NCBI GenBank assembly: GCA_023129325.1
Contig: JAGMCI010000011.1
Location: forward strand, 45,549 to 109,548
Source of the DNA: a candidate division WOR-3 bacterium
Lineage (GTDB): Bacteria; Hydrothermota; UBA3073; JACQXS01; JAGMCI01
DNA length: 64,000 nucleotides
Direction of reading: 5' to 3'
Below, piece by piece: positions 1 through 64,000 of this stretch; the first letter of the stretch is position 1; every line of letters starts with the position of its first letter. Below the pieces are notes generated by a model. The model was not told the DNA's origin and did no database searches. It was given only the letters and a program-made list of their open reading frames with translations. Position numbers and translations under genes: made by a program.

Positions 1-74
1 ATACCAAACAAAATTATATTAAAATATAAAGCTTTGGATAGGGTTCTATGAGGAATCATTTTTTTCTTATCCAT
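1..74 (-). CDS. Possible 5' end of a gene running off the window (MDKKKMIPHRTLSKALYFNIILFG...)
   Basis: ATG at 74 opens a frame to the window edge, divergent from plsY; only 24 codons visible. Confidence 0.35.
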   Translation of the reverse strand, partial: MDKKKMIPHRTLSKALYFNIILFG

Positions 75-164
75 TAAGGTATATTATTAAACAAACGCCC
101 AAAAGTCAACCTTTTAAAACTTTTTATTTGACAAAGTCTCTTATGGTAGTTAATATATTATTTA

Positions 165-785
165 ATGGTGTTCCTTTTGATAATAATTGGCTATCTTATA
201 GGGTCTATTCCATGCGGATATATAGCAGGCAAGATAAAAGGAGTAGATGTGATGAAAGAGGGATTCAAGAAAATAGGGGCTTCTAATATTTATAGAACAA
301 TGGGTCCTCTTCCTGCCTTACTTGTATTTTTTGGTGATTTTATGAAAGGTATTATTCCAATACTTATTGGTAAAGCTATGGGATTTCCAGAGTCTCTTGC
401 GTCTATTGCCGGGATTGCGGCTATTTGTGGTCATAATTGGCCTGTATGGCTTGGATTTAAAAGCGAGGGAAGAGGGACTGCTACTTCCTTGGGGGCATTA
501 TATTACCTTATGCCACGCGAAGCCCTCATTTTGTTTGTTGTAATTGTTGTTGGACTTACCTTGATTGTGAAAAGCACACCAGTTGCATTCCTTATTTTCT
601 TCTTTCTTATGCCATTTGGAACAAGATTATTTCATGAGCCTTTATGGATGGCTTGGTTTGCAATCGGTATATTTGGGCTTATATTATTTACAAGAATTAT
701 CAGTGGCATGAAAGAAATTAAAGCAAGTGAATCAAAAAAGAAAACACTTTTAAATCTGATTTTATTTGATAAAATAAGCAGATAA
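165..785 (+). CDS. plsY: Glycerol-3-phosphate acyltransferase PlsY
   Basis: GYLIGSIP, GASNIYR, DFMKG, GHNWPVW, GRGTAT motifs; multi-TM. Confidence 0.9.
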   Translation: MVFLLIIIGYLIGSIPCGYIAGKIKGVDVMKEGFKKIGASNIYRTMGPLPALLVFFGDFMKGIIPILIGKAMGFPESLASIAGIAAICGHNWPVWLGFKSEGRGTATSLGALYYLMPREALILFVVIVVGLTLIVKSTPVAFLIFFFLMPFGTRLFHEPLWMAWFAIGIFGLILFTRIISGMKEIKASESKKKTLLNLILFDKISR

Positions 786-1940
786 AGGAAGAATTTTTTT
801 AAGGGTCTTTATGCCGCTCATTAAAGTAAAGAGTTCCTTCTTATATTCTTTATATCTTTGGAGTTCCTTTCCTTTTAAAGGTTTAATGGAAGGCGGATTT
901 AATTTAAGTGGATTTATCCACTTGCCATGTTTCTTTAATCTGAAATCAAGGTGAGGTCCTGTTGAAAGTCCTGTAGAACCAACATAACCTATTACCTTTC
1001 CCTGCTTTACATATTTTCCCTTCTTGATTCCTTTTCTAAATCTTGATAAATGTCCATAATATGATTTAAATCCTCTACTATGCCGAATAATCACCTGTCT
1101 ACCGAAACCTTTTCTCCATCCAACAAATGTCACTTTTCCATCGCCTATGGTCCTGATAGGTGTTCCTGTTGGAGCCGCATAATCTACTCCCAAATGAGGT
1201 CTCCGAATGCGTAATATGGGATGAAACCTTGAATAAGAAAATCTGGACGATACCCTTACATAGCTAAGCGGAGCTTTTAAAAACAGACGCTGTAAAGATT
1301 TTCCATCTAAACTGTAATATCCATGTCTTCCTTTGGGGTAATAAATGCCTGTGTATTTTTTATTTTTTTGCCACTCCTTTGGCAGGTAGGTAGCAAATAA
1401 TATCTTTCCATAGCCTATAAACCTATTCTCTATATACCTTGCAGTTGTGAAGATCTCAAATTTATCTCCATTTCTTGTTTCAACATTGAAGTCAATATCC
1501 CATGGGAACACTGTTTCGGCAAATTCATATACCAGTTTCGGAGTTCCGCCAATTGAGAGTAAAGCGTCCCATAATGAACCTTTTTCAATAGTTCCTTTTA
1601 AATAAATAAGAACTTTTCTTTCTTTTAATTTAGATACATTATTTAAACTATCAACAACCCAGGTAGCATGTGGCTGCTCATATTTAAGCTCAATAAATTT
1701 GCCCTCCCTCCCCGACGGCTGGCTAGCGGGTCTGGTAGTAATATATAATTTATCACCGGGTTTGCATTTTCTTAAATTTATTTTCTTGCCAAGAGCCGAG
1801 ACTACTTGAGCTGTGCTTTTCTTTGAGATTCCATTTGAGAGTAAAATTTCAGCTATATTCTCGCCTGATTTTAAAGTATGGGTCCGAGTAACTAATAAAA
1901 AGGAGACAAAAATCCAGAACATCTGGTTCAGTATACACAT
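762..1940 (-). CDS. M23 family peptidoglycan DD-endopeptidase (MepM/Csd3-like)
   Basis: HLGVDYAAP (HxxxD), YGHLS, STGPHLDF; carries in-frame palindromic insert RPASQPSGREG. Confidence 0.9.
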   Translation of the reverse strand: MCILNQMFWIFVSFLLVTRTHTLKSGENIAEILLSNGISKKSTAQVVSALGKKINLRKCKPGDKLYITTRPASQPSGREGKFIELKYEQPHATWVVDSLNNVSKLKERKVLIYLKGTIEKGSLWDALLSIGGTPKLVYEFAETVFPWDIDFNVETRNGDKFEIFTTARYIENRFIGYGKILFATYLPKEWQKNKKYTGIYYPKGRHGYYSLDGKSLQRLFLKAPLSYVRVSSRFSYSRFHPILRIRRPHLGVDYAAPTGTPIRTIGDGKVTFVGWRKGFGRQVIIRHSRGFKSYYGHLSRFRKGIKKGKYVKQGKVIGYVGSTGLSTGPHLDFRLKKHGKWINPLKLNPPSIKPLKGKELQRYKEYKKELFTLMSGIKTLKKILPLSAYFIK

Positions 1941-1983
1941 AATTTTTCATTTTGCAACCTTTTTCTTAATGAAATTATAAACG

Positions 1984-2116
1984 CCACAAAACCACACAGT
2001 GTTTAGTTAATTAGCCATTAGTTAATTAGAGATTAGTTGATTATCTTGCCTTACTAATTAACCAGTTAACTAATTCACTAATCAACTACTTCAACTCTCT
2101 GTGTTCTCTGTGGTTG
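1984..2116. repeat. Inverted low-complexity tandem repeat (TTAGTTAA units followed by their complement AACTAAT units), flanked by ACCAC/GTGGT arms
   Basis: Read directly in the intergenic region. Confidence 0.6.
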
Positions 2117-2126
2117 CAGTTTTTCC

Positions 2127-2154
2127 TTGACAAAGAGAGTAGATTTTGTATAAT
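2127..2154 (+). promoter_or_regulatory. Sigma70-type promoter of asnS, probably leaderless
   Basis: TTGACA-N16-TATAAT; ATG 6 nt after the -10; no SD. Confidence 0.7.
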
Positions 2155-2160
2155 GTGATA

Positions 2161-3453
2161 ATGGCATATATTAAAGAGATTGCAAAGTACGAGGGCCAGG
2201 AAATTACAATTAAAGGCTGGCTCTATAATAAGAGGTCAAGTGGTAAAATATATTTTCTTCTTATCCGTGATGGAACTGGAATTATACAAGGATTAGTATT
2301 AGAAGATAATGTAAGTAAAAAAACATTTGAACTCTGTGACAGACTTACTCAAGAGTCCTCAATTATAGTAAAGGGTAAAGTTAGAAAAGATTCCCGTGCC
2401 CCTGGTGGTTATGAACTTGAATTAAATGATATAAAAGTTGTCCAACTTACAGAGTCTTATCCTATATCAAAAAAAACTCACGGGATTGACTTTCTTCTTT
2501 CTAATCGTCATCTCTGGCTCAGGTCAAGGCGTCAATATGCTATTTTGAAGGTAAGGGCTGAGGTCATAAGAGCGATAAATGATTTTTTTGATTCTCGTGG
2601 TTTCTTGAGATTTGATGCCCCTATTCTGACACCATCATCTTGTGAAGGGACAACGACGCTATTTGAAGTTCCTTATTTTGACAACAAGGTTTATCTTTCC
2701 CAGTCAGGACAACTTTATGCAGAAGCAGGCTGTATGGCTTTTGGCAAGGTGTATACCTTTGGACCTACTTTCCGTGCCGAACTTTCAAAGACAAAGCGTC
2801 ATATTACTGAATTCTGGCAAATAGAGCCCGAGGTTGCTTATGCAAATCTTGATGATATAATGAAATTAGCTGAAGAATTTGTAAGTTACATAGTTAAAAG
2901 AGTGCTTGATAAAAGGGAAGAAGAACTTTCTATTCTTGAGCGTGATACAAAACTCTTAGAAAAAATAAAACTCCCATTCTCGCGTATTACTTACAAGGAG
3001 GCTCTTAATTTGCTTGACAAGCAAACTGAAGCGCCTAAACTCAAATGGGGGGAAGACCTTGGTGCTCCTCAGGAGACTTATTTAGCGAATCAGTTTGAAG
3101 TACCATTTTTTATTCATCACTATCCGGCAAGCTGTAAAGCCTTTTATATGAAACGCGACCCTGAAAATTCTGAACTTTCTCTGTGTATTGATATGCTCGC
3201 ACCTGAAGGGTATGGTGAGATAATGACTGGTTCAGAAAGGGAAGATAATTTGAAAATATTAGAACAAAGACTAAAAGAATTTAATTTACCAAAGAAACCA
3301 CAGGAATGGTATCTTGACCTCCGTAGATATGGTTCAGTCCCTCATTCAGGATTTGGGCTTGGACTTGAACGCACAATTGCATGGTTATGTGGACTTAAGC
3401 ATATTCGCGAAGCTATCCCATTCCCAAGAACAATTGATAGAGCATATCCATAA
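2161..3453 (+). CDS. asnS: Asparagine--tRNA ligase
   Basis: OB fold [42 protein letters not shown]; start moved to ATG 2161. Confidence 0.95.
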
Positions 3454-3519
3454 TAAAAGTGTAATCCGGCAACTGACGGATTAAAATGCAAAATTAAACC
3501 ACAGAGAGATTGCTGAGGA

Positions 3520-4599
3520 ATGCAGATTTTTTTACTTATAGTAGTTTTAAGTTTAATTAGATGGACACAAGCAAAGACATACCCAACTCTTATTGTTCGA
3601 GAGAGTCTTCCAAAGATAGAAGTTGAGCCATTCCATTTTTTCCCTTATCGGGGTATTTATTTGAATCATTATAGAGCTACAAGATTAAAAGAATATTTGC
3701 CTCATATTGACAAGACTGAGATAAATTGCATAGTAGTTGATTTTAAAGAAGCAAGAGGAATGGTAACTTATAATACTAATGTAGAATTTGCCAAAACTAT
3801 AGGTGCCAGAAAACCTTATATAAATCTTGAGCGTTTACTTTCTATGTGCAAATCTCATGGACTTAGACTTATCGGGAGGGTAGTGGTCTTTCAAGATTCT
3901 ATACTCGCCTGCTATAATGACGGTGAATATTCTATGAAGTCTCTTGATGGAAGAATCTGGAAAGATGGACATGGTAGGTGCTGGACAAATCCCTGTTTAA
4001 AAGAGGTTCAGAAATATAATATTGAGATTGCCAAAGACCTCACGAGGAGAGGTGTTCCTGAGATTCAATTTGATTACATTAGATTTCCATCAAAAACAGG
4101 CAGATTTAGACCTTATAAACTTGATTGTGAGGACAAAACAAAAGTTATCGCCAGTTTTCTAAAACTGGCAAGGCAAGAATTAAAGCCATTAGGAGCTACG
4201 ATTGCTGGTGATGTATATGGGTATGCACTCTGGTATCCTCTCAAGGGTGAAGGGCAAAATCTCAGGCTTATGGCAAAGTGGCTTGATATAATTAATCCAA
4301 TGCTTTATCCTTCGCATTTTCACAAACACCATGAAAAGTCATCTGGCCCAGGGAAAAGGGAGTATAACCTCATTTTTAAAAGCATAGTTAAAGGAGAAGC
4401 ACTTATTGGCGAATCCTTGTCCGCCTCAGGCGGAAAATTTGTTCCTTATATTCAGGGCTTTAATTTAAAGTCACCTAATTTTGGACCTGACTACATAGCC
4501 AACCAGATAGAAGCAGTCCGCAATTCTCGTGCCTGGGGCTACATAGTCTGGAATTCAAGAGGCAAATACAAACCCCTCTGGGAACTGCTTGAAAGATGA
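3520..4599 (+). CDS. Putative glycoside hydrolase (DUF4015/GH27-like TIM barrel)
   Basis: VVDFK, GRVVVFQD, EIQFDYIRFP, PMLYPSH motifs; N-terminal hydrophobic segment. Confidence 0.8.
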   Translation: MQIFLLIVVLSLIRWTQAKTYPTLIVRESLPKIEVEPFHFFPYRGIYLNHYRATRLKEYLPHIDKTEINCIVVDFKEARGMVTYNTNVEFAKTIGARKPYINLERLLSMCKSHGLRLIGRVVVFQDSILACYNDGEYSMKSLDGRIWKDGHGRCWTNPCLKEVQKYNIEIAKDLTRRGVPEIQFDYIRFPSKTGRFRPYKLDCEDKTKVIASFLKLARQELKPLGATIAGDVYGYALWYPLKGEGQNLRLMAKWLDIINPMLYPSHFHKHHEKSSGPGKREYNLIFKSIVKGEALIGESLSASGGKFVPYIQGFNLKSPNFGPDYIANQIEAVRNSRAWGYIVWNSRGKYKPLWELLER

Positions 4600-4706
4600 G
4601 TCACGGATGAACACGGATAACGACACGGAACTTCACTGATTTTCTAACCACGAATTAAAAAAAGGCACACAGATTAACACAGAAAAAACGCAGATAAACA
4701 CTGATT
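4600..4706. repeat. ACACGGAT/ACACAGAT-type degenerate tandem repeats
   Basis: cacggatgaacacggataacgacacggaa...cacagattaacacagaaaaaacgcagataaacactgat; complementary units recur at 10292-10360, 49550 and 60040. Confidence 0.6.
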
Positions 4707-4739
4707 TTTTTCTTGACTTTCTCACTTTACAAAAATGTC

Positions 4740-4808
4740 ACCTCACCTCCTCCGTGTTTGTGAAGTCCTAAAGGGATTTAGCGAAGTATTGCAAATACGC
4801 TGTTATAC
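4740..4808 (-). mobile_element. attC-like integron cassette site (69 bp) with a degenerate R' box
   Basis: Minus strand: GTATAAC-AGCGTATTTGCAA...TTCACAAACACG-GAGGAG-GTGAGGT; imperfect inverted repeat 12 nt after a stop codon; homologous to the site at 62223-62269. Confidence 0.6.
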
Positions 4809-4820
4809 GCAGTGGCGGTT

Positions 4821-5867
4821 CTATAGTTCATATAGCCAACTTCTTCCAATTTCTTCTGAATATCTTTTGGAATTATACTTACCTGGCAAACAGAAGACTA
4901 CCTGGACATCCGGATGCGACTGACAAAATAGATATGTAGCTACCGTTTGCAATTTGCTACACTGCGGAGTAATTGCTATATTGAAATTTTCGTAAAGTAT
5001 TCTCCCTTCTATCTCAGATATATAGGTTTTCTCAAGTTCATCAATGATTTTTGAAATGTAAAAAGTTGATATTGGTTTATTCTTTTTTAAATAAGGATAT
5101 TGTTCAAATACTCTAAACTTTTCATGCAACTTCATAGAAAATTGAGTTCTCCACTTAAAATATTCATGAGGTGAATCCCCGTAACAAGGAATTACGACAT
5201 TAGGTCGGTAGGTTTCCAAAAGTCCGATAGCTCGTGATGGCTCATATCCTACAAAGAAAATTAGAGTTGTAGGGAAATCTTCTTTGAAACTCCCTTTAAA
5301 ATCAGTAGGAATTAATGTTTCCCGTGCACCAGATGCTTGAAGTTTTTCACTTAATTTCATTATACTCTCATCATCTTTTTTCTCTGCAAGCGTTAGTATT
5401 TCATCTTGCTCATCTTCTTTGGGATAATAGTTTTTTGCTTCTGTATATAAGATAAAAATCTTTTTATCATAAAAAATAGTGTGTGCCATTTTTAATATAA
5501 GAAGGATCAAGAAATTTGTCATTCCTGAAATGTCAATAAAGATAGCTTCAATTTCTTCTCTCGGTATTTTCTTTAATCTATCTGTCAAATTGTCTCGGCT
5601 GAAAAGTAGATTATCTATATCAATTTTTACATTTTTAAGATGATAAGATGAGCATTTATCTAATGAGTCTTCCAGAAAATCTAAATTTTCTTTGTTATCT
5701 TCTTGGTGCACAGTGTACTCCGAGATAAAAGAATACTTGAAAACCTTTTCATTTAATTTTTGGAGGATATTAATTATTCCTTTCACTCTATCTTCAAATC
5801 CCCCTGCACAGATGTATAAAGAATTTTTTCTGTTTGTTATTAAGTCGGGTTTAAACTCCTGTATCAT
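4821..5867 (-). CDS. Uncharacterised Rossmann-like (CARF-like) protein, partner of the kinase-ATPase
   Basis: ICAGGFEDR, FIDISGMT, LYTEAKNYYP, FVGYEPSR, ITPQCSKLQ pattern resembles proteins I recall beside ORC/CDC6-like ATPases; ATG 5867 has a GGGG SD (ORF track starts at TTG 5891). Confidence 0.6.
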   Translation of the reverse strand: MIQEFKPDLITNRKNSLYICAGGFEDRVKGIINILQKLNEKVFKYSFISEYTVHQEDNKENLDFLEDSLDKCSSYHLKNVKIDIDNLLFSRDNLTDRLKKIPREEIEAIFIDISGMTNFLILLILKMAHTIFYDKKIFILYTEAKNYYPKEDEQDEILTLAEKKDDESIMKLSEKLQASGARETLIPTDFKGSFKEDFPTTLIFFVGYEPSRAIGLLETYRPNVVIPCYGDSPHEYFKWRTQFSMKLHEKFRVFEQYPYLKKNKPISTFYISKIIDELEKTYISEIEGRILYENFNIAITPQCSKLQTVATYLFCQSHPDVQVVFCLPGKYNSKRYSEEIGRSWLYEL

Positions 5868-8568
5868 TTTTATTGCCCCTTTTAAAGTCAAAAAGCATAG
5901 GTTGAGAATCGTCCTTTATACCTTTCTCAATTAACCTCTTCCTAAATCTATCTGGCTCTGTCAGAAATTCTTCAAGTTGTTTTTTGATGAGTCGCAAATG
6001 CTCTCTTTCCCTGAAGGTTGTTCTGAGTTTAGGAGTATATTTCTTGTGCAAAGTAAATTTTTGGACTAATCCCATCTGCTCTCTTGAGAAACTAAAACCT
6101 TTATCGAGAAACACAGAATGACGAATTAATTTTCCTAACAACTTCTCTGCATTGCCAGAGAGTTTTTCTGAATCTTTTCGTTCTATTGTAATCATTTCAT
6201 ATTTTCTACCTTTTTTCTTTGTTATCTCTCGCTCTAAGTATTTTCTTGAAATTTCACCAAAATTTCTAACAACATCAAAAATTTCTTTGCCTATGGATTC
6301 AATGTTGATTAGAGAAGCATATACTTCCTCAGAATATTTTCTAATTCCTTTGTCTTGAATTTCTATAGAGATTATATCCTCACCCTTTTTCAGTTTTTCG
6401 TGTTTTTGGGGGTCTCCGTATTGTTTAAAAATAGACTCGCAAATTGCTAACCCGTCCCGAACACTCCAAGAAGATAATTGAACAAGCAACTTCCACCCAC
6501 CGTATTTAGTTTTAGTGTAAGTTTTTTTTGATAAAAAATCAATTAACTTTTCATGTGTATAGGGCAGTTTTTTAAGATACTCTTTTATTTTTTTAGCGTA
6601 TCCCCCAATTTCTAATTGTCGATTTATTATTTTTTTAAGATACTCTTTATAATTATCCATCTCAGACATATCAATATATGCATAATCATGAGGTAGTTGT
6701 AATGCCTTGCCAAACATATCTTCAAAAGTATAGGCGTATTTATCTGTTGAGAACTTGCAGCAATATATTTCATTGTGACAAGCCATTAGACAATTGAGTA
6801 TCTTTTGGACTTCCAGATTGACTTGAGGTTCACTGACATCATCGAATATAATATAAAACCTTTTATCCAATAGCTCAGAAACAGATTTTTTAACTGTTTT
6901 AAAGAATTGTATCAAAATATTTTCATTTAATAATTTGCTTTCAGATGGGTATTTTGGTATATCTCCTAATATATCTATGCAACAATTCTCTTCATTTCTT
7001 AAAATAGATGTGAGCTCCTTAAAGGGTTTCTCACGAGCAGATATAGTCATTCTAATTTCCTTAAGCAACAGATAATCAGAAAGAAAATTCAATATTAATT
7101 CTGGTTTGGGCTCACTCGTGAATATTTCCTCATTGTACGCCTCAGCTATTAAAGAAACTGTTCTTCTAATAATTTTCAATATCAGTATGTGCTTAAGAAA
7201 TAGCTGATTTTTAAATTCTTTGAAATTGTACTGTTTATCAGAAAAATACTTAAATTCACCTTGCCTACAAGGGAAATAGATGCCAAAAATTCCTTTAAAA
7301 TAAGCTACTTTGTTTTTTATCTTTATATATTGGGGTTTTTGAGCTAATTTTATTAATCTAGGGATAAAACTTAACGATCTCAGATAAATTGTTTTACCTC
7401 CACCTCTTGGGCCCGAACATATAAGTGGTCCAAAATTTATAAAATTGCTGTATAGTCGAAGTTCGGGCTCAAACCGCTCAAGCCACAAGAGCTCTTTTAC
7501 ATCGTAGTTTTCAAATATAAGATAATTAAACGGTTGTTCTATAGAAAGTTTTTCACCACTTGGTATTTTCTCCGAAAGACCATTAATTACTGCTTCAATA
7601 GAAGTATATTTGTTTTGAATAAGATTACCATATATATAAAAAAGTCTCTCCTCTAATTTTTTTCTATCTATTTTGCCCGATGGAGTTAAACAATATTTTC
7701 TAATTATTTTGAGAAAGTTCTCTTTAAAATATTCAAAGTCAGTTTTCTCATATTCTCTGAACTCCCCAGATGAGTTTACCCCAATGAAATCTATGAGTCT
7801 AAAATGAAATATTCCTCGTTTTTGATATTCTTCTATTTCATCATCCTCTACTAAAATATTGTTATCATGAAGGTCTCCATGCATAAACCCATTGTCTTTA
7901 ATTGTTTTTAGTGCTCCTCCTACTTCCCTGATGAAATTTCTTAATGTTTCCTGTAAGGCCATGTTTGTATTTTTTGCTAAAAATTCCCTCAAGGAATCGC
8001 CTTCAACATATTCCATCACGACATACTTCAAATTTATATCAGTATAAGGAAATTCGCCCCAGTCAAATGGAACCACTAAATGCGAAGATTTGAGATGGAT
8101 TATTTTTTTAATCTTTTCTTCAAAATTTATATGATCTAATATGCCTGGTTTGAACACCTTCAGTACAACATCTCGTCCAGTTTTTTTTATATTTGCTTTG
8201 TAAGTTACAGAAGTAGAACCTTTGCCTAATGACTTCATTAAAGTGTATCCATTAATTATTTTAGGAGGTAAATTACTAATATCGTATTGGGAATATTTCA
8301 CCGTTTTTACTATGTCTTTCCCTTTTTCAGAGAGGCTAAGCACCTCTTCCTTTAATTCTATGAATTTATTGGCTATCAAAAAGTCCATTAGAGTATCAAA
8401 TTGGGGGAGAAGTTTCTCGACTTTTCCTTTTAAACCAGATAATTTAATCCCTTGGTGTCGACTAATATAGATTAGCAGTATTAATGCCTCCTTGTTCTTC
8501 AGAAGTTTTGTTTCTTTTTTATACTTTTCCAATAGTTTCCAAATTTCTCTTATGCTACTTGTTGTCAT
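5851..8568 (-). CDS. wHTH + Ser/Thr protein kinase + P-loop (ORC/CDC6/STAND-like) ATPase fusion
   Basis: Kinase LGKGSTSVTYKA, VVLKVF, VVMEYVEG, HGDLHDNNILV, LIDF; Walker A GPRGGGKT; Walker B FYIIFDD; N-terminal helix-wing pattern ending LSLSEKGKDIV. Confidence 0.85.
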   Translation of the reverse strand: MTTSSIREIWKLLEKYKKETKLLKNKEALILLIYISRHQGIKLSGLKGKVEKLLPQFDTLMDFLIANKFIELKEEVLSLSEKGKDIVKTVKYSQYDISNLPPKIINGYTLMKSLGKGSTSVTYKANIKKTGRDVVLKVFKPGILDHINFEEKIKKIIHLKSSHLVVPFDWGEFPYTDINLKYVVMEYVEGDSLREFLAKNTNMALQETLRNFIREVGGALKTIKDNGFMHGDLHDNNILVEDDEIEEYQKRGIFHFRLIDFIGVNSSGEFREYEKTDFEYFKENFLKIIRKYCLTPSGKIDRKKLEERLFYIYGNLIQNKYTSIEAVINGLSEKIPSGEKLSIEQPFNYLIFENYDVKELLWLERFEPELRLYSNFINFGPLICSGPRGGGKTIYLRSLSFIPRLIKLAQKPQYIKIKNKVAYFKGIFGIYFPCRQGEFKYFSDKQYNFKEFKNQLFLKHILILKIIRRTVSLIAEAYNEEIFTSEPKPELILNFLSDYLLLKEIRMTISAREKPFKELTSILRNEENCCIDILGDIPKYPSESKLLNENILIQFFKTVKKSVSELLDKRFYIIFDDVSEPQVNLEVQKILNCLMACHNEIYCCKFSTDKYAYTFEDMFGKALQLPHDYAYIDMSEMDNYKEYLKKIINRQLEIGGYAKKIKEYLKKLPYTHEKLIDFLSKKTYTKTKYGGWKLLVQLSSWSVRDGLAICESIFKQYGDPQKHEKLKKGEDIISIEIQDKGIRKYSEEVYASLINIESIGKEIFDVVRNFGEISRKYLEREITKKKGRKYEMITIERKDSEKLSGNAEKLLGKLIRHSVFLDKGFSFSREQMGLVQKFTLHKKYTPKLRTTFREREHLRLIKKQLEEFLTEPDRFRKRLIEKGIKDDSQPMLFDFKRGNKNDTGV

Positions 8569-9159
8569 TTATCTTACTCCTTTATATTTTACATAAGTAT
8601 AGTATATTGAAACTATTCTTATATCTTCAGCTATTTCTGATACTTTTTTACCCACCTTGCATTTATTGATATCATCCCTACAAAAAGTATCTAAATGTCC
8701 CTTACCCCCACGGATGAAGCCTATATTATCATTTAGTGTCCATGCGGAATGAGACTTACAATCGTTTGCATAGAAGCAATATATTTTTGAGACACACTCT
8801 GGAAGACCAGAAAAGGCACTTAATTCATGCTCTACCCCTGGACAATTTGGAACATATATAAATACAGCTATGTCGCACCAATGTTCTATTGAATATTTCT
8901 CAAAAGCGGTTATATTTGAGAATTCTTTCCCTTGCTTTTTTGCCTCTTCATATGCTTCTTCTGGTAATACTGCATTGTGCTTATTTTCTATCAACAATTT
9001 CTTGATTTGCAAACGCTTGTTATAACATGCCTTCGCATACTCATCAGGGTTTCCTTTACCGGGACCAAATATTAGGACTTTCAGTTTCTCTTTTTGTAGA
9101 GCATTTTCGTATTTTTTTACCATACTACTTTTTATAAATTCAATCTCACTATTGCTCAT
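8569..9159 (-). CDS. Nucleoside-deoxyribosyltransferase (NDT)-like protein resembling retron St85/Ec86-type effectors
   Basis: VLIFGPG...KR...VLPEE...E...CDIAVFI...PGVEHELSAF mirrors the IFLCG...PE...D.I.I..ESPGS.AELGAF pattern. Confidence 0.55.
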   Translation of the reverse strand: MSNSEIEFIKSSMVKKYENALQKEKLKVLIFGPGKGNPDEYAKACYNKRLQIKKLLIENKHNAVLPEEAYEEAKKQGKEFSNITAFEKYSIEHWCDIAVFIYVPNCPGVEHELSAFSGLPECVSKIYCFYANDCKSHSAWTLNDNIGFIRGGKGHLDTFCRDDINKCKVGKKVSEIAEDIRIVSIYYTYVKYKGVR

Positions 9160-9994
9160 ACTTTTTCACCTTGTTTTTATAGAAAACAAGAATAGAAGCG
9201 TGTTTGCTTGTCTCTTTAAGACTCATCATAGCTTTATCAATATATTCTTTTTTTATATCTATACCGATGGAGTTTCTGTTTAATTTCAAAGCCTCTAAAT
9301 TTGTTGTTCCTATTCCACAAAATGGATCTAACACAGTATTGCCATAAAAAGAATACATTTTAATTAACCTATAGGGAAGTTCATTAGGGAAAACCGCTGG
9401 ATGCTCTTTCTTGCTCACTCCATTTAAATACCATATTGGTTCCCTGAATTTTCTAAATTCTTCTTTTGTTATTCTAGATTTTTCTTTTATTTCTTTGGAA
9501 ACTTTTCTCCTTCCTATTTTTCTGAATACATGAATCGCTTCCAATGCCGTAGAAATCATAAAATTGGAAGGATAGGGATAACTACCAAATAGAACAGCAC
9601 CGTTCCGTGAGGTAGTTTTTTTCCAATAAATAGTACCCATAAATTTCAAGTCTTTGTGCTTATCCAAAAATTTCCATAAGTCTAAAATCAAATTTACAGT
9701 ATACTTTCTTTTCTCATCGTTTTTATTACTATAAATATTGCCCATATTTAAAGCAATTTTACCATCTGGTAATAATATCCTGATGCACTCTTTAAAAATA
9801 TTTCCCATTTTTATAAGATACTCTTCATACTTATCATTGAAACCAATCTGTTTATGATGCTTATAATCTCGGGCATTCCAATAAGGTGGAGAAGTAACTA
9901 TTAGTTGCACACTAGCATTTCTTAGCTCACGTAGTTCTTCATCGGTGCCACCTACATATAGCTCATGTATAGTTTTGTTGCATGTCTCATTCAT
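9149..9994 (-). CDS. Site-specific DNA methyltransferase, beta class (N4-C/N6-A)
   Basis: TSPPYW precedes HPAVFP and VLDPFCGIGTT (motif IV before motif I). Confidence 0.9.
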   Translation of the reverse strand: MNETCNKTIHELYVGGTDEELRELRNASVQLIVTSPPYWNARDYKHHKQIGFNDKYEEYLIKMGNIFKECIRILLPDGKIALNMGNIYSNKNDEKRKYTVNLILDLWKFLDKHKDLKFMGTIYWKKTTSRNGAVLFGSYPYPSNFMISTALEAIHVFRKIGRRKVSKEIKEKSRITKEEFRKFREPIWYLNGVSKKEHPAVFPNELPYRLIKMYSFYGNTVLDPFCGIGTTNLEALKLNRNSIGIDIKKEYIDKAMMSLKETSKHASILVFYKNKVKKYEQ

Positions 9995-10028
9995 ATTTTC
10001 ATCTTCCTATTATTCAAACTACTATTGT

Positions 10029-10048
10029 GTATAACTTATCTATATCCA
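10029..10048 (-). mobile_element. attI-like or core recombination site at the cassette 5' end
   Basis: Minus strand TGGATATAGATAA-GTTATAC; GTTATAC is the exact complement of the GTATAAC at the far end of the cassette (4802-4808). Confidence 0.5.
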
Positions 10049-10076
10049 ATTTTACTATAAAAAACACATTTGTCAA
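10049..10076 (-). promoter_or_regulatory. Sigma70-type promoter (Pc-like position) driving the four-gene cassette
   Basis: TTGACA-N16-TAAAAT immediately upstream of the GTT core. Confidence 0.6.
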
Positions 10077-10177
10077 GAAATAATTTAACACGAACAAGAC
10101 ACGAACAAAAACCAATCTCAATATCCGTATGGACAAAACACGAACTTACTCACAAAAATTTTTACAAAGAAAAATGG

Positions 10178-10252
10178 TTCGCCCCGTTTCCATACGGAAC
10201 GGGGTTCGTGTGCTGTTCGCCCCGCACCGAGATTTCTCTGGTGCGGGGTTCG
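10178..10252. mobile_element. Two CCCCG...CGGGG mini-elements, each with a TTCG target duplication, inside CACGAAC/GTTCGTG repeats
   Basis: TTCG-CCCCGTTTCCATACGGAACGGGG-TTCG (10182-10204) and TTCG-CCCCGCACCGAGATTTCTCTGGTGCGGGG-TTCG (10220-10248). Confidence 0.8.
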
Positions 10253-10359
10253 TAAATGTTCGTGCTGAGTTCGTGTTAAAACCTGTTTAATTTAATCTGT
10301 GGCTATTTCTCTCTGTGTGCTCTGTGAACTCTGTGGTTGCAACTTTGTGTGCTTTGTGG

Positions 10360-11424
<1,065 letters not shown>

Positions 11425-11540
11425 TTAATTTTACATTAAAAGATTAAAAAATCAAGATTATTCTATATAATAATTATCAAATTCTCAAAGAATTAGATGG
11501 AAATAATAGGAAAATAAGTTTTTAATTGACAAGATTTTTC

Positions 11541-11569
11541 TTGACAAGAGGCTTTTTTTAAGATATAAT
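11541..11569 (+). promoter_or_regulatory. Sigma70-type promoter of the fabH-oxidoreductase operon
   Basis: TTGACA-N17-TATAAT, 12 nt before ATG, no SD. Confidence 0.7.
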
Positions 11570-11581
11570 TAAATTCAGACA

Positions 11582-12562
11582 ATGAGGAAATTGAAAATTA
11601 TTGGCACTGGCTCCTATGTCCCCCCAAAAGTTCTCACGAACTTTGATTTAGAAAAGATGGTAGATACTTCAGACGAGTGGATAAGGGGACGCACTGGAGT
11701 CAAGGAGAGGCATATTGTTGAAGGCAACACAGCAACATCTGACTTAGCAGTTGAAGCTGCTAAAGATGCACTTTCTGATGCTGGTCTTAAGGCTCAAGAC
11801 CTTGATGTCATAATAATAGCCACTGCCACTCCAGACACAGCTTATCCCTCCACTGCCTGCTGGACTCAGAAGGGGCTTGGCATAAAAGATATACCTGTTT
11901 TTGATATAGGAGCTGCTTGTTCTGGCTTCCTTTATGGGTTTGAAGTAGCTGCCAGTCTGATAGCGACAGGTAAATATAATAATATTTTAGTCTCAGGTGC
12001 TGAAGTAATGTCTAAAGTTGTGGATTGGGAAGACAGGAACACTTGTGTTTTATTTGGTGACGGAGCAGGTGCCTGTATTGTAGCTGCGACTGATGGCGAC
12101 AGTGGTATTCTTGCTTCTTATTTAGGGGCAGATGGGACAATTGGCCACCTCTTGGTCCAGCCAGCTGGTGGCACCCGGATGCCTGCTTCTCATGAGACAG
12201 TTGATAAGAAGCTGCATACAGTACATATGCAAGGTCGTGAAGTATTCAAATATGCTGTGAGGACAATGGGGGGTTCAGTAGCCAAAGTCCTAAAGGAGGC
12301 AAATCTAACAGCCGAAGACATAGCCCTTTATGTTCCTCATCAAGCCAATCTTCGCATTGTTGAAGCCACTTGCAGGAGGGTAAATATGCCAATGTCCAAG
12401 ACTTCAGTGATAATTGACAAATATGGCAATGTTCCTGCTTCTTCAATTCCATTGGCGCTTGATGCGGCAAACAAGAAAGGGAAGATAAAATCTGGAGATT
12501 TAGTTCTTTTTTCTGCATTTGGTGCTGGTTTTACATGGGGGGCAATGATATTTAAATGGTAA
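11582..12562 (+). CDS. fabH: Beta-ketoacyl-ACP synthase III
   Basis: DTSDEWI, AACSGF (Cys), LFGDGAGA, HQAN, YGN, FGAGFTWG. Confidence 0.95.
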   Translation: MRKLKIIGTGSYVPPKVLTNFDLEKMVDTSDEWIRGRTGVKERHIVEGNTATSDLAVEAAKDALSDAGLKAQDLDVIIIATATPDTAYPSTACWTQKGLGIKDIPVFDIGAACSGFLYGFEVAASLIATGKYNNILVSGAEVMSKVVDWEDRNTCVLFGDGAGACIVAATDGDSGILASYLGADGTIGHLLVQPAGGTRMPASHETVDKKLHTVHMQGREVFKYAVRTMGGSVAKVLKEANLTAEDIALYVPHQANLRIVEATCRRVNMPMSKTSVIIDKYGNVPASSIPLALDAANKKGKIKSGDLVLFSAFGAGFTWGAMIFKW

Positions 12563-12793
12563 ATGGAAGAAACAATAACTAAGCTTAAAGCAAAAATAAA
12601 GATTATTGAGACACTTTGTAAAGGATGTGGCTATTGTATTGATGCCTGTCCTAAGAAGATTTTGGAGATGGCTTCTTATTCTAATCAAAGCGGCTATCAT
12701 CCAGCTCGTTGTATTAAACCCGAGGATTGCATAGGCTGCGCCTTATGCTATCAAGTCTGCCCAGAAATAGCGATAGAAGTTGAGAAGTTATGA
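12563..12793 (+). CDS. 2[4Fe-4S] ferredoxin (delta subunit of 2-oxoacid:ferredoxin oxidoreductase)
   Basis: CKGCGYCIDACP and CIGCALCYQVCP. Confidence 0.9.
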   Translation: MEETITKLKAKIKIIETLCKGCGYCIDACPKKILEMASYSNQSGYHPARCIKPEDCIGCALCYQVCPEIAIEVEKL

Positions 12794-13905
12794 AGAACAT
12801 GGAAAAATATAAGATGGGTGAGAAGGTGTTAATGAAGGGTAATGAGGCACTTGCAGAGGGTGCCGTTAGGGCGGGTTGCAGGTTTTTTGCTGGCTATCCG
12901 ATTACACCACAAAATGAGATTCCAGAGTATCTATCTTGGCGTATCTTTGAAGTCGGTGGCACTTTCATACAATCTGAATCTGAGATTGCTGCTATCAATA
13001 TGATATTTGGCGTAGCGGCTTGTGGTGTTAGGGGGATGACATCCTCATCTGGCTGTGGCATAAGTTTAAAGCAAGAAGGCATCTCGTATATAGCTTCAGC
13101 AGAGCTGCCGTTCTTTTATGCAAACATAATCCGTGGTGGTCCGGGACTTGGCAATATTGCCCCAGCTCAAAGTGACTACTTTCAGGCAACTCGTGGTGGT
13201 GGGCATGGCGATTATCGGGTGATTGTTTTGGCGCCAAATTCGGTGACTGAGATGGGTAATTTCCCAAAGTTAGCTTACGACTTGGCAGATAAGTATAGGA
13301 ATCCGTGCATGGTACTTGCTGATGGATTGCTGGGGCAAATGATGGAGCCAATGGAATTTAACTTTGACTGGGTTGACCCAGATAAACTCCCGCCAAAGGA
13401 CTATATTGTGACAGGTTGTAAAGGTAGACCAAGGAGGATTATAAATACGCTTCATATGATACCAAGTATCCTTGAAAAGCACAACTGGCATTTGTATGAA
13501 AAATATCAAAGAATAGAAGAAAATGAAGTGCGGTTTGAGGGGTGCAACTTAGAAGATGCTGAAATTGTCATCGTAGCATATGGGACTTCAGCCCGTATTT
13601 CAACTGAAGCTGTGATAAAAGGTAGAAAAAAGGGTATAAAAGTTGGGCTCTTTAGGCCGATAACTTTATGGCCCTTTCCGAAGAAGGCTATTAATGAGCT
13701 TGCTGATAGAGTCAAGAAGCTTTTGGTAGTAGAAATGAATATGGGACAAATGGTTGAGGATGTGGAGATAGCTGTTTCTGGTAAATCTGCTATTCATTTC
13801 CTGGGTCGCCCTGGAGGTAGCTTACCAACAGGAGATGAAGTATTAGATAAAGTAGAAGAAATATTAAGCAAACCTGCTTCGCCGGAGCGAGAGCGAGGCA
13901 AGTAA
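12790..13905 (+). CDS. vorB: 2-oxoacid:ferredoxin oxidoreductase alpha subunit (VorB type)
   Basis: MKGNEALAEG, GYPITPQ, ESEIAA, RGGPGLG, VVEMNMGQM. Confidence 0.85.
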   Translation: MKNMEKYKMGEKVLMKGNEALAEGAVRAGCRFFAGYPITPQNEIPEYLSWRIFEVGGTFIQSESEIAAINMIFGVAACGVRGMTSSSGCGISLKQEGISYIASAELPFFYANIIRGGPGLGNIAPAQSDYFQATRGGGHGDYRVIVLAPNSVTEMGNFPKLAYDLADKYRNPCMVLADGLLGQMMEPMEFNFDWVDPDKLPPKDYIVTGCKGRPRRIINTLHMIPSILEKHNWHLYEKYQRIEENEVRFEGCNLEDAEIVIVAYGTSARISTEAVIKGRKKGIKVGLFRPITLWPFPKKAINELADRVKKLLVVEMNMGQMVEDVEIAVSGKSAIHFLGRPGGSLPTGDEVLDKVEEILSKPASPERERGK

Positions 13906-13906
13906 A

Positions 13907-14653
13907 ATGGGAAGAATTTACAAAAAGCCAGTGAGTATGACCAAGATTGCGATGCGTTACTGCCCTGGTTGTGGACACAGTATTGCTCATCGTTTAATTG
14001 CAGAAGTAATTGATGAGCTTGATATAAGGGAGCGTGCGGTTGGTATTGCGCCTGTGGGATGTTCTGTGTTCCTTGATGAGTATATGGACTGTGATATGAT
14101 ACAAGTTCCACATGGCAGGGGTTGTGCATCTGCCACAGGTATGAAGAGGGTGCGTCCAGATTTAATTGTCTTCTCATATCAGGGCGATGGTGATTTAGCT
14201 GCTATTGGGACAGCTGAGACCATTCATGCAGCCACTCGGTCAGAAAACTTTACGGTCATCTTTATTAACAACGCCATCTATGGCATGACTGGTGGTCAGC
14301 AGGCGCCAACGACGATGCCAGGACAGAAGACGACAACCAATCCTTATGGCAGGGAGGTCAAGGTTCACGGGTATCCCATAAAAGTCTGTGAGATGCTGTC
14401 TGCTCTGGATGGACCTATATATCTGGAGAGAGTCGCTGTAAATAATGTTCCCAATGTTCTGAAAGCGAAGCGTGCCATTAAGAAGGCATTCCAAATTCAG
14501 CTTGATGGACTTGGATTTACATTAGTAGAGATTCTTTCACCGTGTCCTACAGGCTGGGGTGTAATTCCTAAGAAAGCTTGTGAATATGTGGACGAGAAGA
14601 TGAGCAAATATTATCCATTGGGTGTATACAAGGATTTGACCAAAAAGAAATGA
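13907..14653 (+). CDS. 2-oxoacid:ferredoxin oxidoreductase beta subunit (TPP-binding)
   Basis: YCPGCGH, GDGDLAAIG, NNAIYGMTGGQ, SPCPTGW. Confidence 0.9.
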   Translation: MGRIYKKPVSMTKIAMRYCPGCGHSIAHRLIAEVIDELDIRERAVGIAPVGCSVFLDEYMDCDMIQVPHGRGCASATGMKRVRPDLIVFSYQGDGDLAAIGTAETIHAATRSENFTVIFINNAIYGMTGGQQAPTTMPGQKTTTNPYGREVKVHGYPIKVCEMLSALDGPIYLERVAVNNVPNVLKAKRAIKKAFQIQLDGLGFTLVEILSPCPTGWGVIPKKACEYVDEKMSKYYPLGVYKDLTKKK

Positions 14654-15189
14654 GACAAGAGGTAATCATAGCTGGTTTTGGTGGTCAGGGAGTTATCAAG
14701 GCTGGTGTATTACTGGCAACTTCGGCTATGAATGAGGGTAAGCATTGCACACACTTTCCATCCTATGGGGCTGAAATGAGAGGCGGTACAGCTAACTGCT
14801 CAGTGATTATTTCCACTGACGAAATTGCTTCTCCTGTGGTTACTGAGCCAGATACAGTTATTGCTATGAACGAGCCTTCCCTTGACAAGTTTGAGCCCAG
14901 GCTGAAGAAAGGGGGATTGCTTATATACAATTCGTCACTTATCTCAAGGAAACCAAAAAGAAATGATATTGAAGTTCTTGCCGTGCCAGCCAATGAGATA
15001 GCAGAAAAACTTGGGACTGTAAAGTGTGCCAATATGGCTGTTGTAGGAGCATACATATCTAAAACAAAAGCTATTGCCCTTGAGAGTATAAAGTCATCAC
15101 TCCCTACGGTCTTCTATAAACTAAAGCAAGATTTCATCAACATAAATAAAAACGCCCTTGATAAAGGCTCCACATATGCACAGAAGTAG
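14650..15189 (+). CDS. 2-oxoacid:ferredoxin oxidoreductase gamma subunit
   Basis: AGFGGQGV, PSYGAEMRGG. Confidence 0.9.
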   Translation: MRQEVIIAGFGGQGVIKAGVLLATSAMNEGKHCTHFPSYGAEMRGGTANCSVIISTDEIASPVVTEPDTVIAMNEPSLDKFEPRLKKGGLLIYNSSLISRKPKRNDIEVLAVPANEIAEKLGTVKCANMAVVGAYISKTKAIALESIKSSLPTVFYKLKQDFININKNALDKGSTYAQK

Positions 15190-15402
15190 CTAATTTTCAA
15201 CTCTGCCTGTCGGATATTTCGCTCTAAAATCCATCAGTATCTTACCTCCAGTGTGGCTCTGAGCCACTACTCATTATATTTTATAAAGCATATTGCAAGA
15301 AAAAAACTTGACAAATTTAATTTAGCTATTAAAATAAATAACTAAAGGGAAAAGATGATTTTGGTTTTTGATATTTAATCTTTGATATTTGATTTTATTT
15401 AT

Positions 15403-15475
15403 GGGGGTGTAGCTCAGTTGGGAGAGCGTCTGGCTGGCAGCCAGAAGGTCAGGGGTTCGACCCCCCTCACCTCCA
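15403..15475 (+). tRNA. tRNA-Ala (GGC)
   Basis: Cloverleaf: acceptor GGGGGTG/CACCTCC with G3:U70, anticodon loop CT-GGC-AG, T loop TTCGACC; CCA not encoded; TTGACA-N16-TAAAAT at 15308-15335. Confidence 0.95.
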
Positions 15476-15495
15476 TAATTAACAGGAGGAGAGAA

Positions 15496-16890
15496 ATGAA
15501 AGGAATGATTATGGGAAGCAAAAGATTATTAAGCTTTTTGTTGCTTGGATGCTTGGTTTTTGGCTTGTTTGTAAGTATAGGTTGTAAGAGTAAAGGTGGA
15601 TATCAGGATATTGCTCTTGTTAAGCAGGCGACAAGAGAAATCAGGAGAATAAGAAATGCACTTGAAGAATATAAATTGGATTATAGTTATTATCCATCCG
15701 AAGGAAGTGATTTAAAGGTTAGACTTGCTTCTTATTTATCCAAGTTCTCCTATCATGAGGACAAGATAGTGCGTGAGTATTCAGGAACTGTTCTCTCTGC
15801 GCAAAACACTCTTGACCAAATAATTAACATACTTTCTGGATGCGGGAGGATAAAAAATGAGCAAATTGAAGACAGATTTGCTAAGGTTCAGGAGAATCTT
15901 GAGCTTTACAAAGAAGAGCTTGAAGGAATTTCACATAAAATTCCATCAATAGTTGAAGATGTTAAAAAGATACAATCAGTTATTAATGACTTGAATCCTG
16001 AGAAATCAAAATCTTTAAAACAAGATTCTCTTATTAGTCTTGGAGATAGGATTGTAACTACTGTAGATTCACTGATTAAGGAGGTAACTGGCGAAGAGAA
16101 AACTCACTTACAAAATATAGGGAGTACTTTTGGTTGGTATAAGTTAAAGCTTCTTGGCAAGGAGCCCAAAAAGCCACCTGAGCTTTATTCTCCGGAGGGG
16201 GAGATTACCACTTTGAAAGGAGTAAGCAAAGATACTATATCTCTGTCCGAGGAATGGCAAATGGGAATACTTGAGCTTGAAGGGATGATAGAAAATTATC
16301 GGCAAATTGAGTCTTCAATAAATTATTGTGATTTCCTTATAGGAACTCAAAAAGATATTAACCGTGCCTTAAAACTTATTTCAAGTTTTCAAGAAAAGAG
16401 AGAGAAAGCTAAAAAGGCAGCTGTGATTGTGGAAGCACAAGCGAAGTTGTATCGTATGGCTGATGTTTTAAGAGATTATAGAAGAAAGAATTTAACATTC
16501 CCTGAACCAAATGTAAATACAGACTCCCTTTTTCATCCTTATTTTATAGAGACAACGATGAGTGGTGAGCAAATAGACCGCTGGGAAGCTACTTTATCTT
16601 GGTTTTCGTCCAGTCCAGTGTATAAGACTAAAGACCCAACTACAAGTTTTATGCTTGAGGCAAAAGTCAATAATAAAGAGCGCACTTCTCTCGCCTGTTG
16701 GGTTCAGGTTGAAAATCAGTGGGGCAAGATATTAAGTTCTTTTTCAAGTCCATTGATTTATACCACTCCGGATTCTCTTCGGACTTATTTTATAAAAGCA
16801 AGAGCAAAAGACAGTGGCAAAACTTGGATAACAGACCGTCCACCAATTGCCAAGACCCGTCTGCCGTCTGTCGGGCAGAAAGGAGGCTAA
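15496..16890 (+). CDS. Lipoprotein with two GspG/pilin-like segments
   Basis: SD AGGAGG then ATG 15496 (the ORF-track start overlaps the tRNA); lipobox SIGC; IRNALEEYKLDYSYYP and MADVLRDYRRKNLTFP. Confidence 0.6.
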   Translation: MKGMIMGSKRLLSFLLLGCLVFGLFVSIGCKSKGGYQDIALVKQATREIRRIRNALEEYKLDYSYYPSEGSDLKVRLASYLSKFSYHEDKIVREYSGTVLSAQNTLDQIINILSGCGRIKNEQIEDRFAKVQENLELYKEELEGISHKIPSIVEDVKKIQSVINDLNPEKSKSLKQDSLISLGDRIVTTVDSLIKEVTGEEKTHLQNIGSTFGWYKLKLLGKEPKKPPELYSPEGEITTLKGVSKDTISLSEEWQMGILELEGMIENYRQIESSINYCDFLIGTQKDINRALKLISSFQEKREKAKKAAVIVEAQAKLYRMADVLRDYRRKNLTFPEPNVNTDSLFHPYFIETTMSGEQIDRWEATLSWFSSSPVYKTKDPTTSFMLEAKVNNKERTSLACWVQVENQWGKILSSFSSPLIYTTPDSLRTYFIKARAKDSGKTWITDRPPIAKTRLPSVGQKGG

Positions 16891-18063
16891 ATGAGTAAAT
16901 CCTTATATCTTACCCGCCTGCTATTCGTCGGGCAGGTATCTGTTTTGTGTCTTATAATTAGTTGTGCACCACCACCCGGATTAGAGGAGAAACCAGAGGG
17001 CTCAAATGCCCAATTTAGCGAATCCAAAAAGCACTATAGTTTTTGTCGAGAGTATCTTAAAAATAAGATGTGGGATGATGCAATTAAGAATTGCGAACTT
17101 GCTGTTCAGGAAAGCACCTCTTATGTTGATGCTTATGTGGGACTTGGATTAGCTTATCGGGGAAAAAGGGAATATAATAAAATGGAAGAGACCTATGTTA
17201 AAATGATAGAAATTGCTCCACTTAAAGGTCATTATGCTTTAGGGCAACTTTATACTGAAGAAAGGAAATATGAAAAAGCTTTATCCCGTTATAAAGAAGC
17301 TCTGAAAGTAGATACAAGTTATGCTGATGCTTGGTATGGTATAGGGTATGTTTATGAAAAAAGAGGCGACCTCTCGACTGCTATTAAGAATTACAAACAT
17401 GCTTTAAAACTTGACCCTGAGAGTGAGAATATAAGATATAGTCTTGGAAAAGCATATATAGAGAGTGGAGAACATGAAAAGGGCATAGCCGAACTTAAAA
17501 TTTTAATTGCTACTTATCCAGAAGACTTGGATATCAGAGCCGCACTTGGAAAAGCTTATTTGTCCTTAAAAGATTATAATAAAGCCAAACAGGAATTTAG
17601 TTATATCATCCAGCAATCTCTAACTGATGTTACAAATAGGCTGAATTTTGGCATAACATGTGAGGGATTAAAGGATTATGAATCTGCTGTCCATATATAT
17701 AAAGAAGCCATTTCTATAGATACGACAAACATTTCTTCGTATTGTCATTTGATAAACCTTTACATAAAGTTGAAGGACCCGGCTAAAGCTCTTAAATATC
17801 TGAATAAAGCTCGCCAAATAAATCCGAAGAGCCAAATCCTTTACTGTCTTTTTGGAGATATTCATATTTTAAGCGGAGATAAGCTATTCAATAAAAAGGA
17901 ATTTGATGCCTCTATATCAAAATATAATAAAGCAATCAAAGAGTATAAGCTTGCTATTCAAGGGGAAGAAGCTGAATGGGTCTCTTATGCCCAAAAGGCT
18001 ATAAAAATGGCAAAGGCTAAAATTAAAAATGCAGAAGAAGAAGCCTTCTGGCACCGTAAATAA
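16891..18063 (+). CDS. TPR-repeat lipoprotein
   Basis: Lipobox IISC; many AYxxLGxxY TPR units. Confidence 0.85.
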   Translation: MSKSLYLTRLLFVGQVSVLCLIISCAPPPGLEEKPEGSNAQFSESKKHYSFCREYLKNKMWDDAIKNCELAVQESTSYVDAYVGLGLAYRGKREYNKMEETYVKMIEIAPLKGHYALGQLYTEERKYEKALSRYKEALKVDTSYADAWYGIGYVYEKRGDLSTAIKNYKHALKLDPESENIRYSLGKAYIESGEHEKGIAELKILIATYPEDLDIRAALGKAYLSLKDYNKAKQEFSYIIQQSLTDVTNRLNFGITCEGLKDYESAVHIYKEAISIDTTNISSYCHLINLYIKLKDPAKALKYLNKARQINPKSQILYCLFGDIHILSGDKLFNKKEFDASISKYNKAIKEYKLAIQGEEAEWVSYAQKAIKMAKAKIKNAEEEAFWHRK

Positions 18064-18556
18064 AGCGTGTCTTGTTTTAAACCAGAACTATGAACCTCTT
18101 TCAATAACTCGTGTTAAGAGAGCTTTTTGCCTTATTTATCTCGGGAAGGCTGAAGTAGTTGAGCCTTACTCTTTTAAAATTCACTCCATCTCTACCTCTT
18201 TTGTTGCTCCATCGGTTTTAAGATTGCTCTATTTTATTCATGTAAAAAGGCCAAGCCTTCCACTCACCAAACGCAATATTTTAAAACGCGATAATTATAC
18301 CTGTCAGTATTGTGGCGCCCAGAATGTTTCTATGACCACAGACCATATAATCCCTAAAAAACTTGGTGGTGAGGATAGCTGGGAAAATATGGTCTGTGCC
18401 TGTGTTAGATGTAATAATAAAAAAGGAGACAGCACTCTGGAAAAAGCAGGGCTGAAACTAATCAAGCGTCCCAAAAAGCCACATTTCTTTTTTATCATCC
18501 ATAATTTGGTGACAATCCCTGACACCAGATGGAGACAATACCTGTTTATAGATTAA
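18029..18556 (+). CDS. HNH endonuclease (McrA-like)
   Basis: LVLNQNYEPL, RDNYTCQYCG, DHIIPKKLGG, WENMVCACVRCNNKKG. Confidence 0.9.
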   Translation: MQKKKPSGTVNKACLVLNQNYEPLSITRVKRAFCLIYLGKAEVVEPYSFKIHSISTSFVAPSVLRLLYFIHVKRPSLPLTKRNILKRDNYTCQYCGAQNVSMTTDHIIPKKLGGEDSWENMVCACVRCNNKKGDSTLEKAGLKLIKRPKKPHFFFIIHNLVTIPDTRWRQYLFID

Positions 18557-18572
18557 TAGAAGTTTTTTACAC

Positions 18573-18656
18573 ATTGTAGGCACAAATTCAATTTGTGCAA
18601 GCACGATTTTCATGCCCGAGGCAGATTCGCCTTTGGCGAAAAATCGTGCCTACAAT
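18573..18656. repeat. Composite GTAG-type REP doublet with an internal TTCGCCTTTGGCGAA palindrome
   Basis: ATTGTAGGCAC...GCACGATTTT...AAAATCGTGCCTACAAT. Confidence 0.7.
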
Positions 18657-18671
18657 TGATTTCACATGTAA

Positions 18672-20330
18672 ATGGGAATTCTTCTGATTATTCTGATTTT
18701 AAGTGCTCCTATTATAGTCGGGAATAAGTATTTCTCTTCTAAACTTATTTCAAAGACTTTAAAAGAAAAAAATCCTGAACATCTGCTTGATTTATACAAG
18801 ACCAACGGCTTTCTTAAAGTAAAAATTAAGGTTATAGGAGATACAATTTTAATTGAAGAAGGACCTCAATTTAGAATTGGAAGTATAAAACTTAAAGGTA
18901 ATAAAATATTTAGAGACCAAGATATTTTACACCTGTTAAAAACTCAATCAAATGAAGTTTTCAATGAAGTTGACTTTAAAAATGATATGGAAACAATTTT
19001 AACAAAATATGAAAATGTAGGTTATCCATATTGTAAAATAAAACCTTTTGACTTTGAACTTAAGGCTGATTCTGCCCGCCGTCAGGTAGGCGTCGGGCAG
19101 GTGAATTTTGGACTTGAAATTATTGAGGGACCTCTTGTAAGGATAAGTGGTATCAAAGTCCAGGGTAATAAAGTGACAAAAGATTATGTGATTTCAAGGG
19201 AGTTAAGAATTAAACAAGGCGATATTTTCAGTGAACATAGCCTTAAGGAAGCTGAGCTCAGGCTTCGTAAACTTAGGTTTCTTGAGTCTGGGGAAATAGA
19301 CCTTGTTGAGATGCCCGCCTACCCCGCTCCGACCCCGTTTCGATGGAATCGGGATTCTTTCGGAACAAGCGAAACGGGACGGAGTCGGCAAGGCAGGAAT
19401 GAACTTGAAGTCAAGGTAAAAGAAGGACTTATGAATCGTGTTGATGGAATTATTGGCTACAGGAACCGTGAATTTATTGGACTGATTGACCTTGAGCTTC
19501 TTAATCTTTTTGGAACTGGAAGAGCCATTAAGGTTAGCTGGCAGAAGCTAAGCAAACTTTCAACTTTCTTTGAACTTGGATATGAAGAACCCTGGCTATT
19601 TGGCTCTCCAATTAATCTTGTTATCAATGGGACACACAGAGTAGAAGACACAGTTTATATCAAGAATACAGCTGAAATTTTATTTAAAGCCCCAATCACT
19701 TTATCCTTTATGATAAATGGTGGTTTATGTGGCAACTGGATAGAAAGTAGCGCAGGGGTTTATCCCCCGCATCATAGAGAGGAAGAATATAGAGGGGTAT
19801 TGGGAATTGATTTTGATACTTATGGAAAATCAAGTATTCATTATAAAGTGAAGACTGAATATGATACTAATGGATTAGAAAGGATGATACTTAATCTTAA
19901 TAATTATTTATCTGTTCCTCCTTCTCACTCAGGCGGGCAGGTCTTTTTATCTCTCAATTGGCAACAAATATTTCGCAAAGAAGTTCCTGAATATGAGTTC
20001 TTTAAACTCGGCGGTTCACGAACACTTCGTGGTTATTGGGAAGAAGAGTTCCAAGGAGCTAAAGTTGGCTGGTTGAATCTTGAATACAGACGATTTGTTG
20101 GGGGTGGGTCTTACTTCTTTCCATTTTACGACATTGGTTACATATCTTGCCTGCCTGCCCGACATCTGGCAGGCGGGTCGGCAGACAGGGATGGTGATAT
20201 AAAACAAGGTTTTGGATTAGGGGTTGCTCTGAATTCACCCATAGGCGTAATTACTCTCGCTTATGGACTTGTAAAAGGAGTCAGTTTTATGGAAGGCAAA
20301 ATCCACCTCTCAATCTCCTCACGCTTCTGA
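18672..20330 (+). CDS. BamA/TamA-family outer-membrane protein (POTRA + beta barrel)
   Basis: POTRA motifs GNKVTKDYVISREL and YENVGYP; NLFGTGR; LGGSRTLRGY; C-terminal Phe; at least 5 in-frame repeat inserts. Confidence 0.85.
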   Translation: MGILLIILILSAPIIVGNKYFSSKLISKTLKEKNPEHLLDLYKTNGFLKVKIKVIGDTILIEEGPQFRIGSIKLKGNKIFRDQDILHLLKTQSNEVFNEVDFKNDMETILTKYENVGYPYCKIKPFDFELKADSARRQVGVGQVNFGLEIIEGPLVRISGIKVQGNKVTKDYVISRELRIKQGDIFSEHSLKEAELRLRKLRFLESGEIDLVEMPAYPAPTPFRWNRDSFGTSETGRSRQGRNELEVKVKEGLMNRVDGIIGYRNREFIGLIDLELLNLFGTGRAIKVSWQKLSKLSTFFELGYEEPWLFGSPINLVINGTHRVEDTVYIKNTAEILFKAPITLSFMINGGLCGNWIESSAGVYPPHHREEEYRGVLGIDFDTYGKSSIHYKVKTEYDTNGLERMILNLNNYLSVPPSHSGGQVFLSLNWQQIFRKEVPEYEFFKLGGSRTLRGYWEEEFQGAKVGWLNLEYRRFVGGGSYFFPFYDIGYISCLPARHLAGGSADRDGDIKQGFGLGVALNSPIGVITLAYGLVKGVSFMEGKIHLSISSRF

Positions 20331-20381
20331 TATCTTTAGCAATTATACTACTTTCTCCACAATTCTGTAAATCTGCAGTTA

Positions 20382-20407
20382 CCCCGCACTTATGCATAAG
20401 TGCGGGG
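20382..20407. repeat. Perfect 26-bp palindrome CCCCGCACTTATGCATAAGTGCGGGG; supplies the Mrp stop codon and may act as a terminator between convergent genes
   Basis: Direct reading; same core at 39063-39086. Confidence 0.8.
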
Positions 20408-21250
20408 CTGAATATTGTCACGAATTTTGGCTACTATTTCTTTAAATGCCTTGCTCGCCGACGAATCAGGGAAATTTTTAATAAATAAAGTACCACTATC
20501 AGAAGTCTCTACAATATTAACATCAATTGGAATTCTACCCAGAAAGGGGACATTGAGTTCTTTGGCAGATTTTTCTCCTCCACCGACCTTAAAAAGATTT
20601 ATCTCCTTTTTACAATATGGACATATAAAACCACTCATATTCTCCACAATGCCAAGGATAGGTATCTTGAGCTGTCTCAGGAAATTAACACACTTTCTTG
20701 AGTCTGAGAGGGCAATAGCTTGGGGGGTAGTAACGATAATGCCACCATTTAATTCTGGTATAAGCTGGCAAATTGATAAAGGCTCATCACCAGTGCCAGG
20801 TGGAGAATCAACTATGAGATAATCAAGTTTTCCCCAGTTTACTTCACCAATAAATTGTTTCAATGCAATCCCTTTTAGTGGACCTCTCCAGATGACCGGC
20901 ACATCAGGACTATTTAGCAATGAAGCCATTGAAAATGCCCATAAATTGGGTTTTACAAGCATAGGGGTTAAGCCCTCAGAAGTTGCTACTGGTTTTTTAC
21001 CCTCAAATCCCATCATTTTTGCTATTGATGGACCATGAATGTCTGCATCCAGTATGCCTATCTTGGCGTTATCCTCACTGAGACAGGCAGCAAGGTTTAC
21101 TGCTACAAAACTTTTGCCAACGCCACCTTTATTGGAAAGAACCAAGAGCTTGTGTTTTATCTTCTCCAAGTTTTTTTGAATCTTGTGGTTCAATTCAGCT
21201 TGCTGTCTTTGCCGTTCCTCGGCAGTATTTTTTTGTTTACTTGTATTCAT
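20390..21250 (-). CDS. Mrp/NBP35 (ApbC) Fe-S cluster carrier ATPase
   Basis: [41 protein letters not shown]; start moved to SD-supported ATG 21250. Confidence 0.9.
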
Positions 21251-22178
21251 AATATCTCCTTCCTCCATAATTATAGGTTTTAATTTTACTCTCTTTTTTA
21301 AGAATTTCAAGATATTTTATTACTTCATTTCTATGTATTCCTAAAGAGTCAGAAATATCGGATAAAGTGACAGGACGTCTTTTGACTAATTCAATAATTC
21401 TATTTTCCATAGCTATAGGGTATGCTTTTTGTAGCTTCTTTTTAAATTCAGGAATGATTTCACAATTTTCACCAAAGGCATTTTTAATTTTTTCCAATTC
21501 AATGGGAGTCAGGGGGGAAATGGATTTCTCAGTTGGAGGACGGATTACTGTATTTAACTGCACTTTATCAAACCCTATTTCTGAAATAATTGACTTAAAA
21601 TGCTCAATCTCTTGAGAAGAAGCATTAATTCCTTTAATAAGCATTATTTCAAGCCATATTTTGCCCTTAAATTCGTGCCTAAAATCCTTTAACCCAAGTA
21701 TAATTTCATCAAAATTAAGCGAAGCGTGTGGACGATTTACAAGATTAAAAGTCTCCAAATCAGCAGCATCCAGTGATGGAATGACTAAATCAGCTGGAAG
21801 CAGCTCTTTTCTCACTGTTCTGTCATATAGCAAAGACCCATTGGTGAGAACTGCAAGAGGTATTTTTGTTAACTTTTTGATACCGAGTATGATTTCTCCA
21901 ATAGCTGAATTAAGGGCTGGTTCACCAGAACCCGAGAGAGTAATATAATCAATTTTTTGGTTCAGAGAAATTGCTTCCTTAACCTGTGGCAGAATGTTGT
22001 CCCTTTTAACATATTCTTTTCTCTCAATAGTTTGGTTAGTCGTCACCCCTAATTGACAGTAAATACAGTCAAATGAACAAGTTTTATAAGGGACAAGGTC
22101 AACACCTAAAGAAAATCCAAGTCTTCTGGATGGAACAGGTCCGTAAATATACTTTTGCATATCCTTAATTTCAGTCAC
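21237..22178 (-). CDS. Radical SAM protein
   Basis: [24 protein letters not shown]. Confidence 0.85.
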
Positions 22179-22744
22179 AGAAAAACAGAGAACTGAAGAC
22201 AGAGAACAGAAGACAAAAATTCTGACTTCTGGCTTCTGACATCTGACTTCTGATTTTTTATTATGTCTTTAATAATTTCTCTGTTACTGGAAAAGGGTAT
22301 AAATGGTAATTTTTCAACTCCTATAAACTTCACTTCTACCGTATCGGTGCCTGGTAGGAGTTTCCCTTTTTCTATCTTCACCTCATAGGCAATAAGCAAC
22401 ACATTCTTGTAAATTTTTGTCTTCTGGCTATATACACCAATCAATCTTAAAATCTTTCCCTTTAAACCAGTTTCCTCTTTTAATTCTCTTAAGCAAGCTT
22501 TTTCTGGAGTCTCATTTATTTCTATAAATCCTGATGGCAAAGCCCATCTTCCTTTATGAGGGCTGACTCCCCTTTTTATTAAAAGGATTTCATTTTTTGA
22601 GTTCTTGACCAATGCTACCACAGAAGGAAGCGGGTTCTCATAATTTATCCAGTTACATTTGGGACACACAAGCCTCTTACGGCCATCCATTTTAAGTGTT
22701 TTAAGTAAATGTTTGCATCTCGGACAATATTTAATATTGGTCAT
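22175..22744 (-). CDS. NUDIX hydrolase with N-terminal zinc ribbon
   Basis: CPRC...CPKC; GFIEINETPEKACLRELKEETG Nudix box; C-terminus encoded by heptamer repeats. Confidence 0.9.
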   Translation of the reverse strand: MTNIKYCPRCKHLLKTLKMDGRKRLVCPKCNWINYENPLPSVVALVKNSKNEILLIKRGVSPHKGRWALPSGFIEINETPEKACLRELKEETGLKGKILRLIGVYSQKTKIYKNVLLIAYEVKIEKGKLLPGTDTVEVKFIGVEKLPFIPFSSNREIIKDIIKNQKSDVRSQKSEFLSSVLCLQFSVFL

Positions 22745-23343
22745 TTTTCATTCTCCTTTATAAATGAAAGGGGAAACACTATGTCACTTGTGCAACAAGG
22801 AATCCAAACTCCAAGAAATAAAAACAAGAAGGTAATGGCAAACAAGGCTAAATTTATTGTCCCACCTAACGCCATAATTATGTGAAACAGTGTTGCCCAG
22901 GTACTTAATAAGACATGTCCGGCATGGGGAAATTTAGTTCTGGGTCTAAAATAAGCAATTGTAATACCCACGAATGCCAAAGGATTCACAAGCCACCATT
23001 TTTCAATAAAACCTATATGGATTCCTCTATTAGGTAAATTAAGTAAAGTTTCACCAAGATAGGGAATTATTGAATCACTTAATGTGGCGATACCAATTGA
23101 CCCAAAATAACCAATTAAGAGCAATCCCCAGAGTTTAGGCTTTTTTTTAATATGAAGTTCATACATAGATGCAGTTACAAGTGCGCTCAGGAGAACATGA
23201 ATTGGATGTAAAATATAAAAAATATTATATGAGACCTTAAAAGGAAGATTACGAAAAACTATCATAATACCAATTCCCGTGAGAGCTCCAAAAGCAGTAA
23301 ATGGAGCGTGACGCTTAAGTTCAATTATTATCTGTTTAAACAT
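22741..23343 (-). CDS. Conserved hypothetical membrane protein (His-containing TM segments)
   Basis: Hydrophobic helices; HAPFT, HPIH, PHAGH, PCCTSDI. Confidence 0.6.
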   Translation of the reverse strand: MFKQIIIELKRHAPFTAFGALTGIGIMIVFRNLPFKVSYNIFYILHPIHVLLSALVTASMYELHIKKKPKLWGLLLIGYFGSIGIATLSDSIIPYLGETLLNLPNRGIHIGFIEKWWLVNPLAFVGITIAYFRPRTKFPHAGHVLLSTWATLFHIIMALGGTINLALFAITFLFLFLGVWIPCCTSDIVFPLSFIKENEK

Positions 23344-23346
23344 TAT

Positions 23347-23712
23347 TTATTCGGTTTTATCCAAGCCATAGCCCTTGCCAAGTCCAGGCTTACATATATT
23401 TTCTCCTCCCTTAAGAGTTCCTTTAACCAATTTATCTATCACCTCATCTATACTGCCGCTAATCCCGATAATAGGTTCAACTCCTTGCTCAGCAAATAAT
23501 CCAGAAGCACGGTGCCCCATACCACCTGCAACAATACAATTTACTCCCATATTGTGTAAAAATTGAGGTAAATACCCTGGGTGATGCCCGGGGTTATCAA
23601 TAGTTTTTTTACTTACTAAATTACCATCTTCAATTTTTACAATGGTAAAAGAAGGACATCTTCCAAAATGTTGGGATACAAAATTACTATCTGTTGAAAT
23701 TGCAATAATCAT
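23347..23712 (-). CDS. NifB/NifX family cofactor-binding protein
   Basis: HFGRCPSF, GGMG. Confidence 0.85.
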   Translation of the reverse strand: MIIAISTDSNFVSQHFGRCPSFTIVKIEDGNLVSKKTIDNPGHHPGYLPQFLHNMGVNCIVAGGMGHRASGLFAEQGVEPIIGISGSIDEVIDKLVKGTLKGGENICKPGLGKGYGLDKTE

Positions 23713-23723
23713 TTTACCTCCTT

Positions 23724-24686
23724 TTAAAATTTTGGTTTTAAAACATTATTTTTAAGATTTTTAAACTTTAACCCTTGAAAAAAATTTCTTCTTGTAAGTT
23801 CTTGTTCAATGCGAGAGACAATTTCGCTTTTTGTAAGATTCCATTTTGGTGCAATTAGCATATCGTCTTCAAGAACCTCACCTACGAGTCGTTGAATAGT
23901 AATATTTGGCGGAAGCAGTTCAATTATATCAGAGACAAGCGGTATATACTCTTCAATAGAAAGAGTTTTGAATTCTTTCTTTTCAAAATCTTTTGCAAGG
24001 TTTGTACTTTTAATTACTTGAAGATGATGGATTTTAATTCCATCTATATCCATTTTTGCTAATGTTTTTACTGTTTCAAGCATATCCTTTTTTGTCTCAT
24101 CAGGCAAACCAAGAATAATGTGAACACAAATAAAGATATTTCTGTTCCGAGTTCTTTTAATTGCATCTTTAAATTGGGCAAAGTTATGTCCACGATTGAT
24201 TCTTAATAGTGTTTTATTATGTATTGATTGCAACCCATACTCAAGCCATACCTGACATTTTTTTGCGTAACTCTCAATAAGGTCAAGCACCTCATCAGGC
24301 ACGCAATCTGGCCTTGTGCCAATACAGAGTCCAACAATATCAGGGTCAAGTAGAGCTTCATCATAAACTTTTTTTAAAAATTTTACATCAGCATAAGTAT
24401 TTGTATAGGGTTGAAAGTAAGCAAGAAATTTTGTGCTTTTTCTCTCAAGTAATTTCTTTCCATATTGTATCTGGTCATAAACACTTGTCTTTGTTCTTCC
24501 TGTCTGCCGATAGGCAAGAAATGTTGGCAAACTAAAACTTTGAGCATTACAGTAAGTACAGCCACTATACCCTAATGTTCCGTCTCTTGTAGGGCAGGTA
24601 AAACCAGCGTCTATAGGTATTTTGTAAACCTTGAATCCAAATTTATCTTTCAAAAACTGACTAAATGAATAATATCTTTGGTTCAT
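23724..24686 (-). CDS. YhcC/TIGR01212-type radical SAM protein
   Basis: DAGFTCPTRDG...GCTYC, YFQPYTNTY, GTRPDC, EYGLQS. Confidence 0.9.
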   Translation of the reverse strand: MNQRYYSFSQFLKDKFGFKVYKIPIDAGFTCPTRDGTLGYSGCTYCNAQSFSLPTFLAYRQTGRTKTSVYDQIQYGKKLLERKSTKFLAYFQPYTNTYADVKFLKKVYDEALLDPDIVGLCIGTRPDCVPDEVLDLIESYAKKCQVWLEYGLQSIHNKTLLRINRGHNFAQFKDAIKRTRNRNIFICVHIILGLPDETKKDMLETVKTLAKMDIDGIKIHHLQVIKSTNLAKDFEKKEFKTLSIEEYIPLVSDIIELLPPNITIQRLVGEVLEDDMLIAPKWNLTKSEIVSRIEQELTRRNFFQGLKFKNLKNNVLKPKF

Positions 24687-24688
24687 TT

Positions 24689-25570
24689 CTAAATATTTAT
24701 TCCTTTTAGCACTATATCGCCATCTTTTAAGCCTATGTCTTTAGCTATTACAGGGCACTTTATTTTTAGGAGGAAAAATATAGGCCGCTTTTCTTCTGAA
24801 AGTGCTTCGTAATTTCCTTGTCCCTTGCTTATGATGAATTTTGCATTATTGTAAACTTTTCTAAACTCTTTATTTGTAGTTTTAAGGACAACACCGGGAG
24901 CATCTGTGCCTGAAGATAAAATGGTTGCAACTTGAGAAAGTCCTGCTTCTACAGCATCCTCGCGAGTTGCATCATTTATTACTGGTTTTTCCCTTACGAC
25001 AAATGTTGTAGGTTTATTCACCCCGCCCTTGTGCACAAGGGCGGGGTTCATTTCTTCTATTAAAATTCTGTCAAATACAGTTTCACCTGCATTATCTCCA
25101 ATGTATAAAATCTCATCAGTAGACGCAAGATGCTCTTTGAACTTATTATAATCACATATTGCAAATTTTTTCTCCTTTTTCAATATTTCATATATTTCTT
25201 TCTCAAGCTCAAACTCTCTATCTGCACCAAAGTCTATGACATTTCCAGCAATGGAAAGTCTTATTGCTGTGAGCAATCTATCTTTTGATTCTTCAATCTC
25301 TTTCTTTAAAAATGGATAAAGTTTTAAAGCTATTTTTGTATATTTTTCTTTTATTTTTTTAAATGGGTCAGGAACACCGAGCATTTCTCTTATTTTTTTA
25401 TATACTAATCTCCCGGTTTCCGGTGGCGAACTATTAAGGGGAATATCTTTTACCATCATTCCAATTTCATCTAATATTTCTTTTATCTTCTTTTCATCAT
25501 TAGTTATTATCCGGGATGCCCAGAGTGCTTGTTTTAAAAAACAAGGGATACAATCAAGATATGTCCTCAT
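24689..25570 (-). CDS. DUF89/ARMT1-like damage-control phosphatase
   Basis: DCIPC, AGNVIDFG, GDNAGETVFD, KGQGNYE; in-frame 30-nt insert NPALVHKGGV. Confidence 0.9.
   Translation of the reverse strand: MRTYLDCIPCFLKQALWASRIITNDEKKIKEILDEIGMMVKDIPLNSSPPETGRLVYKKIREMLGVPDPFKKIKEKYTKIALKLYPFLKKEIEESKDRLLTAIRLSIAGNVIDFGADREFELEKEIYEILKKEKKFAICDYNKFKEHLASTDEILYIGDNAGETVFDRILIEEMNPALVHKGGVNKPTTFVVREKPVINDATREDAVEAGLSQVATILSSGTDAPGVVLKTTNKEFRKVYNNAKFIISKGQGNYEALSEEKRPIFFLLKIKCPVIAKDIGLKDGDIVLKGINI
25017..25050. mobile_element. CCCCG...CGGGG mini-element with TTCA duplication, in frame in the DUF89 gene
   Basis: TTCA-CCCCGCCCTTGTGCACAAGGGCGGGG-TTCA. Confidence 0.85.
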
Positions 25571-26223
25571 TTCCTCTCACCGAATATTAAAGTCCCAATT
25601 CTTACAATATTTGCTCCTTCTTCTATCGCGATTTTGTATGAATTTGTCATCCCCATTGAAAGGTATTTCATCTCTATATTTGGAAGCTTAAGGGTTTTTA
25701 TCTTCTCAAAAACCTTTTTTGTCTCAATAAAATAAGGTCTTGAGTCTTCTGGATTTCCAAATCTTGGGCCCATTGTCATTAAGCCCAAAACCTTTATATG
25801 CGGAAGCTTTGAAATTTCTATTATAAGTTTTTCTGTGTTTTCAGGAAAGACACCAGCTTTCTGAATTTCTTTGCCACTATTCACTTCTACTAAGACAGGC
25901 ATAACCTTATCTAAAGCAGAACATCTCTTATTTATTTCTTCTGCGAGTTTGATAGAATCAATGGTCTCTATCAGAGACACGAACTTTACAAGTTTTCTAA
26001 CTTTGTTTTTTTGAGGATGACCGATAAAATGCCATTTTACCTTATTTCCTATCTCTTTGTATCTATTTTCCATCTCTTGTGCATAGTTATCTCCTACAAT
26101 TTTTATTCCTGCATCAATAGCTTCTAAAATTTCTTTAGTAGTTTTTGTCTTTATTGCTGCCTCTAAGATAATTCCTTCTGGTAGTTTCTTAAGTATAGCC
26201 CTTACATTTTCTCTTATTCCCAT
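25567..26223 (-). CDS. yggS: YggS/PROSC PLP-homeostasis protein
   Basis: WHFIGH.QKNK, GLMTMG, LSMGM, VRIGTLIFG. Confidence 0.9.
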   Translation of the reverse strand: MGIRENVRAILKKLPEGIILEAAIKTKTTKEILEAIDAGIKIVGDNYAQEMENRYKEIGNKVKWHFIGHPQKNKVRKLVKFVSLIETIDSIKLAEEINKRCSALDKVMPVLVEVNSGKEIQKAGVFPENTEKLIIEISKLPHIKVLGLMTMGPRFGNPEDSRPYFIETKKVFEKIKTLKLPNIEMKYLSMGMTNSYKIAIEEGANIVRIGTLIFGERK

Positions 26224-26226
26224 TTT

Positions 26227-27144
26227 TTATCTGTGATTACAAAGTGCTTTTATATTATTCCACATAATTTTTATGATTTTAGAGGCAGCATTTTCAGAAT
26301 ATTCTACTACAGGAACGCCATTTACCAATGCTTCTATAACTATTTTATCAAAAGGTATCTTGCCTATTAGATTGATATTTGACTTTTGGCAATATTCTTC
26401 GATAAATTTTGTATTTTTAAGATTTAAGTCATATTTATTTATGCAAACTACTGTTTTGACACCGAAGTGATTTGTTACTTTTATAATTCTTTCCATATCA
26501 TGAATGCCTGAAAGACTTGGCTCTGTGACAATTAAAGCAAGGTCTGCCCCAGAGAGACTTGCAATTACAGGGCAACCAATACCAGGCGGACCATCAATTA
26601 TGATATAATCCATTCCGCTTGAGGCGGACTCAGTAACGGATATTGCGTTTTGTCTTACTAAAGTTACAAGTCTGCCTGAATTCTCTTCAGCAATTCCTAA
26701 TTTTGCATGAACTAATGCCCCATATTTAGTGTCAGAAATATACCACTCTCCAGATATGTTTTCTCTCATTGTAATTGCATTCTCTGGACATATATACTTA
26801 CAAACTCCACATCCCTCACATGAAATTGTGTCAATTTCCACTATGTCATGCTGAACTTGTTTCAGCATCTCTCGCTTCCGACCCCTGACTTCTGATATTG
26901 CATCAAATCGACATACATTTATACATTTACCGCATTGAGTACATTTTTCTTGATTTATAATTGCTTTCTTGCTTCCCATAAATTGGTGTGTCTCTTTTAC
27001 ATCAGGATGCAAAAGAAGATGAAGGTCAGCCGCATCCACATCACAATCTGCCATTACTTTTTTCTCAGCCAATGCAGCAAAACTCGCAGCAATAACTGTC
27101 TTTCCTGTTCCTCCTTTACCACTAATGATAACAATTTGTTTCAT
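26227..27144 (-). CDS. MinD-like P-loop ATPase with inserted 4Fe-4S ferredoxin domain
   Basis: SGKGGTGKT, DCDVDAADL, CTQCGKC, CEGCGVC, DGPPGIGCP. Confidence 0.9.
   Translation of the reverse strand: MKQIVIISGKGGTGKTVIAASFAALAEKKVMADCDVDAADLHLLLHPDVKETHQFMGSKKAIINQEKCTQCGKCINVCRFDAISEVRGRKREMLKQVQHDIVEIDTISCEGCGVCKYICPENAITMRENISGEWYISDTKYGALVHAKLGIAEENSGRLVTLVRQNAISVTESASSGMDYIIIDGPPGIGCPVIASLSGADLALIVTEPSLSGIHDMERIIKVTNHFGVKTVVCINKYDLNLKNTKFIEEYCQKSNINLIGKIPFDKIVIEALVNGVPVVEYSENAASKIIKIMWNNIKALCNHR
26844..26870 (+). repeat. TGTC-type REP-like palindrome, in frame (REMLKQVQHD)
   Basis: TGTC-ATGCTGAA-CTTGT-TTCAGCAT-CT. Confidence 0.7.
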
Positions 27145-28301
27145 TTTGACCTTCTTTTGACCTCTTCATATACTTCTTTGAGTGGAATTTTATATTTCTT
27201 AGCTATTTTCCCACAGTCTTCATACTCGGGGGAAAAGTTTTTTGCTCCATTTTCGGCTATACCAACCTTAATTTTAATCTTTCCAAATTTTGTATCAATA
27301 ATTTTAGTTTCTCTTTTAAGTTTTTTCCGCCTCTTTATTTCTGAGATCCTTACTCCTAAGGTAGTGGTCTCTTTGAATATAATTGTTAAAAGTTCATCAA
27401 CCTTGTCAAGTGGGGATATAACACTGAGTATTATTCCAGGTCTTGTCTTTTTCATATAGACTGGTGTAAGGAAGACATCCTTGGCTCCTTTCTTAAGCAA
27501 TAATTCCATAACATAACCATAGAGTTCAGGATTCATATCATCAATATTAGTCTCTAACTCAATTACCCTGTCCTCATCATGTATAATATCAGTGTCGCCA
27601 ATTAAGACCCTTAATGCATTTGGTATGGATAGTTTTCGGCTCCCAAGACCGTAACCAATGCTTTCTATTTTCATTGGTGGCATCTCTCCAAAACTTTTAG
27701 ATAAAATGGTAATGATACCAGCACCCGTCGGGGTTACAAGTTCGCTTCTTATACCGGTTGAGTAAATGGGGATACCTTTTAATAGTTCCATAGTAGCTGG
27801 AGCAGGGACTGGGAGTTTACCGTGAGCACAATCAATAAAGCCAGTTCCGGTATGTAATTTTGAAGCATAAATTTCTTGTATATCCATTTCTTTAATAAGA
27901 ATCATTGCACCAACAATATCAATTATTGAGTCTATGGCGCCTACTTCATGCAGATGAATTTCATTTATTTTCTTATTATGTATTTTAGCCTCAGCAGAAG
28001 CAATTTTTGAGAAAACTTTTTTGCTCTTTTCTTTAATCTCCTTATATAAGCCACTCTCATCAATTATCTGGAATATATCCTTTATTTTCCTTTCCGACTG
28101 TTTTTGAGTTAAATTAACATCAAATTTAGTCCCCCAAATCCCATTTCTTTCTTCTTTTTCTGAAGTTATCTTGTAGCCCGAAAGATTTAATTTCTTAAGT
28201 TCAGCTTTCAAATATTTAATATCTACCCCAGCGTCAATCATTGAGCCAATTATCATATCTCCTGCTATGCCAGAAAAACAATCAAAATAAGCTACTCTCA
28301 T
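27141..28301 (-). CDS. larC: Nickel pincer cofactor biosynthesis protein LarC
   Basis: DCFSGIAGDM, HLHEVGAIDSI, PVPAPAT, TPTGA, ETNIDD, MKKTRPG, PEYED. Confidence 0.95.
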   Translation of the reverse strand: MRVAYFDCFSGIAGDMIIGSMIDAGVDIKYLKAELKKLNLSGYKITSEKEERNGIWGTKFDVNLTQKQSERKIKDIFQIIDESGLYKEIKEKSKKVFSKIASAEAKIHNKKINEIHLHEVGAIDSIIDIVGAMILIKEMDIQEIYASKLHTGTGFIDCAHGKLPVPAPATMELLKGIPIYSTGIRSELVTPTGAGIITILSKSFGEMPPMKIESIGYGLGSRKLSIPNALRVLIGDTDIIHDEDRVIELETNIDDMNPELYGYVMELLLKKGAKDVFLTPVYMKKTRPGIILSVISPLDKVDELLTIIFKETTTLGVRISEIKRRKKLKRETKIIDTKFGKIKIKVGIAENGAKNFSPEYEDCGKIAKKYKIPLKEVYEEVKRRSK

Positions 28302-29047
28302 CTCATTTGATTTATCAAGCTAGCTATATAGCCAGCTCCAAATCCGTTATCTATGTTCACTACAGCTATACCAGGGGCACAGGAATTAAGCATAGTTAAT
28401 AAAGGCGCCAGACCTTGAAAATTAGTTCCATATCCAACACTGGTTGGGACAGCAATTACAGGACGGTCAACCATACCACAAACCACGCCAGGGAGAGCTC
28501 CTTCCAGCCCGGCAACCACTATTAAAACATTTGCTGAAAATAAACTTTCCCTGTTATCAAGTAGACGATGCAATCCAGCAATTCCAACATCATACAGACG
28601 CTCAACTTTATTGCCCATTACTTCTGCTGTTAAAGCCGCTTCTTCAGCTACCGGTATATCAGCTGTTCCAGCAGTGATGACAAGTATAGTCTTTTTATTT
28701 TCTCTCCTTGGTCTCTTCCCGATTACGATTGCTCTTGCTTCCTTACAATATTCAACTTTAGGAGCTATGCCTTTTATCTCTTGGTATATTTCATCACTCA
28801 CTCGTGTGGCAAGAATTGTCCGATTTAGAGGCAACATCTGTCTAACAATCTTTTTGATTTGTGATTTTGATTTGCCTTCGCAAAAGATAACTTCAGGAAA
28901 TCCTTTTCTTAAACCCCGATGGGTATCTATTTTTGCAAATCCAATATCCTGGTAAGGAAGGCATTTAAGCTTTTCCATTGCCTCTTTGATAGTGAACTTG
29001 CCAGACTTAACATCTTCTAATATTTGTTTGATTTTTAGCTTATCCAT
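28298..29047 (-). CDS. larB: Nickel pincer cofactor biosynthesis protein LarB
   Basis: GFPEVIFCEGK, AGTADIPVAEEA, DVGIAGLHRL, PTSVGYG, NIDNGFGA. Confidence 0.95.
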   Translation of the reverse strand: MDKLKIKQILEDVKSGKFTIKEAMEKLKCLPYQDIGFAKIDTHRGLRKGFPEVIFCEGKSKSQIKKIVRQMLPLNRTILATRVSDEIYQEIKGIAPKVEYCKEARAIVIGKRPRRENKKTILVITAGTADIPVAEEAALTAEVMGNKVERLYDVGIAGLHRLLDNRESLFSANVLIVVAGLEGALPGVVCGMVDRPVIAVPTSVGYGTNFQGLAPLLTMLNSCAPGIAVVNIDNGFGAGYIASLINQMR

Positions 29048-29198
29048 CTTCTTACTTCAATAAAAAAAGGATTCGAGGATTCGAGGCGTCAAGGATTCAA
29101 GTTCCCCTTGATTCCTAACCGATCTTAGTGGCTTTGTGCCTTGGCGGCAGAAAAAGTTGTAATTTAACATTTACTTCCCACTTCTTACTTCCTACTTC

Positions 29199-29987
29199 TT
29201 ACTTCCCACTTCTTCGGTAACCCTCAAGGTCTAATGTTATATGTTTATAGCCTAACTCCTTAAAAGATTCAGTTATTTGCTGAATAAGTTTGGGTTGCGT
29301 AAATTTAATAATATCCTCTTTAATTGTCTCAATTCTGGCAATATTGTTATGCTCCCTGACCCTCGCTCCTTTTATACCAAGCTTTCTGAGAAAAGATTCT
29401 GCTTTGTCAATTCTCTCTAATTTATCAATTGTCAATTTTTCATTATATGGGATTCTTGTTGCTAAACAGGTATTAGGAAATTTGTCCCAGTTTTTAAGAC
29501 CAAATTTTTTAGAAAAATTCCTAATCTCAAGTTTAGTAAGTCCTACTTCCTCTAAAGGACTTTTAATGCCAAACTCAATTGCGGCCTTTCTTCCAGGACG
29601 ATAAGCATCAGCATCACTATAATTGGAGCCATCTAAAATATAGTTCAAGTCATTCTGGCTTGCTATTTCCAATAAACTTGAGAACATCATCTTTTTACAG
29701 ATATAACACCTGTTTTTAGGATTATTGACAAAATTTGGATTCTCTAATTGGTGAACATCAAAAAACTTCTGTTTGACATCAAGAAAATTAGCAATTTTTC
29801 GTGCATCCTTAATCTCATAAGAAGGAAAAATAGGTCCTGTTGCTGTTGCAGCTACTGTATTGTCTGGAAGCACTTCTTTGGCAATCAATAATAAGAAACT
29901 GCTATCCACGCCTCCGGAGCTTGCAATCAAAACGCTCTTCATGTCACTTATCGTATTCTTTAGATTTTTTAATTTAAGGAAAGTCAT
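29199..29987 (-). CDS. larE: ATP-dependent sacrificial sulfur transferase LarE
   Basis: SGGVDS PP-loop, RCYICK, YRPG, CLATRIPY, LDLEGYR. Confidence 0.9.
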   Translation of the reverse strand: MTFLKLKNLKNTISDMKSVLIASSGGVDSSFLLLIAKEVLPDNTVAATATGPIFPSYEIKDARKIANFLDVKQKFFDVHQLENPNFVNNPKNRCYICKKMMFSSLLEIASQNDLNYILDGSNYSDADAYRPGRKAAIEFGIKSPLEEVGLTKLEIRNFSKKFGLKNWDKFPNTCLATRIPYNEKLTIDKLERIDKAESFLRKLGIKGARVREHNNIARIETIKEDIIKFTQPKLIQQITESFKELGYKHITLDLEGYRRSGK

Positions 29988-29992
29988 TCTTT

Positions 29993-30877
29993 TTAGTTCC
30001 TGATTAACTTTTCAATCTGTAACCAAAGATTCTTAAATTTCAGCCCCCAGTCCTTTTTATATAAAACAAAAGGTATGCCATTAGAGTATGTTACAGCAAT
30101 TTCTCTATCAAAAGGAATATGCATTAAAATAGGTATTCTTTCTTGCTTACAATATTCTGTTACTTTTTTATCTCCAATATCAGACCTATTTATGATTACA
30201 CCAAAAGGAATACCAAGTTTTCTTAAGACCTCAACTGCAAGAATTAAATCGTTTAATCCAAATGGTGTAGGTTCTGTTACAAGTAAGCAAAAATCACTTC
30301 CCTTTACTGCTTCTATTACAGGACAGGAAGTACCAGGCGGAACATCAATAATCGTAATTCCATTTTCACTTTTAACTTTTAACTTTACACTTCTTATTAC
30401 AGGTGTAGCCCTTACCTCTCCAATATTGAGTTTCCCATGGATAAAATTGATTGCATCAGCCCTTCCTTCTTCAATAATACCTATTTCTCTTTTTATTTCA
30501 GAAATTGCGTCTTCTGGGCAAAGAAGGCTACATCCCCCGCACCCATTGCAAAGTTCAGGAAATATGAGGACATTATTCTTGACAACAGCAATAGCATTAT
30601 ATTGGCATACTTCTACGCATTTGCCACAATATGTACACTTCCTTTTGTCAACTTCAGGTACAGGAATAGTTACTTGATAAGTTTTTTTAAATTTGGGTTT
30701 TAAAAATATATGTGCATTTGGTTCTTCTACATCGCAGTCAAGAAATAGGATATTAGAATTTGTAGCCGAACCCTTTAGGGTTCGCTTCTTGTTTATCGGA
30801 GCTATTGAGAGAGCTAAATTAGTAGCGATTGTTGTCTTGCCTGTTCCACCTTTACCACTTGCAACTGAAATTATCAT
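29993..30877 (-). CDS. MinD-like P-loop ATPase with 4Fe-4S domain (second paralogue)
   Basis: SGKGGTGKTT, DCDVEEPN, CTYCGKC, CNGCGGC, PPGTSCP; start ATG 30877. Confidence 0.9.
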   Translation of the reverse strand: MIISVASGKGGTGKTTIATNLALSIAPINKKRTLKGSATNSNILFLDCDVEEPNAHIFLKPKFKKTYQVTIPVPEVDKRKCTYCGKCVEVCQYNAIAVVKNNVLIFPELCNGCGGCSLLCPEDAISEIKREIGIIEEGRADAINFIHGKLNIGEVRATPVIRSVKLKVKSENGITIIDVPPGTSCPVIEAVKGSDFCLLVTEPTPFGLNDLILAVEVLRKLGIPFGVIINRSDIGDKKVTEYCKQERIPILMHIPFDREIAVTYSNGIPFVLYKKDWGLKFKNLWLQIEKLIRN

Positions 30878-30969
30878 ATAATTAATTTCCACCCATCAAG
30901 ACTTGTAAATATCGCTGATGATAGCCCAGCAGGTCCACCACCAACAATTACCACATCTCTTTGTTCCAT
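30874..30969 (-). pseudogene. N-terminal fragment of a thioredoxin-reductase-like flavoprotein
   Basis: SD GGAGG; MEQRDVVIVGGGPAGLSSAIFTSLDGWKLII then stop; FAD-binding GxGxxG only. Confidence 0.7.
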
Positions 30970-30986
30970 AAAACACCTCCTTGAAA

Positions 30987-31388
30987 TTAAGATAATACTA
31001 TATGTTTTCTGTCCTCGCCTCTGTTTTTCTCCTGTATTATCTTATCCATATTATCTCGGACAAGTTCAATTGCTTCCTTGATAGTTTCCCTTCTTGCCAC
31101 TATACACACGATTTTTTTAAGTAATCTCGGCAAATTGGGTCCAAATCTTCTCCCCACAACACCATCTAATCCTTTTAGTACCGAGGATGTTGCTTGAGCT
31201 TTTCGGGAGTCTCCATGAAACATGGATTCGTCAAATTCCACTTTAACATTATCCCTTTTTTCAACGAATTCTTCTCTCTTTTCAGAAAATCTGTAGACAT
31301 AATAATATTTAGCCATACCGCAATGTCCCTTATTCAAATTCTCACCATCATCAGTGCCAAAAGCTATTAATAGTTCCATTAATTTCAC
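30987..31388 (-). CDS. NifB/NifX family protein
   Basis: IAFGTDDG, GHCGMAKYY, RRFGPN. Confidence 0.7.
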   Translation of the reverse strand: MKLMELLIAFGTDDGENLNKGHCGMAKYYYVYRFSEKREEFVEKRDNVKVEFDESMFHGDSRKAQATSSVLKGLDGVVGRRFGPNLPRLLKKIVCIVARRETIKEAIELVRDNMDKIIQEKNRGEDRKHIVLS

Positions 31389-31392
31389 CTCC

Positions 31393-32034
31393 TTAGTTTT
31401 TCATTACCTTGATTAGTCTCACATACTTACCGAACAAGAAATGTTCCTCAAAATGGCTAAATCCATAATTTGCCAATATTTTTTTCCAATCCCTTTTAAT
31501 AAAATCAAACATATACGGGCATTCAAAAAGTGTAAAAGGAATCTTTAAATAAAAGGGTATTGAAAACTCATTATAATCTAAAATAAGAAACCTCCCACTG
31601 TTTTTTAACAAATTAAAGGCATTTTTTATGATTATTTCCCTGACAACTTGGGGAAACCCATGGAGTACAAAGCAAATAAAAACTTTATCAAACTTTTCCC
31701 TAAAGGGTAAAGACTTATCAACTCTTGCATTGATAATTTTAGCATTCGGAAATTCAGCACACCTCTTCTTAAACTGAGAAATCATCTCCCAAGAAATATC
31801 AACTCCAATTAATTTTCCTTTTCGTAAAAGGTATTGTAACATTAAATAAGCATTTTTACCTGTTCCTGTCCCCAAGTCAAGAATTTTATCTGTAGGTTTA
31901 ATTCCAATTAACTTAATGCATTTTTTTATCATTAAGGAATATCTCCAGAGTGTTGCAAGGTCCAATATGGTGTCGTAATGCCTTGCCATAAATCCTTTTG
32001 TCTCAACTTTTGATTCAGGATAATAATTGCCCAT
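31393..32034 (-). CDS. Class I SAM-dependent methyltransferase
   Basis: ILDLGTGTG; FDKVF..FVLHG. Confidence 0.85.
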   Translation of the reverse strand: MGNYYPESKVETKGFMARHYDTILDLATLWRYSLMIKKCIKLIGIKPTDKILDLGTGTGKNAYLMLQYLLRKGKLIGVDISWEMISQFKKRCAEFPNAKIINARVDKSLPFREKFDKVFICFVLHGFPQVVREIIIKNAFNLLKNSGRFLILDYNEFSIPFYLKIPFTLFECPYMFDFIKRDWKKILANYGFSHFEEHFLFGKYVRLIKVMKN

Positions 32035-32093
32035 TTACTCCCCTTGCCTATAGATACATGCTGATATAAGAATTTGCGTCCATTCGCCTTTTC

Positions 32094-32588
32094 TCAGTAA
32101 TCATGAGGAATACCTTTAATATGTAAAGATAGATGTTCTCGGTCTTCTAATTTTTCTATCCATCCGTAGTTAGCATCACATTTAGAATCTAGGTCCTTTA
32201 TGTAAGGTTTGATATCAAGTAGTGGGGTCCCATCAATTACATCTAATCCTGATGTGAAGATCTCGTTATTGATTATCCGCTTCACCCGGACAATGCTGAG
32301 TCCTATTGGGTTTGGACGAACCGGTGCTCTACTTGCAAACAAGCCTACCTTCATATCCCCAGTCCATGGAGGAATTACAGTTATTGACTCCTTACGTTTT
32401 ATCCTATGCATATAGTAGATAACATAGATATAATGAAAAAGGTCAAGTTCATGAAGGCCCTCAGCATATGCGGAATCGATTACAATACGGAATTCACCTT
32501 TATCATTGTTTATGGGCTGATAAGGTGCATTATCAGTGTATGGCGTTCGAATTGTGCCAATCTGTTTCAACTCGAAACTCATAGACAT
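32094..32588 (-). CDS. tsaA: tRNA m6t6A37 methyltransferase TrmO/TsaA domain
   Basis: IGTIRTPY, GLFASRAPVRPNPIGLS, GLDVIDGTPLLDIKPY. Confidence 0.9.
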   Translation of the reverse strand: MSMSFELKQIGTIRTPYTDNAPYQPINNDKGEFRIVIDSAYAEGLHELDLFHYIYVIYYMHRIKRKESITVIPPWTGDMKVGLFASRAPVRPNPIGLSIVRVKRIINNEIFTSGLDVIDGTPLLDIKPYIKDLDSKCDANYGWIEKLEDREHLSLHIKGIPHDY

Positions 32589-32740
32589 TTCTCTTTTAGC
32601 TTCACCTCGATCTCTGCCTCCAGCTTCATTACCGCCTCTTGCACACTATGCACAAGGTAGTCCCTGATAAGAATTCCCAGAAAAGGAAGAGCCATTGTGA
32701 GTATAATTTTGTTATCTTTGATAGCTATATCTTTAATCAT
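32579..32740 (-). pseudogene. Fragment of a DUF59/SufT-like Fe-S assembly protein
   Basis: Translated by hand: MIKDIAIKDNKIILTMALPFLGILIRDYLVHSVQEAVMKLEAEIEVKLKEKCL; N-terminal part absent. Confidence 0.5.
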
Positions 32741-33279
32741 TTTTTATAATCCTTCTCACCAGCTCGTAACTCTACTTTTAACCAATTCTCTGGAGGTACA
32801 AAAGGACAAGCGTAATGCTCGCTATATGCACACCACGGATTGTATGCCTTATTAAAATCAAGAATCCATTTACCATCAATATAATGCTCACTTGCATCAA
32901 GGTCAATATATCTTCCTGCTCCGTATGTCTCTTTTCCACTTGTTGCATCCCGGAAAGGGATAAACAATCTCTTTTCCATAGGCTCACTTTTATATGCCTG
33001 AAGTGTATAATCCTTACCTTCTATTTTAAATCTAAATTCACCCCATTGCAAGAAATTTCTTTCGTTTCCAATAGTATCTTGCACTTTCACTATTTCTTTC
33101 TCTTTATGCTCGTGAAGTTCAAGCTCAAACCTATATTTTGGGTCAGGAGGATAATAGCCAAGTCCCTTAAAATTCATATGCTCTTCAGGAGGTATTGGAG
33201 ACTGGAAATGTTGCCCAAAGAACATATCCTTATTTTCTCGCTCTAATTCAATGCGCTTTTTCCATTCAGAAATTTCCAT
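32737..33279 (-). CDS. DUF1684 family protein
   Basis: FRDATSGKETYGAGRY, LDFNKAYNPWCAYS, CP. Confidence 0.9.
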   Translation of the reverse strand: MEISEWKKRIELERENKDMFFGQHFQSPIPPEEHMNFKGLGYYPPDPKYRFELELHEHKEKEIVKVQDTIGNERNFLQWGEFRFKIEGKDYTLQAYKSEPMEKRLFIPFRDATSGKETYGAGRYIDLDASEHYIDGKWILDFNKAYNPWCAYSEHYACPFVPPENWLKVELRAGEKDYKK

Positions 33280-33841
33280 ATTTTTTCCTGAAATTTAAAA
33301 TATAACCCTTATTATAGTTATCATCGTGCATAAGTTTTTTAAAAGTTTTTCTTTCTAAATAAAAATTTACGGCTTCTATTTCTTTTGTAATATCTTTTAA
33401 CTTTAAATTAGTGAGTGTCCATAAGGGTTCATCTAACTTATAATGCTTTGGATAAATTGAAAGAAGACCACCTATCTTTAAGACTTTGTAAACTTCATCA
33501 TATATTTTCTTTCTATTATCTATATAATGTAAAACATCGTAAAGCAAAACTACATCAACAGATTTGTCTTTTATGGGGATTTTTAATTCTCCTGAAGTTT
33601 TTACTATTTCTATGTTTTTTATACCTTTTGATTTCGCTATTTTTATTAATTTAGCTAAGTTTTCTGCATCTTTATCTAATGCATATATCTTACCTTTTTT
33701 ACCAACTACTTTTGCGGCAGGGATTGTGTAGTGCCCCGCCCCACAACCAAAATCAAGGACAATTTGTTCCCTCTTAATGCCTATTTCCTTCAAAAAGAGT
33801 TTTCCCTCATTGTTTAGCCATCTTTTAATATCATTTTTCAC
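33266..33841 (-). CDS. Class I SAM-dependent methyltransferase
   Basis: VLDFGCGAG; VDVVLLYDVLH. Confidence 0.85.
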   Translation of the reverse strand: MKNDIKRWLNNEGKLFLKEIGIKREQIVLDFGCGAGHYTIPAAKVVGKKGKIYALDKDAENLAKLIKIAKSKGIKNIEIVKTSGELKIPIKDKSVDVVLLYDVLHYIDNRKKIYDEVYKVLKIGGLLSIYPKHYKLDEPLWTLTNLKLKDITKEIEAVNFYLERKTFKKLMHDDNYNKGYILNFRKKYGNF

Positions 33842-33850
33842 TTCTTTTTT

Positions 33851-34057
33851 CTACTTCTCAAGAGCTTTGTTTAGATTGCTGAGTAAAGTATCAAGGGGAA
33901 CATTATATTTTTTAGAAGTTTCTTCAACGGTTCCCCATAATGGCTCTCCACATACCAAACAGGGAATCTTTAGGTCTATAAATACTTTAACAGTTTCGGG
34001 ATATTTTTCAAGCACTTCTTCAATAGTTAGGTCTTTTGTTATTTTATCTTTTGGCAT
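33851..34057 (-). CDS. DUF1858 domain protein
   Basis: ITKDLTIEEVLEKYPETVKVF...CLVC. Confidence 0.8.
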   Translation of the reverse strand: MPKDKITKDLTIEEVLEKYPETVKVFIDLKIPCLVCGEPLWGTVEETSKKYNVPLDTLLSNLNKALEK

Positions 34058-34218
34058 TTATTTCATTCCACTTATTACTACAAAACTTCCCTCTCTATCC
34101 CTTTACCAGTTGGAGGAATTGCCTTCTTTAATGCCTTCAATTCAGTTAAATAGAAAGTATCATTCTTGTCAAACCATTTATCGTATTTTTCAGGATAAAG
34201 GTCAAAGGCGTTTTTCAT

Positions 34219-34482
34219 TTACTTTCTACTTTCTAACTGACTGAGTTTTATATAGAGCTGTCCCATCTCTCTATGAAATTTTCGGAACTCAAATTTTAAT
34301 TCAGAAATAGTTGGGATTTCTTCTTGGATAGCTCCTTGAGGACATTCTGCTACACACCAGTGGCAGTTAATGCATCTTGAAAGGTTTATTTTCGCCTTCT
34401 TTAAAAGAGTTATTGCTCCTGTTGGACAAACTTGAGCGCATGACCCACACCCGATACATAACTTTTTTCTGACATGGAGCAT
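34219..34482 (-). CDS. 2[4Fe-4S] dicluster protein with coiled-coil tail
   Basis: CIGCGSCAQVCP; CINCHWCVAECP. Confidence 0.85.
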   Translation of the reverse strand: MLHVRKKLCIGCGSCAQVCPTGAITLLKKAKINLSRCINCHWCVAECPQGAIQEEIPTISELKFEFRKFHREMGQLYIKLSQLESRK

Positions 34483-34730
34483 TACCTGTCTCTTCTACAA
34501 ACACCATCATCAGAGCATGGAGGAGTATCGCATCGCTCCGTCCTTCCACAGCAAGTAGTTCCTTTTGGAGAAGAATCTCCGACTCTAACCATTGTAGGAG
34601 CAGAAATCAATCGCATAAGATTAGTACTCCCACAATGAGAACATATGGCAGGTTCATTAGAAGTCAAGCTCTTTTGAAATATTTCTGTTACCTTGCCACA
34701 CTTTTTGCATCTGTATTCATATACAGGCAT
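34482..34730 (-). CDS. FmdB-type zinc-ribbon protein
   Basis: MPVYEYRCKKCG...CSHCGS; Cys-rich tail. Confidence 0.85.
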   Translation of the reverse strand: MPVYEYRCKKCGKVTEIFQKSLTSNEPAICSHCGSTNLMRLISAPTMVRVGDSSPKGTTCCGRTERCDTPPCSDDGVCRRDR

Positions 34731-34954
34731 TAGTTCTCATTGGGTGGTAAAGAACAAGTTCCAGTAGAGCAAGTGGGACAACTTGAGCTACCAGTAGATA
34801 AGCCCCCCATCCTGACTCCAAACGAAGACAAAAGACGCTCCAATTTTTGGCTACCACACTTTGGACATTTTAGCTCTTTGTTTCCTTTTCCCACACCAAT
34901 CAGAAGGTCAAACTCTTCATTGCACTCTTTGCATTTATAAGAATATACAGGCAT
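34730..34954 (-). CDS. FmdB-type zinc-ribbon protein
   Basis: MPVYSYKCKEC...CPKCGS; CxxCxxxxC tail. Confidence 0.85.
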   Translation of the reverse strand: MPVYSYKCKECNEEFDLLIGVGKGNKELKCPKCGSQKLERLLSSFGVRMGGLSTGSSSCPTCSTGTCSLPPNEN

Positions 34955-34968
34955 TGGTGCCTCCTTTA

Positions 34969-35178
34969 TTATTCTTCCAAAATTATTGCTTCACCAGGAC
35001 AACTCTCAACTGCTTCTTTAACACATTCTATATCATCTGGCTCAGGAGTCTTTACCTTGGCAATATCATCTTCCACTCCGTGGTGAAGGTCGTGGCGAAC
35101 CATCTCAAAAATATCAGGGCAGAGAGATTCACAAATCCCACAGCCTGTGCATTTTTCTTCATCTATTTTCACTTTCAT
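34969..35178 (-). CDS. Monocluster ferredoxin with 9-aa insert VRHDLHHGV
   Basis: CTGCGICESLCP...CP. Confidence 0.9.
   Translation of the reverse strand: MKVKIDEEKCTGCGICESLCPDIFEMVRHDLHHGVEDDIAKVKTPEPDDIECVKEAVESCPGEAIILEE
35073..35102 (-). mobile_element. TGG-flanked 24-nt element (family C), copy 1 of 6
   Basis: TGG-TTCGCCACGACCTTCACCACGGAG-TGG; other copies at 36184, 36767 (12-nt form), 43037, 43577, 52101. Confidence 0.85.
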
Positions 35179-35190
35179 TTCTGTCTCCTA

Positions 35191-35406
35191 TTACCTTGTC
35201 ATCTTGGCACCACATTTAGGGCAGGTCATGTTGTAACAAGGTTGTCCAAGTTTATGGGCGACCTTTGTTCCACATTTTGGGCAGATACAATAGCCGCCGG
35301 GTCCTAAAGCTTGCCCACCTCCAAGACCTCTTCCACCACCTTGCCCTAAACCTCTACCTGTTCCTGGACCCTCGCCTCGTGGTCCTGTTCCATCACCTCT
35401 TGGCAT
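35191..35406 (-). CDS. DUF5320-like small protein with Cys-rich tail
   Basis: MPRGDGTGP; CICPKCG...CPKCG. Confidence 0.8.
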   Translation of the reverse strand: MPRGDGTGPRGEGPGTGRGLGQGGGRGLGGGQALGPGGYCICPKCGTKVAHKLGQPCYNMTCPKCGAKMTR

Positions 35407-35493
35407 AATACCTCCTATGTTAAGTCATTGGGTTATTGAGTTATTAATATCTAATTACCCAATTACTCAATTACTTATTTTTACTGAGTGGTT

Positions 35494-35865
35494 TTATTTT
35501 TTCTGTTCTTGTTTCCTTAGCTCATCCATTCGTGTTTTAATTGCATCCATTTCAGACTTAAGAGCATCAGCTTGAGCTTTTAACATTTGAAGTTCATCTT
35601 GTGGCGCTGGCTGTGAATACCCGAAAGTTTGTGCATAAGGCTGTGAATAGTATGAAGGGCTATAAGTTGGGTAAGGAGTATATGGATATGCTTGACCTCT
35701 CCAAAACCGGCCACGACCTCTACCCAAACCGAGTCCATATCCAAAGTAGCCTCTTCCAGGAATTGGATTTGTAAATCCTGGCGCAGAATAGCCAGCGCAG
35801 TAACCTGCTGCTCTACCTGTCATAGGTCCCATACCGGCGGGACCAGTTCCATCACCTCTTGGCAT
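35494..35865 (-). CDS. DUF5320 family protein
   Basis: MPRGDGTGPAGMGPMTGRAAGYCAG; C-terminal coiled coil. Confidence 0.85.
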   Translation of the reverse strand: MPRGDGTGPAGMGPMTGRAAGYCAGYSAPGFTNPIPGRGYFGYGLGLGRGRGRFWRGQAYPYTPYPTYSPSYYSQPYAQTFGYSQPAPQDELQMLKAQADALKSEMDAIKTRMDELRKQEQKK

Positions 35866-35890
35866 AATACCTCCTATGTTAAGTCACTGA

Positions 35891-35952
35891 GTAGGGGCAG
35901 GGCTTGCCCCTGCCCTAAATCTCAGTGGGGCAACCGCAAGGGGTGCCCCTAC
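35891..35952. repeat. GTAG-type REP inverted doublet (REPIN-like)
   Basis: GTAGGGGCAGGGCTTGCCCCTGCCC-spacer-GGGCAACCGCAAGGGGTGCCCCTAC. Confidence 0.8.
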
Positions 35953-35954
35953 AA

Positions 35955-36590
35955 TTACTTATTTTTACTGAGTTCTTTTATCCTTTTATTAATTTCATCA
36001 ACTTGTTGTTTTAAAGAATCTGCCTGCTGCTTTAAAAGTGAAATTTCTTGTTCTTTTGTAGGTTGTTGCATTTGACCCATTCCCGGAGTCCCAAATCCCG
36101 TCCCAGGTGTTTGAGGCATTTGTTGGTATCCCATACCCATACCTCTTCCCATTCCACGTCCCATACCCATACCTCTTCCCATTCCACTCTGTGGTGAAGG
36201 TCGTGGTGAACCATAACCGTCCCCCATTCCTACTCCAAAGTGGGAAGGGACATTGGGTTGGACAGTGGGTTGGAGCTGACCTGTTTTATATTTCTGGATT
36301 GCATCCTGAACTGTTCCGGTAACTCCAACAATTACCTGAACTCCAGCTGCCTGAAGTGTCTGAAAAGCATTTGGGCCACAACTACCAGTCAGAAGAACCT
36401 GTGTTCCTTTGTTTGCAATAAGTTGTGCAGATTGAATACCTGCCCCACTCATAGCTTGGATATTAGGATTCTTTACTGCCTCAAACTTTAGAGTATCAGA
36501 GTCTACAAATATAAAGTAAGTACATCTTCCAAATCGTGGGTCAACTTGAGAGTTAAGGTCAGGTCCTGTAGTTGTAATTGCAATCTTCAT
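35955..36590 (-). CDS. NifB/NifX domain protein with GMGRG repeats and DUF5320-like coiled coil
   Basis: DPRFGRC, GAGIQSAQ, TGSCGPNAF. Confidence 0.85.
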   Translation of the reverse strand: MKIAITTTGPDLNSQVDPRFGRCTYFIFVDSDTLKFEAVKNPNIQAMSGAGIQSAQLIANKGTQVLLTGSCGPNAFQTLQAAGVQVIVGVTGTVQDAIQKYKTGQLQPTVQPNVPSHFGVGMGDGYGSPRPSPQSGMGRGMGMGRGMGRGMGMGYQQMPQTPGTGFGTPGMGQMQQPTKEQEISLLKQQADSLKQQVDEINKRIKELSKNK

Positions 36591-36964
36591 TTTTTCCCTC
36601 CTTCTAATTCTTTAATCCTTTGTCTTATGCCATCAAGTTCGTCCTCCAATATTTCAGCCTGTCCCTTTAACATATTCAATTCCTGTTCTGGCGCAATAGG
36701 TGCAGCTCCCCATGGGTCATAAGGAGTTGGAAAACCAGTCATCGGAAACCCCGAAGTTGGAGTATATGGTTCACCACGGAGTGGAATTTGACCTGCTTGC
36801 CAAGAATAATTCATCTGGGGCGTAGGCCAGGTTCCATACATCAAATATTGAGCCGCAGGACCAACTCCATACGGACTTCTACCTACCCATCCAGGTGAAT
36901 ATCCAAATCTCACCCAGCCAGGAAGGCCAGTTGCGTAGTACATATACCGATGTCTATTACCCAT
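36587..36964 (-). CDS. DUF5320-like Gly/Pro/Tyr-rich protein
   Basis: YYATGLPGWVRFG; coiled-coil tail; start moved to ATG 36964 after SD-like AAGGGGG. Confidence 0.75.
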   Translation of the reverse strand: MGNRHRYMYYATGLPGWVRFGYSPGWVGRSPYGVGPAAQYLMYGTWPTPQMNYSWQAGQIPLRGEPYTPTSGFPMTGFPTPYDPWGAAPIAPEQELNMLKGQAEILEDELDGIRQRIKELEGGKK

Positions 36965-37152
36965 AATAACACCCCCTTCTTCGTCTACTCTTGCCAATTT
37001 ATTGGCTTAGAGTGGCGTGAGTCCCGCACTTATCTTTTAAATTATCAGGGCTGAATATAAGTGCGGGATGGATATTGTTTGTTTTTTGGTGCTTGTGATT
37101 TGAAATTTCTTCATAATTTGTGCCTCATTTCTAAATACCCTTTTAATTATAT

Positions 37153-37168
37153 AGCAAAATCTGTGCCA
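37153..37168 (-). promoter_or_regulatory. Sigma-54 (-24/-12) promoter of the metallocofactor operon
   Basis: TGGCAC-AGATT-TTGCT; candidate activator sites TGTTTC...GCAACA/GAAACA at ~37245-37275; adjacent bEBP gene. Confidence 0.85.
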
Positions 37169-37307
37169 CAAGTTAGTATTTCAGGCTAATGCCAAGCGAC
37201 ACAAAGAATTAGACAAAAGAACCCTCTCATAGATTGTAATCTTTTGTTTCGCAATTGCAACAATGTTTGAAACATTAGTTCCAATGCTGCAACTTAATAA
37301 ACTATTT

Positions 37308-39044
37308 TTATATAAGCGATAAGTTTTTTGGATAAATCGTTATCTTATGTTTTTTTATTTTTCTCCAAAGAGTGGTGCGGGAGAATTTGAGGGCTTTGGC
37401 GGTTTTTAGTTTATTCCAATTATTTTTCTTTAATGCCTCAAGGATAAGCTTTTTTTCTAACTCATCCAAAGTTAGTTCTCCGGAAGGACGGGCAGGGACA
37501 AGCCCTGCCCCTACAAGTTCATCTGGTTTTATTTCATCTGGCAGGTGTTGAGTTTGGATTATCTTGCTGCGGCAATGGACAAAGGCGTGTTCAACTGCAT
37601 TTTCTAATTCTCTTACATTCCCGGGCCAGTTGTAGTCAATGAGTATATCCATTACCTGAGGTGATACATTTTCTATATTCTTACCTGTTTTTTTTCTGAA
37701 TTTCTGGATAAAATGTTTGACAAGAATAGGTATATCATCCCTTTTTTCTCTTAACGGGGGTAAGGAAATTGATACAACATTTAGTCTGTAATATAAGTCT
37801 TGCCTGAATTTTCTATCTTTTATTAGCTGTTTAAGGTCACGGTTAGTTGCGGCAATAATCCTGACATCTGCTTTTACAGTCTTTGTCCCTCCTATTCTTT
37901 CAAACTCTCCATCTTCTAGTACTCTAAGTAACTTAGCTTGCACATTACCTGGTATTTCTCCAATTTCATCTAAAAATATAGTACCTTCATTGGCAAGCTC
38001 AAATCTTCCAGGTTTATCTCTAATAGCTCCTGTAAAGGCTCCTTTTGTATGGCCGAAAAGTTCTGATTCTAAAAGATTTTCGGAAAGGTTGGCACAAAGT
38101 ACTTTTATGAAAGGTTTATCTTTCCTTGGTGAATTGTAGTGAATTGCTCTTGCTACTAATTCTTTGCCAGTGCCTGTTTCACCCAAAACAAGAACTGTAG
38201 CTGATGTTTCACTAACAATTCCTAAAAGGTCATATATTTCTTGCATCTTGGGATTTTTACCTACAATGTTGCTAAAGCTATATCTTTCGGCAAGCTCTTT
38301 GCTAAGATATTTTATTTTTGATAGGTCTCTAAAAGTTTCAACGCCTCCCATTATTTCACCCTCTTCATCAATAAGGAGAGCTGTTGACACAGCTACTGGT
38401 ATCTTTTTATGATTTTTAGTTAAGATTTCAATTTCGAAGTTAGATATTGGTTTACCTGTTTCCATAGTTTTACGAAGTGGGCAATTTTCTTTACAAACAT
38501 TACTTCTGAATATAAGGCGACATTCTTTACCTATTGCTGCTTCTCTTTTGAAGCCTGTTATTTTCTCAGCTGATTGATTAAAACTGGTTATTTTCCACTC
38601 AGCATTTACAGTGAATACTCCATCTGCAATACTCTCAACAATAGCATGAAGCCTATTTCTTTCATTTAGGAGTTCAGAGCTAATTGTTTGAAGTTCGGCA
38701 ATATTTCTAAATGCAAGTATGGCTCCAACTATCTTATGATTGACATTCTTTAAGGGAGTTGCGTTAATGGATATAGGGATTTTTATACCATTGGCAGTTT
38801 GTATGTTAACTATAATATTTGAAACTGCCTTTCCTGTTTTAATTACTTTTTGGACAGGACAATTTTTTTCGCAAAGTTCTGATTTAAAGATGTCTTTACA
38901 ATTTTTACCCAAAACTTTTCCTGCACTATGGTGAGTTATTCTTTCAGCACTCTCACTCCAACTAACAATATGCAAATCTTTATCAATAAATGCAACTCCA
39001 TCGCCAAGGGCTTCTAACATTTGTTCTGATAATTCTATTGGCAT
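37308..39044 (-). CDS. Sigma-54-dependent activator (2 PAS + AAA + Fis HTH)
   Basis: GETGTGKE, ESELFGHTKGAFTGA, FLDEIG, WPGNVREL, RTTLWRK; start uncertain (the ORF-track N-terminus comes from a palindrome). Confidence 0.9.
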   Translation of the reverse strand: MPIELSEQMLEALGDGVAFIDKDLHIVSWSESAERITHHSAGKVLGKNCKDIFKSELCEKNCPVQKVIKTGKAVSNIIVNIQTANGIKIPISINATPLKNVNHKIVGAILAFRNIAELQTISSELLNERNRLHAIVESIADGVFTVNAEWKITSFNQSAEKITGFKREAAIGKECRLIFRSNVCKENCPLRKTMETGKPISNFEIEILTKNHKKIPVAVSTALLIDEEGEIMGGVETFRDLSKIKYLSKELAERYSFSNIVGKNPKMQEIYDLLGIVSETSATVLVLGETGTGKELVARAIHYNSPRKDKPFIKVLCANLSENLLESELFGHTKGAFTGAIRDKPGRFELANEGTIFLDEIGEIPGNVQAKLLRVLEDGEFERIGGTKTVKADVRIIAATNRDLKQLIKDRKFRQDLYYRLNVVSISLPPLREKRDDIPILVKHFIQKFRKKTGKNIENVSPQVMDILIDYNWPGNVRELENAVEHAFVHCRSKIIQTQHLPDEIKPDELVGAGLVPARPSGELTLDELEKKLILEALKKNNWNKLKTAKALKFSRTTLWRKIKKHKITIYPKNLSLI

Positions 39045-39052
39045 TAGAAATG

Positions 39053-39096
39053 CAGATGTCATCCCGCACTTATGCATAAGTGCGGGATGACATCTG
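39053..39096. repeat. Perfect 44-bp palindrome
   Basis: CAGATGTCATCCCGCACTTATG|CATAAGTGCGGGATGACATCTG. Confidence 0.9.
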
Positions 39097-39107
39097 ACTT
39101 CTGTTTT

Positions 39108-42100
39108 TTATTTAATCCTGATTGCTTTCTTTATCTGTATGAAATTGCCAGCTTTCATACGATAAAAGTAAATTCCTGCTGGAACTCTTTTGCCTATCTC
39201 GTTATGACCATTCCAGATAACTTTATAGTAATTGGGTTTTTGTGATTCATTTACTAATGTGCGAATGAGAGTGCCGGTAATGTCATATATTTTGAGAGAG
39301 ACCGTGATATTCTTTTGTCTTAAGTCAGGAATCTGGTATCTAATTTCTGTGGTCTTAGTAAACGGATTAGGCACATTTTGATGGATAGCAAAAACTCTTG
39401 GCAATGAAGGGGGTTTTTCTTCTATTCCTGTTTCTACAATTATTATCCATTGAGTAGAATCATTGAGAATACCATCACTAACTATAACTTTAACTGTATC
39501 CACAGTCTTTTCATGGGACGAATACAAATAAGTTGAACCAGATGCTGTAGTGTCAATACTCCATTTATAAGTTAAAGAATCTTCAGGATTCGGGGCGTGA
39601 GCATATACTGTTAATAAAATAGAACTATCAATTTGAGTAGTACACGGGGATTGTGGGTTGATACTATCAATTACAGGTGTCTCTCCTTGGGAAGTTGTAG
39701 TTAAAGTCACTGGTACAGATACTATAGGCTCATCTGGGTCATTTGAATTTATCTTAAGCCAGGCATAGTAAGTAGAATCTAATGTAAGTCCTGACGCATC
39801 ATAAGAAATGAGTATATCAATACTATCTTCAGGCGGAATTGTGCCAGATATTGGGTCTTCAGAGAGCCATTTCATCTTATCTTTCGAAATCTTGATTACC
39901 AAATTATCGTGGACATAAGGGGTATTATAAGCAACTTGAAGTCCAATTGTTCCATCCTCATTTTGAATGCCAAGTGTAGCCTTATCAACCTGCTTTGCTG
40001 GCTCCGTCCCGCTTCGCTTGTCGGAGCGGGGCAGGCAGGTAAGTGTTCTCATCAACTGATATTGATAGGTTATCACACCATCAGCAGCCAAAATTATTTC
40101 AAAAGTATATGGTCCCTCTCCAGAAGCTTGTGATACATTATAGTATTCAACAATCAGCTTATCCTCATCAGAGTAATAATAAGCATTACCTCCGGCTGAA
40201 AAATCAAGGTCATCCCAAAAAGGTGCTAATAAATTAAAAGGTGCACTTGTATTAGGTAAAGTAGTATTATTAAAGTGAGCTGCTGTACTTGTGAAACTCA
40301 CCCATCCATTAGTACAAAACCTAAAAGATGTAAATTCATTTCCATAAAATGGGAAGGTAAAGCCAATAGGAAGAGGTCCAATATTTGAATCATCCCCAAG
40401 TCCTATTATTTCTGTTCCTGTTTTTGTAATATCAATCCAATCATAAGTGGGGCCACCAAGTTCATCAGAATCTATCCAACTGTAGCTGGCTGAATCTGGT
40501 CCCCCGGAACCATATTTATTGTCCCCAGTAGCAGGCAGGTTTGATTCAGTTATTCTAAATTCAAGTGTATCGTTGCCAAAATTGTTGATTATTATTATTT
40601 GAGATGTAGTATCATTTACTTTTAAAACTGCTTGAAGTGACTCAGGTAACACCTTTATATCAGGTGCTCTCAAGACAAAGTCTATTTCAGTATCTGGCGG
40701 CACGCTCGCATAAACTGGGTTAGAATTAAGAAATTCGGACGCTGATGCAATGAGAGTATAAGCTCCACCAGGCAAGTTGACAATTGTATAATAACCGCAG
40801 ACATCAGTTGTATCTATGCCAAAGCTTGGTCCGGTACAAATTACTATTGCATCTGGTATTCCAAGCCCTGTTGCGTCCGTAGCTCGTCCCGAAATTGTGC
40901 TGAAATGCCGTACTAAAATATTAAAATTAGATACCCAAATGGAACCAAGAATATCTTGGCAAGTCAAATTAAATGTCACTAAATGGCTATCTGGTGCGAC
41001 TGAATCTACTTCAAAAATATATGGAGGTGTTTTTAAAGAATCTCCTGGTTCAATAGTCCCAAATGTTTCTAAACTATCTATAACTGTGATAAAGGTATCA
41101 GTTGTTGAGATTTTACCTTCCACATTGTGAGCAGTATTAGTGCCGTAATTTTTTACCCACAGAGACATCTCAATTATCTCACCTTCATTTACAATTCCAT
41201 CTCCATTCCCACTTGATGCTCCAATTGAATCATCATCTATTAAAGGATTAAAACATGCAACATAGCAACCCTCAAGCACGGTTACTTTTACACTGTCTGA
41301 TTTAGATACATTAAGGTCACTTGCTTTTAAAGTATATGTTGTTGTTATAGGAGGAGATACTTTAGGATTTTTAATATTTGAATCAGGTAAGTCAAATTCA
41401 GAGGACCAAAGATATGTGTATCCTGGTGGAGATTCTGCATAATTTGGAGCACCATTCGTGACTGTTGGGTCCAGTGTTATAGTGTCACCATAATATATTG
41501 ATGTGTCATTTCCTGCATCTACAAAAAGGGGTGCATATTCTGCATTATAAGTATAGTAACCTAAATTACATTTCCCTTTTTCTATTCTCATATAACCGTT
41601 TTCTCCCCACCATTTACCCCAACTATTTTTAATTATCCAGTAAGTTGAATCATCATTCCAACCAACAAATACAATGGCATGGTTAAGTATTTCATCAGGT
41701 GATGGAGTATATGAATATATACCTCCGCTGTAGGACCACCATCCATTGTCAACCCATACGGTAGTGCTTAAAGGATGATTTATTAAAGCATTTTTAATGT
41801 CATTTTCATTATACCACCCGCCTGTTACTTGATTATATGATGTAATTTTTCTTGCCTGAGATTGCCAGTCTAAACATCTGTCACAAGGACCATTAGATGC
41901 TGTGTAAGGGTCACAGGATTCTAAAGGAATACCAGTATCTCTTGTGTAATGAAGCCCTGCATCATGCCAACCTCCATTACAACTTCCACACCAAGTGCAA
42001 CAATCTGTAACTAATGTTTGTTCAGCAAGGTCAAGGTCAATAGAGGTATCATTTTCTGCCACATTTATTAATGCTTCAATATGCCCAACAGCTGCAAATG

Positions 42101-42866
42101 CCCAACAACTGCCACAACCACCCTGGCTTTTAACTTCTGTCATCCAATTTTGGCCGTCTTTGTCCCGCCAGTCAAGAGATGAAGGGAAAAGCTTCCCGGT
42201 TTTGGGATATTTCAATTCTTGGGGAGAAACATCAGATGGAGGTAATAAACCAAGTAATTTTTGTCTATCTTTATCTGATAACATAAAGATTGGATTAAGC
42301 CCTGCTGCCCATTGGGCACCAGTAGCAAGTATGTTTTCTCTAATTTTTCTTAACTCATTGAACCTCTTGAACACAAAGTCCCGTAGGTTTTCATCAATGT
42401 TAGCTTCGCCTATGTAATTGAATATATCCTCTGCTTGAGAAGTATTATATACAAATTTATTTGCCTGACTTACTCTAATAGTATCTTTAGCAGAAATACC
42501 TTCTATGAAAATAGATATTTCAAATTCGCCCCGTAAGGCCTTTAGTCTCTTGCGGGGTTCATCTAATTCTTTTAACATATCTAATAATTTGGAAGCATTT
42601 ATGATAACCTCACCCTCACGAATATCATCAGGAGATAACCTGTCTAAATATTTATCCTCTATATAGATACATCCTATCGGATTATTTAGCAGTTCCCGTC
42701 TGCCAGATGTCGGGCAGGGAGACTGAAATGATATCCTTGTGGTTTCCTGTTTCGCCGAGAGGGTGATTTCTGCATTTAAGAGGTTTGCAAAAAGAATACC
42801 TATAAATAGTGTTAAGGAAAGTCTTATTATTTTATATTTTGTAATTTGAGCAAATAGATTATTTAT
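39108..42866 (-). CDS. Secreted C1A papain-like cysteine protease with Ig-like modules and FlgD-Ig/T9SS-like C-terminal domain
   Basis: QGGCGSCWAF, NHAIVFVGW, IKNSWG; QNVPNPF...GIYF tail; frame open for 96 codons upstream of 42578 to an ATA behind AGGAGGT, adding a signal peptide. Confidence 0.85.
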   Translation of the reverse strand: MNNLFAQITKYKIIRLSLTLFIGILFANLLNAEITLSAKQETTRISFQSPCPTSGRRELLNNPIGCIYIEDKYLDRLSPDDIREGEVIINASKLLDMLKELDEPRKRLKALRGEFEISIFIEGISAKDTIRVSQANKFVYNTSQAEDIFNYIGEANIDENLRDFVFKRFNELRKIRENILATGAQWAAGLNPIFMLSDKDRQKLLGLLPPSDVSPQELKYPKTGKLFPSSLDWRDKDGQNWMTEVKSQGGCGSCWAFAAVGHIEALINVAENDTSIDLDLAEQTLVTDCCTWCGSCNGGWHDAGLHYTRDTGIPLESCDPYTASNGPCDRCLDWQSQARKITSYNQVTGGWYNENDIKNALINHPLSTTVWVDNGWWSYSGGIYSYTPSPDEILNHAIVFVGWNDDSTYWIIKNSWGKWWGENGYMRIEKGKCNLGYYTYNAEYAPLFVDAGNDTSIYYGDTITLDPTVTNGAPNYAESPPGYTYLWSSEFDLPDSNIKNPKVSPPITTTYTLKASDLNVSKSDSVKVTVLEGCYVACFNPLIDDDSIGASSGNGDGIVNEGEIIEMSLWVKNYGTNTAHNVEGKISTTDTFITVIDSLETFGTIEPGDSLKTPPYIFEVDSVAPDSHLVTFNLTCQDILGSIWVSNFNILVRHFSTISGRATDATGLGIPDAIVICTGPSFGIDTTDVCGYYTIVNLPGGAYTLIASASEFLNSNPVYASVPPDTEIDFVLRAPDIKVLPESLQAVLKVNDTTSQIIIINNFGNDTLEFRITESNLPATGDNKYGSGGPDSASYSWIDSDELGGPTYDWIDITKTGTEIIGLGDDSNIGPLPIGFTFPFYGNEFTSFRFCTNGWVSFTSTAAHFNNTTLPNTSAPFNLLAPFWDDLDFSAGGNAYYYSDEDKLIVEYYNVSQASGEGPYTFEIILAADGVITYQYQLMRTLTCLPRSDKRSGTEPAKQVDKATLGIQNEDGTIGLQVAYNTPYVHDNLVIKISKDKMKWLSEDPISGTIPPEDSIDILISYDASGLTLDSTYYAWLKINSNDPDEPIVSVPVTLTTTSQGETPVIDSINPQSPCTTQIDSSILLTVYAHAPNPEDSLTYKWSIDTTASGSTYLYSSHEKTVDTVKVIVSDGILNDSTQWIIIVETGIEEKPPSLPRVFAIHQNVPNPFTKTTEIRYQIPDLRQKNITVSLKIYDITGTLIRTLVNESQKPNYYKVIWNGHNEIGKRVPAGIYFYRMKAGNFIQIKKAIRIK

Positions 42867-42916
42867 AACTACCTCCTTTTATATAAATAAGGTATAATCT
42901 ATTACTTGTCAACTTT

Positions 42917-45073
42917 TTAATTTTGAATCCGGTTTAGATGAAAATCTATACCAATTATAACCTCAGAATCTTTCACTTCCACAAGAGTAGCATTGTCAGG
43001 AATCTTTACTAACCAAGGGGTAGTGTCTACACAATCTGGTTCACCACGACATTCACCACGGAGTGGCTCCGATAAATCTATGCCTTCATACCATTGTTCT
43101 ATGTAGCCATTAAATTTGCCAGTTCTCAGGAAATACTTGCCAGGAGTAAGTCCTTTAAGTTTATAACTTCCATCATTAGAGTCCGTAAATTGAGCCATAT
43201 GCCCTGTGGAATCATAAGCAATAATAGTTCCTGATGTTGAGACTTTACCTGAAATTAAGGAAGTATCATAAATAGTGCCACAAATCTGACATTCCCCAGG
43301 TGTGACATTAAAAGCAACCTCGGTCGTCTTCCCTTTTTCTATTTTGATAATCTTATTTCTTAAATCATTAAATTTTCTCCCTCCCCCAAACCATATAGCC
43401 GCAAAGTCAGAGTTAGGTGAGAAGGCACAGAGTTTGTATTCACCAGGGGAAAGCCCTGTAATCCTGTAACCACCACTAAATGTATTTTCACCTAATTTTA
43501 TGACCTGATTCTCATTCGTGAAATCTGGACAAACAGAATAGGCAATGATTTTAAATTTAATAGAGTCGCTTGATAATGGTTCACCACGACCTTCACCACG
43601 GAGTGGAAAGTTATTCCTGGCGTCTCCGTTAGCTAACGGACGACGAATAAATCCTCTAACCCATCCTCCAATAGATAATTTAAAATCAATATTAGTTGTG
43701 TTATATCCTTCTTTTATCTCAATCAGAGTGGAATTCTTGAAGCGAGTTGAGTTTTTGTAGTATTTATCAATATGAGTTATATGAGTGCGTGAATCAAAGG
43801 AATTTATCTTCAGTCTATATTTACCAGGTGGAATTTGTTTGAGTTCATATTTGCCTGTCGGTGAATGAAATGCCCACCTTTCTGGGAGTTTTTCTCCTTC
43901 TGGTGTATAAAGAGTTAAGTTAAATTCTTTTATAGGTTCTTCATTCTCATCTTTGACTATCCCTGAAATCATTCCTCCACTCTTAAGTTGAAAATCAATT
44001 CCAGTTATAGTATCTCTTGGAGTTACTGATAGCAGTGTCCCATAGGAAGGACTAATAGCATCCCTGTAATATTGCCAACAGTATGGACTTTCACGAGATG
44101 GAGAGAGTTTTATCCTATATCTACCCTCTGGCAAGCCTGAAATTATATAGTGTCCTGTGGAGTCCACTTCTTTTTCAAGTCCTCCTTCTTTACTTATTAC
44201 TTGGATTGAGACCTGTCCAATTTGTAGGGGCAATTCCCTGCGGTTGCCCACTCGAGGTGTAACTTTTCCTGAGATTGTGGCTCCTGGACTTACTTCAAAG
44301 TTGATTTCAGAAACAGTGTCAAGAATACTTTCTACCACTTGGGCACTATCCCAGCTTTGTAGGGGCAAGCCCTTGCGATTGCCCACTCTTTGTAGGGGCG
44401 AACCCGTGTGTTCGCCCCGTTTCCGTGCGGAACGGGGTTCGCCCACATAAAAGCTACCAATCCAGCCATCGGGTTCAATATAAATTTTATATGCACCAGG
44501 TTCTATGCCTGTTATTAAATATTTGCCAAGCGAATCTGTCAGGGAAAGATAAGTTGTGTATGAATTTTTTGATTTGTAAGCTTTTAGGAAAAAAGGGATT
44601 TTAATGACCGGTTTTTCAGTTCTTGCATCTATAATTTTACCTCGTATTACCCCTCCAGATTCAAGCAAAAAGTTTATCCCGGTTACAACCTTTCCTTTTT
44701 GTACACTAATTAGATTTGCATCTTCCCACCAATAAGTATTTTTATAATATTCCCCAGCATATCTACCTCCTGTGCCATAATATTCACCAGAATTGATTTT
44801 TAGAATATAATCTCCAGGGAGCAAATCACGAATTATATATCTACCATGAATATCTGTAGAAGCACAGCTTGTTATATATCCGTATTTGTTGTATGCCCAG
44901 ACCATAACTCCTGATATTGGGGTTTTCCCAGCACTCTCATAAGCCAATCCCTGGATTCCTCCTGTTTCCTTTACTTTGATTGGGATAAATTCTATTTTCT
45001 GTTGCCTAACGGATACACACCCAGAAATAAGCAAGAAGTAGGAAGTAAGAAGTAATAGGTTTCGAGGTTTCAA
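42917..45073 (-). CDS. Lipoprotein with repeated carboxypeptidase-regulatory-like (transthyretin-fold) domains
   Basis: Lipobox ISGC; repeated G.I.G...TD..G.Y.I.GL.PG.Y units; several in-frame repeat inserts. Confidence 0.8.
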   Translation of the reverse strand: MKPRNLLLLTSYFLLISGCVSVRQQKIEFIPIKVKETGGIQGLAYESAGKTPISGVMVWAYNKYGYITSCASTDIHGRYIIRDLLPGDYILKINSGEYYGTGGRYAGEYYKNTYWWEDANLISVQKGKVVTGINFLLESGGVIRGKIIDARTEKPVIKIPFFLKAYKSKNSYTTYLSLTDSLGKYLITGIEPGAYKIYIEPDGWIGSFYVGEPRSARKRGEHTGSPLQRVGNRKGLPLQSWDSAQVVESILDTVSEINFEVSPGATISGKVTPRVGNRRELPLQIGQVSIQVISKEGGLEKEVDSTGHYIISGLPEGRYRIKLSPSRESPYCWQYYRDAISPSYGTLLSVTPRDTITGIDFQLKSGGMISGIVKDENEEPIKEFNLTLYTPEGEKLPERWAFHSPTGKYELKQIPPGKYRLKINSFDSRTHITHIDKYYKNSTRFKNSTLIEIKEGYNTTNIDFKLSIGGWVRGFIRRPLANGDARNNFPLRGEGRGEPLSSDSIKFKIIAYSVCPDFTNENQVIKLGENTFSGGYRITGLSPGEYKLCAFSPNSDFAAIWFGGGRKFNDLRNKIIKIEKGKTTEVAFNVTPGECQICGTIYDTSLISGKVSTSGTIIAYDSTGHMAQFTDSNDGSYKLKGLTPGKYFLRTGKFNGYIEQWYEGIDLSEPLRGECRGEPDCVDTTPWLVKIPDNATLVEVKDSEVIIGIDFHLNRIQN
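44359..44446 (+). repeat. Tandem GTAG-type REPs, the second interrupted by a TTCG-flanked CCCCG element; in frame
   Basis: GTAGGGGCAAGCCCTTGCGATTGCCC; GTAGGGGCGAACCCGTGTG-TTCG-[CCCCGTTTCCGTGCGGAACGGGG]-TTCG-CCC; a third REP at 44224-44249. Confidence 0.85.
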
Positions 45074-45133
45074 GGTTTCGAGGTTTCGTGGTTTCAGTTT
45101 TTCCTTGACCCCTTGACCCCTTGACCCCTCTTT

Positions 45134-45823
45134 TCATTTTATTTTCTTTACTCTTTCTATATCCTCGTTTTGCCCAAGAAGCACAAGCCTATCTCCTTTA
45201 ATCAACCCATCATCAGGCATCGGGGCTATTAGTATGTTTTCGCCAATTCCAGCCTTTCCATTTTTATCAACTTTGGTAACTTTACGCTTTATTGCCACGA
45301 CCTGAACCCTATATTTTGAACGAATTGCCAATTCTCCAATAGTCTTTTCTTCAAAATTTTTAGGGACATCAACTTCCACAAGAGTATGAGTTGGAGAGAG
45401 TTTAATATGCTCAAAAATGCCTGGTTTTATAAGAGATTCAGTTACTTTGGCACCCATTTCTCTCTCTGGATAAATAACCCTGCTGGCTCCAAGTTTTGTT
45501 AATACCTTTCCCTGGAGTGAAGTAAAAGCTTTGGCAATAATTGTTTTAATTTCAAATTCCTTTAAAATAAGAGTTATAAGAATGCTTGAAGCAATATTCC
45601 GTCCTATTCCGACTACAGCAACATCTACATCTGGGACACCTGCGTCCCTGAGAGCCGTTTCATCAGTTGCATCAAGCTCAATCGCCCGTGCAGCAAATTC
45701 TGATGCTATTTTTACTTTTTTCTCATCCATATCTATGGCAAGAACTTGAACACCCTTTTTACTTAGTGTCTGAGCCACAGACATTCCAAAACGCCCGAGC
45801 CCTATTACTGCGAATTGTTTCAT
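45134..45823 (-). CDS. trkA: Trk/Ktr potassium uptake NAD-binding (RCK) subunit
   Basis: VIGLGRFG; PEREMG; TrkA-C domain. Confidence 0.85.
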   Translation of the reverse strand: MKQFAVIGLGRFGMSVAQTLSKKGVQVLAIDMDEKKVKIASEFAARAIELDATDETALRDAGVPDVDVAVVGIGRNIASSILITLILKEFEIKTIIAKAFTSLQGKVLTKLGASRVIYPEREMGAKVTESLIKPGIFEHIKLSPTHTLVEVDVPKNFEEKTIGELAIRSKYRVQVVAIKRKVTKVDKNGKAGIGENILIAPMPDDGLIKGDRLVLLGQNEDIERVKKIK

Positions 45824-45925
45824 CTCTCCCCCTTACATCAAATACCTAAATACCTAAACACCTAAAATCCTAAATCCTTTTTTTAGACATTTAGGCATTT
45901 TGGACTTTTAGGCATTTGTTTCTTC

Positions 45926-47299
45926 CTATCCTGTTAAAACATCTTCCTTCGGAAGTTTGAATGTTTCAGGTCTGGCTCTTTGAATAATAGCTGTCCCTAT
46001 AGTTATAGAGCCTATTCTTCCTATAAGCATTGTTAGAATAATTATAAATTTCCCAAGTCCTGTAAAATCGTGAGAAAGACTGCAAGCAGGGTTGATTTTT
46101 GACCCCATTGAAAGCCCGACCGTGCCAAAGGCTGAAATTTCTTCAAAAACAATGTTAATGAAACTTTTCCCTGTCTCTGTTAAAGTAAGTACTATTATCC
46201 CAATGACCAAGAAAAGAACACTGATAAATACAATCATAAAAGCTCTATCTATAATTGCTCTATCAACTCTTCGGTTAAAAGCTGAAATATTTTTTCTGCC
46301 CCGAAAATAGGCTATCATACTTATAAAAATAAGAGTGATAGTTGTCGTTTTTACCCCTCCTCCTGTTCCCCCAGGCGATGCGCCGATAAACATAAGAATT
46401 GAAGTAAAGAATTTTGTCCCAAGTTTAAATTTACTAACCGGGACAACCTGGAAGCCAGCAGTTCTTGGCGTGCTTGCTTGAAAAAAAGCATTTGAGAGTT
46501 TATGCCCGATGCTCATATTTTTCAAAACGCCATTCCACTCCATTGTGAGAATCCCAATAGTTCCAACACAGAGTAGAATGAGAGTGGCACATAAGACCAA
46601 TTTTGTATGTAAACTTAAGAAGGTAAGTTTCTTCTTTCCCGCCTGCCAAAACGAAGTGGCGGGCAGGAATCGCCAGTGTAATTCATTTACAACTATAAAT
46701 CCCAGACCTCCAATAATAAAAAGTCCACTCACAGTAAAAATAAGCAATGGGTCTTTTGAAAATCTAATAAGACTATCAGAGAAAAGCGAAAATCCTGCAT
46801 TGCAGAATCCACTTATTGAGTGAAATATGCCATTAAAAAAGGCATTTGCTAAAGTAAAACCAAGTCTTGAAAAATGAAGTGTTAATATGACAGTTCCTAA
46901 TAATTCAACTCCAAATGTAAGTTTAACAGCTTGTAATATAAGTTGTTTCATTTCTCCAGATGAGTATCCCATAGCTTCAGAAGTCACGGTGGCTTGTCTT
47001 ATGGATAGTCTTTTCCTGATAAATAGAAAAAGCAAACTTGCCAAAGTCATATATCCCAGCCCTCCAAGCTGTATCAGGAAAAGAATAATTCCTTTCCCAA
47101 ATCTTGTAAAGTCATGAGGAGTATCCTTAACAATCAGTCCTGTGACACACACAGCTGATGTAGATGTAAAAGCACTGTCTATAATTGAACATTTCTCAGA
47201 AGTTGAGGCGACAGGAAGAGAAAGGAGTAAAGTTCCAATAAGTATTATAATTATATAACCTAATAAAATAGCTCTCTGGGGGGTAAAAAGCTTTCGCAT
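45926..47299 (-). CDS. trkH: Trk/Ktr potassium uptake membrane subunit (TrkH/KtrB)
   Basis: SAVCVTGL, SGFCNAGF, RTAGF, SAFGTVGLS. Confidence 0.85.
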   Translation of the reverse strand: MRKLFTPQRAILLGYIIIILIGTLLLSLPVASTSEKCSIIDSAFTSTSAVCVTGLIVKDTPHDFTRFGKGIILFLIQLGGLGYMTLASLLFLFIRKRLSIRQATVTSEAMGYSSGEMKQLILQAVKLTFGVELLGTVILTLHFSRLGFTLANAFFNGIFHSISGFCNAGFSLFSDSLIRFSKDPLLIFTVSGLFIIGGLGFIVVNELHWRFLPATSFWQAGKKKLTFLSLHTKLVLCATLILLCVGTIGILTMEWNGVLKNMSIGHKLSNAFFQASTPRTAGFQVVPVSKFKLGTKFFTSILMFIGASPGGTGGGVKTTTITLIFISMIAYFRGRKNISAFNRRVDRAIIDRAFMIVFISVLFLVIGIIVLTLTETGKSFINIVFEEISAFGTVGLSMGSKINPACSLSHDFTGLGKFIIILTMLIGRIGSITIGTAIIQRARPETFKLPKEDVLTG

Positions 47300-47495
47300 T
47301 CTTTATATAAAGTAACATAAAATCTTTAAAAGTCAAGAAAATCTTTCTGATGACCTCAATTTTATTGAGGTCTAATGATTAGATTTTCTGACCCCGCACA
47401 AATGTGTTTTGTGCTGTGGTCAAGAAAAAACTGCAACTATGAGATAAGGTGGTTATCTCCTTGTGAAATTACAGTTCGTTAGTTAGAGATTTTAG

Positions 47496-47852
47496 TTACT
47501 TTTCAGTTGACTTTGGGGGAGGTGATGTTTTGGGTGTTTCTTTTTTTGTGTTTTTAATTACTTTTTTCTCTTTCTTTTCAACAACTTTCTCTTTCTCAGA
47601 TGGCTTTGTGGCTATTTTCTTTGATAGGAGTTTGGCAAGTCTTGATTTTTTGCGAGCCGCAGTGTTGGGGTGTAGAACTCCCTTTTTTACAGCTCTATCA
47701 AGAACAGAGTAAATCTCTTTTAAAGATTTGGGAGATTTAGATGCTTTTGATTTCTTCACAACAGAGCGTATTTCAGATTTTGCTTTTCTGTTTCTTAATC
47801 TCCTCTTCTTATTTTGGCGGGCACGTTTAATTGTTGAGCGATGACGAAGCAT
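47496..47852 (-). CDS. rpsT: 30S ribosomal protein S20 with Lys-rich C-terminal extension
   Basis: STIKRARQNKKRRLRN; LDRAVKKGVLHPNTAARKKSRL; SD GGAGG before ATG 47852. Confidence 0.9.
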   Translation of the reverse strand: MLRHRSTIKRARQNKKRRLRNRKAKSEIRSVVKKSKASKSPKSLKEIYSVLDRAVKKGVLHPNTAARKKSRLAKLLSKKIATKPSEKEKVVEKKEKKVIKNTKKETPKTSPPPKSTEK

Positions 47853-47945
47853 TTTTCCCTCCTCCAAAGGATTATAATCTTTACTTCACTACTTGTCAAG
47901 TTTTTTCTTGACACAAAGTTTAAATAATGTATACTTTTACACCTA

Positions 47946-48467
47946 ATGTCTGATATAAAGTCTGTTCATATAAAAGAACGTGCTTTTCTTGCAATGATAC
48001 TTTCATCTGTTGAAGTTTATAGATATGAGACGCTCGGAATTTTACTTGGTTATAAGGGCGAAGATTCATTTGTTGTTGAATATGCTATTCCTTATCAAAC
48101 TGCCGTTAAGGGTTATTCTTGGGTAGCCCCGAAGTCAAGAGCATCTGAAAGGATGGTCAAAATTCTTGAGCGTATGTCAATTAATGTTATAGGAGATTTC
48201 CATTCTCATACTCAGTGGGGTGACTTTAAAGGTAAACCCGTCCCTTCAGGGGAGGATATTGCTGATATGGAACTTAATAAAATTTATGCCATCGTTGCCG
48301 TTAATGATAAACAAAAGAAGGAATCGTGGCATCGTACAGAAGCAGGCACTATTGTTGGGACTTTGAGTGATTATAGTCTGGAGATTGGAGCCCATATTCT
48401 TGTCAGTAATTACAAATCAAAGTCTGTAAAAATAATATGCCCAAGCGCCACGGGGCTATCATATTAA
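47946..48467 (+). CDS. JAB/MPN (JAMM) metalloprotease-domain protein
   Basis: ETLGILLG...GDFHSHT...PSGEDI (E-HxH-S-D); promoter TTGACA-N16-TATACT at 47908-47935. Confidence 0.8.
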   Translation: MSDIKSVHIKERAFLAMILSSVEVYRYETLGILLGYKGEDSFVVEYAIPYQTAVKGYSWVAPKSRASERMVKILERMSINVIGDFHSHTQWGDFKGKPVPSGEDIADMELNKIYAIVAVNDKQKKESWHRTEAGTIVGTLSDYSLEIGAHILVSNYKSKSVKIICPSATGLSY

Positions 48468-48468
48468 A

Positions 48469-49488
48469 GTGATGAAATATAAAGAGGCTGGTGTTGATAT
48501 AGAAAAGGGCGACACCTTTAAAAAATATATTAAAAAGCTAAGTAATGTTATTGGAGGCTTTGGGGGGACTTTTGAGATTCCAAAAGGCTACAAACATCCT
48601 CTCCTTGTTTCCTCAGTGGATAGTGTGGGCACAAAGCTTAAAATTGCAATGCAACTCGGAATCCATAATACAGTTGGTAAAGATATAGTCAATCATTGCG
48701 TAAATGATATTTTAACCCTTGGCGCCAAGCCTTTATATTTTATGGATTATATAGGAACTGGAAAGTTAAATTTAGAACAGCAAAAAGAAGTAATAAATGG
48801 AATTGTAGATGCTTGCAAAGAAAACGATATTTTGCTGCTTGGTGGCGAGACAGCTGAATTACCAGGACTTTACAATCTTGAAGAATACGATTTAGTTGGC
48901 TTTATTACTGGAATAGTAGAAAAAAATAATTTAATAGATGGAAGTAAGATAATGCCAGGCGATAAACTCATCGGCCTTCCTTCAAACGGACTTCATACTA
49001 ATGGGTATTCACTTGTCCGAAAGATTATAAAGGATAAAGGTCTATCACTTAATCTTAAAATTCCAGAACTTGGTTCTGGACTTGGCGAAGAGCTTTTGAA
49101 AATCCACAGGTCTTATAAGGACTTGCTCACTCCCTTCCTTGACAAAGTAAAAGGACTTATTCACATAACAGGTGGTGGATTTTATGGAAATGTGCCAAGA
49201 ATTTTGCCAAAAGGGTTGGGAGCTAAAATTTATAAAGACTCATGGGACATCCCACCTATATTTAAATTTATTCAGCATGAAGGAGAAGTTGAAGAAAGAG
49301 AAATGTTTGAAGTTTTTAATATGGGAATAGGAATGATTGTGATTGTGGATGACTTTGAAGTACTCTCTGGGATTTGTGCCATAAGCACATCCCTGCCCGA
49401 TGGACGGCAGGCGGGCACCTTTGGTGGAAAGGAAAAAATATCATTTATAGGAGAAATTAAGAGGGGAGAAAGAGTAGAAATTATTTGA
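48469..49488 (+). CDS. purM: Phosphoribosylformylglycinamidine cyclo-ligase
   Basis: YKEAGVDI, GGETAELPG, SNGLHTNGYSL, HITGGG, FNMGIG. Confidence 0.95.
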   Translation: MMKYKEAGVDIEKGDTFKKYIKKLSNVIGGFGGTFEIPKGYKHPLLVSSVDSVGTKLKIAMQLGIHNTVGKDIVNHCVNDILTLGAKPLYFMDYIGTGKLNLEQQKEVINGIVDACKENDILLLGGETAELPGLYNLEEYDLVGFITGIVEKNNLIDGSKIMPGDKLIGLPSNGLHTNGYSLVRKIIKDKGLSLNLKIPELGSGLGEELLKIHRSYKDLLTPFLDKVKGLIHITGGGFYGNVPRILPKGLGAKIYKDSWDIPPIFKFIQHEGEVEEREMFEVFNMGIGMIVIVDDFEVLSGICAISTSLPDGRQAGTFGGKEKISFIGEIKRGERVEII

Positions 49489-49557
49489 TGACAAATTAAA
49501 AATCAAAATGCAAAAATCAAAAATAATAATATTTAATACTTTATGAGAATATCTGCG

Positions 49558-49633
49558 TTCACCCCGTTAGATGACTTTTCGTATCTAACGGGGTTCATTT
49601 GCGTCTAATCCCGCACATAAGTCATGTGCGGGA
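49558..49633. mobile_element. TTCA-flanked CCCCGTTAGA...TCTAACGGGG element followed by a TCCCGCAC...GTGCGGGA palindrome
   Basis: TTCA-CCCCGTTAGATGACTTTTCGTATCTAACGGGG-TTCA (49562-49593); TCCCGCACATAAGTCATGTGCGGGA. Confidence 0.8.
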
Positions 49634-49645
49634 CAATTTTAAATT

Positions 49646-50563
49646 TTGAATTTTCTTGATTATATATTCCTGTTGCGTCCAACCCTTTTTGTTCCAGTAT
49701 GGACTTTCTTCTTGCTTGGATTTTATAAAGGGAACTTATTGCAAGAAGGTTATTCAAATTATCAAATAACAAAACCGTTTGTTCTTGCCTTTATCTTGTA
49801 TACTCTTCTCATGGGTGGTGTTTATATATTAAATCAAATCACAGACATAAAATCAGATAAAATAAACAAAAAACTCTACCTCTTACCCGGAGGTTATATA
49901 TCAGTTAAATATGCTTACCTTGAGATGATAATTCTTTTTGTCATCGCTTTTGTTCTTGCCATTCCTTTTTCCAGACAATTTAAAATTATACTTCTCGCCT
50001 CGTTAGCTTTAGGAATCTTATATTCCAGCCAGCCATTCAAATTTAAAGCCAGACCTTTTATTGATTTGTTATCAAACTCATTTGGTTATGGAATACTTGC
50101 CTTTTCTCTTGGTTGGGTTACCGGAAATCCGTTATCCAAAAAGACATTTCTTTTTGCCTTACCCTACTTCTTTGCTGTGGGAGCTGTTTTTATAAATACA
50201 ACTATCCCTGATATTGAAGGAGATAGGAAGGCAAATCAGGTAACAACCAGCATATTTATAGGAGAAAAGAAAGCCTATTTGTTAAGCACAAGTCTACTTT
50301 TTATATCACTTGGGTTTTCAATTTACCTAAAAGATTGGCTCTGTGGAATTGCATGCTTAGGTGCTATGCCATTCTTTATATTGGCACTCCTAAAAAATGA
50401 TTTGAAAAATTGCTTTTTGTCAATAAGGATAGGAGCTCCAATTCTTGTAATACTTGTTGGTATTAAATTTCTCTGGTTTATTCCACTCCTTGTTGTTCTT
50501 TTCTTTGGTTTAAAAGCTTATTATAAAAAACGCTTTAACATAATGTATCCTAAAATAATATAA
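49646..50563 (+). CDS. UbiA family prenyltransferase
   Basis: NQITDIKSDKINK; YS..PFKFK; PDIEGDRK; multi-TM. Confidence 0.85.
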   Translation: MNFLDYIFLLRPTLFVPVWTFFLLGFYKGNLLQEGYSNYQITKPFVLAFILYTLLMGGVYILNQITDIKSDKINKKLYLLPGGYISVKYAYLEMIILFVIAFVLAIPFSRQFKIILLASLALGILYSSQPFKFKARPFIDLLSNSFGYGILAFSLGWVTGNPLSKKTFLFALPYFFAVGAVFINTTIPDIEGDRKANQVTTSIFIGEKKAYLLSTSLLFISLGFSIYLKDWLCGIACLGAMPFFILALLKNDLKNCFLSIRIGAPILVILVGIKFLWFIPLLVVLFFGLKAYYKKRFNIMYPKII

Positions 50564-50627
50564 GAAATAATAAAAAAAACTTGACAAATTTAAAAAGTAT
50601 AGTATAGATTAAGAAAGGAGGTATTTT

Positions 50628-50819
50628 ATGCGTTGGCCTATAGTAATTACTATTGTAGCAGCAGTATCTTTCATTTTTGGAATAATAAGTAGATTAATGT
50701 ATCCAGCAGGAGCTGGAGCTCTGTTCAGGATAAAGCCTCTTTCCTATATATCTGTTGCTGAGATGCTTCTCTTATTTGCTATCTCAATTGCTTGCATCAT
50801 AAAATTCAAGAAAGACTGA
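50628..50819 (+). CDS. Small two-TM membrane protein
   Basis: Strong SD AGGAGG, TTGACA at 50581, two hydrophobic helices. Confidence 0.65.
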   Translation: MRWPIVITIVAAVSFIFGIISRLMYPAGAGALFRIKPLSYISVAEMLLLFAISIACIIKFKKD

Positions 50820-50823
50820 AAGC

Positions 50824-52131
50824 TCATAGAGCTAAGAGTTCGCCGATAAGATATAAGGAACCTGTAGCTAAAATTAAATCATCGGGTTGAGCGCGCTGGC
50901 GTGCAAGGTGAAAAGCACTTTCTGTATTTTGTGTAATTTGGACTTGCACCTTTTTTTGTTTAAAAAGTTGAAAAATATCTTCTGGATTTGCTGAGCGTTC
51001 TGATTTAAGAGATGTTACATAAGTATAGTCAGTAATTGGTGATAATACTTGAATTATTCCTTCTTTATCTTTATCCTTCAAAACTCCAAAAATAAGTATT
51101 AAGTGCCTGAAATTAAATAATTCAATAATAGCCCTTCGCAATACCCATGCAGAAGCAACATTATGTGCTCCGTCAAATACAATCCACGGGTTTTTGTTAA
51201 TAATTTCTAATCTACCCGATGATTTAACTTCACGAAGCCCCTCTTTTATAAGAGTATCTGGAATATTGCAAACCCGAGCTGTGCAAATTGAAGTGAGTGC
51301 ATTTATTATTTGATGTCTGCCTAAAAGGGGAAGCTCGTATCTCTTCACACTTCCTACTTCCCACTTCCTACTTCTCGGTGAAGCAGGTGATATTTTGAAT
51401 CTTGAACCCGTTAGGTCACACTCTATATCTTCACAAAAAAGGTCTTCTCCAATAACTTGAAGAGTTGTCTTTTTATCTTGGCAAGCTTTTTTAATTACTT
51501 CTAAAACTTCTGGAGCCTGGGGACTTGATATAACCTGCCCACCTTCTTTTATTATGCCACACTTTTCATTAGCTATTGAGGTTAAAGTATGACCAAGAAT
51601 TTTTGTATGGTCAAAACTTATTGGAGTTAGAATTGAGACCTCTGGGGTCAAAACATTTGTAGCATCAAGTCTCCCTCCAAGTCCAACTTCAAAGATAGAA
51701 AAATCTGTCTTTTCTCTTGCAAAATAAGTAAAAGCAAGGGAAGTAAGAATCTCGTATGTTGAACATTCACTGGTGAGGTACGGTTTCATTTTTTCAAGAA
51801 GCTGAACAAAATCAGATTCAGGGATAGGCTGGTCATTTATTTTTATTCTCTCACGGATATTTACAAGATGTGGCGAAGTGAAAGTCCCTGTTTTCCCAAC
51901 TTTCTTAAATATTGAAGACAAAATATGTGCCGTAGAACCTTTGCCTTTGGTGCCTGCTATTAAGATAGGTCTCTTAAGTTGAGAATGAGGATAGTCAATT
52001 TTTTTGAGAAATTTATGGAATGAAGAAAGATTAAATTCATAGCGTCTTCCCCTTTCCCAATCTTTAAAACTGTATATAAATTCTAAAGCCTTTTTAAAAT
52101 CCACTCCGTGGTGAAGGTCGTGGTGAACCAT
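50824..52131 (-). CDS. folC: Folylpolyglutamate synthase / dihydrofolate synthase
   Basis: AGTKGKGST, TSPHL, EVGLGGRLDATN, DGAHN, TGSLYL; N-terminal insert VHHDLHHGV. Confidence 0.95.
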   Translation of the reverse strand: MVHHDLHHGVDFKKALEFIYSFKDWERGRRYEFNLSSFHKFLKKIDYPHSQLKRPILIAGTKGKGSTAHILSSIFKKVGKTGTFTSPHLVNIRERIKINDQPIPESDFVQLLEKMKPYLTSECSTYEILTSLAFTYFAREKTDFSIFEVGLGGRLDATNVLTPEVSILTPISFDHTKILGHTLTSIANEKCGIIKEGGQVISSPQAPEVLEVIKKACQDKKTTLQVIGEDLFCEDIECDLTGSRFKISPASPRSRKWEVGSVKRYELPLLGRHQIINALTSICTARVCNIPDTLIKEGLREVKSSGRLEIINKNPWIVFDGAHNVASAWVLRRAIIELFNFRHLILIFGVLKDKDKEGIIQVLSPITDYTYVTSLKSERSANPEDIFQLFKQKKVQVQITQNTESAFHLARQRAQPDDLILATGSLYLIGELLAL

Positions 52132-52208
52132 TATTCAATTTTCCGTCCGTTCTTGCCAATTTATTGACTTAGAACGGCGAGAATCCCGCACCAAAATCGG
52201 TGCGGGGC

Positions 52209-53927
52209 CTATCGTTGGTTAATGGATTCTATAAATCCTCCATCTCTAAAATCAATAATAGAGTAAACCTCTTTCTCAATAGTCGGAGTGATTATTTCAA
52301 GATTCTTATCCTCATCTATATTTTTAAATTCGGGTTGTCCTGTATAAGTTTCTATTTCTTTTGATAAAGAATAAATTTGAGCATAAACCCCATTTTGAAC
52401 TTCGTATATTATAATTCTTTTGCCATTAAGCTGAACAGCTTCATTGGTCAAGCCATTTCCATTAACATCTCTTAATCCTATACTGGGTATCTCACTGGGG
52501 ATAATAGAAGTTTTTGCTATCCACATAATTTCATTAACTAAAGTTTTCAATTTTTCTTTAATGATTTCAGCATCTTTTTTCCCGTCAGCTGAGGGATTAA
52601 ATAATCCGACCCTAATTCTATACCATCCTTCATCTGAGGGACCAAATTTAGAAACCCAGGCAGGATAATAAGCAAGACGCAAAAATTCTGCCAACTGCTC
52701 GGCATTACTGTAATTACGGCTTGAGCCAACTTGAATTGTAAAAAATGAAGTCTTTGTAAAAATCCGTTGTTTAACAGACTCAGCTGATGGCCTATCAGCT
52801 AATGGGTAAGGTTTTTTTGCTTTTATGATAATCTTTTTACCACCTTTTATCTTTAGACGAGCTTGGACTTTAAAGCCATTGGAATTTATTACTATTAATT
52901 CATCTGGAGTAAGATAATACACTCTCGAATCACCAAAACTTGTCACCAAATCGCTTAATTTCAGAAATAATGTATCCGTTAGCTGGCAAATTAGTTCATC
53001 TGTTCCTGTATCAAAGAAACTAACTTTGTTTTCTTCTACAATAATACCATAGCTACCATCTCTGGATAAGAATAACTTTTTACCTTTTCTTATGGGTAAT
53101 CTTTTTTCAACCCGATTAGTTACCCTTTTTATCACATAAAGTTCATTTGAGGTAAGACAATACAATTTATTGCTACCGGGTGTGAACTTGAGAACAATCG
53201 GAGTTCCATTAATCTTTATACTTGTCATAAGAGCAAATGTCTGTGTATCAAAGACATCAATTAATCCGCCTGAAGCGGAAGACCTGCCAATGTATAATCT
53301 GAGTCCGTAGGGAGCAATGGCAAAGTCTGTTATATTAGATAAAGGAATTTGTGCCTCTTTTTCAAAATCAATAAGCTTATAAATATATAAACCACTCTTA
53401 TTAAGTACCCATATACGATTAAAATCAATAACAAATTTTGTAACACTTTCTTTAAGTTGAATTGTCCTTTTACCAAGGAGTTCAGAAATCTTATTAGGTG
53501 TCAGAACATAAATATTCTCTCCTTTCTTTATCACTTTTTCACAATTCTTTGGCAAATCACATACCCTTTTGAAATCTCCTTCTCGCCTCGCTGAGGCTCT
53601 CGCCTCGCTGAAGCTTCGGCGAAGCGGGTCGGCGAGGCGGGGCACCAACTGAAATAAGGCTTCACCTGCTATCCAGAGCGTGTCTTTTGATAGTCCAATT
53701 TGCTTTATTCTATCAGCTAACAGAGAAGGAAGTTTGAACTTGTTTAAAATTGAATCCTTCTCAAGATTAATTGTATAAACATCATTCTCTGTAAAGACAT
53801 AGCCAATAGATTTACCAAGCTCTTCCTCTCTTACCGGCAATTTTTGAGTTTTAGTAGTTTTCCGTTTACATCCACCAAAGCCGATTAAGAGTCCAATTAA
53901 CAGAAAAATACCAAAATATCTAATCAT
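52209..53927 (-). CDS. Lipoprotein with YVTN-like beta-propeller and SPOR domain
   Basis: Lipobox FGGC; FTIQVGSS...WYRIRVGLF SPOR motif; in-frame inserts. Confidence 0.7.
   Translation of the reverse strand: MIRYFGIFLLIGLLIGFGGCKRKTTKTQKLPVREEELGKSIGYVFTENDVYTINLEKDSILNKFKLPSLLADRIKQIGLSKDTLWIAGEALFQLVPRLADPLRRSFSEARASARREGDFKRVCDLPKNCEKVIKKGENIYVLTPNKISELLGKRTIQLKESVTKFVIDFNRIWVLNKSGLYIYKLIDFEKEAQIPLSNITDFAIAPYGLRLYIGRSSASGGLIDVFDTQTFALMTSIKINGTPIVLKFTPGSNKLYCLTSNELYVIKRVTNRVEKRLPIRKGKKLFLSRDGSYGIIVEENKVSFFDTGTDELICQLTDTLFLKLSDLVTSFGDSRVYYLTPDELIVINSNGFKVQARLKIKGGKKIIIKAKKPYPLADRPSAESVKQRIFTKTSFFTIQVGSSRNYSNAEQLAEFLRLAYYPAWVSKFGPSDEGWYRIRVGLFNPSADGKKDAEIIKEKLKTLVNEIMWIAKTSIIPSEIPSIGLRDVNGNGLTNEAVQLNGKRIIIYEVQNGVYAQIYSLSKEIETYTGQPEFKNIDEDKNLEIITPTIEKEVYSIIDFRDGGFIESINQR
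53582..53641. mobile_element. 30-nt palindromic element inserted into a second copy of itself, in frame
   Basis: CTCGCCTCGCTGAGGCT-[CTCGCCTCGCTGAAGCTTCGGCGAAGCGGG]-TCGGCGAGGCGGG. Confidence 0.8.
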
Positions 53928-54641
53928 TTACTTAATAAGGGTTATCATTTCTTTCACTGCTCTCTCAAGTCCCACAAATATAGCTCTTGCAATGATAGAA
54001 TGCCCAATGCTAAATTCTGCAATTTCAGGAATGGTTGCTACTTGCTGGACATTACGGTAGTTAAGCCCATGACCAGCATGAACCTCAAGCCCAAGTGAAG
54101 AAGCTAAAGTCGCCGCATCTTTAATTCGCTTGAGTTCATTTGCCATTTCAGTTTCAGTAGTGGCTTCTGAGTATTTGCCAGTATTTATTTCTATAGTATC
54201 GGCTCCACATTCGGGGACGGCTTTTATTAATTTTTCATCAGGCTCAATAAAAATAGTGCTCAATATCCCGGCGAGCTTTAACTTTTTGATAGCCTTTTTA
54301 GTTGATTCCATAAACCTAATAATATTTAGTCCCCCTTCAGTAGTTACTTCTTCAGCCCTTTCCGGAACAAAACAGCAGGCACTGGGTTTTATCTTTAAGA
54401 TGAAATTTAGTATCTTCTCATTTAAGCTTAATTCCACATTTAAGCATGATTTAATAGTTTGCTTAAGAAGTTCAACATCTCTCTCTTTTATATGACGCAT
54501 ATCTTGCCGTAAATGAACAGTTATCCCATAAGCGCCTGCCGACTCAACTAACACAGCAGCTTGAACTGGGTCAGGATAATTTATCCCTCTTGCTTCCCTC
54601 ACAGTAGCAACATGGTCTATATTTACTGAAAGTCTTGCCAT
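53928..54641 (-). CDS. pdxJ: Pyridoxine 5'-phosphate synthase
   Basis: VNIDHVATVREAR, ITVHLR.D.RHI, EVTTEGG, HAGHGL, IGHSII. Confidence 0.95.
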   Translation of the reverse strand: MARLSVNIDHVATVREARGINYPDPVQAAVLVESAGAYGITVHLRQDMRHIKERDVELLKQTIKSCLNVELSLNEKILNFILKIKPSACCFVPERAEEVTTEGGLNIIRFMESTKKAIKKLKLAGILSTIFIEPDEKLIKAVPECGADTIEINTGKYSEATTETEMANELKRIKDAATLASSLGLEVHAGHGLNYRNVQQVATIPEIAEFSIGHSIIARAIFVGLERAVKEMITLIK

Positions 54642-55336
54642 AATTCCTCCCTTTTACATTTTGAGATTTGCATTTTAAATTTATATGTCCTTTCTCTTAA
54701 ATTTGCCTGCCCGCCGTCTTTTAACTCTGACAGGCGGGGATGATTAAATAAATCTCCTGCTACACAAATACCATCTGCTCCAGCATTCAAAACTTTGTCA
54801 ATCTTATCAAGAGTTATACCACCAATCCCAAGAATTTGTAGGGGCGTATTGCTATACGCCCCTATCACTTTTTTAATCTCAGAAATAAGAGATAATTTAA
54901 CAAGAGGTTTAGATTTTGTAGAGGATGGAAATAAACAACCTACAGCTACATAATTAGCCCCAGATTTAACTGCCTCAAGTGCCTGATTGACAGAATTTAC
55001 ACTTGTTCCAATTATCTTGTTTCCTAAAATCTTCCTGGCGTGGGAGGGAGGCATATCAGATTCACCAAGATGTACTCCATCTGCTTGAGTTGCTAAAGCT
55101 ACATCTGCTCTATCATTCACAATAAATGGGACCTTGAACTTTCCCGTTGCTCGCCAGATTGCGGTTCTAACTGTTAATGCATCTTGAAGAAAAGCCCTCG
55201 TATCCTGGGTTTTCTCGCGAAGTTGAATTACCGTGGCTCCTCCAAGGACTAAATCCTCTACAATTTTAGTTAAATTTCTTGATTCACGACTTATATACTT
55301 CTCATCCAATATGACATATAAACTAAAGTCTATCAT
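54623..55336 (-). CDS. thiE: Thiamine-phosphate synthase
   Basis: IQLREK, IVNDRAD, GVHLG, FPSSTK, GIGGI. Confidence 0.9.
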   Translation of the reverse strand: MIDFSLYVILDEKYISRESRNLTKIVEDLVLGGATVIQLREKTQDTRAFLQDALTVRTAIWRATGKFKVPFIVNDRADVALATQADGVHLGESDMPPSHARKILGNKIIGTSVNSVNQALEAVKSGANYVAVGCLFPSSTKSKPLVKLSLISEIKKVIGAYSNTPLQILGIGGITLDKIDKVLNAGADGICVAGDLFNHPRLSELKDGGQANLRERTYKFKMQISKCKREELWQDFQ

Positions 55337-55353
55337 TTATTGTAGGCACAAAT

Positions 55354-55857
55354 TTATCTGTGTTTACCTGCCCGCCGCTTTGCTTTGGCAGGCGGGTCTG
55401 CGGTTAAAACTTTAAGTAATGTTTTCTCAAGGTCATAAATCTTAAATCTTATTTCCTTAACTTGAGACGAGATTTTGGCACTAAATAATTTGCTAAATTC
55501 TTCTATTGCCCGACACCCCTCTTGAGCCCTTCTTAGATTTCTTTGGACAATCTCTTTTAAATCTTTATAAGAATGAGTATCAAAGTTACCATATTTCCCT
55601 AAATCCTTTCCTGTATCCCTGAATTCAATGAGATTAGAATTGGCAAAGAGACTACTTAATTTATGCCTTTCAGTTTTTATCTCTTTGGTCAACTTTTTAT
55701 CCTTAAGTATAAATCTTGCAACCTCCTCAACAATTCTTAAGCCTTCTCTTGCCCTGTTCAAGTTAGCATCAATGATTTGAAGAACCTCCCCGCCTTGACT
55801 CGCAACAGGCGAGGCAGGTAAGTTGAACTTTTCTTGGTGGAGAGATATATTTTTCAT
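55354..55857 (-). CDS. ThiD2-type domain (stand-alone N-terminal domain of long ThiE proteins)
   Basis: IIDANLNRAREGLRIVEE...RDT..DLG...N..RAQEG.R.IEE...RF.IY. Confidence 0.8.
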   Translation of the reverse strand: MKNISLHQEKFNLPASPVASQGGEVLQIIDANLNRAREGLRIVEEVARFILKDKKLTKEIKTERHKLSSLFANSNLIEFRDTGKDLGKYGNFDTHSYKDLKEIVQRNLRRAQEGCRAIEEFSKLFSAKISSQVKEIRFKIYDLEKTLLKVLTADPPAKAKRRAGKHR

Positions 55858-56086
55858 TATATTTATATAATACAAATATAATACAAAAAGTCAACTTTTT
55901 ATTTCTTGACTTATTTCTATATTTACTTATAATTTTTATGAGGTCTATGAAATAGAAACTATTAATTTGGGAAGCTAACAGAGAAAAATTAAAATCACTT
56001 GTTAAAAGTTGCATTTCAACAGCAACTTTACTATATAGGAAACAAATTGCAGGAATTATGGGTAAATTTATTAGAAAGGAGGAGTA

Positions 56087-59000
56087 ATGAAAAAATGCAT
56101 TTTGTCTTTTTTCAGTATATTGTTTGTTTCTATGCCATTATTTGCTCCTACAATTAAAGTAGCAAGTTCTACAGCGAATAATCTTATAGTAGGAGTCTCT
56201 TTACCCGAAGTTGAATTTACAAAAAGGGAATATCAAGATGGGAATATCTACTCAAGCCTTAAAGTCCACGGCAGTGGTATATGGAAAATAGGTAATCCAG
56301 AGATTCCTTGTTTTGGTAAGTGGATTCTTGTCCCTAATGGAGCGAGTGCGCATATTAATACTTATCCGGGTAAACCAGTAATTTATAAGGATATTGATTT
56401 ACCACCTGTCCAGCCACCCCAGCCAGACTTAAAGAATGCCCCCCCTCAATACTTTACCAGGAATGAGCAAATTTATAATGAAGATAAGGATTACCCATGG
56501 AAGTTTGCCTTAATTGAGCCACTGAAAAAGATGCGTGGTCAGTCCTGCACTATTTTATGGATTTTGCCTTATCAATATAATCCAGTTAAGAAGACATTGA
56601 AAGTATATCCTGACTTACGAGTAAATGTTGATTTCTCTGGACCAATAAAACCAATACCGTCCAATTTAAAGAGCAAAAACTATGAAAAAAAGATTCTTGG
56701 TATGGCTCTCAATGCCAGAGAAGTTTTAAATGCCCAGGAGAATGTTAAGGATAGCAAGAGGGATAATAACAGTAAAACTAATGGATGTGAATTACTTATT
56801 ATTACACACGATGATTTTGAAAGTGCTGCTAATACATTGGCTGATTGGAAGATGAAAACCGGGTTAATAACAAAGGTGGCGAAAACCTCTATCATTGGGG
56901 ATACAACTGTTGATATTGAAGCTTATATAGATAGTGCTGTTAGTAATTGGAGTCCGGCACCGGAATATCTGCTATTTTTGGGTGATGCTGAATATGTTCC
57001 TACCTGGTATAAGAATTTTCATCCCTATCCATCTCAAGGACCCACAGGTACTGATATTTTTTATGCAGATATAGATAATCCAGCAGATTATGTCGCTGAC
57101 CTGGGTTATGGAAGATTATCAGTAGATACGCCCGAACAAGCAGATAGCTTGGTTGCCCGTATCATTAGATATGAGAAAATAGCAAATAGCAATAGTTATT
57201 ACTCAAATACTACAATGGCAGGTTGCTTCCAAGACGGTGCTTATGGTGACCCGCCAGACAGCGTGGCAAATAGGAGATTTGCTAAAACAAGTGAAGATGT
57301 AAGGAATTATCTGAATATTCAAGGATTTATGACGCAAAGGATTTATGCAACCTATAATGGATATGATTATACCGAAATATTTCCGAAATATTGGAGCACA
57401 TACTATGTTTTTGAAAATGATACTTCCGGTGTAGAAATTCCTGCTGATTTACAAAAACCCACTTTCCCCTGGAATGGCAGCACCGCAGATGTTTCCAATG
57501 CTGTTAATAATGGGACTTTCTTTTTATTGCACCGCGACCATGGGGGACGGAGTGGTTGGGGGGAGCCGTATTTCCGCAAGTGGGATGTAGATGCTCTTAA
57601 TAATGGAGAAAAAAGACCCATTGTCTGGAGTATCAACTGTAACACCGGTTGGTTTGATAATGAGACAGATAGTGTCGGATGTGGGACGGATTTCAGTGAC
57701 GAGTGTTTTGCAGAACATTGGCTTAGACACAATACTGGTGGGAGTTGTGGTCTTATTGCTGCTACAAGAGTTAGTTACTCGGGCATAAATGACAGATTGG
57801 TATGGGGATGGATGGATGCTATTTGGCCTGGATTTCTTACCTGGTGTAATAACCCTTATGGAGGCAGCGAGCGGATATATAGAATAGGAGATGTCTTAAA
57901 TTATGGGAAAGAATATATGAGGACAAAATATTATTTCGACGATTATATACGAACTGCTCTTGAAGAATTTCACTGGCTTGGAGACCCTACAATGATTATC
58001 TGGACAGGTATTCCAGAGATAATGGCTGTAAGCTATCCCTCTACTGTTTCCATTGGCTCAGGTAGCCTCACAGTATATGTTGAAACCACTCCCAAGGGAA
58101 CACCGATAGACAGTGCCTGGGTATGCGTTATGAAGGGTGATGAGGTTTATGAGCGGGGATTGACAGATGCCTCTGGAAATGTAATACTTTCTATATCGTC
58201 ATCAACTATTGGGACACTCTGGGTAACTACAATAGGAGAAAATTATATCCCAGATGAAGGTTCTGCCCTTGTTGTTTGCTATGGTGATGTAAGCCCAGAT
58301 TCAGTCATAAATCCGACAGATACTGTTTTTGTTGACTCTATCTACTTGCCCGGGGTATATGTAAAAAATATGGGAACAGACACAATTCAAGCTTTTGATG
58401 TCACTTGCACAATTGATACTTCAGGAGTTAAAGGCTACAGTGATATACAACCTGTTTCCAATCTTGCTGGTGGAGATAGTGTTATTGTGACATTTTCAGG
58501 ATGGACAGTTCCTTTTGCGAGAAAGAGTTATACAATTACTTTCTTTGCTTCAGGCACATTTTTGGTTGATACTAACCCTTCAAATGATACGCTGGTAAGC
58601 ACTGTGTATGAATATAATGATGCACCATTAGTCTCAGGTCTGCCTGATACAAGTTTTTCGGAAGATGATACTCTCTATATAAACCTTAATAACTATGTAT
58701 TTGATAGCGATGACCCAGATTCGTCTCTTAACTGGAATTATTCAATCTATGAAACTAAGAATAAAAGCGGTGTGTCTCTGAAAGCATCTCTACCAGCAAG
58801 TAGAGATAAAGGTCTAAGTTTGCCAAGATACAGTAAAAATAGTCCACTTTATGTAGATATTGACTTAACTGCTCACATTGCTACAATTACAGCTGACCCT
58901 GATTGGAGTGGTTCGCGAAATATTGTCTTTACAGCAGAAGACCCATGGGGACTAAGTGATTCTGATACAATGATTCTTACAGTCAAGTCTGTAAATGATG

Positions 59001-59887
59001 CACCAGTAGTATTTATCCCGGATACAAGTTTTAATGAAGATGATTCACTAATGCTTTATCTAAATGATTATGTTAGTGATGTGGATAATCCTCTTGATAG
59101 TCTTATATGGAGCTGTTCGGGAAATGATACTATTATTGTAGACATAGACCCTGTAACACATTGGGCAACCTTCTCTGCTCCAAAAAACTGGCGCGGCAGT
59201 GAACTACTTATATTTATGGTTGATGATGCTACCTCAAAGGCAACCACCACAGACTCAGCCACAATTACAGTTATATCTGTCAATGACCTACCTGTAATTG
59301 ATAGTTCTGCTCCAGAGTCGCCCTGTTCTACTTTTGTGGATTCAATTCTTTTATTTTATGTATTTGCTCATGATGTGGATGTAACTGACACATTAGCTTA
59401 TGACTGGATTATTAATGGGACTCTTGATACGACAACTTATACTGGAATTTATTCCTATTCAAGTTCAGAAGAGACAGTGGATACAATGAAAGTCAGGGTA
59501 AGTGATGGAGTATTGGGAGATTCAGTTATGTGGATAGTAACTGTCAAATCTATAGGTGTAGAAGCTGAAAGCCCTCAAGTACCTAATGATTTTTCTCTTT
59601 CACAAAACTGTCCAAATCCATTTATGCAAACAACTGAAATTAGATATGCGATTCCAGAGGATGTACAAGTAGAGATTGCTATTTACAATATACTGGGACA
59701 AAAAGTTATGACGCTGATAAACCGTAATCAAAAAGCTGGTTATTATGCAATAAAATGGAGTGGCATAGATGATTCTGGGGAAAGGGTAGCAAGCGGTATT
59801 TATTTTTACAGAATCAAAGCCCACCCAACGGATGGCGGGCAAGCAGAAAAATATACAGCAACTAAGAAAATGTATCGGATGAGGTAA
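56087..59887 (+). CDS. Gingipain-like C25 cysteine peptidase with propeptide, tandem cadherin-like repeats and FlgD-Ig/T9SS-like tail
   Basis: Signal peptide; YLLFLGD, GRLSV, HRDHG (His), SINC (Cys), LGDP; repeated NDAP...EDD units; SQNCPNPF...SGIYFY. Confidence 0.9.
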   Translation: MKKCILSFFSILFVSMPLFAPTIKVASSTANNLIVGVSLPEVEFTKREYQDGNIYSSLKVHGSGIWKIGNPEIPCFGKWILVPNGASAHINTYPGKPVIYKDIDLPPVQPPQPDLKNAPPQYFTRNEQIYNEDKDYPWKFALIEPLKKMRGQSCTILWILPYQYNPVKKTLKVYPDLRVNVDFSGPIKPIPSNLKSKNYEKKILGMALNAREVLNAQENVKDSKRDNNSKTNGCELLIITHDDFESAANTLADWKMKTGLITKVAKTSIIGDTTVDIEAYIDSAVSNWSPAPEYLLFLGDAEYVPTWYKNFHPYPSQGPTGTDIFYADIDNPADYVADLGYGRLSVDTPEQADSLVARIIRYEKIANSNSYYSNTTMAGCFQDGAYGDPPDSVANRRFAKTSEDVRNYLNIQGFMTQRIYATYNGYDYTEIFPKYWSTYYVFENDTSGVEIPADLQKPTFPWNGSTADVSNAVNNGTFFLLHRDHGGRSGWGEPYFRKWDVDALNNGEKRPIVWSINCNTGWFDNETDSVGCGTDFSDECFAEHWLRHNTGGSCGLIAATRVSYSGINDRLVWGWMDAIWPGFLTWCNNPYGGSERIYRIGDVLNYGKEYMRTKYYFDDYIRTALEEFHWLGDPTMIIWTGIPEIMAVSYPSTVSIGSGSLTVYVETTPKGTPIDSAWVCVMKGDEVYERGLTDASGNVILSISSSTIGTLWVTTIGENYIPDEGSALVVCYGDVSPDSVINPTDTVFVDSIYLPGVYVKNMGTDTIQAFDVTCTIDTSGVKGYSDIQPVSNLAGGDSVIVTFSGWTVPFARKSYTITFFASGTFLVDTNPSNDTLVSTVYEYNDAPLVSGLPDTSFSEDDTLYINLNNYVFDSDDPDSSLNWNYSIYETKNKSGVSLKASLPASRDKGLSLPRYSKNSPLYVDIDLTAHIATITADPDWSGSRNIVFTAEDPWGLSDSDTMILTVKSVNDAPVVFIPDTSFNEDDSLMLYLNDYVSDVDNPLDSLIWSCSGNDTIIVDIDPVTHWATFSAPKNWRGSELLIFMVDDATSKATTTDSATITVISVNDLPVIDSSAPESPCSTFVDSILLFYVFAHDVDVTDTLAYDWIINGTLDTTTYTGIYSYSSSEETVDTMKVRVSDGVLGDSVMWIVTVKSIGVEAESPQVPNDFSLSQNCPNPFMQTTEIRYAIPEDVQVEIAIYNILGQKVMTLINRNQKAGYYAIKWSGIDDSGERVASGIYFYRIKAHPTDGGQAEKYTATKKMYRMR

Positions 59888-60064
59888 GGTCAGAAGTAAT
59901 TTTACTGGACAGGTTTGTAATTTGCCAGGAGAGGATTCTGTAATCACCAGAATATTTTTCTAATTTTTCCTCACAAATTTGAGAAAAGAGCGGCATTATA
60001 AACCACAAGATTTACGCGAGAAGTGTCATCTTGTGAAAATCTGTGTAATCTGTGGTTATTTTTC

Positions 60065-60093
60065 TTGACTTCTTTAAATATGTAGTTTATAAT
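60065..60093 (+). promoter_or_regulatory. Sigma70-type promoter of purE-murA, probably leaderless
   Basis: TTGACT-N17-TATAAT; ATG 6 nt downstream. Confidence 0.7.
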
Positions 60094-60099
60094 TTTTTT

Positions 60100-60501
60100 A
60101 TGACTGAAATAAGTATTGTTATAGGAAGTAAATCAGACGAACCTTGGCTTAAGGAATGTACCAAAGTACTCGCTGAGGCAAAACTCTCTTACGAAGTTGC
60201 AATAACATCTTGCCACCGAGAGCCTGAAAAGACGAGAAATTATGCTAAATCACTCAAAAAGAGAGGAATAAAAGTTGTTATTGCAATGTGTGGGTATTCG
60301 TGTGCACTTCCTGGGTTTATAGCTTCGCACACTGATTTACCCGTTATAGGAGTCCCGCTTCCAACTTCACCACTAAAAGGCATTGATTCGTTACTTTCAA
60401 TAGTTGAGCTTCCATCTGGAGTTCCAGTTGCTACAATGGGAATAGGTAAAGCTGGAGCTAAGAATGCTGCCCTCTTTGCATGCAAGATACTTAAAAAATG
60501 A
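60100..60501 (+). CDS. purE: N5-CAIR mutase / AIR carboxylase
   Basis: GSKSD, S.HR.P, LPG, PVIGVP, PSGVPVAT, NAA; start ATG 60100. Confidence 0.9.
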   Translation: MTEISIVIGSKSDEPWLKECTKVLAEAKLSYEVAITSCHREPEKTRNYAKSLKKRGIKVVIAMCGYSCALPGFIASHTDLPVIGVPLPTSPLKGIDSLLSIVELPSGVPVATMGIGKAGAKNAALFACKILKK

Positions 60502-61742
60502 AGAAGTTTGTCATTGAGGGAGGGCGTCCACTTAAAGGTGAAGTTACTCTTTCGGGCTCTAAAAATGCTTCTCTTCCTATTTTAGCCGCCACTTTACTTG
60601 CCCCTGGCGAACATATAATACATAATGTGCCAATGCTTGGTGATGTTAAAACAATGATAAAAATTTTAAAAGCTACAGGAGCAATTACGAAATTTGAAAA
60701 CCATACACTTGTTATAAATACAAAATCAATAACTAATTCCAAAGTTCCTTATGAGCTTGTTTCTACTATGAGAGCTTCTTTTCTCATTGCTGGAGCTTTG
60801 ATTGGTAGACTTGGCGAAGCTTATGTATCAAGACCTGGCGGCTGTGCAATAGGGTCAAGACCAATTGATGGACATTTAAAGGGCTTTGAGGCTCTGGGTG
60901 TAAAAATTGAAGAAAAACATGGATATATCAATGCAACTACCAAGGACCTCAAAGGAGCTGAAATATGGCTTAATGAACGCTCGGTTACTGGAACTGAAAA
61001 TATTTTGCTCGCTTCAGTATTTGCAAAGGGAGAAACACGTGTCACAAACTATGCTAAGGAACCACATGTTATTGACCTTATAAAATTCTTAAATTCTATG
61101 GGCGCAAAAATTAAGGCTCAAGACGATAGCATTATAATTGAAGGCGTTAAAAAACTTCAACCTAAAGAATATACTATATCCCCGGATTATAATGAAGCTG
61201 GGACATTTATGATTGGAAGCGCAATTACAGGCGGAGATATTTTCTTGAGAGATGTAAGATGGGAAGACTCAATCTCAGAGATTGCAAAACTTCGTGAAAT
61301 AGGAGTAGAGGTCAAAAAAGATAAGCTCGGTATAAGAGTGAAAAGAAAAAAAATAATAAAACCCTGCACTGTAAAAACCGCCCCTTGTCCTGGCTTCCCA
61401 ACTGACCTTCAGCCACAAATAACAGCCTTACTTACTCTCGCAGATGGCACTTCAATAGTGACAGAAACAATGTTTGAACAAAGATTTAATCATATTCCAG
61501 AGCTCCGAAGAATGGGCGCTCAAATAGAACTTGAAGAAAGGAGCGCCATAATTAAAGGGGTTTCTGAACTATCAGGCGCAAAAGTTATGGCTTCAGACAT
61601 TCGTGCAGGAGCAGCTCTTGTCCTTGCAGGACTTTCTGCAAAAGGAGTAACAGAAATATCAAGAATCTACCATATAGATAGAGGCTACGAAAACCTTGAA
61701 ACTAAATTAAGCACCTTAGGTGCCAAAATAAAAAGAGTATGA
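60498..61742 (+). CDS. murA: UDP-N-acetylglucosamine 1-carboxyvinyltransferase
   Basis: SGSKNASLP, MRAS, PGGCAIGSRP, GFPTDLQ, HIDRGY. Confidence 0.95.
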   Translation: MKKFVIEGGRPLKGEVTLSGSKNASLPILAATLLAPGEHIIHNVPMLGDVKTMIKILKATGAITKFENHTLVINTKSITNSKVPYELVSTMRASFLIAGALIGRLGEAYVSRPGGCAIGSRPIDGHLKGFEALGVKIEEKHGYINATTKDLKGAEIWLNERSVTGTENILLASVFAKGETRVTNYAKEPHVIDLIKFLNSMGAKIKAQDDSIIIEGVKKLQPKEYTISPDYNEAGTFMIGSAITGGDIFLRDVRWEDSISEIAKLREIGVEVKKDKLGIRVKRKKIIKPCTVKTAPCPGFPTDLQPQITALLTLADGTSIVTETMFEQRFNHIPELRRMGAQIELEERSAIIKGVSELSGAKVMASDIRAGAALVLAGLSAKGVTEISRIYHIDRGYENLETKLSTLGAKIKRV

Positions 61743-62212
61743 GAATTACAATTTTAATTTGGACAATTATAATATTTTTGTTAGTGGGTTGCAATAAACT
61801 AAATCATCAATATAAAGTTACTATTCCTGTTAATAAAGAAATTGTAGCAGATGGGGTTGGAGACCATAATGGTATCGCTTCAGAAGATGAGTTAAAATTC
61901 ATTGAAGAATATTTTAATTCTGACCCCGAAGCTTGGTGCATGGGTTACTTTCCACTCTCCTATGCAGGCAAAACTCAAATTCCAGCGGATACAGTTCTGT
62001 GGGCATTTAAGCAAAATAGCCTTGCAGGACCTTACAAAAGTGAAACGGAGTTAAGGGAAGCATTCAAAGGAGTTAATATAAGAACTCCGTGTGTGGGAGT
62101 ATATGTGCTTATATTAGATGAAGAATGCGAAATTACGCATCTTTTTCGAGCTCCAGGGCCTCAGTTTAGCAAGAGCGAATGGATTCAAATGAAAGTCGTG
62201 CTTGGTGGATGA
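61739..62212 (+). CDS. Hypothetical lipoprotein
   Basis: Lipobox LVGC; followed by an attC-like site. Confidence 0.6.
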   Translation: MRITILIWTIIIFLLVGCNKLNHQYKVTIPVNKEIVADGVGDHNGIASEDELKFIEEYFNSDPEAWCMGYFPLSYAGKTQIPADTVLWAFKQNSLAGPYKSETELREAFKGVNIRTPCVGVYVLILDEECEITHLFRAPGPQFSKSEWIQMKVVLGG

Positions 62213-62222
62213 TAAATACTGC

Positions 62223-62269
62223 ATCTAACAGCATATTCGCGGACTTCACAAACACACAGGATGTTATGC
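62223..62269 (+). mobile_element. Shortened attC-like site
   Basis: ATCTAAC-AGCATATTCGC-GGACTTCACAAACAC-ACAGGAT-GTTATGC; shares AACAGC.TATT.GC and GGACTTCACAAACAC with 4740-4808. Confidence 0.6.
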
Positions 62270-62302
62270 ATCATTGCTTCACAGAGAAATTGTGGGGATT
62301 AA

Positions 62303-63301
62303 ATGAAAATTAAGGGAATATGTTATGATACTGGAACAGGGTTCACTCCCACCTATTTTTCAAGGGATAAATTAACAACGAAAACAATGCAAAAAGAAAT
62401 TAAGATTATTAAAAACGAATTGAATTGCAACGCGGTTCGTATCTATGGGGATAGGATTAACAGATTGATGTCGTGTTCAAAAATTGCAATTGATAATAAT
62501 CTGGAAGTTTGGATTTCTCCAAGATTTGTTGATAGAACAGAGGAAGAAACATTAAAATTAACAGGAGAATGTGCTAAAGAAGCTGAGGGACTGAGAAAAT
62601 TAAATTCAGAATTAGTTTTTGTTGTTGGAAACGAACTGACTTTGGATATGACAGGATTATTATTTGGAGAAACAGCCCAAAAGAGGGTGCAATATTTATG
62701 GCACTGCAAGGATGGCTCTTTTGCTCTATTAAAAGAACGGCTTAGAAATTCAAATGAGTTATTAAATCAATTTTTAGAAAAGCTTGTTACTTATACCAAA
62801 AATTCTTTTAAGGGAGAGATAACCTATGGTGCAGGTGAGTGGGAGCAAATTAATTGGGACTTTTTCGATATTATTAGCCTAAATAGATATTTACCAAAAT
62901 CAGAGAAAGAAAAATTAGTTAGAGAATTCAGGAAATTAAAAGAATCCGGCAAACCAATAGCAATAACTGAATTTGGTTCTGAATCCTATGCGGGTGTGTT
63001 TGATAAAGGGCCCGGGAGATGTGATCCTGTTGATTGGAAAAACTTTGAAATTAAAGACGGTTTTAAAAGAAGTGAAAAGGAACAAGCAGATTATATGAAG
63101 TACGATTTAGAATTATTTGAGAAGGAGGGAATATTAGCAACATTTGTGTATACTTTTACAGAACCACTTTATACATATTCAAAAAACCCTAAAAAAGATT
63201 TAGATATAGGCAGTTGTAATGTTGTGAGGGTATATGCTGATGGGCATATAGAGCCTAAAAAATCTTTTCAGGTTATTTCCAATTTTTATAAAAACCACTA
63301 A
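62303..63301 (+). CDS. GH-A clan-like TIM-barrel protein (family I recall annotated as 'abortive infection protein')
   Basis: KGICYDTG, LNCNAVRIYG, VGNEL (acid/base), ITEFG (nucleophile). Confidence 0.65.
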   Translation: MKIKGICYDTGTGFTPTYFSRDKLTTKTMQKEIKIIKNELNCNAVRIYGDRINRLMSCSKIAIDNNLEVWISPRFVDRTEEETLKLTGECAKEAEGLRKLNSELVFVVGNELTLDMTGLLFGETAQKRVQYLWHCKDGSFALLKERLRNSNELLNQFLEKLVTYTKNSFKGEITYGAGEWEQINWDFFDIISLNRYLPKSEKEKLVREFRKLKESGKPIAITEFGSESYAGVFDKGPGRCDPVDWKNFEIKDGFKRSEKEQADYMKYDLELFEKEGILATFVYTFTEPLYTYSKNPKKDLDIGSCNVVRVYADGHIEPKKSFQVISNFYKNH

Positions 63302-63318
63302 ATATATGAAGTAATGGT

Positions 63319-63340
63319 ATCTAACAGCATGTTTGCAGTT
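63319..63340 (+). mobile_element. Left half of an attC-like site (remnant)
   Basis: ATCTAAC-AGCATGTTTGCAG 17 nt after the stop; right arm not found. Confidence 0.5.
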
Positions 63341-63478
63341 CTTTGTAAGGATAATGTGAAATGAAATTTGCATTTTAAAAATCCACCTGCCTCACCAGTC
63401 AAGGCAGGTGTGGTTATTATTTGAGTAATTCGTGAATTTCGTGGTTGTTTTTTCTTGGCTTTTTAAGTTCCTATAATA

Positions 63479-63955
63479 TTGTATTGGTCAGAGAAAATGA
63501 AAGTATTTAATAAGAATTTGTCAAATATAGTAATAAGGAATTTCTGTATAGAAGATTATGATACACTTATAACACTATGGGATAATGCACAGCTTCCATA
63601 TAAACCAAAAGGCCGAGATAGACGAGATAAGATTAAACAGGAGCTCAATTGGGGAAATGCTATTTTTTTGGTCGCTGAGGCAAATGGCAAATTAGTAGGC
63701 TCTATTTTAGGCACGCATGATGGTCGAAAAGGCTGGATAAATAGACTTGCAGTAGCTCCTGAATTTCAGAAACAAGGCATTGCGAGAAAGCTCGTGGCTG
63801 AAGTAGAAGCTCGTCTTTCTGAACTTGGAATTGAAATAGTAGCTTGTTTGATTGAAGACTGGAATACGAAATCTATGCAAGCTTTTGAAAGATTAGGATA
63901 TAAGCAGTCCCCGGAAGTAATGTATTTTTCTAAAAGAAAAAATTCAGATGTATAA
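63479..63955 (+). CDS. GNAT acetyltransferase (YpeA-like)
   Basis: THDGRKGWINRLAVAPEFQKQGIA; FERLGY; true start may be slightly downstream. Confidence 0.85.
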   Translation: MYWSEKMKVFNKNLSNIVIRNFCIEDYDTLITLWDNAQLPYKPKGRDRRDKIKQELNWGNAIFLVAEANGKLVGSILGTHDGRKGWINRLAVAPEFQKQGIARKLVAEVEARLSELGIEIVACLIEDWNTKSMQAFERLGYKQSPEVMYFSKRKNSDV

Positions 63956-64000
63956 TACAGCACAGCAGATAACATGGTGTGTACGATTCATGGAGTTTAT

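What the first reader, a model, noticed from the sequence alone, without database searches (positions are those of the whole stretch)
35073..52130. A 27-nt non-palindromic insertion unit with TGG duplication, found only inside genes, in both orientations and three frames
TGG-TTCACCACGACC-TTCACCACGGAG-TGG occurs at 35073, 36184, 43037, 43577 and 52101 (at most one mismatch each), and a 12-nt half form at 36767. Net additions are 27 or 15 nt. Removal restores natural sequence (ferredoxin FEM|EDDIAKV, FolC M|DFKKALEF, NifX GDGYG|MGRG). It reads VHHDLHHGV, SPRPSPQSG or PLRGEGRGE, and five of six frames are stop-free. The right end plus target forms a CCAC-GGA-GTGG GNA-triloop mini-hairpin. There are no terminal inverted repeats, so the mechanism is unclear (template-directed addition or ssDNA hairpin recognition). 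The His-rich reading lands in a ferredoxin within a metal-handling operon.
Basis: partly seen in the sequence, partly recalled or inferred. Interest (0 to 1): 0.85.

Follow-up and report, generated by a model that had tools for sequence, protein, structure and literature searches.

The report
Tiny in-frame mobile DNA repeat
A 27-base repeat has copied itself into dozens of places in this uncultured seep bacterium, often inside essential genes where it simply adds nine harmless amino acids, which puts it among the smallest mobile DNA elements seen so far.

Summary
The window has five full copies and one half copy of TGG-TTCACCACGACC-TTCACCACGGAG-TGG, against 0 expected by chance. The 2.0-Mb genome, a WOR-3/"Stahlbacteria"-related MAG, has 34 copies with at most 2 mismatches.

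Orthologues in related genomes lack the unit at all six window sites and at two further sites checked. Where the closest orthologue aligns cleanly, it carries a single TGG.

Exact copies sit at other loci in three related genomes and seven metagenome contigs whose flanks are only about 64-86% identical. An independent study's assembly bridges one copy. Another shows the half form at the FolC site. It is therefore real and mobile.

Longer relatives of 51 and 75 nt keep the same ends and carry nested 24-nt modules. The ends therefore define the unit.

"Only in genes" is wrong genome-wide: 22 copies are genic and 12 are intergenic or unsure. Genic survivors avoid the stop frame and two hydrophobic frames.

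The mechanism is unproven. My best guess is trans-mobilisation at TGG by a single-strand (HUH-type) enzyme. The closest described things are the cyanobacterial "small dispersed repeats" and the in-frame Rickettsia palindromic elements.

The parts
35073..35102 (-). Full 27-nt unit (TGG + 24-nt core + TGG; TTCGCC variant) inside the 69-aa ferredoxin gene, read as VRHDLHHGV
   Evidence: Absent from 11 of 11 homologues. The G004 empty site is GAG ATG|GAA.
36184..36213 (-). Full unit (CCACAGAG variant) in the Gly/Met-rich linker of a NifX-like (Nitro_FeMo-Co) + DUF5320 protein, read as GSPRPSPQS
   Evidence: Absent from 3 of 3 full-length orthologues. The alignment lies in low-complexity sequence.
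36767..36784 (+). Half form (TGG + 12 nt + TGG, net 15 nt) in a DUF5320 protein gene, read on the gene strand as PLRGE
   Evidence: G001 lacks exactly these 15 nt and keeps a single CCA.
43037..43066 (+). Full unit (one mismatch, GACA) antisense in the 718-aa CarboxypepD_reg-repeat surface protein gene, read as PLRGECRGE
   Evidence: Absent from 6 of 6 orthologues. G002 has a single CCA at the site.
43577..43606 (+). Full consensus unit antisense in the same 718-aa gene, read as PLRGEGRGE
   Evidence: Absent from 6 of 6 orthologues. Bridged by a 611-nt contig of run X3 from another study with 0 gaps.
52101..52130 (-). Full consensus unit directly after the start codon of folC, read as M-VHHDLHHGV-DFKK
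   Evidence: Absent from 9 of 9 orthologues, 7 of which have ATGGA at the site. Run X2 carries the 15-nt half form here (12 nt left out at 52107).
34969..35178 (-). Host gene: small ferredoxin (69 aa)
35955..36590 (-). Host gene: NifX-like Nitro_FeMo-Co + DUF5320 protein (211 aa)
36587..36997 (-). Host gene: DUF5320 protein (136 aa ORF)
42917..45073 (-). Host gene: 718-aa surface protein with two copies
50824..52131 (-). Host gene: FolC-type Mur-ligase-family protein (435 aa)

Best explanation
The unit is a very small, non-autonomous mobile DNA element. It has a 24-nt core made of two diverged 12-nt direct repeats (TTCACCACG-ACC / TTCACCACG-GAG). It is always found next to TGG, so a filled site reads TGG-core-TGG and an empty site reads TGG.

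Shown here:
- It is inserted relative to orthologues.
- The target is TGG and nothing more.
- Copies exist at different loci in several related lineages.
- Subfamilies with shared diagnostic changes exist.
- Composite 51- and 75-nt versions with the same ends and nested 24-nt cargo have themselves spread. About 14-17 nt at the left end and about 7-10 nt at the right end therefore suffice in cis.
- 15-, 27- and 39-nt forms interconvert by gain or loss of a 12-nt repeat.

Inferred:
- The element is moved in trans by a sequence-specific enzyme that recognises these asymmetric ends. It is pasted next to TGG and can be removed precisely.
- I think a single-strand HUH/Y1-type reaction is the most likely chemistry, as in IS200/IS605 elements and REP-associated transposases. 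Those insert 3' of a short target, leave no true duplication, have no terminal inverted repeats and excise seamlessly.

Because every family member adds a multiple of 3 (3 + 12n) and five frames lack stops, insertions in genes are often tolerated. Selection then removes copies in the stop frame and the two hydrophobic frames. What remains are nine-residue Gly/Pro/charged or His-rich inserts, several of them at a gene's start or between Pfam domains.
For: Insertion and empty sites. All compared orthologues are empty at these sites:

| Site | Orthologues lacking it | TGG at the empty site |
|---|---|---|
| FolC | 9 of 9 | 7 of 9 |
| Ferredoxin | 11 of 11 homologues | yes in G004 |
| Homoserine dehydrogenase | 5 of 5 | 2 of 5 |
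| 718-aa protein, two copies | 6 of 6 each | one site has CCA in G002 |
| Half form | G001 lacks exactly 15 nt | single CCA |
| MurG ~85-aa nested array | 5 of 5 | not assessed |

Target. The flank logo of 42 copies shows only TGG on each side.

Spread:
- The genome has 34 copies with at most 2 mismatches.
- In the same order, 3 of 9 other genomes hold 1-2 copies at other loci. None of 31 genomes from the rest of the class and phylum does.
- Seven metagenome contigs carry the exact 30-mer with flanks only about 64-86% identical to G000.
- The G005 orthologue of the 718-aa gene has its own copy at a third site.

Ends define the unit. Net lengths are 27 (32 copies), 39 (1), 51 (6) and 75 (3), with 15-nt half forms seen separately. 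All equal 3 + 12n. The 51-nt composite carrying the TTCACTCTGACGAATCGGAACGAG module occurs 7 times at different TGG-flanked loci.

Subfamilies. Recurrent changes sit at positions 7, 19 and 24.

Not an artefact, and polymorphic. An X3 contig bridges copy 43577-43606. X2 has the half form at the FolC site.

Precise loss or re-use of a site. At the same PheT codon, G000 has the full unit, G007 a half form with one change, and G002 a decayed half form. G001, G003 and G005 are empty.

Selection on frames. None of 22 genic copies lies in the stop frame (P = 0.018). One of 22 lies in the three disfavoured frames (P = 5e-6, but that grouping was made post hoc).

Candidate enzymes. There are four Y1_Tnp (PF01797) genes in G000. 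No RVT_1, no TnpB-type domain, and only one large serine recombinase were found.
Against: - No Y1 gene is flanked by this unit. Each is flanked by its own REP-type hairpins.
- Y1 genes occur in 9 of 10 genomes of the order whether or not the unit is present. This gives no support either way.
- The unit is too short to hold the two subterminal hairpins of IS200/IS605 ends. Its only stem (CCAC-GGA-GTGG) is no better than shuffles.
- There is no orientation bias against GC skew (P = 0.30). Lagging-strand-targeting elements often show one.
- Reconstructed target sites are less structured than random TGG sites.
- Sequence alone cannot tell a 3-bp target duplication from a TGG carried at one end of the element.
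- The MAG is 89% complete, so a partner gene could be unassembled.
Confidence: 0.55

Rival explanations
1. RNA-mediated spread. The unit is transcribed, often as part of host mRNAs, and a short RNA or cDNA copy is written back into the genome at TGG. This is what was proposed for cyanobacterial small dispersed repeats (recalled from Elhai et al. 2008; that paper could not be opened here).
For: The size class, the nesting and the association with heptamer tandem repeats resemble what I recall of those repeats. Two copies sit in GGGAAGT arrays, and nested 24-nt modules exist. Most copies lie in transcribed genes.
Against: No RVT_1 reverse transcriptase was found in the 89%-complete genome. No Rfam family matches in the window apart from one tRNA. 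There is no significant fold. No RNA run holds the locus, so this could not be tested.
Confidence: 0.15
2. No dedicated enzyme. Copies arise by templated repair or template switching. A broken or stalled 3' end finishing in TGG pairs with the TGG beside an existing copy, copies the unit up to the next TGG, and returns.
For: TGG on both sides is exactly what 3-nt microhomology at both switches would leave. Tandem runs share single TGGs (C9 141820-141900). 12-nt slippage products are seen as the 15- and 39-nt forms and the X2 half form.
Against: Three bases of homology occur at an estimated tens of thousands of sites (my estimate from base composition, not a call). Yet only families with these particular ends spread, including composites with unrelated cargo. 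The exact sequence is shared across lineages whose genes differ by 14-36%, which argues for sequence-specific recognition.
Confidence: 0.15
3. A selected functional motif rather than a selfish insertion. Examples would be a protein-binding site (two direct 9-mers 12 nt apart), an uptake signal or a chromosome-organising signal that the host benefits from.
For: The sequence is conserved far better than its host genes. The direct-repeat architecture is typical of sites bound by protein dimers or tandem domains.
Against: Such motifs normally arise by point mutation in place, not as clean 27-nt additions to orthologous genes. Copy number is 34 in one genome and 0-2 in its relatives. There is no positional or strand pattern.
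Confidence: 0.07
4. Technical artefact: adapter or primer carry-over, or assembler-made chimeras at a repeat.
For: Logan unitigs of the likely source run X1 break at the copies, as at any repeat.
Against: A contig from another study bridges a copy without gaps, and another shows a variant at the FolC site. Copies occur in MAGs and metagenome contigs from other projects. Every genic copy checked keeps its host ORF open, and 19 of 20 host ORFs outside the window have Pfam domains.
Confidence: 0.01

Closest known systems
Small dispersed repeats (SDR1-8) of Nostocaceae. Elhai et al. 2008, Genome Res 18:1484. The paper is not held here. I saw only citing passages; other details are recalled.
   Same: - Very small size (21-27 nt there; 24+3 nt here).
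- Dispersed at tens of copies.
- Found as insertions in otherwise conserved sequence.
- Nested insertions.
- Some copies embedded in heptamer tandem repeats.
- No encoded enzyme and an unknown mechanism.
   Different: - A different phylum (WOR-3/Stahlbacteria-related, from the titles). SDRs were reported only in Nostocaceae (passage).
- The sequence was not found in any cyanobacterial genome in the scan of 185,579 species.
- Here there is a defined TGG at both junctions, a strict 3+12n length rule, and frequent in-frame residence in housekeeping genes.
- No conserved hairpin.
Rickettsia palindromic elements (RPEs). Passages of the MITE review PMC10969869 were read.
   Same: Selfish repeats that sit in frame inside unrelated metabolic genes and add a peptide without destroying the protein.
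   Different: RPEs are about 150 bp and palindromic, and each family encodes one conserved peptide. This unit is 27 nt, is not palindromic, and is used in four different reading frames and both orientations.
REP/REPIN sequences with RAYT (Y1 HUH) transposases, and IS200/IS605-derived miniature elements
   Same: No terminal inverted repeats, no classical duplication, short target, asymmetric ends, seamless loss. The genome encodes four Y1_Tnp homologues and many REP-like hairpins.
   Different: Those elements are hairpins and are mostly extragenic. Their RAYT genes are flanked by the cognate REPs. This unit has no significant hairpin, is often intragenic, and flanks no Y1 gene.
Classical MITEs
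   Same: Non-autonomous, short, multi-copy, and a constant short repeat at both junctions.
   Different: MITEs have terminal inverted repeats and are usually over 50-100 bp. This unit has direct, not inverted, internal repeats.
GC clusters and 'byp' elements of yeast mitochondria (recalled, not checked here)
   Same: Short GC-rich mobile inserts in an AT-rich genome that land inside coding sequence. Here the unit is about 60% G+C in a 36% G+C genome.
   Different: Byps are skipped by the ribosome. Here the lengths are multiples of three and the stop frame is avoided, so the inserts are most likely translated.

Membership tests
Small dispersed repeats (SDR) of Nostocaceae | Length about 21-27 nt, dispersed, many copies | tested here: met
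   24-nt core plus TGG. There are 34 copies with at most 2 mismatches in 2.0 Mb.
Small dispersed repeats (SDR) of Nostocaceae | Seen as insertions in otherwise conserved sequence, with nested insertions (recalled feature) | tested here: met
   Empty sites in orthologues. Nested 24-nt modules inside the unit and inside each other.
Small dispersed repeats (SDR) of Nostocaceae | Sequence identity to one of SDR1-8, or occurrence in Nostocaceae | tested here: not met
   The scan of one genome per 185,579 species found the unit only in two WOR-3-related MAGs, plus three chance hits in high-GC genomes. The SDR sequences themselves could not be read because the paper is not held.
Small dispersed repeats (SDR) of Nostocaceae | Conserved predicted hairpin supported by compensatory changes (recalled for SDR4-6) | tested here: not met
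   MFE -2.7 kcal/mol, z = 0.39. The variable positions 7, 19 and 24 are single-sided.
MITE | Terminal inverted repeats | tested here: not met
   The ends are TTCACCACG... and ...CCACGGAG, which are direct, not inverted. No arm pairing appears in the fold.
MITE | Target-site duplication of fixed length | tested here: inconclusive
   TGG is on both sides in 40-42 of 42 copies, and empty sites have one TGG. This cannot be told apart from an element that carries TGG at one end.
REP/REPIN-RAYT | Imperfect palindrome (hairpin) with a conserved GTAG-type head, mostly extragenic | tested here: not met
   No significant hairpin. 22 of 34 copies are genic. The genome's true REP-like families (CTACAA heads) are different sequences.
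REP/REPIN-RAYT | Cognate Y1 transposase gene flanked by the repeat | tested here: not met
   The four Y1_Tnp genes are flanked by other repeats.
IS200/IS605-type single-strand transposition (mechanism, not membership) | Insertion 3' of a short fixed target, no inverted repeats, seamless excision | tested here: inconclusive
   The TGG target and lack of inverted repeats are met. Seamless loss is suggested only by the PheT site pattern. Subterminal hairpins are absent. Catalysis is not testable here.
Rickettsia palindromic elements | About 100-150-bp palindromic element encoding one conserved in-frame peptide | tested here: not met
   27 nt, non-palindromic, four frames in use.

The most novel reading that the evidence does not exclude
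A previously undescribed class of 'codon-neutral micro-transposons'. These would be modular 12/24-nt units with sequence-specific asymmetric ends that paste next to TGG and excise precisely. They would have been shaped so that every family member adds 3+12n bases with almost no stop codons, letting them colonise the coding sequence of a 90%-coding genome, essential genes included. They would be moved by an enzyme not yet linked to such tiny substrates, perhaps one of the RAYT-like HUH proteins. If so, they are an unrecognised source of peptide insertions in bacterial proteins and a minimal model for how very short DNA can be mobile.
Probability: 0.3. Interest if true: 0.85.

Novelty: new variant of a known kind. 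Interest (0 to 1): 0.66.

Why it matters
Mobile elements below about 50 nt are barely documented. The one described set that I know of, the cyanobacterial SDRs, still has no mechanism.

This family gives unusually clean handles on the question:
- a fixed three-base target;
- defined minimal ends, mapped by natural cargo-carrying composites;
- a strict length rule;
- natural full, half and empty alleles.

It also shows that essential enzymes (PheT, MurG, FolC, homoserine dehydrogenase) tolerate, and keep, repeat-derived peptides. That matters for annotation, for alignment-based phylogenomics of uncultured lineages, and for thinking about how loops and linkers in proteins arise.

Tried and rejected
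Literature
- The key SDR paper could not be opened by DOI or PMC id. Its repeat sequences therefore could not be compared directly.
- A search for the 12-mers in papers gave only unrelated primer hits.
- 'SDR4/5/6' gave only unrelated uses of the abbreviation.
- No paper combined WOR-3/Stahlbacteria with repeat terms.
- I know of no published description of this unit, but that rests only on searches. Supplements were not consulted (closed).

Master copy and partner enzyme
- No longer element with the same two ends was found in G000. The three unpaired left-end matches with 2 mismatches look like chance.
- Y1 genes do not correlate with the unit.
- A large serine recombinase is the only Resolvase-domain protein, and it is not IS607-like in size.
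- No TnpB-type domain and no reverse transcriptase were found.

Structure and target
- No significant fold of the 30-mer or of a 78-nt composite on either strand.
- Target sites are not hairpin-prone.
- No target consensus beyond TGG.
- No strand bias against GC skew.

Other negatives
- Viral contigs: 0 matches.
- No RNA holder was listed among the sequencing runs, so expression could not be examined.
- Only Logan contigs, not raw reads, were available, so within-sample polymorphism could not be measured.

Apparent variants in the laid contigs that I do not use
- A 24-nt deletion at window 45057 in run X2 is copy-number change of an 8-nt tandem repeat, not this family.
- A 33-nt 'insert' at window 40019 in X1/X3 contigs matches a paralogous composite repeat elsewhere in the genome (C10 ~32243). 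I do not count it as a polymorphism.

Chance hits
- The three genome-contig hits in Mailhella, Nocardioides and an actinomycete MAG are chance or conserved-gene matches in 62-72% G+C DNA without the left TGG.

Tools not used: structure prediction, complex prediction, protein atlas, and the large protein searches. No open question here depended on them.

Full report
**1. The observation**

The 24-nt core TTCACCACGACCTTCACCACGGAG occurs five times in the window with at most one mismatch. The copies are at 35076(-), 36187(-), 43040(+), 43580(+) and 52104(-). None of 100 dinucleotide-preserving shuffles gave a single match. Reading the sequence shows TGG on both sides of each copy.

The right half plus TGG occurs a sixth time at 36770(+). 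There it forms a half-size version, TGG-TTCACCACGGAG-TGG. On the reverse strand one frame has TGA stops, and the other five frames are open.

**2. Where the window comes from, and how common the unit is**

- The window is part of a 2.02-Mb, 57-contig genome with 36% G+C that is 89% complete.
- Record titles of the related genomes that share the unit name one "Candidatus Stahlbacteria" groundwater MAG and one unclassified MAG.
- Runs that hold the window are cold-seep metagenomes.
- The genome has 34 copies with at most 2 mismatches, nearly all with TGG on both sides.
- By 12-mer architecture there are 31 two-unit copies, one three-unit copy (39 nt) and half forms.

**3. It is an insertion, and the empty site is a single TGG**

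I compared every window copy, and several others, with orthologues from the nine other genomes of the same order.

- **FolC.** All 9 orthologues start M-D/N/E-F. They lack the nine residues that follow the start codon in G000. The closest one reads ATGGATTTTAAAAAT where G000 reads ATGG[27 nt]ATTTTAAAAAG. Seven of 9 have TGG at the site.
- **Ferredoxin.** All 11 homologues lack the insert. The 80%-identical G004 protein reads FEM|EDDIAKV, with GAG ATG GAA in the DNA.
- **NifX-like/DUF5320 protein.** All 3 full-length orthologues lack it, though the region is low-complexity.
- **The 718-aa surface protein.** Both copies are absent from 6 of 6 orthologues.
- **Half form.** The same-family genome G001 lacks exactly 15 nt and has one CCA.
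- **Outside the window.** Homoserine dehydrogenase orthologues lack it in 5 of 5 cases. PheT orthologues lack it in 3 of 5. MurG orthologues (5 of 5) lack an in-frame array of about 85 residues made of these units.

Nineteen of 20 host ORFs outside the window have Pfam domains, so these are real genes.

**4. It is not an artefact, and it varies between populations**

- A 611-nt contig from another study (run X3) crosses copy 43577-43606 with no gap.
- A 293-nt contig from run X2 crosses the FolC site with 12 nt left out, which is the half form.
- Exact 30-mers, TGG to TGG, occur on seven metagenome contigs at loci different from those in G000. The flanking DNA of those contigs is only about 64-86% identical to G000.
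- Three of the nine other genomes of the order hold one or two copies at yet other loci. None of 31 genomes from the rest of the class and phylum does.
- The G005 orthologue of the 718-aa gene carries its own copy at a third position.

The unit is thus much better conserved than the genes it sits in, and it has entered different sites in different lineages.

**5.

The same left end (TGG|TTCACCACGACC) and right end (CCACGGAG|TGG) also bound elements of 51 and 75 nt. These are the 27-nt unit carrying 24-nt modules nested inside it. In the 75-nt forms, a further 24-nt module is nested inside the first.

The modules also occur on their own. They are often found in the loops of the genome's REP-like hairpins.

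One 51-nt composite is found seven times at different TGG-flanked loci. The composite itself has therefore spread. It follows that the short ends, not the interior, are what is recognised.

Every paired family member adds 27, 39, 51 or 75 nt, and the half forms add 15. All are 3 + 12n.

Recurrent changes at positions 7, 19 and 24 define subfamilies. All copies in the related genomes belong to the position-24 subfamily.

**6. What selection does to it**

A crude ORF cover of the genome is 90%. Of the 34 copies, I count 22 as clearly genic and 12 as intergenic or uncertain. The unit is therefore not confined to genes. If anything it is depleted there.

The 22 genic copies use the frames as follows:

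| Reading | Copies |
|---|---|
| PLRGEGRGE | 9 |
| VHHDLHHGV | 6 |
| GSPRPSPRS | 6 |
| WFTTTFTTEW | 1 |
| HSVVKVVVN | 0 |
| Stop-containing frame | 0 |

The absence from the stop frame has P = 0.018. Grouping the stop frame with the two hydrophobic frames gives 1 of 22, but that grouping was made after seeing the data.

Several inserts lie at the start of a gene or between Pfam domains: GT4 at residue 178, the ABC transporter at residue 349, and the MurG linker.

The His-rich reading in the ferredoxin is one of six such cases in unrelated proteins. I see no reason to connect it with metal handling.

**7. Mechanism**

Shown:
- The target is TGG only. The logo of 42 copies shows nothing else.
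- The ends suffice in cis.
- The 12-nt repeats slip, giving the 15-, 27- and 39-nt forms and the X2 allele.
- There are no inverted ends.

Suggestive: at one PheT codon G000 has the full unit, G007 a half form with one change and G002 a decayed one, while G001, G003 and G005 are empty. With only TGG as target, two independent hits on the same TGG are unlikely by my rough estimate. Precise loss in some lineages, or an unseen site preference, is therefore needed.

I favour trans-mobilisation by a single-strand HUH/Y1-type enzyme for these reasons:
- That chemistry gives insertion beside a short fixed target.
- It involves no inverted repeats, and it excises seamlessly.
- The genome has four Y1_Tnp genes.
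- The genome has no detectable reverse transcriptase, no TnpB-type domain and no IS607-like serine transposase.

Against this model:
- Each Y1 gene is flanked by its own REP-type hairpins rather than by this unit.
- Y1 genes are present in 9 of 10 genomes of the order regardless of the unit.
- The unit has no significant hairpin.
- Copies show no bias against GC skew.
- Target sites are, if anything, less structured than random TGG sites.

The rivals are an RNA-mediated route and enzyme-free templated copying by TGG microhomology. Neither is excluded.

**8. Comparison with what is known**

The nearest described phenomenon is the small dispersed repeats of Nostocaceae. I could read only citing passages, and the rest is recalled. 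The two share size, nesting, association with heptamer repeats and lack of a known mechanism.

This unit is not one of them as far as I could test. The sequence is not found in cyanobacterial genomes, and there is no conserved hairpin. It also lies in a different phylum.

Rickettsia palindromic elements share the in-frame residence in metabolic genes. They are about five times longer and palindromic. MITE and REP/REPIN membership fail on their defining features: inverted ends, hairpin, and a cognate flanked transposase.

**9. Verdict**

This is a real and well-supported tiny mobile element family. It is a new variant of a rarely described kind. Its target, ends and length rule are clearly defined, but its mechanism is unresolved.

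Noticed in passing
G000 genome-wide (e.g. C36:22900-23600, C56:33480-34020, C22:8370-9050, C18:6450-7010): The genome is crowded with other short repeat families. These include REP-like hairpins with CTACAA heads, a 60-nt hairpin repeat, GC-rich units of 24-45 nt, and heptamer tandem repeats. Four RAYT-like Y1 transposase genes are each flanked by their own hairpin repeats.
   Followed up: partly
G000:C9:140989-142290 (MurG; locus L034): MurG carries an in-frame insertion of about 85 residues at its interdomain linker. It is built from the 27/39/75-nt units plus other small repeats. The G005 MurG has a different repeat-derived insertion at the same place.
   Followed up: partly
window 45040-45130: An 8-nt tandem repeat (GGTTTCGA/GGTTTCAA) and an adjacent CCTTGACC repeat lie at the 5' end of the 718-aa gene. 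Run X2 has 24 nt fewer there, and one X1 contig has 8 nt more.
   Followed up: partly
window 40019/40020 (inside the 1156-aa papain-family protease gene): Contigs of X1 and X3 show 33 extra letters in the loop of a GC-rich hairpin repeat. An identical composite exists at G000:C10 ~32243, so these may be mis-laid paralogous copies rather than a polymorphism.
   Followed up: partly
window 42917-45073 (718-aa protein): Besides the two 27-nt units, the G000 protein has further short insertions relative to 6 orthologues (e.g. ...GNRKGLPLQ... and ...GNRRELPLQ...). These look like another small repeat family. The G005 orthologue has an EDRGQ-type tandem insertion.
   Followed up: no
G000:C14:62183-62206: One copy of the 27-nt unit sits in the loop of a REP-like hairpin (GGGGCGTA...CAATACGCCCC), upstream of a DUF2851 gene. 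This shows that the small repeat families insert into one another.
   Followed up: partly
window 34482-36997: A cluster of small genes lies here: two FmdB-type zinc-ribbon proteins, the ferredoxin, several Gly-rich DUF5320 proteins and a NifX-like protein. It is followed by a sigma-54 activator with PAS domains. It is not a nitrogenase operon.
   Followed up: no
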